From: Chloroflexota bacterium
GTDB lineage: Bacteria > Chloroflexota > Limnocylindria > Limnocylindrales > CSP1-4
Direction of reading: 5' to 3'
Length of the DNA stretch: 36,674 bases
NCBI GenBank assembly: GCA_031404615.1
Contig: JANNHX010000173.1
Span: forward strand, 1 to 36,674
In this document: positions 1 through 36,674 of the stretch, one piece after another
How positions within the stretch are numbered: position 1 is the stretch's first letter
Layout: every line of letters starts with the position of its first letter
The notes under the pieces: model-generated
The model's database searches: none
Told to the model about the DNA's origin: nothing
The model's input: only the letters and a program-made list of their open reading frames with translations
Translations under genes and position numbers: made by a program

Positions 1-345
1 CACTGGGACAACGCGCGACGACAGGGTCGGACCGCTGCCCGGAACATGCTTGGCCGGGACGAGGCCTACGAGCGCGTCCCCTACTTCTTCTCCGACCAGT
101 TCGACCTCGGCCTGGAGCTCTTCGGCCGAACGGCGGGCGCGGACGACATGCTGATTCGCCGCGAGGACGGGGGCGGGATCGTGGCGTTGTGGCTCCGCGA
201 CGGGGTGGCCGTCGCCGGGATGCACGCGAACCTCCGCGGACGCAGGAAGGCGATCGATGCTCTCGTCACCGCGGAGGCGCGGATCGACCCCGCCGCCTTC
301 GCCGACCCCACCGTGCCGCTCGAGGCGGTGGTCGCAGGGACCTGA
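1..345 (+). CDS. 3' end of an FAD/NAD(P)-dependent pyridine nucleotide-disulfide oxidoreductase (ferredoxin/rubredoxin-reductase type); 5' end lies outside the window
   Basis: Frame 1 is open from nt 1 (HWDNARRQGRTAARNMLG...). The C-terminal domain pattern YFFSDQFDLGLELFG...ALWLRDGVAVAGMHAN is typical of ferredoxin reductases. Stop TGA at 343-345. Confidence 0.7.
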   Translation, partial: HWDNARRQGRTAARNMLGRDEAYERVPYFFSDQFDLGLELFGRTAGADDMLIRREDGGGIVALWLRDGVAVAGMHANLRGRRKAIDALVTAEARIDPAAFADPTVPLEAVVAGT

Positions 346-591
346 GACCGGCAGCAACACTCGGACATCGCCGCGCACCCAGGCGCGGGCCCGCTCGATC
401 GCCTGACGCGGTCGAGGGTCCCCAGGCTGAGCCGACTCGAAGAGGTCAAGGACGTGCTCGGCGCACGATGCCGCCCACAGAGCGAGCGGCTGGTGATCCA
501 AATCGGTGAGGGCCCCACCGCGGCGGATCGTCACGAAACCAGGGTCGCGGTCTTTCGGGAGGATCGCCTCGGCACCCCTCTTTGGTCGCAT
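346..591 (-). pseudogene. Possible 3'-truncated remnant of a small actinobacterial-type hypothetical/immunity-like protein family
   Basis: Minus-strand ATG at 591-589 opens MRPKRGAEAILPKDRDPGFVTIRRGGALTDLDHQPLALWAASCAEHVLDLFESAQPGDPRPRQAIERARAWVRGDV. The LALWAAxCAExVLxLFE...D.RPRxAIExARAW.RG pattern matches a family I recall as about 170-200 aa. After about 80 aa the frame runs antisense into the convergent reductase gene with no plausible continuation and no stop before the window edge. Confidence 0.3.
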
Positions 592-733
592 CTGCCCAGC
601 GTCTATCAGTGCTTCGACAGTCTGCACGTTCCACACGTCGATCCAAGTGTCCTGCCTCCCTCGCCGGGGCCCGAGGTGCGGCTGGGCGCGGCGAGGCGCA
701 GACGGGAGACGGGGCGTGGGTCAGGCGGAAGGG

Positions 734-2266
734 TCAGCCCGCCCGCTCGATCTCGGCCTTGCGGCGGTCGATGAAGTCATCGATGGACTCGCGGACGCCC
801 TCGTCCATGGACGGGTCCTCGCCCTCGTCGAGGAGGCGGCGCCAGACGTCCGCGGCGCGGTCGGTCGCGGTGCGCGCACCGTCCTCAGCCCACGTCTCGT
901 AGTTGCGCCAGTCGCTGATGAGCGGCGTGTAGAACGCGGTCTCGTAGCGCTCCAGGGTGTGCGCGGTCCCGAAGAAGTGGCCGCCGGGCCCGACGTCGGC
1001 GATGGCGTCGAGGCCCAGCGTCGCCTCGTCCACCACCACGGGCTGGAGCACCTCGGAGATGAGCTGCAGGAGCTCCGCATCGAGGATGAGCTTCTCGAAC
1101 GAGGCGGTGAGGCCACCCTCCAGCCAGCCGGCGCCCTGGTACAGGACATTGACCCCGCTCATCACGGCGCCCCAGATCGCCATCTCGCTCTCGTAGGCCG
1201 CCTGCGCGTCCACGACCGCTGATGCGGTGACGTTCGACGACCGCCACGGGAGGCCATAGCGGCGCGCCATCTGCCCCGTCGCCATCTGGCCCTTCACGTA
1301 CTCGGGCGTGCCGAAGGCGGGCGACCCCGTGCGCATGTCCACGTTCGAGGTGAAGCCGCCGTAGACCATCGGCGCGCCGGGCCGGGCGAGCTGGCTAAGC
1401 GCCACCATGAACAGAGCCTCGGCGTTCTGGAGCGCGATCGACCCCGCGAGCGTGACCGGGCTCATCGCGCCCGAGAGCGTGAACGGCGTCGCGATCGTGG
1501 CCTGTCCGGCCTCCGCCATCGCGATGAGCCCGTCCGACATGGGGCCGTCGAGGCGGAGCGGGCTGTTGGTGTTGACCACCGTGATCAGCGTGGGTTCCAG
1601 GGCGAGCTGGTCACGGGTGACGCCGCGCATCCGGCAGACGACCTCGACCGCGTCCTCAACGGTCACGCGCCCGTACGCCAGCGAGTGCCAGGTCTTGTCC
1701 AGCAGCGTGGCGAAGGTCCGGTACATCTCGAGGTGGCGGACCGGCACTGGGACGTCCGTCGGCTCGCACGCGCCGCCGCCCTCCTGGTGCAGGACGTTGA
1801 GCCGGCCGACGAGCCGGGTGAACGCCCGCATGTCCTCGAGGGTCCCGGGGCGCCGGCCGCGCGCGAGGTCGCTCGCGAAGGCCGGGCCTCCGACGGAGCA
1901 GAAGACGAGGTTCCGGCCGCCGACCGTCGTGTTCCACGCCGGGTTGCGGGCGTGCAGCTCGAAGGTCCCGGGGGCCGTGGTGATCAGCGCCTCGACCTGG
2001 GCCGGATCGAGGCGGACGCGGCGGGTCGCGTTGTCGATGCTCGCGCCGGCGGCGCGCAGGAGGTCGATGGCGCGGTCGCCCATCACCTCGATGCCGGTGT
2101 CGCGGAGGATCGTCAGCGACGCGTGGTGGATGGCCTCGACCTGGTCCGCGCTCAGCACCTCCGCGGGCGGGAACGGGTTGACGAGGCGGCGCGGCGGGAG
2201 CTGGGGGATGCCCGGGGCGGCTCGGCGCGGTCGGCGGCGGACTGGGCCGCGATCCCCGGAGGTCAC
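734..2266 (-). CDS. MttB-superfamily (trimethylamine methyltransferase family) protein, non-pyrrolysine type; probable quaternary-amine:corrinoid methyltransferase
   Basis: Family-typical blocks: N-terminal RRxxRRAAPGIPQLPPRRLVNPFPPAEVLSADQVEAIHHASLTILRDTGIEV, then NSPLRLDGPM, FTLSGAMSPVTLAGSIALQNAEAL and YGGFTSNVDMRTGSPAFGTPEY. There is no in-frame stop, so no Pyl codon. I prefer the GTG start at 2266, which overlaps the upstream gene's stop (GTGA, 2263-2266), over the longest-ORF start at 2401, which would overlap the upstream gene by 139 nt. Confidence 0.85.
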   Translation of the reverse strand: MTSGDRGPVRRRPRRAAPGIPQLPPRRLVNPFPPAEVLSADQVEAIHHASLTILRDTGIEVMGDRAIDLLRAAGASIDNATRRVRLDPAQVEALITTAPGTFELHARNPAWNTTVGGRNLVFCSVGGPAFASDLARGRRPGTLEDMRAFTRLVGRLNVLHQEGGGACEPTDVPVPVRHLEMYRTFATLLDKTWHSLAYGRVTVEDAVEVVCRMRGVTRDQLALEPTLITVVNTNSPLRLDGPMSDGLIAMAEAGQATIATPFTLSGAMSPVTLAGSIALQNAEALFMVALSQLARPGAPMVYGGFTSNVDMRTGSPAFGTPEYVKGQMATGQMARRYGLPWRSSNVTASAVVDAQAAYESEMAIWGAVMSGVNVLYQGAGWLEGGLTASFEKLILDAELLQLISEVLQPVVVDEATLGLDAIADVGPGGHFFGTAHTLERYETAFYTPLISDWRNYETWAEDGARTATDRAADVWRRLLDEGEDPSMDEGVRESIDDFIDRRKAEIERAG

Positions 2267-3189
2267 GTAGCGGTGCCCCGGAGCGAGGCCCACCAGGCGC
2301 GGACCGCGGGGAACATCGCGGCATCGATCGCCTTGATCTCCTCGCGCGTGATCGGCGCGTCGGCGGCGGCCCGGTCCTCGGCCGGCTCGGCCAGGAAACA
2401 CGCCTCGGCGAGCGGCCGCCCTGGCCGCAGCTCCGCGAGGGTGACGACGCCGCCCCTCCAGGTGTCGAGATTGAGGGCTCGGCCCCCATGGACGAGCGTC
2501 GGCTGGGCGACCGGCGTGTGGCCGTAGACGACCCGCGCGATCCCGGCCTCACGGAACGCCGACCAGGCCTCGGCCTCCGGGAACGTGTGCGGCGACGCGG
2601 ACCAGGCGTCGCGGATCCAGAGCCGCTCCTCCCCCGCCGCCCACGCGTCAAGCGCCTGGAACGGGACCGGTCCGCCGTGGACGAAGAGCACGTCGCCCCA
2701 GGTCGCATAGGGCGCGAAGGTCTCGAGCGCCGGCCTGAAGTCGGAGTCGAAGGCGTCGACGCGAGCCGCGACCTCCAGAGGGGGCATCGCGAGCCATTCG
2801 CCCGGGGCGAGGCCCGCGGACTGCAGCGTCGCCCCGCCCCCGAACGTCAGGAGCGCGCGCCAGATCTCGGGGACGCCGGCGAGGCCCCCGAGCAGCTCGA
2901 CCTCGTGGTTCCCCTCGAGGAGCACCACCAGCCCGCCGCGCGCGGGCGCCTGACCGCGCAGCGCGACGAGCCGCCGCACCAGGCCGACCGAGTCCGGGCC
3001 GCGGTCGACCATGTCGCCGGTGATCACGAGGGCCGTCTCGGGCGGCGCGATCCAGCGGTCACCGCCGTCGGTCACGCCGGCGGTCGCGAGGAGGCGGTCG
3101 AAGACGTCCCGCTGGCCATGCACGTCGCTGGCGGCCCAGACGGCGAACGACGGCGGGATGGTGATGGGGCCGATTCCCGGGAAGGGCAT
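2263..3189 (-). CDS. Calcineurin-like metallophosphoesterase (PPP/ApaH-like phosphatase family)
   Basis: Motifs SDVHGQ (DxH), GDMVDRGPDS (GDxxDRG), EGNHE (GNHE), FVHGG and YGHTP appear in canonical order. ATG at 3189 with GAGGG upstream. Confidence 0.8.
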   Translation of the reverse strand: MPFPGIGPITIPPSFAVWAASDVHGQRDVFDRLLATAGVTDGGDRWIAPPETALVITGDMVDRGPDSVGLVRRLVALRGQAPARGGLVVLLEGNHEVELLGGLAGVPEIWRALLTFGGGATLQSAGLAPGEWLAMPPLEVAARVDAFDSDFRPALETFAPYATWGDVLFVHGGPVPFQALDAWAAGEERLWIRDAWSASPHTFPEAEAWSAFREAGIARVVYGHTPVAQPTLVHGGRALNLDTWRGGVVTLAELRPGRPLAEACFLAEPAEDRAAADAPITREEIKAIDAAMFPAVRAWWASLRGTAT

Positions 3190-3295
3190 GCGGCGGTGAC
3201 CCTCAGTGGCCGGCGTCGACGGCGGCCGGTCGGCCGGTCGAGGCGGAGCGGTTGCAGCCTACCGCCCCGGCGCGGCACTCCGCATGGGAGCACGA

Positions 3296-4801
3296 TCAGC
3301 CCGCGGGCTGGGCGACCCCCGACCGAACCCGCTTGGGGCCCGCGATCCACAGCGCGACCGACCACAGGACGAGCGAGCCGAGGATCACCGGGATGAGCGG
3401 CGCGAACGATCCGGTCGTGTCGAGCGCCACTGCGCCCAGGTAGACCGCGATCGTGCCGCCGACCGGGTAGGCCACGCCCAGCAGCCCGAAGATCGTCCCG
3501 AAGTTCGGGCCGCCGAAGACGTCGCCGAAGGCCGCCGATCGGACGGCGATGGTGGCCCCGGTCCCGAGTCCGTGGACGATGATCCCGACCGCCGCCACCG
3601 CCGGGACCGCGCCCACGAGGCCGAGCGCCGCCACGACCCCGCCCGCCACGGCCGCGGCCGCCGCGACCCCCACGACCCGCCGACCGATGTGGTCCGACAG
3701 CCAGCCGCCGAGGATCTGCCCGAACACGTAGGCCAGCGACTGGAGCCCGAGCGCCGTCGCCGCCCAGCCCGCCCCGAGCCCGACCTTCATGGCGCTGGGG
3801 ATGAACGCCTGCAGGACGCCCTCGTCGAAGACCCCGATCGCGGCGGCACCAGCGAACAGCAGCCAGAACCGGCGCGTCCGCACAACGCGGCGAACGCTCC
3901 GCGGGTGCTCGCCGCTGCCGACGGGCTGGATCTCACGGGCGGCCGAGACCGCGCCCGGCGCCGACACCTCGTGGAGGCCCGAGGCGTGGCGCGCCTGGAC
4001 GGCCTCGGTGCCCCGGACGTCGAGCTGGCCGGCGCTCATCGGCTCGCCCAGGGCGATCGAGGGCCGCCCGATGGGGCTCGCGAGGAACGTGGCGACCTCC
4101 GGGCCGATCACCGCCACCGCCGGCCCCCGCGGCTCCGCGGCGCCCGCCGGGCCACGCACGTCCGAGGGCGCCGAGGCCCGCCGCCGCTCCGGTCGCCGTG
4201 CCGGGACGACGATCGCCGGGCCGCTGGTCATGACCCACACGAACGCCACCCCGACGAGGCACGACGCCAGGAACACGAGCGACGTCGAGCGCCAGCCCGC
4301 GGTGGCGATCAGCCCGCCGGCGATCGGCAGGGCGATCGCGACGCCGATGCCCGGCCCTGCGTACGCGATCCCGAGCGCGAGCCCGGACATGCCCGCATAG
4401 CGCCGCGCGATCGCCGTGGACGTCCCGATGAACGAGAGCTGGAGGCCCAGCGCCATGAACACGGCGTAGGCCAGGATGACGAGCGAGATCTCCTGCGCCA
4501 GGTACAGCGCAAGCCAGCCGGCCGCGAGCAGCACCATCGACGCCGTGAGGAGGTCGCGATCGGCCCACTCGTCGTACGCGCGGCCCAGCAGCGGGCTCGC
4601 GACCGCGGTGACGACGAGGAACATCGTCCAGGGGGTGACCGCGAGCGTCCGGCTGATCCCGAACTCACCCGCGAACGCGACCGAGATGGCCGGGAACGTG
4701 TACAGCCCGCCGTACGCGATCGCGCCGACCACGAACGCCCCCACCAGCGGGAGGGAGGCGCGCCAGGCGCGTCGGGCGATCGGGAGGGCCATCCCCGCCA
4801 T
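3296..4801 (-). CDS. MFS transporter (OFA-like) with a long central cytoplasmic loop
   Basis: Two blocks of hydrophobic helices are separated by a charged loop of about 110 aa (ARRPERRRASAPSDVRG...VRTRRFW). The N-terminus LPLVGAFVVGAIAYGGLYTFPAISVAFAGEFGIS is typical of MFS. The start is taken at ATG 4801 (or 4792). The longest-ORF start at 4930 adds a T/R/P-rich non-protein-like extension. Confidence 0.75.
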   Translation of the reverse strand: MAGMALPIARRAWRASLPLVGAFVVGAIAYGGLYTFPAISVAFAGEFGISRTLAVTPWTMFLVVTAVASPLLGRAYDEWADRDLLTASMVLLAAGWLALYLAQEISLVILAYAVFMALGLQLSFIGTSTAIARRYAGMSGLALGIAYAGPGIGVAIALPIAGGLIATAGWRSTSLVFLASCLVGVAFVWVMTSGPAIVVPARRPERRRASAPSDVRGPAGAAEPRGPAVAVIGPEVATFLASPIGRPSIALGEPMSAGQLDVRGTEAVQARHASGLHEVSAPGAVSAAREIQPVGSGEHPRSVRRVVRTRRFWLLFAGAAAIGVFDEGVLQAFIPSAMKVGLGAGWAATALGLQSLAYVFGQILGGWLSDHIGRRVVGVAAAAAVAGGVVAALGLVGAVPAVAAVGIIVHGLGTGATIAVRSAAFGDVFGGPNFGTIFGLLGVAYPVGGTIAVYLGAVALDTTGSFAPLIPVILGSLVLWSVALWIAGPKRVRSGVAQPAG

Positions 4802-5042
4802 CGTACGGGAGGTGGCACTGCGACCGGGCATCGGTGGAACCCTGGTCGCCCACCGCGTCGGCGGGCGCTGGGGTGGCGTCACCGTCCGTGTCGCCGTCGG
4901 CGTCCTGGTCGCCATCCGGGTCGACGCCACCGGCGCTCTGGCCGTCGGCGCGCACCGGCGAATCGGCGGGGGTGGACCCGTTGGCCCGCTGACCCGCGGC
5001 GAGCATCCCGCAGCGGGCCGATGCCTGGCGCTTCGCGGCCAC
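4802..5042 (-). other. Coding-like Asp-rich frame upstream of the MFS gene (small upstream ORF, or a frameshifted N-terminal extension of the MFS)
   Basis: GTG at 5042 lies only 8 nt after the stop of the upstream gene. The frame shows a G-nonG-S codon pattern (ggc gtc gac ccg gat ggc gac cag gac gcc gac ggc gac acg gac ggt gac) and encodes ...GVDPDGDQDADGDTDGDATPAPADAVGDQGS... It is out of frame with the MFS ORF, and its tail beyond 4800 looks like junk. Confidence 0.3.
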
Positions 5043-5050
5043 CGGGCGCG

Positions 5051-6031
5051 CTAGCTTGCGGCGGGCGTCCCGCGAACCTCGATCGTGACGTCCCAGCAGA
5101 TCCGTTCGCCGGCCCGTAGCAGCAGTGCCCGTCCGGACGCCATCGCAGTGTCGAGGTCATCGTGCCCGGACGTCGTGGGCTCGATGGCGACCTGCGTGGC
5201 GCCCGAGCCCGCCGGCCAGCCGCCGGCGTCGATCCACAGGCCCACCGCCGGCACGTGCTCCCGCGTCCAGCTGAACATGATCGAGGCACCGTCAGGCGTC
5301 GTCGCGCCCACGGGGCCCGGCGGTGCCGGATCGGCGTAGAGCTTCGTGGCGAAGCCCGCGCCGCCGGCCTGGACCACGGAGAGGTCGACGGCCGGGCTGC
5401 CGACGACGACCGGCCAGGGGGTGGGACGCCGGAGCGGCGCGGCCTCCAGCCCGGTGCCGATCTCCTGGGACAGGGTCACACTGGTGCCCTGCGGGAGCTC
5501 GAATCTCGATCCTGGCTCGAGCTCAAGGAGAGCGTGCATGGACCAGAGCACCGGCAGGTCGACGGCCGATGCGTTCACGAGAGCGTACGCGGCATGGATG
5601 ACGCGGTCCTCAAGCCTGAGCCGGCGTTCGAGGTGCAGGGGCCATCGGGTGTCGTTCCATCGGGTGGCGACCATCCGGCCGTCGGTGCCCGGCACCACCC
5701 GGACGGCGGCGCTTCGTGCCCATTGGGCGCCGTGGTCGCGGAGAGGCGGGCCGTCAGGATCGATCGGGCCGTTGGCGGGCGCCACCGTCGGGAGGCACTC
5801 GTCCCAGCCGTAGGCTTCGCGGAGCCCGAAGACCGCCGTCTCGCGCCGCCACGCCGTCAACTCGGAGGGTGTCGGCGGGGTGCCCTGGACCAGCCACTCG
5901 CGCCCCGAGTGCCGATCCCGGAGCGACGTGACCCGCCCACCCAGCTCCGGCACCATCGTCAGGAGCAGATCGGCACTCTCCAGGGAGATGACTTGCAGAT
6001 GTCCGAACGCGCCGTCCCTGGCGTCGCTCAC
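5051..6031 (-). CDS. Aldose-1-epimerase/galactose-mutarotase-like fold protein
   Basis: The 326-aa product (VSDARDGAFGHLQVISLESADLLLTMVPELGGRVTSLRDRHSGREWL...WDECLPTV...HALLELEPGS...IEPTTSGHD) resembles mutarotase-like/DUF4432-type proteins. GTG start at 6031 overlaps the upstream stop (GTGA, 6028-6031). The rest of the 630-aa longest ORF is off-frame overlap with the upstream gene. Confidence 0.55.
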   Translation of the reverse strand: MSDARDGAFGHLQVISLESADLLLTMVPELGGRVTSLRDRHSGREWLVQGTPPTPSELTAWRRETAVFGLREAYGWDECLPTVAPANGPIDPDGPPLRDHGAQWARSAAVRVVPGTDGRMVATRWNDTRWPLHLERRLRLEDRVIHAAYALVNASAVDLPVLWSMHALLELEPGSRFELPQGTSVTLSQEIGTGLEAAPLRRPTPWPVVVGSPAVDLSVVQAGGAGFATKLYADPAPPGPVGATTPDGASIMFSWTREHVPAVGLWIDAGGWPAGSGATQVAIEPTTSGHDDLDTAMASGRALLLRAGERICWDVTIEVRGTPAAS

Positions 6032-7302
6032 TGACGGGCGCTCCCGAATGCCGCTGCGGCGATCTTCCCCGATCGGACCGCTCCCTCCACGCAGGGCTGG
6101 ACGAGCCAATCGCCGGCGAACACGATCGGCGGTTGCTGCCTGAGCGCGCGCAACGGCGCGAAGTACCCCGGCCTCACGACGGGCACGGCGTGCGGCCAGC
6201 GCACGAGATGGGTGATCTCGGCCGTCTCGAGCGGGAAGAGGCTCGGGTCGATGGCCGTGCCGGCTGCCCAGAGCGTCGATGCGAGCTCCGCGTCCGGCAT
6301 CGGGACGAGTCCGGCACTCGACGCGGCCGGCGCGCACACGAGTGCCCACTCCCATCCGGGCGGCACGCGGCCCCAGGAGCCGTCCCCGCCGGATCCCTGC
6401 TCCACGGTTGCGACGACATCGTTGGGGAGGGCATGGATCCCCGTCCGCGGCCGACCCGGACCGCGGCGCGCCGCGTACAACCGGACATGCGGCGCGTACT
6501 GGACGCCGCGGACCGCCTCCGGCAGGTCGGCACCGTCCACAAGCTGCACCGCGAGTGGTGCCGGTACGGCGACGACGACCCCGTCGAACCGCTCGACGGA
6601 GTCGGCCAGGTGCACCTCCACGCCGTTGCCCGTCCGCACCAGCCGGTCGACACGCGAGCCGGTCCGGACCCCGACGATCTCGCCGAGGTGGCGCCAAGGG
6701 GTGTCCATCCCACCGTCCACCTGGAAGAACGTGCCCACCGACAGCGCGCGCAACCACGAGCGGACGAGAGCGGCGGACAGGTCCTCGAGACGCGAGAAGA
6801 ACGGGCCTTCGAACGATGGCCGCACAACCACGTCGGCGGCCGCCCGGCCGATGGAGGCCAGGCCGGTCCGTGCCGTGCGGGCGTCCCAGCCCATGTCGAC
6901 CCGCAGCTCGCCGCGCTGGGTCAGGAACAGCTGCGCCATCCACGCCACGAACCGGATCTTCTCGGATGGCCGCAGCAGGGTTGTCCCGAGGATGCGCCGC
7001 ACCGAGTTCGGGTTCGGCTGGAGGGCACCGTTCAGCAGCAGGTCCCCACCCCCGCGCAGCGAGAGCTCGCGGAGGATGCCCCGAAGCCCGAGCTCGTCCA
7101 GCAGGGCCAGGGTGTCCGGGTAGAACGACGCGAGCCAGCCCGCGCCGTCGTCCGTCCAGTGGCCCGGGCCGTGGTGCGCGGCATGGGTCCTGCCGCCCAC
7201 AACGGGCATCGCCTCGAATACCGTGGGCTCGTGGCCTGCCTGCAGCAACCGGTAGGCGGCCGTCAGCCCGGCCGGTCCCGCCCCGACCACGGCGACGTGC
7301 AT
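6028..7302 (-). CDS. FAD-dependent oxidoreductase, amine-oxidase/protoporphyrinogen-oxidase-like
   Basis: MHVAVVGAGPAGLTAAYRLLQAGHEPTVFEAMPVVGGR is a GxGxxG dinucleotide fold followed by the E...GGR signature. ATG at 7302 is preceded by GGAGG (ggaggtcgcccaATG). Confidence 0.8.
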   Translation of the reverse strand: MHVAVVGAGPAGLTAAYRLLQAGHEPTVFEAMPVVGGRTHAAHHGPGHWTDDGAGWLASFYPDTLALLDELGLRGILRELSLRGGGDLLLNGALQPNPNSVRRILGTTLLRPSEKIRFVAWMAQLFLTQRGELRVDMGWDARTARTGLASIGRAAADVVVRPSFEGPFFSRLEDLSAALVRSWLRALSVGTFFQVDGGMDTPWRHLGEIVGVRTGSRVDRLVRTGNGVEVHLADSVERFDGVVVAVPAPLAVQLVDGADLPEAVRGVQYAPHVRLYAARRGPGRPRTGIHALPNDVVATVEQGSGGDGSWGRVPPGWEWALVCAPAASSAGLVPMPDAELASTLWAAGTAIDPSLFPLETAEITHLVRWPHAVPVVRPGYFAPLRALRQQPPIVFAGDWLVQPCVEGAVRSGKIAAAAFGSARQ

Positions 7303-7381
7303 TGGGCGACCTCCATGGCGGGCCGGGCTGGCGACGCTCGGGGTTGTCGTGCCACGGCTGAATACGGCCTTCACAGGACCA

Positions 7382-7414
7382 AGACTATACCAATCAAACC
7401 TTTTGTGGTAGTCT
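7382..7414. promoter_or_regulatory. Candidate operator in a divergent promoter: imperfect inverted repeat AGACTATACCA-N13-TGGTAGTCT containing ATACCAAT
   Basis: An AT-rich patch sits in the 143-nt gap between the divergent FAD-oxidoreductase operon and the GntR operon. The ATACCAAT 8-mer (7387-7394) recurs at two other divergent promoters. TAGTCT (7409-7414) is a possible -10 for the GntR operon. Confidence 0.45.
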
Positions 7415-7445
7415 CATCGATCACCACCACCGACCGAGGGATGGC

Positions 7446-8270
7446 GTGAAGGAACCCCTCTACTCGATTATCGCGGGACGCGCCGAGGCGCTGATCCGCT
7501 CGGGAGCGTGGCCGCACGGGACCCGCCTGCCACCGGAGCGGGAGCTGTGCGAGCTCTTGGACGTGAGCCGCACGTCGCTCCGCCAGGCGCTGGCGGACCT
7601 GGAGGAACGTGGTCTGATCACGCGTCACCAGGGGCGCGGCACCTTCGTGACGCGACCCCGGGTGGACGCCGACGCCTCGGGCTACTTCAGCATCGGCGAC
7701 GCCCTCCGCAGTCGCGGCATGGAGCTGACGACCGCGGTGGTCAGCACGAGCATCGTCGAGGCCAGCGAGCACCTGGCGACGGAGCTGTGCCTGGAGACCG
7801 GCGATCCGGTGTTCAGCCTCGAGCGCCTGCGCTCATCGGATGGTGAGGCCGTCGTCCTCGAAGTGTCCCACCTGCCGCTCAGGCTCTTCCCGAGGCTCGA
7901 CCAGAGGGACTTCTCAAGCCGCTCCCTCTACCACGTCCTGTGGGAGGACTACGGGCGCTACGTCGCCAAGGCGAGCGAGACCCTGGAGCCGGTCGTGCTC
8001 ACCAGCCGCGAGGCCCACGTGCTGGGTGTGTCCCGCGGTGCGCCGGCGCTCCTCTTCCGCCGCACGACGCGGGACAGGTCGAACGTCATCGTCGAGGTCG
8101 GTCAGGGCCTGCTCCGCGGCGACCGTTCGCGGTTCCTCATCGAGCGCCACGTGCAGGAAGGCTGGGCGTCGAGCCATGACCCTTCCGCTCCACCCACCAC
8201 GAGCCGTCCCGCTCCCGAGACACCTTCGCGGATCGCGGCGGGACTGCTGGACGCGTCCACCCCACGCTGA
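7446..8270 (+). CDS. GntR-family transcriptional regulator, HutC subfamily (wHTH + UTRA-like effector domain)
   Basis: The N-terminus has LPPERELCELLDVSRTSLRQALADLEERGLITRHQGRGTFV (GntR wHTH), followed by a UTRA-like domain of about 150 aa. GTG start. Confidence 0.9.
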   Translation: MKEPLYSIIAGRAEALIRSGAWPHGTRLPPERELCELLDVSRTSLRQALADLEERGLITRHQGRGTFVTRPRVDADASGYFSIGDALRSRGMELTTAVVSTSIVEASEHLATELCLETGDPVFSLERLRSSDGEAVVLEVSHLPLRLFPRLDQRDFSSRSLYHVLWEDYGRYVAKASETLEPVVLTSREAHVLGVSRGAPALLFRRTTRDRSNVIVEVGQGLLRGDRSRFLIERHVQEGWASSHDPSAPPTTSRPAPETPSRIAAGLLDASTPR

Positions 8271-8283
8271 ACCTGGAGCTGCC

Positions 8284-9111
8284 ATGTCCGCCGCAATGCC
8301 CGCCCCGAACGCCGCGCTCCGGTGGCTCGGCGAAGCCCGTGCCGTCCTCGACCGCCTCGAGGCGACAGAGCTCGGGGCGATCGAGGATGCAGCGGAGATC
8401 TTCGCGACCACGATCGCCGCCGACCGCCTTGTCCACGTCTTCGGATCAGGGCACTCGCGGATGAACACGGAGGAGATGTTCCCGCGCATCGGCAGCTTCC
8501 CGGGCTTCCATCCCGTCGCCGAGCTCGCCATCAGCAACCATGTGGGCGTCGTGGGGCCCAACGGGTTGCGCCAGGCCATGTTCCTCGAGAAGGTCGACGG
8601 CTTCGGCAAGGTCATCCTCCAGCAGTTCAAGTGCCACCCGGGCGACGCGTTCCTGGTCTTCTCGAGCACGGGGATCAACGGCGTCGTCATCGAGATCGCG
8701 CTCTATGCCAGGAAGATGGGGATGCCCGTGGTCGTCGTGACGTCGGTGGACCACGGCAACGCCACGGCCTCGCGCCACCCCAGCGGCATGAAGCTCATGG
8801 AGATCGCCGACGTCCTGATCGACAACGGGTCGCCGGCCGGAGACGCCGTCGTGGCGATCGATGGGCTGCCGTACAAGGTGGGCCCCAGCAGCTCCGTGGG
8901 TGCCATCTCGGTCGTGAACATGCTCAAGACGCGCACGGCCGAGAAGCTGGTCGAGCGCGGGGTCCTCCCGGTGGTGCTCACCAGCCCGCACTTCGTCGGC
9001 TCGAGCGAGGGCGCCGAGCAGCTCGAACGGGTCTACGAGGAGCACTTCCGGCGCGTTCGCGCAGCCTACGACTCGGACGGTGCCATCGCGGTGCCGGAGA
9101 CCTACGAGTGA
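8284..9111 (+). CDS. SIS-domain protein (UPF0309-like sugar-phosphate isomerase/binding family)
   Basis: LVHVFGSGHSRMNTEEMFPRIGSFPGFHP...FLVFSSTGINGVVIEIALYARKMGMPVVVVTS. ATG at 8284 has GGAG 6 nt upstream and lies 13 nt after the GntR stop. The upstream part of the 423-aa ORF is off-frame overlap with the GntR gene. Confidence 0.8.
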   Translation: MSAAMPAPNAALRWLGEARAVLDRLEATELGAIEDAAEIFATTIAADRLVHVFGSGHSRMNTEEMFPRIGSFPGFHPVAELAISNHVGVVGPNGLRQAMFLEKVDGFGKVILQQFKCHPGDAFLVFSSTGINGVVIEIALYARKMGMPVVVVTSVDHGNATASRHPSGMKLMEIADVLIDNGSPAGDAVVAIDGLPYKVGPSSSVGAISVVNMLKTRTAEKLVERGVLPVVLTSPHFVGSSEGAEQLERVYEEHFRRVRAAYDSDGAIAVPETYE

Positions 9112-9926
9112 GCGATCGGCTCCGTGGCCGGGCCGTGCTGGTCACCGGGGCCACGGGCATCGCCGGCGCGACCGCCGTGCGCGTCGCGAGTGAGGGTGCG
9201 TCCGTCTTCATCGGGACCCGAACCCAGGCCCACGGCGAAGCGCTCGTGGCGCGCATCCGCGACGCCGGGGGCCGCGCCGAGTGTCTGGCCGCCGACCTCA
9301 CGGTCCCGGAGTCGGCCGCTCGCATCGTCGACGCGTGTCGAGCGGCGTTCGGCTCGGTCGACGCAGTGTTCAACGTGGCCGGCGGGAGCGGCCGCCGCTT
9401 CGGCGACGGCCCCGTCCACGAGGCGGATGCCGGGGCATGGGACGCGACGCTCGAGCTCAACGGCCGCTCGGCCTTCCTCGTTTGTGGCGCCGCGGTGCGC
9501 GCGATGCTCGACCAGCCGCCTGGGCCGGACGGGTGTCGGGGCGCCGTCCTCAACATGTCGAGCGTCCTGGCCGCGCACCCTAGCGCGGGGTTCTTCGCGA
9601 CGCACGCCTACACCGCGTCAAAGGGGGCCGTGGAGGCCTTCAGCCGGGCCATGGCGGCGCGCTACGCTCGGGATGGGATCCGGGTCAACGTCATCGCCCC
9701 GGCGCTGACCCGCACGCCGATGGCCGGACGGGCCGCGGCCGATCCCGCCACGGTCGCCTACGCGGCCTGGAAGCAGCCGCTCGCAGGGGGGTTCATGGAG
9801 CCCGAGGACATCGCCGGCACCGCCGCGTTCCTCCTGTCGGCCGATTCCGCCCGCGTGACCGGCCAGACTGTCACCGTGGACGCCGGCTTCGCGCTCATGG
9901 ATGCCTCGTCGGCGGGCGCCTCGTGA
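9108..9926 (+). CDS. Short-chain dehydrogenase/reductase (SDR)
   Basis: VLVTGATGIAGATA (TGxxxGxG) and the catalytic YTASK (YxxxK). GTG start overlaps the SIS stop (GTGA, 9108-9111). Confidence 0.9.
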   Translation: MSDRLRGRAVLVTGATGIAGATAVRVASEGASVFIGTRTQAHGEALVARIRDAGGRAECLAADLTVPESAARIVDACRAAFGSVDAVFNVAGGSGRRFGDGPVHEADAGAWDATLELNGRSAFLVCGAAVRAMLDQPPGPDGCRGAVLNMSSVLAAHPSAGFFATHAYTASKGAVEAFSRAMAARYARDGIRVNVIAPALTRTPMAGRAAADPATVAYAAWKQPLAGGFMEPEDIAGTAAFLLSADSARVTGQTVTVDAGFALMDASSAGAS

Positions 9927-11248
9927 GCTCGGCGCTTGCGTACGATGTCGTCGTCGTCGGGTCCGGCTCGGCGGGCTCGTCGGCCGCCATCGCCGCGGCC
10001 CGTGGCGGGGCCTCGGTCCTGCTGATCGAGAAGCTTCCGTTCCTGGGTGGCACCAGCACGGCGGTCCTGGACACCTTCTACGGGTTCTGGACGCCCGGGT
10101 CCAGCCCGCGGAAGGTCGTCGGCGGGATCGGCGACGAGGTCGTCGCGCGGCTCCGGGAGATCGGCCCCGTCGTGGAGCGGCCGAACACCTTCGGAGCCGG
10201 CCTCGGCGTGACCTATCACCCGGACGAGCTCAAGGTCGCCTGGGAGTCGCTCGTCACGGAGTCCGGCGCGCGGGTCCTCCTCCACGCGTTCGTCCAGGCC
10301 GCCACGGTCCGTTCGGGGCGCCTCGAGTCCGTCACCGTCGCCACCAAGGCCGGACTCCTCGAGGTCGGTGGCTCGGTCTTCATCGACGCCTCGGGCGACG
10401 CCGACCTGTGCCACTTCGCCGGCTTCGGGTACGAGCTGGCGGGCGAGCTCGAGCCTGCGCAGACGCTGACGACGACCTTCCGGATGGTCAATGTCGACCA
10501 GGCCCGGCGACGGACTGTCAGCAAGGCGGAGGTCAACGCCAGACTCGCGGCCGCGGCGGCGACGGGCCGGTACGATCTCCCTCGGCGGGAGGGCTCCGAC
10601 CACATCACGCCGATCGCCGGGGTGACGGCCACGATCATGACGCGCCTCGACTCGTATCGGACGTCCGACGGCCGCGTGGTAAACGCCAGCGATCCGTGGC
10701 TGCTGACCGAGGCCGAGATCGCCGGCCGTCGCCAGGCCCTGGAGTACGTGCGGTTCCTGGTCGACCACGTCCCCGGCTACGAGGATGCGCACCTGGCCAG
10801 CTTCGGGACCCAGGTCGGGGTCCGCGAGACGCGCCGGGTGTACGGCGACCACCGGCTCACCCGCGACGAGGTGCTGTCGGCCGCGCAGTTCGATGACCAG
10901 GTCGCGCTGTGCGGGGCGCCCCTGGAGGACCACCACGCCGGGGCGGACACCGCGTGGACCTACCTGCCCGAAGGGGCAGCCGTCGGCATCCCCTACCGCA
11001 CGCTGCTCGTGAGGGACGCGGACAACGTCCTCGTCGCCGGCCGCTGCTTCTCGGCCACGCATGACGCCCACGCGTCGGTCCGCTCGATGGCCCAGTGCAT
11101 GGCGATGGGCCAGGCGGCCGGAACGGCGGCCGCGCTCGCGGTGGCGGGTCGAGTGACGCCGCGCGAGGTGGCACCGGGCAACCTCCGGGCGGCCCTTGCC
11201 GAAGGCAACGCCATCCTCGAGCTCGACGACGTGGCGGTTCTCGGGTGA
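9923..11248 (+). CDS. FAD-dependent oxidoreductase (FAD_oxidored-type, about 440 aa)
   Basis: YDVVVVGSGSAGSSAAIAAARGGASVLLIEK (GxGxxG + E). GTG start overlaps the SDR stop (GTGA, 9923-9926). Confidence 0.85.
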   Translation: MSSALAYDVVVVGSGSAGSSAAIAAARGGASVLLIEKLPFLGGTSTAVLDTFYGFWTPGSSPRKVVGGIGDEVVARLREIGPVVERPNTFGAGLGVTYHPDELKVAWESLVTESGARVLLHAFVQAATVRSGRLESVTVATKAGLLEVGGSVFIDASGDADLCHFAGFGYELAGELEPAQTLTTTFRMVNVDQARRRTVSKAEVNARLAAAAATGRYDLPRREGSDHITPIAGVTATIMTRLDSYRTSDGRVVNASDPWLLTEAEIAGRRQALEYVRFLVDHVPGYEDAHLASFGTQVGVRETRRVYGDHRLTRDEVLSAAQFDDQVALCGAPLEDHHAGADTAWTYLPEGAAVGIPYRTLLVRDADNVLVAGRCFSATHDAHASVRSMAQCMAMGQAAGTAAALAVAGRVTPREVAPGNLRAALAEGNAILELDDVAVLG

Positions 11249-12249
11249 CGAGCCGGCCGGGCCAGGCGCGGACGGGTGACGCGGGGTTCCTGATCGGCGT
11301 CGACATCGGTGGGACCCGGCTCAAGACCGGCCTCGTCCGCCAGGACGGCACCATCGAGCGGCCCACGGTGGACGCCACGGCGGGGATGCCGTTTCCGGCG
11401 GTGCTGGACCTCATCATCCGACGCGTCGAGGGGCATGTCGAAGCGGGTGGCGGCACGCCGTTGGGGCTCGGCATCGCGCTGCCCGGCATCGTGGAGCCCG
11501 GGTTCGGATCGCGCTACCTGCCGGGCAAGGTGCTGGGGATCGAGGACTTCCCGTTGCGCGACGAGCTCGCCCGCCGGTTCGGGATCCCGGTCCGCTGCGC
11601 CAACGACGGTGCCGCCGCCACCCTCGCGGAGTGGCGGTTCGGCGCTGCGATCGGCATCGACGACGTCGTCGGGCTGACCCTGGGCACGGGTCTCGGGAGC
11701 GGCGTGGTGATCGGCGGGCGGCTCCTCGAGACGGCCAACCTCGGGACGGGCGTGGCCGTCGGGCACTTCACGATCCAGACCGGCGGCCGCCTGTGCCTGT
11801 GTGGCAACCGGGGCTGCGCGGAGAGCCTGGTGTCCGCCAACGCCGTCACCGGGCGGTTGCGTGACGCCCTGACACGGCTCGTCCCGTCATCGCTCGCCGA
11901 GGACTTCGCCCGGGATCCCGCGAGCATCACCTTCCAGTCGCTCATCGGCGGAGTGAGGACGGGTGACCGCGTGTGCACGGAGATCCTGGCCGACTTCGTG
12001 CGGGACCTTGGCACGACGATCGTCACGGCGATCCACGCCTACAACCCAACCGTCGTCGTCCTGGGCGGGGGGCCGATGGCTGCCAGCGACCTGTTCCTTC
12101 ACAACGTGCAGGCGTACGTGAACCAGCACACGTTCATCTTCCCCAAGGGGCGCGTCGTCGAGGTGCGCCAGGCACGGCTGGAGGGCCACGCCGGCGTGCT
12201 CGGGGCCGCAGCCCTCGTCCTGGGCGCAGTCAAGGAGACGGATCGCTGA
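11245..12249 (+). CDS. ROK-family sugar kinase
   Basis: FLIGVDIGGTRLKTG (ATP-binding DxGGT) and the ROK zinc motif CLCGNRGCAE. GTG start overlaps the upstream stop (GTGA, 11245-11248). Confidence 0.9.
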   Translation: MTSRPGQARTGDAGFLIGVDIGGTRLKTGLVRQDGTIERPTVDATAGMPFPAVLDLIIRRVEGHVEAGGGTPLGLGIALPGIVEPGFGSRYLPGKVLGIEDFPLRDELARRFGIPVRCANDGAAATLAEWRFGAAIGIDDVVGLTLGTGLGSGVVIGGRLLETANLGTGVAVGHFTIQTGGRLCLCGNRGCAESLVSANAVTGRLRDALTRLVPSSLAEDFARDPASITFQSLIGGVRTGDRVCTEILADFVRDLGTTIVTAIHAYNPTVVVLGGGPMAASDLFLHNVQAYVNQHTFIFPKGRVVEVRQARLEGHAGVLGAAALVLGAVKETDR

Positions 12250-13214
12250 TGAGCTTCGTGCGGACCGTGCTCGCCGACATCCCGGCGGCGTCGCTCGGCG
12301 TCACGTACGCGCATGAGCACCTGGTCATCGATGGAGGGCGGCCCGTTGCCCTCTACCCGGACTTCCTGCTCGACGATGTCGACCGGGCGGTCGACGAGCT
12401 GGCCCCGGCGAGAGCCCTGGGCCTGGGGGCGGTGGTGGACGCGATGCCCTGCGACGCCGGGCGCAACGTGCGCAAGCTGGCCGAGATCAGCCGCCGGTCC
12501 GGCGTGCACGTTGTCGCGCCGACGGGCCTGCACCTCGCCAAGTACTACGCCGCGGACCACTGGAGCGTCACCGGCAACCAGGACGTGCTCGCCGCGATGT
12601 TCACCGCCGACATCGAGGCCGGGATCGACGCGAACGACTACGCGGGCCCGACGCTCGACCGCACCGGGCATCGCGCCGGCGTCATGAAGATCGCTGGGAG
12701 CGAGCACGGCCTGACGCCACTGGAGCTGAAGATCTACGCGGCCGCAGGGGCCGCCCATCGGGTCACCGGCTGCCCGATCCTCACCCATTGCACCGAGGGA
12801 ACCGCCGCCCTCGAGCAGATCGAGGTCCTTGGCGGCCACGGCGTTGACCCGCGCCACATCGTGCTCTCGCACACCGACAAGATCGTCGACCGCGACTACC
12901 ACCGCGCGATCCTCGAGACCGGCGCCTATGTCGAATACGACCAGACGTTCCGGTGGGGCGCCGATCGGCCGAACGGCACGCTCACCTTGCTGGAGTGGAT
13001 GCTGGAGGACGGGTTCGGCGACCAGCTCCTGCTCGGGATGGATGCCGCGAGGCAGCGCTACTGGTCCACGTACGGCGGCGCACCCGGCATGTCATTCCTG
13101 CTGGGGACCTTCACCGACGCCATGGAGGCGCGCGGCATCGGCGCCGAAGACCGTCGTCGCATCTTCGTCGCCAACCCGGCGAGCGCCTACAGCTTCGCCC
13201 GACCGGTCGCCTGA
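12249..13214 (+). CDS. Phosphotriesterase-family protein (PHP/PLL-type amidohydrolase, probable lactonase)
   Basis: GVTYAHEHL (HxH metal site), VMKIAGSE (Lys at the carboxylated-lysine position), THCTEG, LSHTD. ATG overlaps the ROK stop by 1 nt (TGATG, 12247-12251). Confidence 0.85.
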   Translation: MSFVRTVLADIPAASLGVTYAHEHLVIDGGRPVALYPDFLLDDVDRAVDELAPARALGLGAVVDAMPCDAGRNVRKLAEISRRSGVHVVAPTGLHLAKYYAADHWSVTGNQDVLAAMFTADIEAGIDANDYAGPTLDRTGHRAGVMKIAGSEHGLTPLELKIYAAAGAAHRVTGCPILTHCTEGTAALEQIEVLGGHGVDPRHIVLSHTDKIVDRDYHRAILETGAYVEYDQTFRWGADRPNGTLTLLEWMLEDGFGDQLLLGMDAARQRYWSTYGGAPGMSFLLGTFTDAMEARGIGAEDRRRIFVANPASAYSFARPVA

Positions 13215-13220
13215 CGAGCG

Positions 13221-14525
13221 CTACATCCCGAAGACCGAGCGGGCAAGCGCCACCCAGCGCGTGAGCCGAGCGCGGTCGCCGGCGATGGCGTAGAGGTCCC
13301 GGAACAGCAGCTCCACGTTGCAGCCGCCGGCCGCATGGGCGGTCCGCCGAAGATCGCGCTCCACGAGCTCCCAGTCGGGGGACGGGCCGCTCAGGAAGGC
13401 CGCGTTGGGCTTGCGGGAGTAGACGTATCGGTCACCCAGCATCTCCGCCACGAGCTCGAAGCTCGCCCACGGGGAGACGGAGACGGACCGCAGGTTGGGC
13501 ATCGCCTCCATGATCAGCTCGAGTCGGTCGTGGACCGGCTCGCAACACCCGTAGTAGACGAGGCCGAAGCGAGCCGCCAGGCGGGCGATGTAGGGCAGGA
13601 AGAACTCGCGGTACATGGCCGGCGACACCGTCGTGGTCTCCTGGGACTCCGCCCAGCACCACAGGTCGCCGAGGCCGGCCGTGCCCGGCGCATCGGCCGG
13701 GGGGAGCGACGACACGTAGCCGTACGCCCGGGGTCCCGCCATCTGGCTGTCGGTGTTCGGCACGATCAGTCCCTCGCGCTCGAGCTCGCCGAACATCCGC
13801 TCGCGGTCACGGGTCATGTACTCCATCAGCTCATGGATCGCGTCGGGCGCGTCGTACAGCCAGTAGAGGAGCCCGTCGTTGCCGATGAAGCGGTAGACCT
13901 GCCACGTGAGACCCAGGAAGTAGTTGCCGGCCCAGCTCTCGTTCCCCTGCTCGACCATGAAGTGGTCGTAGTTGCCGACCCGCACGGGCAGCACGTCGCC
14001 GAATGCGTCCTCCAGGAGGCGCTGCCGGGCCAGCGTGCCGGGCCGGTCGACCGAGAACGACCGCGGCTTGAGCAGCGCGACCTGGGCCGGGCTGCGGATG
14101 GGGAAGTTGAAGGTGTAGCCCAGCGACGGGTCGCCGTCCGCCGTGTGCGCGGGCCGCGTCTCGACGTCCACGCCGAAGGGGGTGCTCCCGATGTCCCAGC
14201 CGATCCGGTAGTAGGGCTCGAGGACGATGTCGTCGCCGACCTCGTCCGCGTGGCGGATCGTGTCGCGCAAGTTCGCCTCCACGGCACGCAGGATCGGTTG
14301 CGCGCAGCGCAGCTCGGACGTCTCGACGTATCCCTCGATGGAGGACGTCTCGAAGAGCACCATCGGCCGCTCCGGGCGCAGGTCGTGCAAGGCCCGCCAC
14401 TGGCGGCGGCGATCTGCCATCACGGGCTGCCCGGCGAGCTCCGCCCAGCGGGTCGCGAGGTCCCGGATGACGGCGCGGTCCGCAGTCGAGGGCACGAGGG
14501 TCGACGGGGCGGGTCGCTCGGTCAT
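13221..14525 (-). CDS. Hypothetical protein, distant UROD/MetE-like TIM-barrel superfamily member
   Basis: 434-aa product. The N-terminal RRRQWRALHDLRPERPMVLFETSSIEGY block and the C-terminal LVYYGCCEPVHDRLELIMEAMPNLRSVSVSPWASFE...YSRKPNAAFL block resemble an uncharacterised family usually annotated as uroporphyrinogen-decarboxylase-like. ATG at 14525 overlaps the upstream stop (ATGA, 14522-14525). Confidence 0.5.
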   Translation of the reverse strand: MTERPAPSTLVPSTADRAVIRDLATRWAELAGQPVMADRRRQWRALHDLRPERPMVLFETSSIEGYVETSELRCAQPILRAVEANLRDTIRHADEVGDDIVLEPYYRIGWDIGSTPFGVDVETRPAHTADGDPSLGYTFNFPIRSPAQVALLKPRSFSVDRPGTLARQRLLEDAFGDVLPVRVGNYDHFMVEQGNESWAGNYFLGLTWQVYRFIGNDGLLYWLYDAPDAIHELMEYMTRDRERMFGELEREGLIVPNTDSQMAGPRAYGYVSSLPPADAPGTAGLGDLWCWAESQETTTVSPAMYREFFLPYIARLAARFGLVYYGCCEPVHDRLELIMEAMPNLRSVSVSPWASFELVAEMLGDRYVYSRKPNAAFLSGPSPDWELVERDLRRTAHAAGGCNVELLFRDLYAIAGDRARLTRWVALARSVFGM

Positions 14526-15649
14526 CGGCAGGGCGTGTCGCGGATCGTCTCCACCATCGCCCAGAAGTTCTCGAGCGGGGTGTCCAGCTGGACGTGGTGG
14601 GTGGGTCCCAGGATCAGGCCGCCCCCGCGCCCGATGGTGTCGAGCCGCAGCCGGATCTCGGCACGGACGTCGTCGGCGGTCCCGAACGGGAGGGTGTGCT
14701 GCTCGTCGATGCTCCCCCAGAACCGGAGGCGGTCGCCGAACTCGCGCTTGATCCAGGCCGGGTCCATGCACGCCGGCTGGACCGGGTTGAGCACGTCGAT
14801 GCCGATCTCGACCAGCTCCGGGAGCACCGCCCGGACGTCACCGTCCGTGTGGTACGCCACCAGCAGCGACGGGTTGATCGCTTTCACGCGGGCGATGAGC
14901 TCGGCCATGCGGGGCTTGTAGAAGCGGCGCCAGGTCGCGGGGCTGAACAGCATCCCCCGCTGGCTGCCGATGTCGTCACCGGTCCACAGCATGTCCACGC
15001 CCAGGCTCGCGAGGCGCTCCGCCGCGGCCATGTGGTAGCGGAACGGGAACTCCACGATCGCGTCTGTCAGCTCGGGCTCGGTGACCATGTCGACGAGCAG
15101 CTGCTCGTAGCCGCGCAGCGCCCAGGCCGTCTCCCAGATCGTCGTGACCGTCGCGCCCACGATGAAGTAGTCGTCCCCGAAGTCGCGGATCGTCGCGATC
15201 GCGTCCGCGTAGAGCGAATCGCGCGTGGGGTCGGGCGGGATGTACGACGCGACCGCCGCGTCGTCGGCGAGCGGGTGGCCCACCATCTCCGTGTACCGCC
15301 CGCCGCCGAACCGCGTCGAGTAGGGCTGGCTCTGCCACGTCACGCCCCACTCGTCCGTGTACCGGTCGCCCTCCTGGTAGTAGCCGTTCGCCCAACCCAC
15401 GGACGTGAGCAGGATGTCCTCGCCGATGGCACGCTCGAGCTCGTGCGTGTTCCCGCCCCCGTGGGGGTTGTGGGCGCCGGCGCGGGCCGCGTCGCTGTTG
15501 AGCGCGAGGTCCGGCTCGGCCAGCATCCCGCGCCGGACGAGGTCGTCCCGGAGCCGGCCGGCGAACTCCGGCGTGAAGCTGATCTGCATCGGGCACCGGT
15601 CGGGTGCCTCACGCGCTAGCGCCTGGAGGACGCGGTCTCGATGACGCAA
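14522..15649 (-). CDS. URO-D family protein of MtaA/CmuA (corrinoid methyltransferase) type
   Basis: N-terminus RHRDRVLQALAREAPDRCP (compare the paralog's SRERVRAALDHREPDRLP). Also MLWTGDDIGSQRGMLFSP...LLVAYHTDGDVRAVLPELVEIGIDVLNPVQP...LRFWGSIDEQHTLPFGT. I place the start at TTG 15649, preceded by GGGAGGAG 6 nt upstream. The longest-ORF GTG at 15736 would overlap the corrinoid gene. Confidence 0.8.
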   Translation of the reverse strand: MRHRDRVLQALAREAPDRCPMQISFTPEFAGRLRDDLVRRGMLAEPDLALNSDAARAGAHNPHGGGNTHELERAIGEDILLTSVGWANGYYQEGDRYTDEWGVTWQSQPYSTRFGGGRYTEMVGHPLADDAAVASYIPPDPTRDSLYADAIATIRDFGDDYFIVGATVTTIWETAWALRGYEQLLVDMVTEPELTDAIVEFPFRYHMAAAERLASLGVDMLWTGDDIGSQRGMLFSPATWRRFYKPRMAELIARVKAINPSLLVAYHTDGDVRAVLPELVEIGIDVLNPVQPACMDPAWIKREFGDRLRFWGSIDEQHTLPFGTADDVRAEIRLRLDTIGRGGGLILGPTHHVQLDTPLENFWAMVETIRDTPCR

Positions 15650-15692
15650 GTGGTCTCCTCCCGGCCGGGTGACCGGCCGCAGCGGCTCCGGG

Positions 15693-16322
15693 CTAGGCTC
15701 CCGCCAGGGCGAGCTTGGCGACGTCGGCGGCAGCACCGGCGTCGGGTGCGTAGTAATCCGCGCCGATGGACGCCGCGAACTCGGGCGTGACGGGGGCTCC
15801 GCCGACGATCACCCTGACGGCGGGGTCGACGGCGTGGACCGCCTCCACGGCGTCGCGCATGCCGACCATCGTCGTCGTGAGCAGCGCGCTGATGCCCACG
15901 ATCGAGGCCCCGAACTCGCGCACCGCGTCGGCGAAGGCCGCGGGAGTGACGTTGACGCCGAGGTCCACGACCGCGATGTTGGCGCCCTTCCACATCATGG
16001 CGACGAGGTTCTTGCCGATGTCGTGGAGGTCGCCCTGGATCGTCCCGATGACGGCGGTGTGCTCCGGCTTGAGGCCCGCGGCCAGGAGGGCCGGCGCGAG
16101 GACGGCCGTGGCCTCCTTCATGGCCCGGGCGCTGATCAGCATCTCGGGCACAAAGATGTCACCGGCCTGGAACCGGGCGCCGACGACCTCCATCGCCGCG
16201 ATCATCGCGTCGAGGACGACCTGCGGGTCCATCCCGTCGGCGACCGCGTCGGTGGTGATCCGGACGGCCGTCGCCCGGTCTCCGGCCTCGATGGCCTGGG
16301 TGAGCGGTACGAGATCAGCCAC
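15693..16322 (-). CDS. Cobalamin-binding corrinoid protein (methyltransferase cognate; B12-binding cap + Rossmann domain)
   Basis: DxHxxG base-off/His-on motif (GDLHDIGKNLV), SxL (ISALLTTT), GG (VIVGGAPV), and an N-terminal helical cap (AIEAGDRATAVRITTDAVADGMDPQVVLDAMIAAMEVVGARFQAGDIFVPEMLISARAM). GTG at 16322 is preceded by AAGGAGA. Confidence 0.9.
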   Translation of the reverse strand: MADLVPLTQAIEAGDRATAVRITTDAVADGMDPQVVLDAMIAAMEVVGARFQAGDIFVPEMLISARAMKEATAVLAPALLAAGLKPEHTAVIGTIQGDLHDIGKNLVAMMWKGANIAVVDLGVNVTPAAFADAVREFGASIVGISALLTTTMVGMRDAVEAVHAVDPAVRVIVGGAPVTPEFAASIGADYYAPDAGAAADVAKLALAGA

Positions 16323-16392
16323 GGGTCTCCTTGGTGCTGTCGGCCCGAGCGCGTGAACGCGAGCGGGGGCTTGAACCGGACGCCGCATGCAG

Positions 16393-16413
16393 TATGATAC
16401 CAATCCTACCAAT
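16393..16413. promoter_or_regulatory. Candidate operator/promoter: TATGATACCAATCCTACCAAT (ATACCAAT plus a direct TACCAAT repeat, overlapping a TATGAT -10-like hexamer)
   Basis: An AT-rich patch lies in the 115-nt divergent gap between the corrinoid-protein operon and the plus-strand URO-D-family gene. It shares the 8-mer with sites at 7387 and 25015. Confidence 0.4.
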
Positions 16414-16437
16414 TGTCACGAGGATTCCGGCGTGCCG

Positions 16438-17583
16438 ATGACATCCCGCGAGCGCGTCCGAGCGGCCCTCGACCACAGGGAGCCGGACCGCCTCCCCGTC
16501 GATCTCGGCGGATCGATCGTCACATCGATCACGAAGGCGGCGTACGAGCCGCTCATGGCCCACCTTGGGCTCGACGCCGAGCCCGTTCGCGTCTACGACG
16601 AGGTCCAGCAGCTGCCGTTCCTCGCGGACTCGCTCCTCGACCGCTTCGGTGTAGACACCCGGATGGTCCAGCTGCCCCCGACCCACGTCGCCGGCGTCCC
16701 GATCATCGACGACGGGGAGTACTGGGCCATCTTCGACCGCTGGGGCTCCAAGATGCGGATGCCCAAGCGGAACGGCCTCTACTACGACTGGGTGGACTAC
16801 CCCATCGAGCCCACCCTCGAGTCGCTGGCCGGCTACACGTGGCCCGAGCCGGACCCGGTCGAGGTCGTCGCCACGCTCGCCGAACGCGCGAAGTGGCTCT
16901 ACGAGCACACCGACTACGCCCTCGTGGGGTCCGGCGTCATCGGCGGCGGCATCTTCGAGCAGGCGTGCCGGACGGTGGGCCTCGAGACCTTCATGGAGGC
17001 CATGCTCCTGGATCGTCCGTTCGCCGAGCGCCTCGTGGACGGGATCACGGACATCTACGTCGAGTCCGTGAACCGGTATCTCGACCAGGTGGGCCGGTAC
17101 ATCGACGTCTTCACCTTCTGGGACGACGTCTGCTCCCAGGACGGCTGGATGATCAGCCCGACGATCTACGCGAGCCTGATCAAGCCGCGCCAGCGACGGC
17201 TGTTCGACGCGATCAAGGCGAAGACCGACGCGAAGATCTTCTACCACGGCTGCGGCGCCGTGTTCGACCTGGTCCCGCACCTGATCGAGATCGGGGTCGA
17301 CATCCTCAACCCCGTGCAGGTCAGCGCGCGGGGGATGGACTCGGCCCGCCTGAAGGCCACCTACGGTCGCGACGTGACCTTCTGGGGTGGGGGAATCGAC
17401 ACCCAGCGGGTGCTGCCGTTCGGGACCGCCGCGGAGGTCCGCGACGAGGTCAAGCGGCGGATCGACGACTTCGCCCCGGGCGGCGGGTTCGTGTTCGCGA
17501 CCGTCCACAACATCCAAGCGTTCGTCCCGCCCGAGAACATCGTTGCGGTCTACGACACGGTGCGCGAGCACGGCGCCCGCTGA
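16438..17583 (+). CDS. URO-D family protein of MtaA/CmuA (corrinoid methyltransferase) type
   Basis: MTSRERVRAALDHREPDRLPVDLGGS...FTFWDDVCSQDGWMISP...KIFYHGCGAVFDLVPHLIEIGVDILNPVQ...VTFWGGGIDTQRVLPFGT...GGGFVFATVHNIQ. Start at ATG 16438 (alternatively GTG 16432) with GAGGA upstream. Confidence 0.85.
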   Translation: MTSRERVRAALDHREPDRLPVDLGGSIVTSITKAAYEPLMAHLGLDAEPVRVYDEVQQLPFLADSLLDRFGVDTRMVQLPPTHVAGVPIIDDGEYWAIFDRWGSKMRMPKRNGLYYDWVDYPIEPTLESLAGYTWPEPDPVEVVATLAERAKWLYEHTDYALVGSGVIGGGIFEQACRTVGLETFMEAMLLDRPFAERLVDGITDIYVESVNRYLDQVGRYIDVFTFWDDVCSQDGWMISPTIYASLIKPRQRRLFDAIKAKTDAKIFYHGCGAVFDLVPHLIEIGVDILNPVQVSARGMDSARLKATYGRDVTFWGGGIDTQRVLPFGTAAEVRDEVKRRIDDFAPGGGFVFATVHNIQAFVPPENIVAVYDTVREHGAR

Positions 17584-17595
17584 CGCGGGCACTTC

Positions 17596-20500
17596 CTATG
17601 CCGTCCCGGGCGGCGAGGCCGGCGGCGGCTCGCCCGCGATCCGGTCGAGCGCGCGGAGCGCGCCCATGTGCGATGGGTCGGCCGCGAGGACCTCGGCGAG
17701 GACGTCGCTCGCTTCGCCGGTGCGCCCGAGGGCACCCAGCGCGACGCCCTCGAGCCAGCGGCAGTCGAGGCGATGGCGTCGGTCGAGGTCGTCCTCGAAG
17801 ACGAGGAACGTCGGCAGGGACGTCGCGAAGAAGTCGATCCCCACGGGTTTCCTCGCCGCCCGGCGCGTGGCGTGCAGCAGGCCGCGGATGGCGAGCGCGC
17901 CGTCGTCGTGCCTGCCGGTGGCAACGAGCGCCAGGCCCCGGAAGGCCGCGGCCGCATGCAGCTCCGCGCCCGCCGGGAGCGGCGAGGCCGCTCGCCCCCA
18001 GGCGGCGAGCGCGCCTGCGGCGTCGCCGGCGGCCTGCCTCGCGCGACCCAGCTCGAACCAAAGCTCGTGCTCCGGATCCAGCGGATGGCGCGCCTCGCCG
18101 AGCGTCTCGGGCGGCTCGAGGGCGGCGTCGAGGTGGCCGATCGCTGCCGCCGCGTCGCCCGCCAGGAGCGCGGCCCTGCCTAGGCGGAGCCTCGCGCCGG
18201 TATGGGCATCGAGCGCCAGCCCCTCGCCGCCCTCCCAGGGGTGGAACCGGCGGCCGGAGAGGTGGGCCAGCGCGGCGGCGGCGCCTCGGACCTGCTCGAG
18301 CAGCAGCGCCATCTCGACACCGAGGTCGTCGCGGAGCGCCACCAGGTCGCGCTGACGCTCGAGGCGCCGGAGCCGCGCGGCGGGCGAGGCACCACGGCGC
18401 TTCTGGAGCTGGTCCAGCTCGTAGAGCACCCGCGCGTCGGTGGGGTCACAGGCGAACGCACGCAGGAACGAGCGCTCGGCGGCGCCGGGGGCGCGGAGCA
18501 CGTTGGCCTGCGCGATCCCCAGGTTGCGATGCACCGTCGGAAAGCCGGGGTCCAGCGCCCGGGCGGTGCGCCAGCAGGCGATCGCGTCGGCGTACCTGCG
18601 CCGGTCGTAGTAGAGGTTCCCGAGGTAGTACGGCGCGCGCGGGTCGCTGGGAACGGCGGCGGATGCGGCGAGCAGGATCTCGATCTCCACGAGGCGTGCG
18701 GGAAAGCAGCCATCCGCCGGCAGGGCGGCGGCGCGCCGGTACCAGGCCGCAGCCCCGTCCGGATCCCCGAGCCGGTCGCGGATCCAGCCCACGGTGTACG
18801 CGACCATCGGGTCGAGCGACGGTCCGCCCTCCGCGGCCACCACGAGCGGCGCGAGCTCGTCCTCGGCGTCGGCCAGCAGGCCAGCTGCAGCGTACTCGTG
18901 AGCGATGTCGAGCGCCGCCTGGGTCGCGGGCTGTCCCAGCACGGCGGCGGGCACCGGCAGATCACCGGGGCCCGGGCCTTCGAGCCGCCGGCGCTCCGCG
19001 AGCAGCCACCGGTCCAGCGGGTCCACGGCCAGGCCCGCGGCCACGACCGCAAGGGCGCCCACGTCGTCGCCCTGGTGGCGAAGCAGCGCAGCCTTGAGCG
19101 CGACCGCGGTCGCGTGCCTCGGATCGGCATCGAGCGCCCGGTCCGCCCGCGCGAGGGCACCACGCAGGTCTCCGGCCCGGGCGCGGAGCTGCGCGAGGGC
19201 ATGCTCAGCGGGTGCCTGCCATGCCCGCGACCACGTGGCCTTGGCGAGGGACTCCTCCGCCTCGGCATCGCGGCCGAGAAGCGCGAGACAGAGCCCGATC
19301 TGGTAGAAGGGCTCACCGTCGCCCGGGTTCGCGTTGCGCCGCGTCACACGGTCTACGGCCGTCCGCAGGTGCCGCTCCGCGTCGGCGTACCGGCCCGCGC
19401 GCAGCAGCATGACCCCGACGGCCGTGTTCGTCCGGACATCCGTGGGATCCCGCCGTAGCGCCTCCGCCCAGTACGGTCCGGGAAGCCTCGTCGCGTGGCG
19501 GTACTGCTCCAGGTGCACCGCGGTCAGGTACAGCTCCTCGATGGTCGGGACGTTGGCCGGGGCCGGCGGCTCCGCCGCGAGGACTGCGCCGGCTGCGGGC
19601 GCGTCCGACGCGGTGGAGGCCCGGATGAGCTCCCGACCATCCGCGGCACGCACCACGACGTCGAGAGTGGCGCCGGCCTGCAGCCCCGCGGGGAGCGCCA
19701 GGCGCAAGGGCGCGGCCGGCGTGATGGCTCCCCGGCGCTCTGCGAGGACCGCGCCGTCCCGGGTGACCACGACCAGGGCCGGCTCGACGGCTCGGGTCAC
19801 GTTGACGCCAACCTCGATCGCGACGGCGGCGGCGTCGCGCCGGACGCTCACGGCGGCGTCCCGGTTGGCCGCGAGCACGGGACCGATGTCCCGGATCGGG
19901 TACCAGGCCTGGGTGAACGTCCTGGTCTCGTAGGGCGCGAGGTAGGAGAAGTCCGGCTGGTTGTCGGTGTAGACCCCGGCCATCAGCTCGATGTAGGGGC
20001 CGCCCCCATCGGTGAGGTTGCGCTCCCACGCACGCCCGAACGCTGCGTCGCCCCAGGTCCACTGCTTCTTGCCGGGCGCGACGCGGTGGTCGGCGATGTG
20101 GACGAGGCCGGCGCCGGCCTCATGGTCGTAGCCGCCGAAGAAGTCCTCGCGGGACCCGACGGCCATGTACGAGGTCGGAACGGGGATGTTGGCGTACCAC
20201 GAGAGGTCGGCTGCCTCGGGCGGTCGCGCCCCGTAGTCGACGCCGTAGTAGCGGCCCCGGGCCACCGGGAACGCCGAGGTCGCGCGCCGGGCGTGGTCCG
20301 CCACGGAACGCACGTCGGACGGGAAGAACGACTGGTAGCGCTCGTTGACTCGGACGGCGACGTTCGCCCACCACAGGAAGGTCTGCGTGTGGGGCGTCCG
20401 GTTGGCGAGCCGGACGCGCGCCTCCACGAGCGACGAGCCGGGGCGCAGCCGGATCCCCACCATGCCCTTCATCCGGTTCATCGGCTCGTGGTCGCCCATC

Positions 20501-20976
20501 CACACGATCCGACCGCCGTCGGGCTCCTCCTCGATCGCCCAGTCCACCGGCATGAAGGTCGACGGCCGGTGGTGCTGCGGCCAGTTGAACTCGACGCCGC
20601 CGCTGATCCACGGCCCGAGCAGGCCGACCAGGGCGGGCTTGATCACCGGCTGGCGGTAGAAGAAGTCGTAGCCGTTGGTCCTGTCGCGGCCGACCTGGAT
20701 CCTGCCCCCGATCTCGGGGAGCAGCATCAGCGAGACGAGGTCGTTCTCGAGGTGGATCGCCTGCCAGGTGCGGTCCTCGCAGACGTCCAGGACGCGATCG
20801 ATGATCCGGTTCGGGTACACCCTCCCGCTGCTGCCCTGGTAGACCCGCTTCTCGAGGAACATCGGGTTCCGGTCCGGGGGCGCGAGCGGGTACGTCGGGA
20901 TGACGACGGGCTCGGCCCATGCCCGGACGCCCGTCTCGGGGGCTCCGCTGGGGGACGCATCGTCGCCGGCCATCAT
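17596..20976 (-). CDS. Large DUF5107-domain protein with a C-terminal TPR array (1126 aa)
   Basis: The N-terminus IPTYPLAPPDRNPMFLEKRVYQGSSGRVYPNRIID...GPWISGGVEFNWPQHHRPSTF matches my recollection of DUF5107. The C-terminal ~650 aa has repeated A/L-rich helical TPR-like units (YYLGNLYYDRRRYADAIACWRTARALDP...). The start lies 4 nt after the permease stop. Confidence 0.75.
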   Translation of the reverse strand: MMAGDDASPSGAPETGVRAWAEPVVIPTYPLAPPDRNPMFLEKRVYQGSSGRVYPNRIIDRVLDVCEDRTWQAIHLENDLVSLMLLPEIGGRIQVGRDRTNGYDFFYRQPVIKPALVGLLGPWISGGVEFNWPQHHRPSTFMPVDWAIEEEPDGGRIVWMGDHEPMNRMKGMVGIRLRPGSSLVEARVRLANRTPHTQTFLWWANVAVRVNERYQSFFPSDVRSVADHARRATSAFPVARGRYYGVDYGARPPEAADLSWYANIPVPTSYMAVGSREDFFGGYDHEAGAGLVHIADHRVAPGKKQWTWGDAAFGRAWERNLTDGGGPYIELMAGVYTDNQPDFSYLAPYETRTFTQAWYPIRDIGPVLAANRDAAVSVRRDAAAVAIEVGVNVTRAVEPALVVVTRDGAVLAERRGAITPAAPLRLALPAGLQAGATLDVVVRAADGRELIRASTASDAPAAGAVLAAEPPAPANVPTIEELYLTAVHLEQYRHATRLPGPYWAEALRRDPTDVRTNTAVGVMLLRAGRYADAERHLRTAVDRVTRRNANPGDGEPFYQIGLCLALLGRDAEAEESLAKATWSRAWQAPAEHALAQLRARAGDLRGALARADRALDADPRHATAVALKAALLRHQGDDVGALAVVAAGLAVDPLDRWLLAERRRLEGPGPGDLPVPAAVLGQPATQAALDIAHEYAAAGLLADAEDELAPLVVAAEGGPSLDPMVAYTVGWIRDRLGDPDGAAAWYRRAAALPADGCFPARLVEIEILLAASAAVPSDPRAPYYLGNLYYDRRRYADAIACWRTARALDPGFPTVHRNLGIAQANVLRAPGAAERSFLRAFACDPTDARVLYELDQLQKRRGASPAARLRRLERQRDLVALRDDLGVEMALLLEQVRGAAAALAHLSGRRFHPWEGGEGLALDAHTGARLRLGRAALLAGDAAAAIGHLDAALEPPETLGEARHPLDPEHELWFELGRARQAAGDAAGALAAWGRAASPLPAGAELHAAAAFRGLALVATGRHDDGALAIRGLLHATRRAARKPVGIDFFATSLPTFLVFEDDLDRRHRLDCRWLEGVALGALGRTGEASDVLAEVLAADPSHMGALRALDRIAGEPPPASPPGTA

Positions 20977-20980
20977 GCGA

Positions 20981-22114
20981 TCAGGCGCTCGCGGTGGTCC
21001 TGGACCCGGACCGCTCGGAGCGCGACTGGCGCCACTGCGACAGGGCGACCGCGAAGACGAGCAGCATGCCGAGGGCGATCCGCTGGTAGAACTGGCCCAC
21101 GCCGAGCAGATTCATCCCGTTGTTGAGGACGCCGACGAGCAGGACCGCGAGGACCGTGCCCACGATGGTGCCGCGGCCACCCGCGGTCGCCGCCCCGCCG
21201 AGGAACACGGCGGTGATCGCCTGGAGCTCGAGGCCGCGACCGTTGATCGGGTTGCCCGACGTCGTCTGGGCCGTGAGGAGGACGCCGGCGATGCCGGCGA
21301 TCGCGCCCGACACCACGTACATGCCGATGCGCACAGCCCGGACGTTGATGCCCGCCAGGCGTGCGGCCGTGGCGTTGCCGCCGATCGCGTAGATGGACCG
21401 GCCGAAGTCGGTGTAGCGCATGACGATGTGCATGATCGTGGCCACCGCGATGAACACCACGAACATGACCGGCAGTCCCGGCCACGGGCGTCCTCCAAGC
21501 GCAGGCAGCGGCAGGTCCTGGAGAAATCGGCCTGTCCCCAACCACGTGAAGTCGGGATGGGTGACGATGCCGATCGGCTTGCCTCCGGGCGCAACGAGGA
21601 ACGCGAGGCCGTCGAATGCGGCCAGCGTGCCAAGCGTTGCGATGATCGGGTTCACCTTGAGGACCGTCACGATGAGGCCGTTGATGACGCCCGCGGCAGA
21701 CCCGGCACCCATGCCGGCGGCGAAGGCGAGCACCACGGAGCCCTCGAAGGCACCGAGGATCCCCTGGGTCACGGCAAGGGCAGAGACGACGGACGCCAGG
21801 CTGGCGATGGAGCCGACCGAGATGTCGAGCGCGCCGGCGACGATGACGGCCGTCTCGCCGACCGCCAGGAGCCCGACGATGACCACGCTCTGGGCGAGGC
21901 TGTTGATGAGGTTCTGCCACGAGAAGAAGTTCTCTCCGCCCTTGATCCCGAATAGCGGCGAGACAAACGCGATCAGGATGCCGAGAGCCGCCAGGGCAGC
22001 GAACAGCGAGAGGTTGTCCACGCCGATCGTGCCGATGACCCGGCGAAACACTCCGGGCCCCGTGGGCTTCGCGGATGGTGCGGGCTGCACGGCCGGAGCC
22101 TGCCCGTCGTTCAT
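20981..22114 (-). CDS. Sugar ABC transporter permease (CUT2/RbsC-XylH type)
   Basis: About 10 hydrophobic segments and GALDISVGSIASL (typical of BPD_transp_2 permeases). ATG at 22114 overlaps the ATPase stop (ATGA, 22111-22114). The longest ORF adds an R/P-rich junk extension. Confidence 0.85.
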   Translation of the reverse strand: MNDGQAPAVQPAPSAKPTGPGVFRRVIGTIGVDNLSLFAALAALGILIAFVSPLFGIKGGENFFSWQNLINSLAQSVVIVGLLAVGETAVIVAGALDISVGSIASLASVVSALAVTQGILGAFEGSVVLAFAAGMGAGSAAGVINGLIVTVLKVNPIIATLGTLAAFDGLAFLVAPGGKPIGIVTHPDFTWLGTGRFLQDLPLPALGGRPWPGLPVMFVVFIAVATIMHIVMRYTDFGRSIYAIGGNATAARLAGINVRAVRIGMYVVSGAIAGIAGVLLTAQTTSGNPINGRGLELQAITAVFLGGAATAGGRGTIVGTVLAVLLVGVLNNGMNLLGVGQFYQRIALGMLLVFAVALSQWRQSRSERSGSRTTASA

Positions 22115-23697
22115 GCTCGAACTTCTCCAGCTAGGGCCGGCGGCACGGGGACCGCGGCCAGGTGGTCGGCCATGGCGAGGGCGAGGACGGACTCCTCGGT
22201 CGCCTGGCTGCCGAGGAGCTCGCCGCGGATCCGGCCGGCCTGCATCACGTAGATGCGGTCGCAAAGGCCGAGGATCTCGGTCAGCTCGGACGAGATGAGG
22301 ACGACGGCGAGCCCGTCAGTGGCGAGCCCGTCGATGAGGCGATAGATCTCCGCCTTGGCGCCGACGTCGATGCCGCGGGTCGGCTCGTCGAGGATCAGCA
22401 CGCGCGGCTTGGCGGCGAGCCAGCGGGCGAGGACGACCTTCTGCTGGTTGCCGCCGGACAGCTTGCCGATCTCCTGCTCGAGCGACGGGGTCCGGACACG
22501 CAGGCGGTCGACGAACGTGGCGACGATGCGGCGTTCCTCTCGGCGGCGGACGAAATGCAGGGTCGTGAGGCGCCGCAGGATCGTGAGCGACGCGTTCTCG
22601 AGCACGCTGCGGATCGGGATGATCCCCTCGCGCTTGCGCTCCTCGGGCGTGTAGCCGATGCCGACGCGGATGGCGTCCGACGGGCGGTGGACATGGACCA
22701 CCTTGCCGTCGACCTGCACGGTGCCGGCGGTCATCGGCAGCTCGCCGAACACGACCTTCGCCAGCTCGGTGCGGCCGGCGCCGACGAGCCCGGCGAAACC
22801 GACGACCTCACCCGCCCGCGCCTCGAACGACACGTCTCGGTGCCAGTCGCTGGACAGGTGGTCGACGCGCAGCACGACGGCCCCGGTCGGAGGGCGGTTG
22901 CGGGCGAAGACGTCAGTGATGGGCCGGCCCACCATCAGGCGCACGATCTCGCCCTCGGTAAGGTCGGCGGCGGCGCGCACGGCGACGAGCCGTCCGTCAC
23001 GGAGCACCGCGACGCGGTCGGCCAGGCGGAGGATCTCGTTGATCCGGTGGGAGACGTAGATGATGGCGACGCCCTGCGCCCGGAGCCTGCGGACCAGCGC
23101 GAACAGGCGGTCCACTTCGGCGTCGGTGAGCGACGACGTCGGCTCATCCAGGGCGAGCACCCTGACGCCGGATTTGAGCGCCCGGGCGATCTCCACGAGC
23201 TGCCGCTGGGCGGCCGACAGCCGGTCACCCATGGTCTCGGGGCTCAGGACCGATTCGAACCCAAAGCGCCGCAGGTCCGCGGCAACGAGCTCGTTGAGCT
23301 TGCGCCGATCGATGAACGGGCCACGCGTCGGCAGCTCGCCCGCGTAGATGTTTTCGGCGACGTCCACGCCGGGGATGATCTCGGGCTCCTGGTAGATGAC
23401 GCGGACCCCGGCGTGCCGGGCCTCCCGCGGATTGGAGAACCGGAGGGTCACCCCGTCGAGGGTCATCGTCCCGTCGTCGGGCTGATAGTCGCCGTTGAGG
23501 ATCTTGAGCAGCGTCGACTTGCCGGCGCCGTTCTCGCCCATGCAGGCGAGGATCTCGCCGCCGTGGACATCGAGCGACACGTCGTCCAGGGCCTGGACGT
23601 TTGGAAAGGCCTTGCTCAGGCCGCGGATCTCCAGGGTGCCCGTGTCGGGGCTCCCCGGCTGCCGGTCGGCGGTTGCCGGCTCCAAGTCAGGCGCCAT
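22111..23697 (-). CDS. Sugar ABC transporter ATP-binding protein, fused double NBD (RbsA/MglA/XylG type)
   Basis: NBD1: Walker A GENGAGKST, signature LSAAQRQ, Walker B LALDEPT. NBD2: GLVGAGRTE, LSGGNQQK, LILDEPTRGID. Confidence 0.9.
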   Translation of the reverse strand: MAPDLEPATADRQPGSPDTGTLEIRGLSKAFPNVQALDDVSLDVHGGEILACMGENGAGKSTLLKILNGDYQPDDGTMTLDGVTLRFSNPREARHAGVRVIYQEPEIIPGVDVAENIYAGELPTRGPFIDRRKLNELVAADLRRFGFESVLSPETMGDRLSAAQRQLVEIARALKSGVRVLALDEPTSSLTDAEVDRLFALVRRLRAQGVAIIYVSHRINEILRLADRVAVLRDGRLVAVRAAADLTEGEIVRLMVGRPITDVFARNRPPTGAVVLRVDHLSSDWHRDVSFEARAGEVVGFAGLVGAGRTELAKVVFGELPMTAGTVQVDGKVVHVHRPSDAIRVGIGYTPEERKREGIIPIRSVLENASLTILRRLTTLHFVRRREERRIVATFVDRLRVRTPSLEQEIGKLSGGNQQKVVLARWLAAKPRVLILDEPTRGIDVGAKAEIYRLIDGLATDGLAVVLISSELTEILGLCDRIYVMQAGRIRGELLGSQATEESVLALAMADHLAAVPVPPALAGEVRA

Positions 23698-23734
23698 ACG
23701 TCCTCACCGATGCGCTCTCTTGAGCATGGACTGT

Positions 23735-23762
23735 CCCCCGGTCGCCACACGGCGACCGGGGG
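23735..23762 (-). terminator. Strong intra-operon hairpin between the SBP and ATPase genes (12-bp perfect stem, 4-nt loop); attenuator/mRNA-stabiliser candidate
   Basis: CCCCCGGTCGCC-ACAC-GGCGACCGGGGG sits in the 85-nt SBP-ATPase gap. There is no U-tract, and a GGTGAGGA RBS for the ATPase follows. Confidence 0.5.
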
Positions 23763-23782
23763 CCAGCCAGGAGGAGGATGGA

Positions 23783-24868
23783 CTACTTGCAGGCTGCGAG
23801 GGAGGCCTTGCTGAAGGTCGCCTCGTACGTGGTCGGGTCCACGATCGTGGTCTTGGCCACGGTGGTCGGCGGCAGGGCCGTGCCGTTGACGACGTTGTCC
23901 CACAGCGCCTGGGCGGCGGCCGCGCCGACGTCGGTGCCGGAGATGTAGAGGCCGGCCTTGAAGCCGCTCTCCTGGCCGGCAGCCCACGGGCGGCAGGCCT
24001 CGTAGGCGCCGAGGCCCACGCCGATGATGGCATCGGGCTTCACGCCGGCGGCGCCCAAGGCGTTGATGCCGCCCAGCACGCTCTCGTCGTTGCAGCCGAA
24101 GACCACCCAGTTGGTGACGTCCGGATGAGCGGTGATGACCGGGGCGGCCGCAGACTGCGAGCCGGCCACGGTGGCGTCCGAGGCGACGGGGAAGATCTGG
24201 TCGGCGGTGGCGCCCGCCTTGGCGACCTCGGCCTTCGAGGCGTCGGTGCGCTGGTTGCAGACGGTCAGGTCCTGCTTCTCGACGGAGAGGACGCCCACCT
24301 TCTTGGTGCTGTCGGTGAGCCAGCCACCCGCGGTGAGGAGGCGACCGGCCTCGACGCCGACCTTGGTGCCCATGTCCGTGCCGTCGAAGCCGACGAACGG
24401 GATGTCCGCTCCGGCGGCGTCCTTGATCGGGTCATCGGTGGCGACGAGGGCCACGCCGGCATCTTTGACGGCGGTCGCGATCGCGGGCCCGATCGACTGG
24501 TCGGGGACCGTGATGGCGATGCCCTTGGCGCCCTTCGAGATGGCGTCGTTGACGAGCTGGACGCCCAGCGGCGCCTCGGCCTTGGCATCGAACTTGGCGG
24601 CCTCGCCGCCGAGGCCGGTGATCGTGTCGACGAACGCGGTCTGCAGGTCGATGAAGTACTGCTGGTCGGCGGCCTTGTTGATGACCACGAACAGCTGCTT
24701 GCCTGCCGCGGAGGGGGCCGCTTCGGACGGGGCTGCGACGGAGGCCGCCGCGGAGGGGGCTGCGACGGAGGCCGCCGCGGAGGGCGACGCCGCCCCGTTG
24801 GACGAGCACGCGCCGACGGCGAGCGCCACGATGGCGGTCAGTGCCGCGACGCGCTGAACCTTCTTCAA
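23783..24868 (-). CDS. Sugar ABC transporter substrate-binding lipoprotein (CUT2, periplasmic-binding-protein type I)
   Basis: The TTG start at 24868 has a perfect AGGAGG 6 nt upstream and gives (M)KKVQRVAALTAIVALAVGAC, a signal peptide plus lipobox LAVGAC. This is followed by an Ala/Ser/Pro linker and an RbsB-like body (KQLFVVINKAADQQYF...GIAITVPDQ...VVFGCNDE). The longest ORF (25030) is rejected. Confidence 0.85.
   Translation of the reverse strand: MKKVQRVAALTAIVALAVGACSSNGAASPSAAASVAAPSAAASVAAPSEAAPSAAGKQLFVVINKAADQQYFIDLQTAFVDTITGLGGEAAKFDAKAEAPLGVQLVNDAISKGAKGIAITVPDQSIGPAIATAVKDAGVALVATDDPIKDAAGADIPFVGFDGTDMGTKVGVEAGRLLTAGGWLTDSTKKVGVLSVEKQDLTVCNQRTDASKAEVAKAGATADQIFPVASDATVAGSQSAAAPVITAHPDVTNWVVFGCNDESVLGGINALGAAGVKPDAIIGVGLGAYEACRPWAAGQESGFKAGLYISGTDVGAAAAQALWDNVVNGTALPPTTVAKTTIVDPTTYEATFSKASLAACK
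24728..24781. repeat. Perfect 27-bp tandem duplication (2 copies) inside the SBP linker
   Basis: GGGGCTGCGACGGAGGCCGCCGCGGAG occurs at 24728-24754 and again at 24755-24781. It encodes SAAASVAAP twice, with a degenerate partial copy just upstream. Confidence 0.9.
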
Positions 24869-25014
24869 GTGAGACCTCCTGTGCGGGCGGCCGAACGACA
24901 TCTGACCTGCACCAGCGGGTCGGGGCTGGAGGACGACAACGGCTGACCCGGCGCGGTTGGCCTCGAAGGCTGCCGCCTGTCCGTGCAGTGTGCGGATCGG
25001 CGCTGGGACTGTCA

Positions 25015-25036
25015 ATACCAATAATGCCATTATGGT
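25015..25036. promoter_or_regulatory. Candidate operator: ATACCAATAAT-GCC-ATTATGGT (imperfect inverted repeat containing ATACCAAT)
   Basis: An AT-rich patch lies in the 230-nt divergent gap between the ABC/DUF5107 operon and the aldolase gene. It shares the 8-mer with sites at 7387 and 16397. Confidence 0.4.
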
Positions 25037-25098
25037 TCAGACAGGCGAGGCGTTCACCACCCGGCCGACCGCTCGCCGCAACCTCAGCGAGGAGCACC

Positions 25099-25737
25099 AT
25101 GCGTGATCGCATCGGCATCCCCACCGAGATCGCGCGCGGGCGTGTGATCGCCATCGTGCGGGGGATCGGGCCGGAGCGGATCGTCGAGATCGCCGGCGCG
25201 CTCACGGCAGGCGGCATACGGGCCATGGAGGTCACGCTCAACAGTCCGGGCGCGATCGCGTCCATCGGTCGCCTGGCGGCAAGGTTCGGGAGCGAGGACC
25301 TGCTGATCGGCGCCGGGACGGTCATCGCCGAGGACGGCCTGCGCGAGGCGCACGGCGCAGGCGCCCGCTTCGTCGTCATGCCGCACACCGATCCGGCGCT
25401 GATCGAGCTGGCGACGAGCCTCGGCCTGGCCAGCATCCCCGGCGCGAGCACGCCCACGGAGGCTCTGGTCGCGTGGCGCGCCGGCGCATCGGCCGTGAAG
25501 GCCTTCCCGGCCTCGGTCCTGGGCGTCGGCTTTGTGCGCGAGATGCACGGACCCCTGCCCATGATCCCGCTGGTGCCGACCGGCGGCGTGACGCTCGAGT
25601 CGGCACCGGACTTCGTCCGGGCCGGGGCCATCGCCGTCGGCATGGGCAGCTGGCTGACGAGCCAGGGTGAACCGTCGGCCATCAGCGCTCGGGCAGCGCA
25701 GCTCGTCGCAGCCCTCGAGACCGCGGCGGCGGGATAG
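25099..25737 (+). CDS. KDPG/KHG aldolase family protein (Eda-like)
   Basis: IAIVRG...EVTLNSPGA...LIGAGTV...VKAFPAS (Schiff-base Lys context)...VPTGGV. ATG at 25099 has GAGGAG 5 nt upstream. Confidence 0.85.
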   Translation: MRDRIGIPTEIARGRVIAIVRGIGPERIVEIAGALTAGGIRAMEVTLNSPGAIASIGRLAARFGSEDLLIGAGTVIAEDGLREAHGAGARFVVMPHTDPALIELATSLGLASIPGASTPTEALVAWRAGASAVKAFPASVLGVGFVREMHGPLPMIPLVPTGGVTLESAPDFVRAGAIAVGMGSWLTSQGEPSAISARAAQLVAALETAAAG

Positions 25738-25894
25738 CGCCGCTCGGGCGGGCGGGCTGGTCCACCAGGAGCCGGCCGTCCCAGGACACGCTTCGCAGGT
25801 CGGCGATCGCCGCGGCGAGCCCGCGCTCCGCCTCGAGGGACCCGACCCGGATCACGACACCGGCGGCGGTAGCCCGCTGGTCGTGGAGGCGGGG

Positions 25895-26420
25895 TCAGCC
25901 CGGGCTCGTGGGCATGTGGAGCCCGCACTCGCGCGGGTCGTCGGGCGACTCCCACCACCAGCGGCCCGCTCGCTCGTCCTCGCCCGGGGCGATCGCTCGC
26001 GTGCAGGGGGCGCACGCGATCGAGGGGTAGCCCTCGTCGTGCAGCGAGGGTCGACACCGCGCTCGCGGACCATCGGCTCGACGTCGGCCGGGTCCGGGGT
26101 GATGACCTGGATGTCGATGTCGAAGCGATCCCGCACCCTGGCCATGAGCTCGTGGGTGCCCGCCGGAAGGAGGCCCGTGTCAAGCGTGACGACCCGCGGC
26201 TGCCGGACGAGGCGCGTCAGCAGGTCCAGGATGACGATCCCCTGGGGCGCCAGCGAGGTCGCGAAGGGCAGCCTGGACGGACCGATCGCGCCGAGCGCCG
26301 CCGTGAGCACGCCGCGCGCGTCTGCCGCCTCGATGTCGGCGGGCAACCGGGGGCCGCCCAGAGGCAGCGAGGCCGGCCGTGCGATGTGGGGCGCGATGCC
26401 GGGTGCGGAGATGGTCGTCA
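25895..26420 (-). pseudogene. cysH: Decayed (P)APS reductase gene with an internal deletion and frame change
   Basis: The N-terminal ~124 aa (…FATSLAPQGIVILDLL…[36 protein letters not shown]…) is joined near 26040-26052, in a different frame, directly to the C-terminal ~50 aa ([44 protein letters not shown]…, stop 25895-25897). The total is 526 nt, against about 700+ nt for intact cysH. The central segment (CC pair, RKVxPL, GLRR) is missing. Confidence 0.65.
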
Positions 26421-26670
26421 TGCGGAGAGCCGCCTGGGCAGCCACCGCGTGATCGATACCGGCGCGGGGCGCGACTCGTCCGCCCCCCTCGATGCCAGCC
26501 TGTTGATGACGGTTCGACTGGCGGATGGAGCGTCGCAGAGCAAGCGCGCTACGGCCGTGCGCGCCATGTCGATTCGGGCGGATGCCGTTCGTCGTTCCTG
26601 TGAGCGAGCGCCGATCGGCCTCGCACCCGGAGGTACCGGCGGCTCGGCTGCCGGGATGGAGGTCAAGGCA

Positions 26671-26985
26671 ATGGCGAACTTCCTGCTCACCTACCACGGC
26701 GAGGGCGGCATGCCGACCAGCGAGGAGGAGACGGCCAAGGTGACGGCGGCCTGGGGCGCCTGGTTCGGGCAGCTCGGCGAGGCCGTCGTGGATCCGGGGA
26801 ACCCCACCACGCACTCGAAGGCCATCTCCCCGGACGGCTCCGTGATGGACGCCACGTCGGCGCCGACCGGCTACTCGATCATCAGGGCCGACAGCCTCGA
26901 CGCCGCCGTCAAGCTCTCGAAGGGCTGCCCCGTCCTGGCGGCCGGCCAGGTCGTCCTCGTCTCCGAGACGTTCCCGGCGATGTAG
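26671..26985 (+). CDS. Small (104 aa) YCII-like/dimeric alpha-beta-barrel-type hypothetical protein
   Basis: MANFLLTYHGEGGMPTSEEETAKVTAAWGAWFGQLGEAVVDPGNP...TGYSIIRADSLDAAVKLSKGCPVL. GGAGG lies 9 nt upstream of ATG 26671. The upstream 170 codons of the longest ORF are junk. Confidence 0.5.
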   Translation: MANFLLTYHGEGGMPTSEEETAKVTAAWGAWFGQLGEAVVDPGNPTTHSKAISPDGSVMDATSAPTGYSIIRADSLDAAVKLSKGCPVLAAGQVVLVSETFPAM

Positions 26986-27030
26986 CGGCGGGCCGGCGCA
27001 TCGCCGGTCATCGTCCCTGCGCGATCCTTC

Positions 27031-27055
27031 GAGGCCCGGTCATCGACCGGGCCTC
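27031..27055. terminator. Perfect hairpin between convergent genes (11-bp stem, 3-nt loop); bidirectional terminator candidate
   Basis: GAGGCCCGGTC-ATC-GACCGGGCCTC lies in the 92-nt gap between the YCII-like and M24 peptidase genes. There is no clear U-tract. Confidence 0.45.
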
Positions 27056-27077
27056 GTCGCGTGCCCGGGAGCCGGGA

Positions 27078-28334
27078 TCAGGCCAGCCAGAGCTCCGCCT
27101 GGCGGCCGTCGAGGAAGGTGCACGCGGACCCGTCGAACCAGGCGTCCTCCTCGAGCATGAACTGGACCAGCTGGCCGTCCCACTCGGGCACCGCGACCCG
27201 CGCCTGCAGCTCGATCGAGTAGGCCGTCGACGGCCACACCGGGTAGTCGCCCTGTCCCTCGATCGCGACCTGGTTGTCCCAAAGGCCGATCGTGGGGCCG
27301 GCGGCGTGCCCGTGAAGGCCGATGGGGTGCGTGTAGATGAGCCCGTCGAGCGCCTCGGCGGCCGCCGCCTCGAGCGTGAGCCGCAGCACCTCGTTGCCGG
27401 TCCGGCCCGTCCCGAACTGCCCCATGAGCAGGTCCTGGAGCCGGTTGGCGCGCGCGATCCCAGCCCCAAGGCCGTCCGGAGCGGCGGTCTCGCCGGGGAG
27501 GAGCACATAGGCGTGCTGCTGCTGGTCGGTGCAGAAGCCGTTGGCGACGATCCCGAAGTCGATGTGGACGAGGTCGCCGGGCTCGATCACCATCTCCGTC
27601 GGCTTGCCGGCGAACGACTCGCGCGCGGCGCCACCACGCCGCTGGACGCTGCAGGTGGGCTGGAACCAGGAGCCGAAGCCATCCCGGTCGACCGCGCCGC
27701 GGAGCCACCACTCGATGTCGGTGGTGGTCGTCGTCCCGGGTCTGATGACCTCGGCGGACAGGGCGCGCCGGAGGTAGCCGTGGGAGGCGCGGCAGGCCTC
27801 GGCCATGCGCGCGCGTTCTTCGGGGAGGCGTGTCTCCAGCCAGCCAATCGCCGCGGTCTCCGCACTCACGATGCGCGCCGCGAGGTGCCCAGGGAGCGCG
27901 GTGACCAGCTCGGTCCGCTCCGACGCCGACAGCCCGTCCGCGAGCGGGAACGTCGCCGACGTGTCCAGGCCGATCCGGGCGGGGTCCGCCTCCTCGAGCA
28001 GCTCCGCGAGTCGGAGCCACTGGTCCGGCTGCGTCTCCGGGTCCCACGCCGAGGGGAAGGCCTCTCCCGCCCCGTACCGTGCCACGGCCATCCGGCGGAC
28101 CCCCTCGGGCGTGCGGAGGAGAATCAGGATCGTGCGGCGGCGGGCGGTGTCCAGCCAGGTCGCGGGCAGCATCGTCGCGAGAACCGGGTCCTCGTTGTAC
28201 TCACGGGCGACCAGCACCCAGGCATCCAGCCCGGCCCGGTCCATGAGCATCGGGACGAGCGCGTCGAGGCGGGCCGCGAGGAGGCTGTCGTGGGCCAGGG
28301 CCCGGGCACGGAGGTCGGCAATCATGCAATCCAT
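27078..28334 (-). CDS. M24-family metallopeptidase (Xaa-Pro peptidase/creatinase-like)
   Basis: The creatinase-like N-domain (LDAWVLVAREYNEDP) is followed by a pita-bread domain with metal-ligand contexts HIDFG...D, HPIGLHGH, SIELQ and MLEED. The start is ambiguous (ATG 28334 or 28325). Confidence 0.8.
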   Translation of the reverse strand: MDCMIADLRARALAHDSLLAARLDALVPMLMDRAGLDAWVLVAREYNEDPVLATMLPATWLDTARRRTILILLRTPEGVRRMAVARYGAGEAFPSAWDPETQPDQWLRLAELLEEADPARIGLDTSATFPLADGLSASERTELVTALPGHLAARIVSAETAAIGWLETRLPEERARMAEACRASHGYLRRALSAEVIRPGTTTTTDIEWWLRGAVDRDGFGSWFQPTCSVQRRGGAARESFAGKPTEMVIEPGDLVHIDFGIVANGFCTDQQQHAYVLLPGETAAPDGLGAGIARANRLQDLLMGQFGTGRTGNEVLRLTLEAAAAEALDGLIYTHPIGLHGHAAGPTIGLWDNQVAIEGQGDYPVWPSTAYSIELQARVAVPEWDGQLVQFMLEEDAWFDGSACTFLDGRQAELWLA

Positions 28335-28445
28335 GCTGCCACGTGGCCCGGGGTTCTGCCCCCGCGTCCAGCCCCGGATCGGCCGGCGCAACTCGCAAGG
28401 CGGCCGGAATGGACAGCCGCGGCCCAAGGGCTAGCATTCCCGACG

Positions 28446-29240
28446 ATGAGCTTCGATGTCGCCGCCGACGCGTATGACCGCTACATGGGCCGGTTCTCGA
28501 CGCAGCTCTCGGGCGGGCTCGCGGACCTCGCGAGGGTGCGCGCCGGTGGGCGTGCCGGGATGCGCCCAGGGATGCGCGCGCTCGACGTCGGGTGTGGTCC
28601 GGGCGCCCTGACCGCCGAGCTCGTGGCGCGGCTCGGGGCGGACCACGTCGCCGCCGTGGACCCCTCGGAGTCCTTCGTGGCCGCCGCGGGCGCGCGCCAC
28701 CCGGGGGTCGCCGTGACGCGGGCGTCCGCCGAGGCGCTCCCGTTCGACGACGCGTGGTTCGACGCGACCCTCGCGCAGCTCGTCGTGCACTTCATGGCCG
28801 ATCCGGTCGCCGGCCTGGCCGAGATGCGCCGCGTGACACGGCCGGGCGGCATGGTCGCCGCGTCTGTCTGGGACTTCGGCGGTGGGCGCGGGCCCGTCAG
28901 CCCGTTCTGGGATGCGGTCCGCCCGCTCGACGCGGGCCTCCACGACGAGTCCGAGCGGGCCGGGGCCAGGGAGGGCAGCCTCGCTTCGCTGTTCGACGCG
29001 GCCGGCCTGGCGGACATCCACGTCTCGACCCTCACCGCACGGGTCGCCTATTCGACCTTCGACGAGTGGTGGGAGCCGTACACGCGGGGCGTCGGTCCGG
29101 GCGGGTCCTACGTGGCGGGCCTGGATGCTGCGCGGCGGGGCGAGGTCCGGGAGGCGTGTCGTCGGGCGCTGCCGGACGCACCGTTCACGATCGAGGCCGT
29201 AGCCTGGGCGTGCCGCGGAGCGGTGGGGCCCAAAGCCTAG
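28446..29240 (+). CDS. Class I SAM-dependent methyltransferase
   Basis: Motif I ALDVGCGPGALT. The post-I acidic residue (AVDPS) and RVTRPGGMV (motif III region) are also present. ATG at 28446. Confidence 0.85.
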   Translation: MSFDVAADAYDRYMGRFSTQLSGGLADLARVRAGGRAGMRPGMRALDVGCGPGALTAELVARLGADHVAAVDPSESFVAAAGARHPGVAVTRASAEALPFDDAWFDATLAQLVVHFMADPVAGLAEMRRVTRPGGMVAASVWDFGGGRGPVSPFWDAVRPLDAGLHDESERAGAREGSLASLFDAAGLADIHVSTLTARVAYSTFDEWWEPYTRGVGPGGSYVAGLDAARRGEVREACRRALPDAPFTIEAVAWACRGAVGPKA

Positions 29241-29662
29241 CCCGTCGATTCCGTCGTGGACGGGCCTGCTGCGCGCTTGATCCGCCGCCAGCCACCGGCC
29301 CGGTTGTCGGCGATGATGTGGCGCAGATACGCGAGGAGCGCTGGCTCGTTGATCGGCTCGCCGCGCTGGATCGAGATCTGGCGACCGGTCGAGTTGCCGT
29401 GACCGTGCGTGACGATCCCCTCGGGGTCCGGAACGATCGCGCCGTCGTAGAGGAACAGGGTCACGTGGTCGCGGGCGGCGAGCAGGGCGCAGACGTTGCC
29501 CTGCAGGACGAAGTAGGGCTGGACCGTCCGCTTGATGGTCTCTTCGACCCGGGGGTCAGCCTCGTGGGCGAGGTCCCGGAGACGATGGCAGATCTCGCGC
29601 TGCCAGTCCGGCAACGGGTCGATGTAGGCGTCGACACGCGGGTCCCTGGCGTACGGCAGCAT
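29237..29662 (-). CDS. DUF1801 (YdhG-like) domain protein
   Basis: VDAYIDPLPDWQREICHRLRDLAHEADPRVEETIKRTVQPYFVLQGNVCALLAARDHVTLFLYDGA. ATG at 29662 has GAGGAGG 5 nt upstream. Confidence 0.6.
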   Translation of the reverse strand: MLPYARDPRVDAYIDPLPDWQREICHRLRDLAHEADPRVEETIKRTVQPYFVLQGNVCALLAARDHVTLFLYDGAIVPDPEGIVTHGHGNSTGRQISIQRGEPINEPALLAYLRHIIADNRAGGWRRIKRAAGPSTTESTG

Positions 29663-29756
29663 GCGGTCCTCCTCTGCACGGCGATGTCGGACGCGCATCA
29701 TCCCCCGCCGGCCCGGCGGTGCCAAGGTGGCGGTGGCGCCCGCGAACTGAACGAGA

Positions 29757-29785
29757 ACGGCCGCCCGGGCGTGGCGGGCGGCCGT
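29757..29785 (-). terminator. Intrinsic-terminator-like hairpin downstream of glnK
   Basis: ACGGCCGCCCG-N7-CGGGCGGCCGT (11-bp perfect stem) starts 24 nt after the glnK stop. On the transcribed strand it is followed by the moderately U-rich TTCTCGTTCAGTT. Confidence 0.5.
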
Positions 29786-29808
29786 CGTGCTGGTTTCACG
29801 GTTGGGAT

Positions 29809-30150
29809 CTAGATCGCGGTCCCTCCCCGTTCGCCGGTGCGGATCCGGATGACCTCCTCGAGCGGCATGATGAAGATCTTGCCGTCGCCGATCGTGCCCT
29901 CCCCGTGCTTCGCGGCACCCAGGATGGCGGTGACCGTCGGCTCGACGAACGCCTCGTTGACGGCGATCTCCAGGCGCACCTTCGGGATGAGGTCGGGCTT
30001 GACCTCCTCGCCGCGGTAGAGCTCCTGGTCCTCCTGTTGGCCATGGCCCGTGACCCGGCTCACCGTGATCCGGAAGATCTCGGCGTGGATGAGGGCCTGG
30101 TGAACGTCATCCAGCTTGTCCGGCTGGATGATGGCGACGATCAGCTTCAT
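29809..30150 (-). CDS. glnK: P-II nitrogen regulatory protein (GlnK, by amtB linkage)
   Basis: 113 aa: MKLIVAIIQPDKLDDV...TIGDGKIFIMPLEEVIRIRTGE (P-II C-terminal signature). It lies 28 nt downstream of amtB. Confidence 0.9.
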   Translation of the reverse strand: MKLIVAIIQPDKLDDVHQALIHAEIFRITVSRVTGHGQQEDQELYRGEEVKPDLIPKVRLEIAVNEAFVEPTVTAILGAAKHGEGTIGDGKIFIMPLEEVIRIRTGERGGTAI

Positions 30151-30178
30151 GCGCGTGACTCCACCGGTTGGGTCGTCA

Positions 30179-31522
30179 TCAGTTGAGGTTGAGCAGGCCG
30201 TAGCCCTGCTCGCCGTGCAGCTCGTGGTCCATGCCCGCTCCCTCGGCCGTGGTGCCGAGGCGGAGGCCGAAGACCTTCTGGATGACCACCAGCAGCACGA
30301 TGGTGACGACCGAGGCATACCCGATGGTCGAAACGACGCCGAGGCCCTGCACGCCGAGCTGCGCGATCACATCGCGACCCTCCGGCATCTCGCCCGCCCG
30401 GATGAGGAAGGTCAGGAGCAGCGCACCGGCCATGCCTGCGATGCCGTGGATACCGAACACGTCGAGCGTGTCGTCATAGCCCAGGCGGTTCTTGAGCAGG
30501 ATCGCGCCGTAGCACAGCCCCGAGGCGACGAAGCCGAGCACGATCGCACCCGCGGGCTGGACGACGCCCGCCGCGGGCGTGATCACGACGAGGCCGGCGA
30601 GGATGCCGGACGCCATGCCGAGGCTGGTGGCCTTGCGGTGCTGGACCGCCTCGATGCAGACCCACGCGAGCGCGCCGGCGGCGGCCGCGACCTGGGTCAC
30701 GGTGAGGGCCTGGGCGGTCTTCACGCCGCTGGAGAGCGAGCTGCCGGCATTGAAGCCGAACCAGCCGACCCAGAGCAGGCCGACGCCCATCATCACCATG
30801 ACGAGGTTGTTCGGGTGCATCGCGATCCGCGGGTAGCCACGGCGGGCGCCGAGGTACAGGGCGGCGACGAGGCCGCTGACGCCCGCGGAGATGTGGACGA
30901 CGGTGCCGCCCGCGAAGTCGATGGCGCCCGCCTGGAGCAGGAAGCCGTCGGATGCCCAGACCCAGTGGCACAGCGGGCTGTAGACCAGCAGGCTCCAGAG
31001 GGCGATGAAGATCGCGTAGCCGCGGAACTTGACGCGCTCGGCGAAGGCGCCGGCGATCAGGGCCGGCGTGATGATCGCGAACTTGCCCTGGAACATCGCG
31101 AATACGAGGTCCGGGATGCCGCCGGTGCTCACGGTGGTGTCGATGCTCCGCAGGAACAGGAGGCCGGGGTCGAAACCGACCCAGCCGCCGAGCACATTCG
31201 GCCCGAAGGCCAGGGCATAACCGACCACGACCCACAGCACGCCGATGATCGCCATGGCGGCGAAGCTGTGCATCATCGTGCCGAGGACGTTCTTGGTGCG
31301 GACGAGACCGCCGTAGAACATCGCGAGGCCCGGGACCATCAGCAGGACCAGGGCCGTCGAGGTCAGCATCCAGGCGGTGGCGCCCGTGTCGACGGGAGGC
31401 TGCTCGGGCAGCGTCGTCGCGGCGGCCGGTGTGAGGGCGACGCACATCGCGACCCCCAGCACGAGCAGCAACAGCGCGGCCGGCACGAATGTGCGCACCG
31501 GGTCGCGTTGGGTGGCAAGCAT
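30179..31522 (-). CDS. amtB: Ammonium transporter (Amt family)
   Basis: LAMFYGGLVRTKN and DFAGGTVVHISAGVSGL, with about 11 TM segments. ATG at 31522 has GGAGGAG 6 nt upstream. The longest-ORF extension is rejected. Confidence 0.9.
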   Translation of the reverse strand: MLATQRDPVRTFVPAALLLLVLGVAMCVALTPAAATTLPEQPPVDTGATAWMLTSTALVLLMVPGLAMFYGGLVRTKNVLGTMMHSFAAMAIIGVLWVVVGYALAFGPNVLGGWVGFDPGLLFLRSIDTTVSTGGIPDLVFAMFQGKFAIITPALIAGAFAERVKFRGYAIFIALWSLLVYSPLCHWVWASDGFLLQAGAIDFAGGTVVHISAGVSGLVAALYLGARRGYPRIAMHPNNLVMVMMGVGLLWVGWFGFNAGSSLSSGVKTAQALTVTQVAAAAGALAWVCIEAVQHRKATSLGMASGILAGLVVITPAAGVVQPAGAIVLGFVASGLCYGAILLKNRLGYDDTLDVFGIHGIAGMAGALLLTFLIRAGEMPEGRDVIAQLGVQGLGVVSTIGYASVVTIVLLVVIQKVFGLRLGTTAEGAGMDHELHGEQGYGLLNLN

Positions 31523-31863
31523 CCAGGTCTCCTCCGCTCGCAACAGCGACCGCCGGGCCGGGGGCGCGCGCCCGGTCGATCTCGGGACGCGGGTTCCCGG
31601 CCCCAGGCCGGGCAGGGCCCCGCAAGGCGCCATCGTCGGGGAGTGGGGGCGGCGGCACTCGTCCTGCAGGAGGTACGTCGGAGTTGCGGTTGGGCGCCAC
31701 GTCGCGCTGCGCGACACCGTGTCGATGTGGATCCGTCTCGCGACTCGCCGGCGCGCTGGGAGCAGGAGGCGCTCGCGTCGGTGGCGAAGCTCGGCGCCGC
31801 GTCCGCAAGTGGCGGTGGATGCGCCACACTAGGCGACCCCACCACCGGGAGGATGAGCGCCCC

Positions 31864-33351
31864 ATGCCCGAGCCCACGCTGACCGTCCCCGCCGAGCCCG
31901 CCGAGGTATCGCGTGTCGGCGACCTGCTGCGGCGGCTGGCACCCGCCCTCGAGGGCTTCCTGGCCCCGACGGGCGACACTGGGTTCCCGCCGTACGTCCC
32001 CGGCACCCTCCCGTCCGAGGCGGCCCCGCTCCCCGACGACGGCATCGGCCCCGACGCGACGCTCGACGAGCTCGCGCTGGCGGTGGAGCACGGCAGCCGC
32101 ATGAACACGCCCGGCTGGCTCGGGTTCATCACGACGGGTCCCTCCACGGTCCCGGCCGTCGCCTCGACCGCCGCCGTCATCGCGGGCGGCCAGCGGTACA
32201 CCCTCCACGCGTTCAATGCCCTCGAGCGCACGGGGCTGCGCTGGCTCGCGGAGCTGTGCGGGCTGCCGGCCGGCGTGACCGGCGTCTTCTCCAGCGGCGG
32301 CTCGACGGCGAACCTGATCGCGCTGGGCACCGCCCGGCAGGCCGCCTTCGAGGGCCTCGGCCACGATGTCTCGGAGCACGGGCTGCCTTCCGGCGTCCGC
32401 GCGCGGATCTACGGCTCGACAGCGGCCCACCGCACGATCCACCGGGCGGCGGCCGTGCTTGGCCTGGGGCGGCAGGGCGTCGTCGAGATCCCGGTCGACC
32501 CCGACGGCCGCATCGTCCTCGCGGAGCTGGAGGCGGCGCTCGCCCGCGACGCGCGCGAAGGCACCGTTCCGGTCGCGGTCGTCGCCATCGCGGGTGTCAC
32601 CGATACCGGGTCGGTCGACGCGATTGCGCAGGTCGGCGCGATCGCCCGCCGGTTCGGCGCCTGGCTCCACGTCGATGGCGCCTACGGCCTGCCCGCGAAC
32701 GCGTCGCCGGCCCTGCGGCACCTGTTCACGGGCATCGAGGATGCCGACTCCTGGATCGTCGATCCGCACAAGTGGCTCGCGACGGGGATCGGGATCGGGG
32801 CGACGTTCGTGCGCGACGAGGAGCTGCTCACGCGAGCCTTCGCCGAAGGTGAGGCCGCCTATCTCGAGGGCGCGTTCTCGCCCGACGACGTCCAGGCGTC
32901 GTCCCAGTTCGACTCCATGGCCGGCCGCTGGGCCGACCAGGGCGTTGAGCTCTCGGCGCCGCCGCGCGGTGTGCTCGTCTGGGCCGTCCTCCGCGAGATC
33001 GGCCGGCAGGGGATGATCGACCGGGTGGACCGGCACGTCGCGTTCGCCCGAACCGTCGCAGACGCGGCAATCGCCCATTCGCGCCTCGAGCTCATGATGG
33101 AGCCCCAGCTCTCCGTGGCCTGTTTCCGCTACGTGCCCCAAGGCGGGCTGCCGGACGCGGACCTCGATGCGCTGAACGCGCGCATCCTGGAGCGCCTCAG
33201 AGCCGAGACGCCGATCGCGCCGTCCAGCACGCGCGTGGGCGGCCTATTTGCGATCCGCCCCTGCTTCGTCAACCCCCGGACGACCGAGCGCGAGGTGGAG
33301 GCCCTGGTGGACGCGGTCGTCCGGATCGGCGACCGGCTCTCGACGGGCTGA
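31864..33351 (+). CDS. Pyridoxal-phosphate-dependent decarboxylase (group II, fold-type I)
   Basis: FSSGGSTANLIALGTAR, HVDGAYG and the PLP-lysine context IVDPHKWL. ATG at 31864 has GGGAGGA upstream. Confidence 0.85.
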   Translation: MPEPTLTVPAEPAEVSRVGDLLRRLAPALEGFLAPTGDTGFPPYVPGTLPSEAAPLPDDGIGPDATLDELALAVEHGSRMNTPGWLGFITTGPSTVPAVASTAAVIAGGQRYTLHAFNALERTGLRWLAELCGLPAGVTGVFSSGGSTANLIALGTARQAAFEGLGHDVSEHGLPSGVRARIYGSTAAHRTIHRAAAVLGLGRQGVVEIPVDPDGRIVLAELEAALARDAREGTVPVAVVAIAGVTDTGSVDAIAQVGAIARRFGAWLHVDGAYGLPANASPALRHLFTGIEDADSWIVDPHKWLATGIGIGATFVRDEELLTRAFAEGEAAYLEGAFSPDDVQASSQFDSMAGRWADQGVELSAPPRGVLVWAVLREIGRQGMIDRVDRHVAFARTVADAAIAHSRLELMMEPQLSVACFRYVPQGGLPDADLDALNARILERLRAETPIAPSSTRVGGLFAIRPCFVNPRTTEREVEALVDAVVRIGDRLSTG

Positions 33352-33519
33352 CGGGCCGGAGCGGGTCTGGTGCCTGCGTCCCGGCCGTCGGTCTCAGGGC
33401 TCCGCCATCGCGCGCAGCCTCCCGGGAGACGGGCAGGTCGGCCGTCGAGGCAGCGTCATCGGCTGACGGGGGGACACATCCCAGCGGCAGGATCCACCGC
33501 GTCCGGTCGAAGCCTGCTG

Positions 33520-35307
33520 TCAGTCCACCGTGAGCGTCTTGCTGAGGTTGCGCGGGAAGTCCGGGTCGAAGCCGCGGAGCACGCTCATGTGATACGAGAG
33601 CAGCTGCAGTGGCAGGACGCTGAGCAGGGCGTTGACCTGCGGGTCCGATCCAGGGATGGCGACCAGGACGTCGCCGTTGGCACGCAGGCGCGCGTCCTCC
33701 TCGGCGATCGTGATGGTCCGTGCCCCGCGCACCCTGACCTCGTTCATCCCGCTGATGATGAGCGGGACATCGGCCGGGCCCGCGACGAACACGATCGGGA
33801 AGCCGGCGGTCACCGCGGACAGCGGGCCGTGCTTGAACTCGGTCGACAGCATCCCCTCGCAGTGCGCGTACGTGATCTCCTTGAGCTTGAGGGCACCCTC
33901 GAGGGCGATCGGGTAGGTCGCGCCGTAGCCGAGGCAGTACAGGTTCTCCCAGGCGTTGATCTCGGCGGCGATCGACTCGACCTGGCCGGCCACGGCCGCC
34001 AGCGTCTCCTCCATGAGGTCCGGCACGTGCGCCAGCAGAGCCGTGTCTCGACCCGCCATGCGGTAGGCGAGGTAGAGGAAGGCCAGGACCTGGTTCGTGA
34101 ACGTCTTGGTTGCCGGCACGCTGATCTCGTAGCCGCAACCGAGCGGCAGGCACAGCCGGGCGGCCCGGGTCAGCGTCGAGCCGACCACGTTGGCCAGCCC
34201 GAAGCAGGCCATCCCCTGCCGCTCTGCGGCCTCGAGGGCATTGAGGACGTCCTTCGTCTCGCCGGACTGGCTGACGAAGATCCCCATGTCTTCGGGGCCC
34301 ACCGCGGGCGCGTACTGGGCGATGAACTGCGGGGCCAGCACGGGGATCGCGGCGCGCCCGGCAATCTGGGCGAGATAGACGGAGCCGACCGAGGCGGCGT
34401 GGAAGCTCGTGCCGCAGCCGACCAGGTAAAGATGCCGGGCGCTCCGCATCTGCGCCACCAGGGGCGCCACGTCCGCGCTCGCGTCCAGCAGGTGCAGGAG
34501 CTCGCGGGCGACCTGCGGCTGCTCGTGGATCTCCTTCGCCATGAAGTGCGCGTAGCCGCCCTTGCGGACCGCGTCCATCGACTCGGTGACGACCTCGACC
34601 GGGCGGTCCACGAGGCTGCCGTCCTCCACCGAGCGGACCTCGACCCGGTCCGCCCACAGCGTCACGATCTCCCCGTCGAGCGGCCGGATCACGTTCCGCG
34701 TCAGGGGCAGGAGGGATGGCAGGTCCGATGACACACAGGTGAATCCGTCGCCGATCCCGACGACGAGGCCGGACCCCTTCTTGAACGCGTACAGCCGGTC
34801 GTCGTCCGCGCGCCCGATCACGAACGCGTAGTCGCCCTCCAGGTCGCCGTACGCGAGACGGATCGCGTCGACGAGATCGTGGCCCCGCCGGATGTGGCGC
34901 TCCACGGCATGAACACAGGTCTCGCCGTCGTTGTCCGAGCGAACCGTCATCCCCTCGGCCACGAACTCCACGCGAAGCTCGGCGTTGTTGACGACGTTGC
35001 CGTTGTGCGCCCCGACCATGGAGCCGTCGGAGTCGAGGTGCGGCTGGGCATTGACCTGCGACGGCTCGCCGAACGTCGCCCAGCGCAGCTGCGTGATTCC
35101 GCGACTGCCACGCATCTCCGCGAAGTTGTGGCGCGCCGCAACCGCGTCGACCTTGCCCACGTCCTTGCGCAGGTCGATCCTGCCGTCCCGGAAGGTCGCC
35201 GCCCCCACGGAGTCATAGCCGCGGTAGGTGAGCCGCTGCGCGGCCTCCACCAGGATCGGCCCGAGGGCCTCGTCCTGGTCGGTCACGTAGCCAAAGACGC
35301 CACACAC
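33520..35307 (-). CDS. glmS: Glutamine--fructose-6-phosphate aminotransferase (isomerising)
   Basis: The GTG start at 35307 is followed directly by Cys (CGVFGYV), the Ntn-amidotransferase nucleophile. There are two SIS domains with SQSGETKD, and the C-terminus is NLSKTLTVD. The upstream 67 codons of the longest ORF are rejected. Confidence 0.95.
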   Translation of the reverse strand: MCGVFGYVTDQDEALGPILVEAAQRLTYRGYDSVGAATFRDGRIDLRKDVGKVDAVAARHNFAEMRGSRGITQLRWATFGEPSQVNAQPHLDSDGSMVGAHNGNVVNNAELRVEFVAEGMTVRSDNDGETCVHAVERHIRRGHDLVDAIRLAYGDLEGDYAFVIGRADDDRLYAFKKGSGLVVGIGDGFTCVSSDLPSLLPLTRNVIRPLDGEIVTLWADRVEVRSVEDGSLVDRPVEVVTESMDAVRKGGYAHFMAKEIHEQPQVARELLHLLDASADVAPLVAQMRSARHLYLVGCGTSFHAASVGSVYLAQIAGRAAIPVLAPQFIAQYAPAVGPEDMGIFVSQSGETKDVLNALEAAERQGMACFGLANVVGSTLTRAARLCLPLGCGYEISVPATKTFTNQVLAFLYLAYRMAGRDTALLAHVPDLMEETLAAVAGQVESIAAEINAWENLYCLGYGATYPIALEGALKLKEITYAHCEGMLSTEFKHGPLSAVTAGFPIVFVAGPADVPLIISGMNEVRVRGARTITIAEEDARLRANGDVLVAIPGSDPQVNALLSVLPLQLLSYHMSVLRGFDPDFPRNLSKTLTVD

Positions 35308-35553
35308 CCTGCGGATCTCCCGGTTCGGCGGTGTCGGGGCTGATCGCCTCGTCAACCGCTGCCTGCTATGGTGCCGACTCCCGCGTGTGGATGTCGCGAC
35401 CGACAGCTGGCGAGGTGCCGCGACCTCGGAGGGTCGTCTCAGGTCGTGAGCCGGGCCCGTCAGCATCGACGGGAACGACCTGTGGTCCTCGCTCGCGCAC
35501 CAGCTCACGCTACCGGCAGGTCGGGCGGGCCATACCGGTGCGGTATAGCCTGA

Positions 35554-36674
<1,121 letters not shown>

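Follow-up and report, generated by a model that had tools for sequence, protein, structure and literature searches.

The MetE methyltransferases, which belong to the same fold group as the URO-D proteins, transfer methyl groups without cobalamin. For core MetE enzymes the methyl donor is a corrinoid protein or methylcobalamin (PMC7005905, PMC7857596), and the substrates of the known corrinoid O-demethylases are aryl methyl ethers (PMC8630106). For the type 1 mlp clusters, in which several MtaA-like genes accompany a corrinoid protein, the proposed substrates are methyl-sulfur or methyl-selenium compounds (PMC10418091). In the present window (the whole 36,674-nucleotide stretch of Chloroflexota DNA analyzed), a corrinoid protein and three URO-D-fold proteins are found among genes for sugar import and catabolism. 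A preliminary description had proposed that B12-dependent demethylation is coupled here to the uptake and catabolism of a methylated monosaccharide-like compound. This stood in so far as the corrinoid and URO-D genes are conserved together with the sugar genes and three promoters share a motif; the membership of the MttB homologue did not stand. We tentatively regard the island as a HutC-regulated regulon for an O-methylated reducing monosaccharide resembling galactose or arabinose, which would be demethylated via the corrinoid protein, and give this assignment a little less than an even chance.

Gene content of the locus

Genes in positions 734-25737 were called by a GC3-based method, and domains were assigned by Pfam and NCBIfam scans (Table 1). 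Twenty genes were called rather than the "about 22" counted previously, while the eight start/stop overlaps reported were all present at the positions given, coupling genes within modules. Two flavoproteins lie within this range, rather than the three counted previously; a further flavoprotein fragment (Reductase_C) is located outside it. The single HutC-type regulator was recovered as one gene with GntR and UTRA domains.

Table 1. Features of the locus, in order of position
Feature	Position	Strand	Basis or location
Reductase_C flavoprotein fragment	1-345		outside 734-25737
Non-pyrrolysine MttB-superfamily methyltransferase	734..2266	-	PF06253, 622 bits, full length
Calcineurin-like metallophosphoesterase	2263..3189	-	PF00149
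MFS transporter, lactate/oxalate-formate type	3296..4792	-	PF07690
g05, GalM-fold mutarotase-like enzyme, 326 aa	5051..6031	-	structure model; no Pfam match over threshold
Amine-oxidase/phytoene-desaturase-type flavoprotein	6028..7290	-	PF01593 + PF13450
Operator-like motif ATACCAAT	7387..7394	+	flavoprotein<>GntR divergent region
HutC-subfamily GntR regulator	7446..8270	+	PF00392 + PF07702 UTRA
SIS_2 sugar-isomerase-domain protein	8296..9111	+	PF13580
Short-chain dehydrogenase (SDR)	9108..9926	+	PF13561 + PF00106
FAD-dependent oxidoreductase (FAD_oxidored)	9923..11248	+	PF12831, 367 bits, full length
ROK-family sugar kinase	11245..12249	+	PF00480
PTE-family lactonase, phospho-sugar-lactone type	12249..13214	+	PF02126
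g13, divergent URO-D-superfamily protein, 434 aa	13221..14525	-	sub-threshold PF01208, E=0.0065
URO-D1, MtaA-like URO-D-family enzyme	14522..15649	-	PF01208
Corrinoid (B12-binding) protein	15693..16322	-	PF02310 + PF02607
Tandem operator-like motif ATACCAATCCTACCAAT	16397..16413	+	corrinoid protein<>URO-D2 divergent region
URO-D2, URO-D-family enzyme	16438..17583	+	PF01208
DUF5107 (mutarotase-fold) + TPR protein, 1125 aa	17596..20973	-	PF17128 + TPR families
CUT2 ABC permease	20981..22114	-	PF02653 (BPD_transp_2)
CUT2 ABC ATPase, two ABC domains	22111..23685	-	PF00005 twice
Lipoprotein sugar-binding protein (SBP), AraF-like	23783..24901	-	PF13407 (Peripla_BP_4)
Operator-like motif ATACCAAT (ATACCAATAATGCCATT)	25015..25022	+	SBP<>aldolase divergent region
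KDPG/KDPGal-type class I aldolase	25099..25737	+	PF01081

The nearest PDB entries to the SBP were those of the Escherichia coli L-arabinose-binding protein (E=7e-27), and its sequence has a lipobox-like AVGAC followed by an Ala/Ser/Pro linker. The best NCBIfam matches of the ATPase and the permease were AraG (592 bits, under the cutoff) and AraH, respectively. The importer operon ends with the DUF5107-TPR gene, whose product has no evident signal peptide and matches PDB 5cd6 by sequence over residues 66-360; orthologues (45-68% identity) were found beside the SBP gene in six loci (L001, L008, L011, L013, L016, and L065). The model of g05 (pLDDT 93.2) gave 3mwx, 4bze, 3nre, and 5cd6 as top PDB folds, and its homologues carry the name "galactose mutarotase-like enzyme." The invariant residues H100, H166, D247, and E284 are its candidate catalytic set. 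The earlier count of two mutarotase-fold proteins was therefore upheld, as the model of g05 matches GalM structures as well as 5cd6, the sequence match of the DUF5107 protein.

The SIS_2 protein scored 264 bits against NF002805 (cutoff 135) and has an orthologue in locus L015 (74%). The SDR was closest to sugar 1-dehydrogenase-type models; its best NCBIfam subfamily was glucose 1-dehydrogenase and that of the ROK protein was ROK glucokinase, both under the cutoff. The PF12831 gene follows with a GTGA overlap at 9923. For the PTE-family protein the best PDB matches were 3msr/3ovg and 3pnz, and the best NCBIfam match was "phospho-furanose lactonase" (172 bits, under the 630 cutoff). The aldolase scored 166 bits against both TIGR01182 (eda), over its cutoff of 156, and the KDPGal aldolase subfamily, under its cutoff of 207. 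The Pfam and NCBIfam scans of the genes called in the window gave no dehydratase, leaving the route to the KDPG-type aldolase substrate without one.

Conservation of the core in relatives

The major data for the coupling were the gene orders of related loci, all from MAGs or metagenome contigs. Relatives within the Chloroflexota repeat the operon SBP-ATPase-permease-mutarotase-corrinoid protein-URO-D1; DUF5107-TPR often accompanies it, and the aldolase does so in some cases. The run has DUF5107-TPR beside it in seven loci (L006, L008, L011, L013, L016, L021, and L022) and extra URO-D paralogues in five Anaerolineae loci (L029, L033, L037, L067, and L083). Altogether, the core is syntenic in over a dozen independent loci of Chloroflexota, and in part also in Acidobacteriota. 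The preliminary description had named a lack of synteny in other genomes as evidence against the coupling; the core is syntenic in several Chloroflexota lineages, which argues that its B12-sugar pairing is not a one-off juxtaposition. Of 43 URO-D1 loci spanning 15 kb or more, 27 had a CUT2 permease no farther than 10 kb from URO-D1, compared with 0 of 80 MttB-anchored control loci (0.6 Mb in total, mostly shorter loci). The conserved core includes g05, which was present in 16 of the 80 URO-D1 loci, usually with the permease on one side and the corrinoid protein on the other.

The catabolic genes are also drawn into this arrangement. The aldolase adjoins the conserved system in three loci (L001, L011, and L169), and in L015 the run GntR-SIS-SDR-FADox-ROK-PTE adjoins URO-D1 and URO-D2. 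A URO-D2 or core-MetE-like gene is located inside the ROK-PTE operon of relatives: ROK-PTE-URO-D2 is one run in L006, URO-D2 follows ROK-PTE in L021, and the same catabolic operon in L169, in which SDR and PF12831 are fused into one protein, ends ROK-PTE-core-MetE-like beside mutarotase, permease, and aldolase genes.

More distant loci bear on the nature of the sugar. Distant URO-D1 orthologues adjoin GH42 beta-galactosidase, galactokinase, or arabinose-type genes; the order in Acidobacteriota is GH42 beta-galactosidase-mutarotase-like-URO-D1, and Anaerolineae loci contain a galactokinase, a Fucose_iso-type isomerase, an FGGY kinase, and a class II aldolase. Homologues of g13 adjoin CUT2 importers (L167 and L168) or lie inside a GH106/GH67N cluster (L084), and one JGI contig contains ABC genes, a GFO/IDH/MocA oxidoreductase, URO-D1, GntR, and a corrinoid protein-g13 pair. 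Together, the AraF-like SBP, the candidate catalytic set of the GalM-like enzyme, and the GH42, galactokinase, and arabinose-type neighbours favour a reducing aldose of galactose/arabinose configuration as the candidate substrate, rather than the cyclitols or quaternary amines also proposed earlier.

Shared promoter motif

The motif said to be common to the three divergent promoters was found as an exact ATACCAAT in each, one per divergent intergenic region and nowhere else in the window; three occurrences compare with 0.02 expected from shuffles. The copy at 7387 is embedded in GACTATACCA-N11-TGGTAGTC. Two relatives keep the exact ATACCAAT at orthologous sites: L001 has CATACCAATCCTACCATT in the region orthologous to that between the corrinoid protein and URO-D2 and AATACCAATCGTGCCATT in the orthologous aldolase<>SBP region, and L015 has ATACCAAT upstream of the GntR orthologue, which is the first gene of the same operon there and in L169. 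The SBP gene is preceded by a related palindrome in three loci (L008, L011, and L013). No B12 riboswitch was found.

Corrinoid protein and URO-D-fold enzymes

The corrinoid protein has the canonical motifs DxHxxG (DLHDIG), SxL (SALL), and GG (VGGAP), its best NCBIfam match being of the MtgC (glycine-betaine) type, under the cutoff. URO-D1, with more than 3,900 homologues, fell closest to the MtaA/CmuA subfamily (under the cutoff) and to PDB entry 4ay7, MtaA; whereas the zinc ligands of MtaA are His-Cys-Cys, URO-D1 has an invariant His267-Asp269-His351. URO-D2, which is 36% identical to URO-D1 across the C-terminal half, has a conserved His-x-Cys plus a downstream His, and FYHGCG and VHNIQ are kept in 11 orthologues. 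The third of the UROD-like proteins counted earlier is g13, which is start/stop-coupled to URO-D1 and has an invariant YYGCCE motif; the top 24 Foldseek PDB matches of its model (pLDDT 87.6) were all URO-D/HemE or MtaA. Of its 960 homologues, the best listed share 61-85% identity with it. Within each URO-D family the positions of the metal ligands do not vary. Neither a RACE/RamA-type reductive activase nor a pterin-binding methyl-corrinoid:THF methyltransferase was matched by Pfam or NCBIfam in the called genes of the window, and both were also absent among the recurrent neighbour clusters annotated.

It is unlikely that the URO-D-superfamily proteins (URO-D1, URO-D2, g13, and the c11 family) act as TIM-barrel metalloenzymes catalyzing a cobalamin-independent step (such as isomerization, epimerization, decarboxylation, or direct group transfer) on galactose/arabinose-type sugars, with the corrinoid protein an accessory taken on in some lineages only. 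MetE provides the precedent in this fold group, and URO-D1 has His-Asp-His in place of thiol-type zinc ligands. No corrinoid protein was present within 10 kb in 55 of 80 URO-D1 loci, a count from 20-kb views that cannot exclude one elsewhere in the genome; many such loci are of LacI/CUT2/isomerase/kinase/aldolase or GH42-mutarotase composition with no B12 gene in view. However, in the other 25 loci the corrinoid protein abuts URO-D1 (median gap about 4 bp), with corrinoid-protein identities of 47-70% across several Chloroflexota classes. The nearest solved relative, MtaA, is methylcobalamin dependent, and the usual routes for galactose and arabinose work without an additional enzyme.

A distinctly doubtful alternative is that the corrinoid protein and the URO-D enzymes act on a small methyl or methyl-sulfur/selenium compound, or supply methionine synthesis, independently of the sugar, in the manner proposed for the type 1 mlp clusters or of core methionine synthases; co-localization with the sugar genes would then reflect shared regulation or history rather than a common substrate. 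The His-Cys-His site of URO-D2 and the Cys-Cys-Glu motif of g13 are typical of thiol-activating zinc sites, the core-MetE-like enzyme replacing URO-D2 in L169 has its zinc ligands intact, and methyl-sulfur/selenium substrates were proposed for the mlp combination of several MtaA-like genes with a corrinoid protein (PMC10418091). In the closest genome-level relative, moreover, the corrinoid protein/URO-D1/URO-D2 trio is separated from the sugar genes by about 220 kb. Against this, the corrinoid protein and URO-D1 sit inside the importer operon, after permease and mutarotase, in many genomes, and URO-D2 or its MetE-like counterpart within the ROK-PTE operon. The operator motif common to three promoters and the URO-D- and g13-like genes in glycoside-hydrolase clusters of other phyla argue in the same direction, and the features that mark type 1 mlp clusters, a RACE gene and an obligately anaerobic host, are unmatched, no RACE-type gene having been found.

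The MttB block

The MttB homologue, whose frame has no internal stop, scored 307 bits against TIGR02369 (cutoff 525). The MFS transporter (alternative start 4930) was best matched by the L-lactate MFS and OFA families. In the locus of the closest MttB relative (L086) the MFS-MttB pair is also adjacent (83% and 89% identity); the metallophosphoesterase was found in none of the related loci, L086 included. The amine-oxidase-type flavoprotein (alternative start 7374), which overlaps g05 (GTGA at 6028), was likewise not found in related loci.

It is improbable that MttB is the main substrate-side methyltransferase, acting on an N-methylated or quaternary-amine compound that is sugar-like or a phospho-ester. 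In such a scheme the compound would enter through the MFS transporter, be dephosphorylated by the phosphoesterase, and give up its methyl group to MttB, which would load the one corrinoid protein; the URO-D proteins would serve on the acceptor side, like MtbA in methanogens. The full-length MttB is indeed start/stop-coupled to the phosphoesterase (GTGA at 2263) after the MFS gene, the window has one corrinoid protein, of MtgC type, and the block lies downstream of a promoter with the shared motif. Against this, the corrinoid protein, URO-D1/2, DUF5107, and CUT2 genes were all absent from the 80 control loci, whose MttB relatives are 51-89% identical. Conversely, the conserved system lacks MttB in every related locus, with weak matches (25-27%) in two of the 80 URO-D1-anchored loci. 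MttB and the corrinoid protein are 13 kb apart, and the block is set apart from the g05 operon by spacings of 107 bp and of 120 bp or more. The "complete set" of corrinoid parts that had included MttB was thus not sustained, and the block is probably a lineage-specific add-on outside the conserved system. It may be a separate methylamine-type module of MFS, metallophosphoesterase, and MttB, placed beside the island in this lineage, and may use the island's corrinoid protein in common.

That the whole arrangement is a fortuitous mosaic with functionally unlinked B12 and sugar genes is highly improbable: the MttB/MFS/phosphoesterase and amine-oxidase genes are not conserved with the rest and the modules are split over a 2-Mb contig of one close relative, but the syntenic core, the conserved motif common to the modules, and the start/stop-coupled genes within them stand against it, and as a reading of the core it is contradicted by the synteny.

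Proposed pathway and comparison with known systems

Under the favoured assignment to an O-methylated aldose, the sugar would be imported by the lipoprotein SBP and the AraGH-like CUT2 transporter, and its anomers would be handled, or the sugar presented, by the GalM-fold enzyme and perhaps also by the cytoplasmic DUF5107-TPR protein. URO-D1 would then move the methyl group from the sugar onto the neighbouring corrinoid protein in its Co(I) state. A second URO-D/CIMS-clan enzyme with a thiol-type metal site would hand it to an acceptor, which may be a thiol such as homocysteine; the candidates for this step are URO-D2 (His-Cys-His), the YYGCCE protein g13, or both, and in one relative the core-MetE-like enzyme. 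The proposed division into donor-side and acceptor-side URO-D roles is drawn from metal-ligand patterns. The demethylated sugar would be phosphorylated by the ROK kinase, oxidized by the SDR with the PF12831 flavoprotein, delactonized by the PTE-type phospho-sugar lactonase, and split in the last step by the KDPG(al)-type aldolase. The SIS protein would contribute at some step of this route. Points against the assignment are that the called genes gave no activase, pterin-type methyltransferase, or dehydratase, that no B12 riboswitch was found, and that 55 of the 80 URO-D1 loci have no corrinoid protein nearby.

The His-Asp-His ligands of URO-D1 would make a harder Lewis-acid site, suited to an alkoxide leaving group in analogy to MtaB, where zinc activates methanol. 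We know of no enzyme in which Co(I) cleaves an aliphatic sugar methyl ether, and no published description of a B12-dependent sugar demethylation island was found in the literature. If the proposal is true, the island would represent an undescribed, oxygen-independent removal of methyl groups from sugars.

Organization of the island and a shared operator-like motif

Genes in the window (G+C content, 72%) were called by third-position GC, and the called genes were scanned against Pfam and NCBIfam. The island at 734-25737 was found to hold 20 genes, arranged in six transcription units radiating from three divergent intergenic regions (see table). The preliminary description had counted about 22 genes, a minor discrepancy, while all eight of its start/stop overlaps were found where it had placed them. 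Two of its three flavoproteins lie inside the island and the third does not; the latter may have been the ferredoxin-reductase-type protein whose 3' end opens the window. Between that fragment and the MttB stop codon is a 390-bp gap with no convincing gene. On the other side of the island a stretch of weak coding signal contains an ORF with a marginal YCII-like match limited to its last 90 residues; GC3 supports only that end, and the remainder of the stretch may be non-coding or a decayed gene. The rest of the window is a nitrogen-flavoured neighbourhood with no relation to the island finding.

Positions of the transcription units, individual genes and accompanying features in the window and in related loci (L numbers)
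Feature	Position	Content or remark
Unit 1	leftward from ~7290-7446	amine-oxidase-type flavoprotein, g05; after short gaps MFS transporter, metallophosphoesterase, MttB
Unit 2	rightward from 7446	GntR/UTRA (HutC type), SIS_2, SDR, PF12831 flavoprotein, ROK, PTE-family protein
Unit 3	leftward from 16322	corrinoid protein, URO-D1, g13
Unit 4	rightward from 16438	URO-D2
Unit 5	leftward from 24901	SBP, double ABC ATPase, permease, DUF5107-TPR
Unit 6	rightward from 25099	KDPG-type aldolase
MttB	734..2266 (-)	
g05	5051..6031 (-)	326-aa GalM-fold mutarotase-like protein
SDR	9108-9926	
PF12831 flavoprotein	9923-11248	
g13	13221..14525 (-)	434-aa URO-D-superfamily protein
URO-D1	14522..15649 (-)	MtaA-like
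Corrinoid protein	15693..16322 (-)	
URO-D2	16438..17583 (+)	
Flavoprotein fragment	1-345	3' end of ferredoxin-reductase-type flavoprotein (Reductase_C)
Left flank	1-733	fragment and 390-bp gap
Weak coding signal	25738-27077	
ORF	25873-26985	GC3 support only at ~26671-26985
Right flank	27078-36672	M24-family peptidase-like gene, SAM methyltransferase, DUF1801, PII-ammonium transporter pair, PLP-dependent decarboxylase, GlmS-type amidotransferase, start of argininosuccinate synthase
Hydrogenase operon	L011 11780-17159 (= L002); also L009, L010, L020, L021, others	2Fe-2S_thioredx, Complex1_51K, Fer2_4/NADH-G, Oxidored_q6, NiFeSe_Hases and a maturation-protease-looking ORF cluster
Hydrogenase operon upstream of g13 homologue	L167 1172-7582	
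Core-MetE-like gene	L169 11105-12148	PF01717, 347 aa
SDR-PF12831 fusion	L169 17172-19283	703 aa
c11	L060 11122-12249 and 15 other loci	conserved 375-aa family
GH42 contexts	L039 4542-11092; L045 5991-11095	Acidobacteriota MAGs
Glycan cluster	L084 1179-21275	GCA_942493055.1, 6.1-Mb chromosome
MttB relative locus	L086 8364-11482 and 14235-17517	

The claim that the three divergent promoters share a motif was borne out. The exact sequence ATACCAAT occurs three times in 36.7 kb, once per divergent region, where shuffled sequences gave an expectation of 0.02. It was also found at the orthologous intergenic sites of the related locus L001, between the divergent URO-D2 and corrinoid protein genes and between the divergent aldolase and SBP genes, and upstream of the GntR gene in L015. 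A related palindrome, GATTGGTCCTGACCAATCGTACC, lies between the DUF5107 and SBP genes of L008, L011, and L013. The regulator itself carries a GntR winged-helix domain (PF00392, E=1e-20) and a C-terminal UTRA domain (PF07702, E=9e-37), the combination that defines the HutC subfamily. The motif footprint supports a single regulon under the HutC-type repressor.

Conservation of the B12-sugar core

The best matches of URO-D1, g05, and g13 were from Chloroflexota MAGs (uncultured Chloroflexia and Candidatus Limnocylindrales), with Anaerolineae further out. The window therefore probably derives from a high-GC Chloroflexota lineage, and an actinobacterial origin, suggested at first sight by the 72% G+C, was rejected on the strength of these matches. 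Eighty genome loci around URO-D1 orthologues (61-81% identity) were fetched, and all window proteins were mapped onto them. The B12-sugar core was found to recur in other genomes and is not the one-off juxtaposition that the preliminary description had allowed for. The run of SBP, ATPase, permease, mutarotase-like, corrinoid protein, and URO-D1 genes, with DUF5107-TPR beside the SBP gene, is present in L008, L011, and L013, and L016 has the same arrangement minus the mutarotase-like gene. The SBP-to-URO-D1 run was also observed in L006, L021, and L022, with no DUF5107 in view, and in the Anaerolineae loci L029, L033, L037, L067, and L083, with extra URO-D paralogues. A CUT2 permease lies within 10 kb of URO-D1 in 27 of the 43 loci of at least 15 kb, and in none of 80 MttB-anchored control loci, which amount to 0.6 Mb and are mostly shorter.

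The other half of the island was found to be linked as well. In L015, GntR-SIS-SDR-FADox-ROK-PTE comes after URO-D1 and URO-D2, with identities of 58-75%, and in L006 ROK-PTE-URO-D2 forms a single run. L001 (URO-D1, 83% identity) has URO-D2 divergent from corrinoid protein-URO-D1, then the divergent aldolase and SBP region and, further along, permease, DUF5107, and PTE matches. The closest genome-level relative is L169, located on the same 2-Mb contig as L004, where the aldolase gene is divergent from importer-mutarotase genes and the opposite strand carries GntR/UTRA-SIS_2-(SDR+PF12831 fusion)-ROK-PTE, ending with a core-MetE-like gene whose product has the HxC...E...C zinc ligands intact. 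This gene holds the position after ROK-PTE that URO-D2 has in L006 and L021, so this slot is deduced to be filled by some zinc-type enzyme of the URO-D/CIMS clan.

g13 was absent from the species-representative loci. It was found on a JGI contig together with the corrinoid protein, URO-D1, ABC genes, and a GFO/IDH/MocA oxidoreductase, and its homologues adjoin CUT2 importers in L167 and L168. Judged from the synteny and motif data, the association of the core genes is very probably genuine, conserved, and under common regulation.

Two further contexts were observed. In about eight Chloroflexia loci URO-D1 is directly followed by an operon for a Hox-type NAD-linked [NiFe] hydrogenase, and in L167 such an operon is upstream of the g13 homologue that adjoins the CUT2 importer. 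This adjacency could be lineage synteny or could provide a low-potential electron source for corrinoid reduction. In L084, a glycan cluster includes a g13 homologue (61% identity) along with a pair of URO-D genes; its other members are three GH106-family genes and genes for a GH67N/DUF4838 protein, a PATR-repeat protein, and an AraC-type regulator, and this interval showed no corrinoid protein. By its gene content, the cluster links the URO-D/g13 families to complex-glycan degradation outside the Chloroflexota.

Corrinoid protein and URO-D-superfamily enzymes

The corrinoid protein consists of a B12-binding domain with an N-terminal cap (PF02310 and PF02607), and its translation contains the canonical motifs DxHxxG (DLHDIG), SxL (SALL), and GG (VGGAP). 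Its best family matches were of the MtgC type. It is flanked by three genes of the URO-D superfamily, assigned by Pfam or, for g13, by the structure model. URO-D1 matched PF01208 with E=1.6e-27, and its nearest solved relative was MtaA (PDB 4ay7, E=6e-10); URO-D2 matched PF01208 with E=2.2e-20. Neither reached the cutoff of the MtaA/CmuA model TIGR01463 (72 and 57 bits, respectively, against 235 bits). Sequence-only PDB searches gave no meaningful match for g13 or g05, and the folds of both came from structure prediction. For g13 (pLDDT 87.6) the 24 best PDB matches were only URO-D/HemE and MtaA, in agreement with the three UROD-like proteins proposed previously.

The thiol-activating zinc site of MtaA, His-x-Cys...Cys, is absent as such from all three proteins. 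In the alignment to 4ay7 these ligands are replaced in URO-D1 by His267-x-Asp269...His351, and this His-x-Asp...His pattern was invariant across 26 sequences from several phyla. URO-D2 has His-x-Cys...His, kept in 11 orthologues, while g13 has an invariant YYGCCE motif.

Neither a pterin-binding (MeTr-type) domain nor a RamA/RACE reductive activase was detected by Pfam and NCBIfam among the called genes of the window or among the annotated recurrent neighbour clusters; an activase could be encoded elsewhere in the genome. No B12 riboswitch or other Rfam element was found.

In 16 loci from Anaerolineae and other Chloroflexota, most of them without a corrinoid protein in view, a conserved family with no Pfam match, here termed c11, is encoded about 16 bp from URO-D1. 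The HMM matches of c11 were only marginal (URO-D1, E=0.006; g13, E=0.2), and it may be another, very divergent URO-D-like partner.

Sugar importer, catabolic enzymes, and the nature of the sugar

A CUT2 importer is encoded in one operon and comprises a Peripla_BP_4-type SBP, a fused double-ABC ATPase, and a BPD_transp_2 permease. The best named relatives of the three are AraF, AraG, and AraH, all below the equivalog cutoffs, and the SBP is a lipoprotein, with L-arabinose-binding proteins as its closest relatives of solved structure. The presence of two mutarotase-fold proteins was upheld by the g05 model (pLDDT 93.2), which matched GalM structures (3mwx, 4bze, and 3nre, with E down to 4e-15 in Foldseek) and 5cd6, the latter being also the PDB entry matched by the DUF5107 domain by sequence. 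No match of g05 to PF01263 was above threshold. Its residues H100, H166, D247, and E284 are invariant in 32 homologues and resemble, in order and spacing, the GalM catalytic residues H96, H170, D243, and E304, which makes them a candidate catalytic set.

These data point to a reducing aldose of galactose- or arabinose-like configuration rather than a cyclitol or an amine as the substrate. This is deduced from the arabinose-type relatives of all three importer components, the GalM-like residues of g05, the equal scores of the aldolase on the KDPG and KDPGal models, and the neighbours of URO-D1 orthologues, which are of GH42/mutarotase-like type in Acidobacteriota and of galactokinase type in Anaerolineae. 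The Anaerolineae neighbours comprise LacI, a CUT2 importer, galactokinase, a Fucose_iso-type isomerase, FGGY kinase, and a class II aldolase. Pinitol-type cyclitols, candidates in the preliminary description, are less likely since the GalM-type mutarotase and the GH42 and galactokinase contexts imply a reducing aldose; the counterpoint is the one relative with a GFO/IDH/MocA oxidoreductase.

In the two Acidobacteriota MAGs, a GH42 beta-galactosidase gene and a mutarotase-like gene precede the URO-D1 orthologue; only in L039 did the mutarotase-like gene show a match, a weak one, to DUF4432. Neither an ABC importer nor a corrinoid protein was detected in the fetched flanks of these two loci.

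The PTE-family protein was nearest to phospho-sugar-lactone lactonases (3msr/3ovg and 3pnz) and scored below the cutoff of the NCBIfam phospho-furanose lactonase model. This likeness suggests that kinase, then dehydrogenase, then lactonase chemistry may come ahead of the aldolase. Since no dehydratase is present in the island, a complete route of the Entner-Doudoroff (ED) or De Ley-Doudoroff type was not assigned. In L169 the SDR and the PF12831 flavoprotein are fused, which suggests that the products of the two overlapping window genes may work together.

The MttB block

MttB was a full-length match to PF06253 (622 bits, residues 8-506 on profile positions 5-499 of 500) and scored 307 bits on the trimethylamine model TIGR02369, whose cutoff is 525. 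Its ORF has no internal stop and hence no in-frame amber (pyrrolysine) codon; together with the score below the cutoff, this identifies a non-Pyl member. The window's only corrinoid protein is 13 kb away. Eighty metagenome loci with MttB relatives (51-89% identity) were fetched, and none contained a corrinoid protein, URO-D1 or URO-D2, DUF5107, or CUT2 genes. MttB was therefore rejected as a core member, and its block, comprising the MFS transporter, the metallophosphoesterase, and MttB, looks like a lineage-specific addition. The adjacent MFS gene is shared only with the closest relative locus, L086, from which the phosphoesterase is absent. The amine-oxidase gene of unit 1 was likewise found only in the window when compared with the URO-D1-anchored loci. 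A sigma-70 promoter and terminator scan of 300-8300, bearing on co-transcription of the MttB block, found nothing.

In L086 (MttB, 89% identity) the MFS and MttB genes are start/stop coupled with no corrinoid protein nearby, and ORFs a few kilobases downstream look like a glycyl-radical enzyme and its activase. Judged by their sequences alone, these ORFs would hint that this relative lives anaerobically.

Proposed mechanism and alternatives

In the proposed mechanism, the harder metal site of URO-D1 would activate the O-methyl ether and stabilize the alkoxide for attack by Co(I), by analogy with MtaB. The methyl group would then be taken off by a thiol-type site, in URO-D2, g13, or the core-MetE-like enzyme, with homocysteine as a possible acceptor, and the sugar would pass through the kinase, dehydrogenase, lactonase, and aldolase, an order in which we infer every step. 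We know of no precedent for Co(I) cleavage of an aliphatic sugar ether; the nearest chemical precedent is the zinc activation of an aliphatic C-O bond, that of methanol, in MtaB. For the unloading step, methylcobalamin and corrinoid proteins are known methyl donors of core MetE enzymes (PMC7005905, PMC7857596).

Corrinoid-dependent demethylation of an imported sugar is a tentative assignment that falls somewhat short of probable. The main rival explanation is that the URO-D-fold proteins perform a cobalamin-independent step on ordinary galactose- or arabinose-type sugars. No corrinoid protein was found within 10 kb in 55 of the 80 URO-D1 loci; in the other 25 it is encoded immediately beside URO-D1, the median gap being about 4 bp. 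The second rival explanation is methyl-sulfur or methionine-related chemistry that shares only its location with the sugar genes, as proposed for the type 1 mlp clusters. These likewise combine several MtaA-like URO-D paralogues with one corrinoid protein, have no tetrahydrofolate methyltransferase, and are proposed to act on methyl-S/Se compounds (PMC10418091). These clusters differ in containing a Ram/RACE activase, which was not found among the called genes of the window, in having been reported from obligate anaerobes alone (Firmicutes account for 73% of the encoding genera), and in having no reported sugar context, since sugar, ABC-transporter, or Chloroflexi links are not mentioned (PMC10418091).

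Corrinoid-dependent demethylation can be extended to a broader proposal, which we consider unlikely as a whole. These Chloroflexota, and probably other phyla with URO-D1/g13-like genes in glycan-degradation loci, would have an O2-independent, cobamide-dependent sugar O-demethylase, in which the His-Asp-His URO-D enzyme lets Co(I) cleave an aliphatic methyl ether of a galacto- or arabino-configured sugar and the methyl group is conserved, for example by transfer to homocysteine through a thiol-type URO-D or core-MetE-like enzyme, instead of being lost as formaldehyde.

Novelty and significance

Sugars carrying methyl groups are found in the glycans of plants, algae, and microbes and can obstruct ordinary sugar catabolism. 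The demethylases known to us for carbohydrates and related compounds are O2-dependent (P450 and Rieske enzymes). Literature searches, extending to the text of PMC10418091, turned up neither corrinoid-dependent sugar demethylation nor any function for DUF5107. Each part is of a known kind, and their combination appears to be undescribed. If the demethylation is true, it would explain the use of methylated sugars without oxygen and would add a reaction class to the corrinoid methyltransferases, whose chemistry on aryl ethers, methanol, and amines would then also cover aliphatic sugar ethers. It would also tie polysaccharide turnover in soils and waters to the supply of vitamin B12 and provide a function for a large set of genes in carbohydrate loci that are labelled DUF5107 or "uroporphyrinogen decarboxylase family". 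Three large, highly conserved, unannotated families (DUF5107-TPR and the clades of URO-D1 and g13) would thereby receive a testable function. Even with other chemistry, the conserved association of a monosaccharide importer with a B12-binding protein is a concrete lead that is open to experiment.

Comparison with known systems

The three-component corrinoid O-demethylases of acetogens, Desulfitobacterium, and archaea (Odm/Vdm, Mtv, and MtoABCD) likewise have a small DxHxxG corrinoid protein beside URO-D-superfamily methyltransferases, and transfer methyl from substrate to Co(I) to acceptor (PMC8630106, PMC10418091). They act on aryl methyl ethers and use an ATP-dependent activating enzyme and a tetrahydrofolate/H4MPT acceptor-side enzyme, whereas in the island no activase or pterin enzyme was found, the neighbours are a sugar ABC importer, mutarotase-fold proteins, and enzymes of sugar catabolism, and URO-D1 is nearest to MtaA with a His-Asp-His site.

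Similar to the methanogen MtaABC and MttBC + MtbA systems, the window has MttB, a corrinoid protein, and MtaA/MtbA-like enzymes. However, it has no MtaB homologue and no coenzyme M context, the His-Cys-Cys site of MtaA is changed in URO-D1, and MttB differs from the methanogen protein in being non-pyrrolysine, below the trimethylamine cutoff, and syntenic with the rest in no relative. With the non-Pyl quaternary-amine methyltransferases MtgB, MtpB, MtcB, and MtyB it shares a full-length non-Pyl PF06253 domain (PMC8604678, PMC13080624). The characterized members adjoin their own corrinoid protein and a methyl-corrinoid:THF methyltransferase, while the window MttB adjoins the MFS transporter and phosphoesterase and its relatives have no adjacent corrinoid protein.

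The core methionine synthases (MesA-D, core-MetE) are zinc-dependent URO-D/CIMS-clan enzymes that can draw their methyl groups from methylcobalamin or from corrinoid proteins (PMC7005905, PMC7857596). [quoted passage not shown]

The O2-dependent carbohydrate demethylases have the same proposed role, the removal of a methyl ether for entry to central catabolism. The Rieske enzyme MocDE demethylates rhizopine in an O2-dependent reaction, and its genes are part of a sugar-utilization locus, as in the island. A P450 demethylates 6-O-methyl-D-galactose and is encoded in sugar-utilization loci (PMC6292453, PMC10033563). Both types are monooxygenases that release formaldehyde; in contrast, the island has no P450 or Rieske gene and would keep the methyl group on the corrinoid.

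Follow-up and report, generated by a model that had tools for sequence, protein, structure and literature searches.

Genes and intergenic regions of the island

We analysed a 36.7-kb window of a Chloroflexota contig, in which a GntR-type regulator gene lies among operons for sugar uptake, sugar oxidation and corrinoid-dependent methyl transfer, as judged by protein family. The features are listed below by position and strand.

5051-6031, -, unknown protein overlapping the amine-oxidase gene and in the same unit (5051-7302)
6028-7302, -, amine-oxidase-family flavoprotein (PF01593, 8e-34), divergent from gntR
7380-7404, +, putative operator site 1; core TACCAAT-CA-AACCTTT at 7388-7403
7406-7414, +, extended -10-like element TGgTAGTCT of the gntR operon, kept in orthologue upstream regions
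7446-8270, +, GntR/HutC-subfamily regulator, proposed repressor (wHTH and UTRA; PF00392, PF07702)
8284-13214, +, rest of the gntR operon (Pfam and NCBIfam), comprising the next five genes
8284-9111, +, SIS-domain protein
~9108-9926, +, SDR
9923-11248, +, FAD oxidoreductase (PF12831)
11245-12249, +, ROK kinase
12249-13214, +, PTE-family lactonase-like protein
13221-16322, -, corrinoid operon (PF02310/PF02607, PF01208), comprising the next three genes
13221-14525, -, third protein of the operon, 'c', without a Pfam match
14522-15649, -, UroD protein 'b', MtaA/CmuA-like (PF01208; TIGR01463 below cut-off)
15693-16322, -, B12-binding corrinoid protein (PF02310/PF02607)
16390-16414, +, putative operator site 2; TACCAAT-CC-TACCAAT at 16398-16413
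16432-17583, +, UroD-like protein 'a', MtaA/CmuA-like (PF01208), behind site 2
17596-24901, -, transporter operon, CUT2-type (Pfam), comprising the next four genes
17596-20976, -, DUF5107-TPR protein
20981-22114, -, ABC permease
22111-23697, -, ABC ATPase
23783-24901, -, binding lipoprotein with a lipoprotein signal peptide
25008-25032, +, putative operator site 3; TACCAAT-AA-TGCCATT at 25016-25031
25099-25737, +, KDPG/KHG-type aldolase (PF01081 5e-40; TIGR01182 above cut-off), behind site 3

With re-determined gene starts, all three sites lie in divergent intergenic regions, as the first-pass annotation had it. Site 1, common to the amine-oxidase operon (-) and the gntR operon (+), is flanked by the amine oxidase ATG at 7302 and the GntR GTG at 7446. 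Site 2 lies between the corrinoid protein GTG at 16322 (-) and the UroD-like GTG at 16432 (+), and site 3 between the binding-protein ATG at 24901, which heads the ABC-transporter/DUF5107 operon (-), and the aldolase ATG at 25099 (+). UroD-a and UroD-b, which have the corrinoid protein as their neighbour, scored 57.6 and 72.3 bits against TIGR01463 (cut-off 235). The island also has MFS, metallophosphoesterase and MttB genes, which may be transcribed from site 1. No Rfam family was found in the island.

The regulator comprises an N-terminal GntR wHTH domain (PF00392, E = 1e-20, residues 6-68) and a C-terminal UTRA domain of the chorismate-lyase fold (PF07702, E = 8.9e-37, residues 89-227), which matches the full-length profile. 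The nearest solved structures are DasR (2e-37) and NagR/YvoA (8e-35), and the HMMER alignment to 2wv0 places R32, R42 and G63 at the positions of NagR R38, R48 and G69. In NagR these are the base-contacting residues that read the GG of TGGT (PMC4333415). They are retained in nearly all of 35 aligned orthologues, in which the recognition region hardly varies; the row that diverges most (L026) has Ser instead of the Arg directly after the conserved Gly. The protein family and the conservation of the base-contacting residues are shown directly by these comparisons. A 60% homologue is called 'NagR' in one public record, which is an automatic label, and for the DasR/NagR group all NCBIfam equivalog scores lay far below their cut-offs. 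The ROK protein lacks an N-terminal HTH and aligns as a kinase, leaving the HutC-type GntR at 7446 as the sole DNA-binding regulator in the island, in agreement with the earlier description.

A shared element with a 9-bp direct repeat

The first-pass annotation rested on an exact 8-mer, ATACCAAT, seen at three conspicuous AT-rich patches and guessed to have well under one chance match. The word indeed occurs three times on the + strand, at 7387-7394, 16397-16404 and 25015-25022, and nowhere else on either strand of the window; in dinucleotide shuffles it averaged 0.02 copies and never exceeded 1, so that 0/100 reached three copies. The three sites are exactly the lowest-GC 30-mers of the window (GC 0.33, 0.33 and 0.37; next 0.47), and the sequence contexts quoted for them were accurate. 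A genome count had been proposed at that stage as a check. Across the genome the bare 8-mer has 13 copies against ~8.5 expected from a composition estimate, and the 10 outside the window are at chance level, although three of the 13 are concentrated in the 0.9% of the genome that the window represents. The extended motif surrounds only the three window copies.

We built a 25-bp matrix only from regions upstream of GntR orthologues of other genomes, 30 in all, which were picked from about ten genera on protein similarity alone. Scanned across the 4.13-Mb assembly (8.26 million positions), this foreign matrix ranked sites 1, 3 and 2 first, second and third, with 24.8, 20.1 and 19.1 bits; the next-best score was 14.6 bits. 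Among the weaker matches inspected (C430, C596, C698, C388), C430 and C698 are clearly within coding frames and the other two less clearly. The scan is a non-circular test of the motif, establishes its uniqueness in the genome directly, and places the three sites in one motif class, as had been claimed. If the 8-mer recurred merely by chance in AT-rich intergenic DNA, the composition-expected frequency of the 10 outside copies would be accounted for, but the resemblance among the three sites extends over about 18-25 bp, and a chance origin is effectively refuted by the shuffles and by a matrix trained on foreign genomes that singles out exactly these sites.

In the window the conserved core has the form of a direct repeat with a 9-bp period, TACCAAT-N2-nnCCwwT; site 2 is a perfect case, with TACCAAT twice at a spacing of 9. 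What the orthologues conserve is a central (T/G)ACCAAT followed 9 bp downstream by a second ACCwwT, and all three window sites and most foreign sites have this second half-site. Most related genera also have a left arm, forming the two-fold symmetric palindrome TTGGT-N4-ACCAA (n=30: left arm G 28/30, G 27/30, T 25/30; right arm ACC 30/30). The orthologue set has the symmetric GT-N4-AC core, whereas the window left arms read AGA, GTA and TGT; the HutC-type operator pattern used, NyGTMTAKACNy, has GT and AC 4 nt apart. The window sites comprise only the right half-site and the direct second box, the left TGGT arm being degenerate. The window direct repeat looks like a degenerate form of the dre-like palindrome plus extra half-site of the other genera. 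Because the window sites are without the left TGGT arm, the two half-sites offered to a symmetric dimer would be in direct orientation.

Of the proposal of palindromic ACCA/TGGT half-sites of the GntR/HutC type, the half-site class held, and the palindromic arms at sites 1 and 3 were not supported. The site-1 palindrome AGACTATACCA-N13-TGGTAGTCT is not the conserved unit. As a candidate right arm at site 1, TGGTAGTCT was rejected, since it coincides with the conserved extended -10 element, and the left extension AGACTA is not kept among orthologues. Genome G402 has an orthologous site almost identical to site 3, AGAGTCAATACCAATCATGCCATTA, before its binding-protein gene, and the site-3 right arm ATTATGGT is missing there. 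It is very unlikely that the functional operator is a wide inverted repeat, TACCA-N13/14-TGGT, with the direct half-site secondary. Site 1 (TACCA-N13-TGGTA) and site 3 (TACCA-N14-TGGTT) have this form and TGGTA recurs in the -10 region of several close orthologues (G402, G174, G065), but site 2 and the orthologous transporter sites of G402 and G153 lack the TGGT arm, other orthologues have TGCTA there, as TGnTAnnnT predicts, and the second ACCwwT half-site has the wide occurrence given above.

The reported overlap of site 2 with a TATGAT -10-like hexamer was borne out by a face-to-face promoter-like pair, TTGAAC-16-TATGAT on the + strand (16371-16398) and GTGACA-17-CATACT on the - strand (16419-16391). 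A strict sigma-70 scan of the three sites found -35/-10 pairs only at site 2 and none at sites 1 and 3; because of this, operator-promoter overlap at sites 1 and 3 is read from the -10-like element only. In all orthologue upstream regions a -10-like TAnnnT, mostly after TGn, lies at a constant distance past the operator (for example TGCTAGACT, TGGTAGCCT and TGATATCAT). The central half-site of the autoregulatory sites would then fall at about the -35 position, as expected if the conserved sequence were part of a promoter (-35/spacer for an alternative sigma factor) instead of a repressor site. We consider this highly improbable: the palindrome TTGGT-N4-ACCAA of most genera has a symmetry that is usual for the targets of dimeric repressors but not for those of sigma factors, the element is found in both orientations relative to the downstream gene, and its position relative to promoter-like hexamers varies, overlapping the -10 at site 2 and extending downstream.

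Conservation with the regulator and its targets

The element lies 30-60 bp upstream of the GntR orthologue in 30/30 cases, just before the -10-like element; many of the supporting genomes come from one genus (g33) and are not independent. A blind pattern scan of 300 family genomes gave 18 matches, 10 of which sit 20-75 bp upstream of a GntR orthologue on the same strand, against 9 matches for a reversed-pattern control. The motif search in orthologous regions of relatives that had been suggested as a further check thus recovered the element before the regulator in every case and also before target operons, a conservation observed directly.

We also weighed an operator for a regulator encoded elsewhere, a GntR paralogue or an unrelated factor, with the local GntR binding something else. 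The genome has at least 7 other GntR-family matches, and the assembly is about 90% complete and may lack further regulators. Such an arrangement is nonetheless very unlikely, since the element stays directly upstream of this GntR orthologue whatever the neighbours, the best paralogue in the genome is just 31% identical to the regulator, and half-site and spacing match those of the nearest characterised relatives, DasR and NagR (PMC4333415). Genomes without the regulator are probably also without the whole island, and co-occurrence for that reason cannot separate GntR from other island proteins.

Comparison of the target genes indicates that the element follows them through rearrangement. The GntR-orthologue operon has the same gene order in L043, L044, L045 and L052. 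A site precedes 16/18 binding-protein orthologues, with none at >=10 bits in G190 and G381. In G174 the aldolase and GntR have a common operator region, as do the aldolase and the binding-protein gene in G153; in G402 the aldolase lies about 1.1 kb past the binding-protein site. GntR and the amine-oxidase orthologue are divergently transcribed in G402, and in G153 the latter sits inside the aldolase operon behind a site. The orthologue of the unknown protein (5051-6031) accompanies the ABC transporter in the g33 genomes and in G153 and G402. In about 12 genomes, UroD-a orthologues (70-84% identity) come last in the GntR operon; in G108 and G382, where UroD-a is unlinked from the regulator, it has its own site in front, and the orthologous UroD-like and corrinoid operons carry sites. 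A split-off PTE gene in G290 likewise has its own site. Corrinoid operons stand behind the element in three different gene arrangements. The corrinoid and UroD-b pair is the tail of the regulated transporter operon in g33 genomes and part of a RACo-MTHFR operon headed by a site in g36. In G382 a RACo-type activator and an MTHFR-like gene share the site-headed operon of the corrinoid genes.

MttB orthologues occur in 3/40 GntR-positive genomes, unlinked and without a site, and by this comparison conserved regulon membership does not extend to the MttB end. One regulon tying together the 25-kb island, as suggested earlier, would cover six units and does not demonstrably include the MttB/metallophosphoesterase end.

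Proposed regulation and comparison with known systems

We propose, with a probability of about 85%, that the HutC-subfamily GntR protein encoded at 7446-8270 is a repressor and that the three sites are its operators. In the link to GntR drawn by the first-pass annotation, the upstream position in all 30 orthologues and the HutC/dre half-site TGGT/ACCA support the connection, and the palindrome design falls away. That the protein binds the sites, that it represses and does not activate, and what its effector and the pathway substrate would be are our inferences. An effector-free dimeric repressor would bind the central half-site and the second one 9 bp downstream, the left arm completing the dre-like palindrome in most related genera and being degenerate in this lineage. 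Each site would lie on or beside promoter elements of two divergent transcription units, and a single repressor would control six units: the gntR operon, the amine-oxidase unit, the corrinoid/UroD operon, UroD-a, the transporter/DUF5107 operon and the aldolase. By analogy, a pathway intermediate, probably a phosphorylated sugar, would release it. An autoregulated HutC repressor acting on divergent catabolic promoters is textbook regulatory design; the value lies in the predicted operator, which links enzyme families of undefined role into one pathway.

More tentatively, the regulon may encode an undescribed route for methylated-sugar catabolism in Limnocylindria-type Chloroflexota, a possibility to which we give somewhat less than even odds. 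The substrate would be an O-, S- or N-methyl sugar or cyclitol, taken up by the CUT2 ABC transporter and demethylated by the corrinoid protein and UroD-family methyltransferases, with RACo and an MTHFR-like enzyme in some genomes. The ROK kinase, SDR, phospho-lactonase-like enzyme and SIS protein would degrade the product, and the KDPG-type aldolase would make the last cleavage; the DUF5107-TPR protein, amine-oxidase-type flavoprotein and PF12831 flavoprotein would perform extra, uncharacterised steps. If this is true, co-regulation across three gene arrangements would give a first functional handle on these families. The predicted operator joins the corrinoid protein, two UroD-like homologues, the adjacent unknown-family protein, the DUF5107-TPR protein, two flavoproteins, a sugar-phosphate oxidation and aldolase route and a monosaccharide-type ABC transporter, and sets the neighbouring MttB quaternary-amine methyltransferase apart. 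It offers independent, conserved evidence for one pathway in a poorly studied, uncultured Chloroflexota lineage, and the substrate question becomes testable through ligands of the binding protein and the regulator.

The regulator shares its GntR wHTH and UTRA architecture with DasR of Streptomyces coelicolor and NagR/YvoA of Bacillus subtilis. The idealised dre operator of DasR/NagR is 5'-GTGGTCTAGACCAC-3', and natural dre sites are imperfect palindromes (PMC4333415). The orthologue consensus, AAtGGTacaTACCAAT, has TGGT/ACCA half-sites and GT-N4-AC spacing equal to dre, and, as for DasR/NagR, the predicted sites lie upstream of the regulator gene itself and at operons for sugar uptake and catabolism. 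The alignment to DasR is partial and roughly one third identical by eye, and the regulator is not a DasR orthologue. Unlike those regulons, this one has no nag genes (nagA, nagB) or PTS genes; it has instead a CUT2 ABC transporter, DUF5107, ROK kinase, SDR, lactonase-like protein, aldolase and corrinoid/UroD methyltransferase module.

Whereas dre has both arms, this genome has lost the left half-site and kept the direct second one. Direct-repeat operators are known in the HutC family (consensus GT-N4-AC), for example NagQ, with TGGTATT repeats, and FarR (PMC4494728). Likened by published half-site type, the window reverse complement, ATTGGTA-GG-ATTGGTA, has similar direct TGGTA-type repeats, but related genera pair this regulator family with a palindrome and one extra box, and the direct repeat in the window appears to be a derived and degenerate form. 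In the HutC, FadR and YtrA groups, Suvorova et al. 2015 reported an additional, weaker box at 7-12 nt from the site centre (PMC4494728). The third ACCwwT box here, 9 bp from the central half-site, is comparable, although it is conserved as well as the palindrome right arm and, in this lineage, outlasts the left arm. One regulator family would thus span operators from palindrome plus extra box to pure direct repeat with the recognition helix unchanged.

The combination of a corrinoid protein and UroD-family homologues resembles corrinoid methyltransferase systems such as O-demethylases and type 1 mlp clusters (PMC10418091); UroD-a and UroD-b are candidate MtaA/CmuA-family proteins, with NCBIfam scores far below cut-off. 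Type 1 mlp clusters are reported only for obligate anaerobes, mostly Firmicutes, with proposed methyl-sulfur/methyl-selenium roles (PMC10418091), whereas the module described here sits within a sugar-type regulon of Chloroflexota.

A shared element at three divergent promoters

With a probability of roughly 0.85, three elements in the window act as operators of the GntR protein encoded at 7446-8270. The word ATACCAAT, which the first-pass annotation had taken as the mark of a GntR/HutC regulon at three divergent promoters, occurs exactly three times in the window (7387, 16397 and 25015), always on the + strand; dinucleotide-preserving shuffles of the window gave a mean of 0.02 copies and never reached three. 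The sequence contexts described there were correct on re-reading at all three positions, and the AT-rich patches it had noticed by eye are the three lowest-GC 30-bp stretches of the 36.7-kb window (GC 0.33, 0.33 and 0.37; next 0.47). We reassigned gene starts by ribosome-binding sites, domain boundaries and a lipoprotein signal peptide, and the divergent intergenic placement was upheld at each site. A second ACC/GCC-wwT box lies exactly 9 bp past the first in every case.

Candidate operators in the window, with their cores (+ strand) and divergent flanking genes
Site 1, 7380..7404, TACCAAT-CA-AACCTTT, between amine oxidase (ATG 7302) and GntR (GTG 7446)
Site 2, 16390..16414, TACCAAT-CC-TACCAAT, between corrinoid protein (GTG 16322) and UroD-like protein a, UroD-a (GTG 16432)
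Site 3, 25008..25032, TACCAAT-AA-TGCCATT, between ABC binding protein (ATG 24901) and KDPG-type aldolase (ATG 25099)

The whole assembly (4.13 Mb, 720 contigs, 71.7% GC) holds 13 copies of the bare 8-mer. By our own estimate, base composition would yield about as many copies as the 10 that lie outside the window; thus the bare word is not diagnostic and the extended motif is. Of the 13 copies, the three in the window are the only ones with the extended motif. An Rfam search of the window returned no family, and an explanation by a riboswitch or leader RNA was dropped on that ground.

The regulator and its probable operator in related genomes

The 274-residue protein at 7446-8270 combines a GntR winged HTH with a UTRA domain, which places it in the HutC subfamily. 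It stands as the sole regulator of the island, as first proposed: the ROK protein, considered as an alternative regulator, aligns as a kinase and has no N-terminal HTH, and the remaining window genes (amtB-glnK, glmS and others) include no further regulator near the island. Orthologues (52–69% identity) were found in 40 of 401 genomes of the same family, the named relatives being Limnocylindrales/Chloroflexia MAGs. Apart from one copy at 55% identity, the other genomes of the same genus lack it; orthologue and island are missing from about 20 of them, and the closest copy (69%) belongs to a different genus. Such a distribution suggests that the island was inherited patchily or transferred laterally.

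We picked 30 orthologue upstream regions by protein similarity alone, and all 30 carry (T/G)ACCAAT, then a second ACCA box, then a -10-like TAnnnT, usually after TGn; many of the supporting genomes come from one genus. Scanned blind for the pattern, 300 family genomes yielded 18 matches, 10 of them 20–75 bp upstream of a GntR orthologue on the same strand, while the reversed control pattern gave 9 scattered matches. One scan site (G209:C1:139235, L047) had neither regulon genes nearby nor a matrix match and was discarded as chance. The recognition region is almost invariant across 35 orthologues, irrespective of operator type. In a same-genus relative (L002, G023:C270, 2415-2440), an inverted repeat TACAAC-N5-GGTTGTA adjoins the GntR operator and runs up to the start of a divergent ORF of 111 aa; it probably serves another small regulator.

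The orthologue consensus (n=30) is AAtGGT-aca-TACCAAT-CaG-ACCAat. It forms the palindrome TTGGT-N4-ACCAA with an extra direct half-site; in the lineage of the window, the right half-site and extra box alone are still strong. The operator architecture originally drawn for the window differs from this. The site-1 palindrome is largely coincidental, with its supposed arm TGGTAGTCT (7406-7414) being a conserved -10-like element (TG-n-TAnnnT) that reads TGCTAGACT, TGATATCAT and so on at the same position in orthologues, and the left extension AGACTA is not conserved among their upstream regions. The binding-protein site of family genome G402, AGAGTCAATACCAATCATGCCATTA, is nearly identical to site 3 and lacks the proposed right arm ATTATGGT.

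An initial matrix drew on the sites in the window itself, which made it circular, and was superseded by a 25-bp weight matrix trained on 30 foreign sites only. Applied to both strands of the genome that holds the window, which was the extent of the whole-genome scan, it placed the three window sites first (24.8, 20.1 and 19.1 bits; next match 14.6). Thus, sites 2 and 3 were recognised by a model never trained on them. Two of four weaker matches examined lie clearly within coding frames (contigs C430 and C698), and the scan found no fourth site in this assembly, which is roughly 90% complete. Matrices for the right part or the palindrome part were less specific and were rejected; with these, site 3 or site 2 fell below a few matches, including those in the C430 and C698 coding frames. 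Outside the window, the same genome has two copies of the perfect palindrome TGGTATCGATACCA, 24 bp apart (C576:1700-1750), between genes for an ABC sugar permease (-) and a PfkB-type kinase (+). Their spacing is unlike that of the motif studied here and they have no matrix score; they resemble an operator belonging to another GntR-type sugar regulon.

Regulon membership and proposed control

Retention of membership through rearrangements is a standard comparative-genomics criterion for a regulon. GntR-SIS-SDR-FAD oxidoreductase-ROK-PTE forms a conserved core operon, and in G290 the PTE gene is split off with its own site. For 16 of 18 evaluable binding-protein orthologues, the upstream divergent region holds a matrix match scoring 15 bits or more. 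In G174 the aldolase and GntR have an operator region in common, as do the aldolase and the binding-protein gene in G153, and in G402 the aldolase gene is some 1.1 kb past the binding-protein site; the amine oxidase is divergent from GntR in G402, as in the window, and follows the aldolase in G153. In about twelve genomes of genus g33, UroD-a closes the GntR operon, and in G108 and G382 it sits more than 230 kb from the regulator with its own site 60–100 bp upstream (20.7 and 18.6 bits). The corrinoid protein and UroD-b, the second UroD-like protein, form the tail of the site-bearing transporter operon in g33 genomes; in g36 genomes they belong to an operon whose first genes are a RACo-type corrinoid activator and an MTHFR-like gene, with a site of its own at the head (19.8 and 23.6 bits).

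The proposal that one GntR regulon unites the island is supported for the amine-oxidase, gntR, corrinoid, UroD-a, transporter and aldolase targets, and is not supported at the MttB end. MttB was rejected as a member on conservation: only 3 of 40 GntR-positive genomes have orthologues, and these, located on other contigs or at distances of hundreds of kb, carry no site. The window MttB could be controlled only through read-through from site 1. Downstream of the island (29809-31717 and 33520-35508), glnK-amtB, a PLP-dependent decarboxylase and glmS have no matrix match, which places the end of the regulon at the aldolase gene.

Three side observations concern gene organisation. At one g33 locus (L143, G190:C1, ~13120-17052), a full-length B12-dependent methionine synthase gene (MetH) is divergent from the GntR operon, so that their common intergenic region holds the strongest operator site found (39.7 bits); ahead of UroD-a, this operon also has a DHDPS-family aldolase, an FGGY kinase, a class II aldolase and a HAD hydrolase. 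At L051 (G290:C7, 6510-7807) and L045 (G153:C15, 8286-9516), the alignment of the FAD-oxidoreductase orthologue breaks into two or three differently framed pieces; these may be frameshifts, through either pseudogenes or assembly errors. In the window, 4-bp start/stop overlaps join UroD-b to protein c (14522-14525), ATPase to permease (22111-22114) and amine oxidase to a protein of unknown function (6028-6031), consistent with translational coupling inside the proposed regulated units.

At site 2, two promoter-like sites face each other and the repeat spans both, overlapping the -10 of the + strand one, as had been noted at the outset, and the spacer of the - strand one. At site 1, the element takes up the -35/spacer region, and the conserved -10-like element follows downstream; a strict sigma-70 scan found no promoter at sites 1 and 3. 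On the simplest reading, GntR would repress both divergent units at each site by promoter occlusion, and a pathway intermediate would relieve repression. By analogy with NagR, DasR and TreR, that intermediate would be a phosphorylated sugar.

Pathway and known GntR systems

The gene content, with a CUT2 transporter, ROK kinase, SIS protein, KDPG aldolase and corrinoid methyltransferase module, suggests that a methylated sugar-like compound is taken up and catabolised. The SDR is glucose-dehydrogenase-like, and the top NCBIfam match of the PTE protein, under cut-off, is phospho-furanose lactonase; a literature search on DUF5107 gave nothing useful. The original observation is confirmed and its interpretation largely correct, except for the operator architecture, the -10-like element and the MttB end. 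The regulation alone is of modest interest, and of more as a handle on an uncharacterised pathway.

The best solved relatives of the regulator are DasR (2e-37) and NagR/YvoA (8e-35). We rejected orthology to either, with all NCBIfam equivalog scores far under cut-offs and no nag genes present. In the NagR-DNA structure, Arg38, Arg48 and Gly69 contact the palindrome GTGGTCTAGACCAC specifically; dre sites in nature are imperfect palindromes (PMC4333415). The window GntR retains all three residues, as R32, R42 and G63. The HutC consensus has GT and AC separated by 4 nt, and both weak extra half-sites 7–12 nt off centre and direct-repeat operators, such as the NagQ TGGTATT, have been described (PMC4494728). 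We therefore assign the window element as a putative dre-like HutC operator.

Follow-up and report, generated by a model that had tools for sequence, protein, structure and literature searches.

Four genes occupy positions 13221 to 17583 of the window, by which we mean the whole 36,674-nucleotide stretch of DNA that was analyzed. They lie where the first-pass annotation had placed them, and because each of the four proteins has many orthologs at 60 to 90% identity, we take all four genes to be genuine. The gene that we call corr (15693 to 16322, minus strand) encodes a 209-amino-acid corrinoid (cobalamin-binding) carrier made up of a cap domain and a Rossmann domain, and it begins with a GTG start codon with AAGGAG ahead of it. 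Pfam recognized B12-binding_2 (PF02607, 8.7e-19) and B12-binding (PF02310, 8.1e-25) domains, and PDB entry 1y80 was matched at 4e-47. The DxHxxG motif is present as DLHDIG (residues 98 to 103, nt 16014 to 16031), the SxL motif as GISALL (residues 143 to 148, nt 15879 to 15896), and the GG motif as VGGAP (residues 173 to 177, nt 15792 to 15806). At the level of its sequence, Corr thus carries the full set of cobalamin-carrier hallmarks, bearing out its initial description as a canonical B12-binding corrinoid protein. It scored under all of the NCBIfam equivalog cutoffs (the top model being MtgC_2, with 162 bits versus the 370 required), and it is the sole corrinoid protein found within the window.

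Forty-three nucleotides downstream of corr lies urodA (14522 to 15649, minus strand), which encodes a 375-amino-acid URO-D-superfamily protein (Pfam URO-D, 1.6e-27) and starts, as originally described, with a TTG codon 7 nt past a GGGAGGAG ribosome-binding site. The urodA stop codon overlaps the ATG of the next gene, x3 (13221 to 14525, minus strand, 434 codons), in an ATGA arrangement, so that the two are coupled. A further URO-D-superfamily gene, urodB (16438 to 17583, plus strand; 381 amino acids; Pfam URO-D, 2.2e-20), is transcribed divergently from corr, and its product shares 36% identity with UrodA, limited to the C-terminal 199 amino acids. Orthologs starting MTPRER back the urodB start at 16438, which gives a divergent spacer of 115 nt (16323 to 16437). 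This spacer holds two overlapping sigma-70-like sites (two promoter-like sites, versus 0.2 expected for the scanned region) and an 18-mer, TTGGTAGGATTGGTATCA, at 16395 to 16412, whose 15-nt core, TGGTAGGATTGGTAT, is common to the closest related locus.

UROD-fold proteins of the methyltransferase branch

NCBIfam matches to the UROD proteins were confined to the MtaA/CmuA/MtbA models, and none of the hemE models matched at E ≤ 0.01. A profile of the UrodA family favored MtaA (2.2e-11) over HemE (0.75), and neither of the HemE substrate-binding motifs, RQAGR and WxMRQ, was found in the UROD proteins. UrodA and UrodB therefore belong to the methyltransferase branch of the URO-D superfamily, and none of the three UROD proteins is HemE. 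The first-pass annotation had gone further and called UrodA and UrodB MtaA/CmuA-type proteins; the branch was right, but the MtaA/CmuA subfamily model TIGR01463 gave them only 72 and 57 bits against a cutoff of 235. Judged by sequence, the nearest relative of UrodA is MtaA (4ay7, matched at 5.9e-10 with the single sequence), yet UrodA falls far under the MtaA/CmuA family cutoff.

By alignment to MtaA, not by structure, we assigned putative metal ligands in UrodA to H267-x-D269 (14840 to 14854) and H351/H352 (14588 to 14602), MtaA HICG aligning with UrodA YHTDG and MtaA APGCG with UrodA GPTHH. This H-D-H set is invariant across 22 family members, and the family also has an invariant HNPHGGGN motif at 15449 to 15472. 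The corresponding putative ligands of UrodB, H270-x-C272 (17242 to 17256) and H357 (17503 to 17517), would form an H-C-H site, and one UrodB relative has H-x-D.

X3 had been described as a very divergent third UROD-like protein, and so it proved. The Pfam URO-D model reached only 16 bits (0.0064; cutoff, 23.9), the sequence matched nothing in the PDB, and hhalign against the UrodA family returned a probability of 4%. An AF2 model (pLDDT 82.9) was nevertheless matched best in Foldseek by MtaA (4ay8, 1.9e-7), with about 20 HemE structures next in rank, showing that the predicted structure of X3 also has the UROD fold. In the family alignment, X3 does not have the H-x-C/D motif and has instead its own invariant GCCEP (13536 to 13550), together with invariant ESQE (13638 to 13649) and NTD (13749 to 13757) motifs.

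Sugar genes and an MttB-superfamily gene in the window

The sugar-island setting noted at the outset holds up on both sides of the module. Beyond urodB lie a gene for a 1126-amino-acid DUF5107 and TPR protein (17596 to 20976, minus strand; Pfam), with low-confidence model matches to 5cd6 and galactose mutarotases, and a monosaccharide-type ABC importer (20981 to 25030, minus strand) comprising, by Pfam, a BPD_transp_2 permease, a double ATPase, and an AraF-like binding protein that matches the Escherichia coli L-arabinose-binding protein at 8e-27. The DUF5107 and TPR protein recurs by an ABC transporter and the Corr-UrodA pair in five related loci (L083, L085, L088, L102, and L108). On the other side, stopping 7 nt short of x3, is an operon (7446 to 13214, plus strand) for GntR/UTRA, SIS_2, SDR, FAD oxidoreductase (PF12831), ROK kinase, and PTE-family lactonase proteins, the last of which matches the phospho-furanose lactonases 3msr and 3pnz at 3e-43.

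The module had been termed an orphan. In support of this, no gene identified in the window resembles a RamA-like activase or a pterin methyltransferase, nor did we find there a CxxCxxCxxxC ferredoxin motif, a CoM pathway, a B12 riboswitch, or a B12 uptake or synthesis gene. The examined genes around the modules likewise included no identifiable RamA-type activase or free-standing pterin-binding methyltransferase, and no gene in the window, and none of those examined in related loci, could be assigned to the metabolism of sulfur or selenium. The term is not absolute, however, because a gene 13 kb away had been overlooked: it encodes a non-pyrrolysine MttB-superfamily methyltransferase (734 to 2401, minus strand; PF06253, 7.6e-187; TIGR02369, 307 bits, under the cutoff of 525), a possible alternative partner for Corr, and is flanked by genes for a flavin amine oxidase and an MFS transporter.

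Conservation of the Corr-UrodA pair in related loci

Many uncultured bacteria of soil and gut share the arrangement, and such modules recur in the sugar loci of several phyla. Corr followed by UrodA is a conserved adjacent pair, found in all orthologs of at least 74% identity that have upstream sequence; Corr and a UrodA ortholog share a strand in 28 loci, where they mostly abut. Farther away the association thins, with a corrinoid gene accompanying 4 of 19 UrodA orthologs of ~62 to 65% identity and present in 7 of 24 loci of more distant orthologs that have 3 kb or more of flanking sequence. Of the 19 loci that hold a UrodB ortholog, 16 have it next to a UrodA ortholog. Of the 56 X3-family loci flanked by 3 kb or more of sequence, 22 have a URO-D gene and 4 a corrinoid gene; the order Corr-UrodA-X3 is seen again in one related locus (L093) and Corr-X3 in another (L084). 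Synteny is therefore conserved, though unevenly, and of the single three-UROD B12 module first envisaged, the tight Corr-UrodA pair stands but the uniform inclusion of the other members does not. Since a corrinoid gene is missing from the majority of distant UrodA loci and from nearly all X3 loci, B12 dependence is putative for UrodB and X3 and not universal for UrodA.

Every context examined was one of carbohydrate catabolism, with AraF-like or CUT2 ABC uptake, phospho-furanose-lactonase-like PTE, ROK and FGGY kinases, DUF5107, KDPG and FBP aldolases, MR_MLE dehydratase, SMP30 lactonase, GH42 with RhaT, GH88, and GH106/GH67N. Many more distant UROD paralogs are likewise found in sugar loci, with no corrinoid gene alongside.

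A proposed role in sugar demethylation and its alternatives

We tentatively propose, at a little less than an even chance, that the genes form a corrinoid-protein-dependent methyl-transfer module in an island for monosaccharide uptake and oxidation, where its most likely role would be to demethylate an imported O-methylated sugar for catabolism. The AraF-like ABC system would import a methylated pentose- or galactose-like sugar (its identity is a guess), one UROD enzyme would polarize the ether oxygen with a His/Asp/His (O-type) metal site, and cob(I) on Corr would accept the methyl group to give CH3-Co(III). UrodA is the prime candidate for the ether-cleaving enzyme because of its pairing with Corr, which is tight in the closest orthologs. 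For the attack of cob(I) on a non-activated alkyl methyl ether, the only precedent known to us is methanol (MtaB, of another family). The methyl group might then be handed by another UROD-fold protein (UrodB, X3, or both) to an acceptor other than tetrahydrofolate, such as water or another hydroxyl (in effect, ether hydrolysis to methanol) or a thiol. The freed sugar would be oxidized by the SDR protein and phosphorylated by the ROK kinase, its lactone ring being opened by PTE, and reactivation of Co(II) would be supplied from elsewhere in the genome, as the window does not encode it.

Among the closest known systems are the anaerobic aryl-methyl-ether O-demethylases (Odm/Vdm of Acetobacterium, Mtv of Moorella, and Dhaf), which comprise MT1, a corrinoid protein, MT2, and an activating enzyme. 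In these, as we propose for the module, a URO-D MT1 moves the methyl group of an O-methyl ether onto a small corrinoid protein, and the Cys ligands of the O-methyltransferase Zn site are replaced (PMC10418091). Those enzymes, however, act on phenyl methyl ethers, with a good leaving group, in an aromatic rather than a sugar context; their methyl acceptor is tetrahydrofolate, and they include an ATP-dependent activase, neither function being identified here. The methylcobamide:CoM methyltransferases MtaA, MtbA, and MtsA (4ay7) include, in MtaA, the best solved relative of UrodA by sequence and of X3 by fold. MtaA and the module share the C-terminal barrel half, in which the metal positions align, but they have different Zn ligands and N-terminal halves that cannot be aligned, the window has no CoM pathway, and NCBIfam equivalog or subfamily scores fall short. 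The role that we propose matches that of the cytochrome P450 6-O-methyl-D-galactose O-demethylase (PMC6292453, PMC10033563), which takes off a methyl ether blocking the breakdown of the sugar and is likewise encoded in sugar-utilization loci, although its O2-dependent chemistry, which yields formaldehyde, is wholly different and its proteins are unrelated to those described here.

An unlikely but serious alternative is that only Corr and UrodA are cobalamin dependent and that X3, UrodB, and the other sugar-locus UROD proteins are B12-independent, metal-dependent TIM-barrel enzymes of other sugar chemistry, sharing merely an ancestor and a neighborhood with the pair. The rarity of corrinoid genes in X3 loci points this way, as does the departure of X3 from the H-x-C/D motif. 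In L016 and L011, moreover, X3-UrodB is fused without Corr to the GntR/UTRA-to-PTE operon, including its ROK gene. Three loci (L016 and the Christensenella loci L035 and L036) contain sugar operons in which three or four genes encode UROD-fold proteins and none a corrinoid protein; the Christensenella loci combine UrodB-like, UrodA-like, X3, and a further URO-D gene with no Corr within 10 kb. In L001, X3 and URO-D genes lie amid GH106 genes. Against this reading, the corr operon of the window includes x3, its translation coupled to that of urodA, and x3 reappears in the Corr loci L093 and L084, only ~12 kb separates Corr-UrodA from X3-UrodB in the L011 genome, and a corrinoid protein may be encoded elsewhere in the genome. 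We know of no B12-independent activity other than that of HemE in the URO-D family, the related MetE clan aside.

It is improbable that the module is an S- or Se-methyl system like type 1 mlp or MtsA/MtpA, demethylating a methylthio compound (e.g., the methylthio-sugar 5-methylthioribose) or methylating a thiol or selenide. Like the module, the widespread type 1 mlp clusters (Kountz and Balskus, bioRxiv 2023, PMC10418091) combine several URO-D MtaA-like paralogs with one small corrinoid protein and have no tetrahydrofolate methyltransferase; MtaA being the closest solved relative, the one Cys kept by UrodB, the invariant Cys-Cys pair of X3, and the MetH gene adjoining the related operons of L011 and L016 also fit. 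Type 1 mlp clusters, however, always have a Ram/RACE activase, their hosts are obligate anaerobes (73% Firmicutes), and their neighbors are sulfur or selenium genes, whereas here we found neither an activase nor such neighbors, and the module sits among carbohydrate genes in what is probably a Chloroflexota host. Type 1 Mlps are ~30% identical to MtaA/MtbA, a likeness far weaker in the module given its TIGR01463 scores. In the UroD superfamily, S-methyltransferases have His-Cys-Cys Zn sites, and in O-methyltransferases one or both Cys residues give way to a carboxylate or a non-ligand (PMC10418091); the H-D-H and H-C-H triads are unlike the former.

Very improbable is the idea that Corr is (also) the carrier for the MttB enzyme in an MtgB/MtgC-like demethylation of a quaternary amine of the glycine-betaine type, with the UROD proteins on the acceptor side. 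The MttB gene shares the window with Corr and no other corrinoid protein, it has amine oxidase and MFS transporter neighbors, and the best NCBIfam matches of Corr are MtgC-type models, albeit with scores far under cutoff. Free-standing corrinoid proteins do occur in bacteria that are neither methanogenic nor acetogenic, as in the MtgB/MtgC/MtgD glycine-betaine system of aerobic marine bacteria (PMC12478193) and in split methionine synthase (PMC5764234), and DUF1638, tied genetically to MtgBCD, is found in one related locus (L089). But the two genes are separated by 13 kb and at least one other operon, the partners of Corr are of the URO-D fold rather than MttB or pterin-binding proteins, no MtgA/D pterin methyltransferase was identified in the window, and none of 169 related loci (with Corr-UrodA or X3) holds an MttB homolog. 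Finally, that the UROD-like genes simply encode uroporphyrinogen decarboxylase (HemE) or heme-pathway paralogs has next to no chance of being right: source databases label them so and the sole PDB sequence match of UrodB is HemE (0.0057), but, beyond the profile and motif evidence above, three copies adjoin a corrinoid gene, in an island of sugar genes that has no heme genes.

Anaerobic demethylation of methylated sugars was not found in the literature searched. If our proposal of sugar demethylation is true, the module would provide for the O2-free removal of methyl groups from methylated sugars.

Layout and neighborhood of the four-gene module

The four genes at 13221-17583 of the window, which has a G+C content of ~72%, are genuine, and the layout described in the first-pass annotation was borne out throughout, including the TTG start codon, the ATGA overlap and the 115-nt spacer. 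The corrinoid protein gene Corr (15693-16322, minus strand) has a GTG start codon behind an AAGGAG and encodes both B12-binding Pfam domains. UrodA (14522-15649, minus strand) follows 43 nt after Corr with a TTG start codon preceded by GGGAGGAG, and the ATG of X3 (13221-14525, minus strand) overlaps the UrodA stop codon in the ATGA manner. UrodB (16438-17583, plus strand), the start of which was assigned from orthologs beginning MTPRER, diverges from Corr across 115 nt. Each of the three UROD-fold genes is either part of the Corr operon or next to it. The Corr-UrodB spacer contains two promoter-like sites (0.2 expected for the scanned region). This divergent promoter also carries, at 16395-16412, the sequence TTGGTAGGATTGGTATCA, in which GTAT-N-ATAC forms a palindrome similar to operators of the GntR type. 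Its 15-nt core is kept at the equivalent place in L083 (handles of the form L083 denote related genome or metagenome loci compared with the window) and has no further occurrence in the window or among 171 loci. Because the 15-mer recurs only in L083 among all of the loci searched, no regulon could be defined.

Corr has the architecture of methyltransferase corrinoid carriers of the MtaC/MtmC/MtgC type, with a PF02607 cap (67.9 bits; cut-off, 23) and a PF02310 Rossmann domain (87.4 bits; cut-off, 32.1), and the DxHxxG, SxL and GG motifs are present as DLHDIG (residues 98-103), GISALL (143-148) and VGGAP (173-177). The Moorella corrinoid protein 1y80 (PDB) matches it at 4e-47. Corr belongs to no named substrate-specific equivalog (MtgC, MtbC or MtaC), as every NCBIfam score was under its cut-off, the best being MtgC_2 (162.5 versus 370); pyl_corrinoid scored 141.5 versus 215.3. 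The domains and motifs of Corr predict that it is a cobalamin carrier.

An operon encoding GntR/UTRA, SIS_2, SDR, FAD oxidoreductase (PF12831), ROK kinase and PTE-family proteins (7446-13214, plus strand) ends 7 nt before X3. The best matches of the PTE-family protein are the phospho-furanose lactonases 3msr and 3pnz (3e-43), and the FAD oxidoreductase had no informative relative in the PDB beyond its dinucleotide-binding motif. On the other side of the module lies a gene for a 1126-aa DUF5107-TPR protein (17596-20976, minus strand), together with a monosaccharide-type ABC importer, the binding protein of which (23783-25030, minus strand) is closest to Escherichia coli AraF (8e-27). The 7446-13214 operon and the AraF-like protein look like parts of an oxidative pentose or aldose route via a phosphorylated furanose lactone. 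In several related loci, the DUF5107-TPR protein is again encoded beside the Corr-UrodA pair and an ABC transporter, and members of its family also occur in sugar loci without UROD genes (L170 and L171); a low-confidence model of its N-terminal 480 aa (pLDDT 60) bears an only suggestive resemblance to 5cd6 (BDI_1685) and to galactose-mutarotase folds. Elsewhere in the window, the stretches 5051-6027, 25037-27077 and 28431-29808 lack a convincing gene when judged by G+C at codon positions, and their Pfam matches are confined to weak ones, to PAPS_reduct (1e-4) and YCII (6e-4).

Conservation of the module in related loci

For comparison, the neighborhoods of X3 relatives were taken from genomes (80 loci) and those of UrodA relatives from metagenomes (80 loci), and their ORFs were scored against the proteins of the window. 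All four proteins belong to well-conserved families, annotated in the source databases as "hypothetical" or "uroporphyrinogen decarboxylase"; the best genome matches of X3 are in Chloroflexia MAGs (74-75% identity), which makes a Chloroflexota host probable, and the UrodA clade comprised 1,926 clusters at 50% identity in a profile search at E<=1e-30 and 7,041 at E<=1e-10. Synteny elsewhere, on which the proposed module depended, was conserved but uneven. In the closest orthologs, Corr and UrodA form a tight same-strand pair in that order (L083, L085, L088-L091, L093-L099, L102, L107, L108 and L116; 28 loci overall), 16 of 19 loci with a UrodB ortholog also have a UrodA ortholog, and L083 has UrodB and UrodA in the same divergent layout as the window. 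Corrinoid adjacency, on the other hand, was uneven, being found for UrodB in 7 of 19 loci and rarely for X3 (4 of 56). When only loci flanked by 3 kb or more on each side were counted, a corrinoid gene was present in 7 of 24 UrodA loci and in those 4 of 56 X3 loci; a further URO-D gene occurred in 22 of the 56. The whole counterpart of the 7446-13214 operon runs, in L016 and L011, straight into X3-UrodB and two more URO-D genes with no corrinoid protein; in the L011 genome, Corr-UrodA is found on the same contig at a distance of ~12 kb, adjoining the genes for DUF5107 and the ABC transporter. The association with a corrinoid gene weakens with distance from the sequences of the window. This is the evidence for the main rival to a B12-dependent module, namely, that some of the UROD-fold proteins here may work without B12: the corrinoid linkage is weak for X3, UrodB and distant UrodA relatives, and the Corr-UrodA pairing speaks for the corrinoid-dependent reading.

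A second candidate partner for Corr came from a gene that the earlier inventory had overlooked, encoding a non-pyrrolysine MttB-superfamily methyltransferase (734-2401, minus strand; PF06253, 7.6e-187) that scores under the pyrrolysine trimethylamine (TMA) methyltransferase cut-off and is flanked by metallophosphoesterase, MFS transporter and flavin amine oxidase genes, with no adjoining corrinoid gene. The three-component MttB arrangement (MtgB/C/A) was not found, since the gene is 13 kb from Corr and no pterin-binding domain was identified in the window, and a true partnership with Corr is unsupported by synteny, there being no MttB homolog in 169 related loci.

The neighborhoods examined were all carbohydrate-related. 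They include KDPG aldolase and ROK kinase (L083); GFO/IDH/MocA oxidoreductase, SDR, MR_MLE dehydratase, GH88, DHDPS-type aldolases and FGGY kinase (L084); FBP aldolase and FGGY kinase (L115); TonB-dependent receptor, RhaT and GH42 (L137); SMP30 lactonase and MR_MLE (L099); GH106 and GH67N (L001); and ABC transporter and GntR (L035 and L036, Christensenella). Two of these settings are corrinoid-free and combine X3 with two or three URO-D paralogs. One (L001, identical to L017; 6355-18887), from a metagenome-derived chromosome assembly of 6.1 Mb, has GH106 rhamnosidases and a GH67N-like protein as neighbors, and the other (L035 and L036; 6951-12323) belongs to a sugar operon with ABC and GntR genes in Christensenella tenuis, a gut anaerobe available in culture and usable for experiments.

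Gene calls for Corr, DUF5107, ABC and PTE proteins are intact in the window but fragmented in several of the public contigs that resemble it most, L083, L084, L085 and L088 (ERZ250395xx/ERZ250394xx), which suggests assembly frameshift errors in those contigs, so that gene-presence counts from these assemblies are conservative. One subclade carries a conserved ORF of ~316-330 aa with no Pfam match between the ABC permease gene and Corr (L085, 8225-9172; L088, 8279-9229; L089, 994-1944; L099, 8068-9057), of which we noticed no counterpart in the window.

Affiliation and putative metal sites of the UROD-fold proteins

UrodA (96.9 bits, 1.6e-27) and UrodB (73.4 bits, 2.2e-20) matched PF01208 (URO-D; cut-off, 23.9), and X3, at 16 bits, fell under that gathering score. 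Their description as MtaA/CmuA-type proteins stood insofar as MtaA/CmuA/MtbA-type models were the sole NCBIfam matches of UrodA and UrodB; it did not extend to subfamily membership, all scores being far under cut-off (72.3 and 57.4 bits, respectively, versus 235.4 for TIGR01463, which X3 did not match at all). UrodA as a single sequence matched MtaA (4ay7) at 5.9e-10, and the profile of its 22-member family matched MtaA at 2.2e-11 and HemE at 0.75. UrodA and UrodB are 36% identical over their C-terminal 199 residues only, and their N-terminal halves could not be aligned. For X3, the family profile had no meaningful relative among PDB sequences, and comparison with the UrodA family by hhalign gave a probability of 4% with only a local SQ..SP..F..P motif. 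Because these searches were uninformative, the UROD assignment of X3 rests on its fold and on one relative, P0075, that bears a precomputed PF01208 match: an AlphaFold model (pLDDT 82.9, pTM 0.84) searched with Foldseek gave MtaA as the top match (1.9e-7), followed by approximately twenty HemE structures, with TM values of 0.47-0.58 for the MtaA and HemE matches. At the level of fold, then, X3 is the very divergent UROD-like protein that it had been called. That the three might instead be genuine uroporphyrinogen decarboxylases was rejected, as there was no hemE match in NCBIfam, the UrodA profile favored MtaA, and the N-terminal HemE substrate-binding motif WxMRQAGR, including RQAGR, is missing from UrodA, UrodB and X3.

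When UrodA is aligned with MtaA, YHTDG and GPTHH fall at the MtaA zinc positions HICG and APGCG, and these putative metal residues are invariant in the UrodA family; UrodB has YHGCG and VHNIQ. The His-x-Cys...Cys zinc site of thiol-methylating enzymes is therefore absent, UrodA having H-x-D...H and UrodB H-x-C...H. In the UroD superfamily, S-methyltransferases have His-Cys-Cys sites and O-methyltransferases replace one or both Cys residues (Kountz and Balskus, PMC10418091). By that rule, both sites would be of the O type.

Reactivation, methyl acceptor and a possible role in sugar demethylation

The first-pass annotation had found no pterin-binding methylcorrinoid:acceptor methyltransferase (MT2) and no RamA-type activase, and Pfam and motif searches of the window agreed, detecting no pterin-binding domain, no RamA/RACE protein and, in six frames, no RamA-like ferredoxin motif CxxCxxCxxxC. 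An Rfam scan of the whole window returned no family at gathering score and hence no cobalamin riboswitch. Among the genes examined in related loci we identified neither an activase nor a separate pterin methyltransferase, the sole pterin-binding domain seen being inside MetH of L016. Full-length cobalamin-dependent MetH is encoded in two Chloroflexia MAGs (L016, 1107-5030, minus strand; L011, 17198-21274, plus strand), divergent from the adjoining GntR-SIS-FADox-ROK-PTE-X3-UrodB operon, with no separate corrinoid protein there.

Two neighbors in related loci might bear on reactivation. In L089, a DUF1638 gene (13674-13816, running off the locus end) lies beside EamA and two URO-D genes. Genetic work in Phaeobacter showed that its split B12 methionine synthase needs DUF1638 (PMC5764234), which makes DUF1638 a candidate accessory factor where corrinoid systems lack RamA. 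In four loci, a HoxEFUYH-type NAD-linked [NiFe] hydrogenase operon stands directly after Corr-UrodA and before two further URO-D genes (L085, 11780-16603; L088, 11394-16213; L089, 4109-8928; L099, 11240-16174). This hydrogenase might supply reducing power for corrinoid reactivation, or its adjacency might be coincidental within one lineage.

Sugar methyl ethers, such as 4-O-methyl-glucuronate, 2-O-methyl-xylose, 2-O-methyl-fucose, 6-O-methyl-galactose and methyl-inositols, occur commonly in the biomass of plants, algae and microbes and stand in the way of ordinary catabolism. Given the carrier hallmarks of Corr, the Corr-UrodA pairing and O-type sites in a consistent sugar context, the simplest model is that the module would demethylate a methylated monosaccharide in a corrinoid-dependent manner. 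The freed monosaccharide would feed the oxidize-phosphorylate-delactonize route, and since no C1-carrier methyltransferase was identified nearby in the loci examined, water, another hydroxyl or a thiol may accept the methyl group. A more specific and decidedly tentative proposal is a cobalamin-dependent, oxygen-independent O-demethylase for methylated sugars, a "corrinoid ether hydrolase," in which URO-D-fold enzymes, through their His/Asp/His metal sites, would move the ether methyl group from a free monosaccharide to the corrinoid protein and the methyl group would then be discharged to water or another simple acceptor, with no folate or coenzyme M (CoM).

On genomic grounds, the module appears to depart from known corrinoid systems. 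The nearest described entity, compared by its description, is the type 1 mlp cluster (PMC10418091), which likewise has several URO-D paralogs, a corrinoid protein and no folate methyltransferase. In type 1 mlp clusters, however, a Ram/RACE gene is never missing, the sites are His-Cys-Cys, the gene context is one of sulfur or selenium and the hosts are strict anaerobes (PMC10418091), whereas for the module no Ram/RACE gene was identified, either in the window or among the related-locus genes examined, and its sites are not His-Cys-Cys. Aryl O-demethylases share the logic of a substrate:corrinoid methyltransferase (MT1) and a carrier but use folate and an activase. Our literature searches on corrinoid or cobalamin sugar demethylation, UROD proteins in glycoside-hydrolase loci and DUF5107 returned only the mlp preprint and work on a P450, the only sugar demethylase found being that O2-dependent enzyme (PMC6292453). 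A search on DUF1638 led to two papers on methionine synthase.

The combination of no activase and no C1-carrier methyltransferase would pose a clear mechanistic question. The module is distributed over sugar loci of Chloroflexota, Acidobacteriota-like bacteria, Spirochaetota, Verrucomicrobiota and Christensenellaceae. If the proposed ether hydrolase chemistry is true, the system would do anaerobically what the P450 sugar demethylase does with O2, and non-activated alkyl methyl ethers would be added to the substrates of cob(I) chemistry. Database annotation of the UrodA clade is solely "uroporphyrinogen decarboxylase"; should the clade consist of sugar-linked corrinoid methyltransferases, a role could be given to thousands of misannotated genes, heterotrophs of soil and gut would prove to have a new demand for B12, and methanol or methylated thiols might have a newly recognized biological source.
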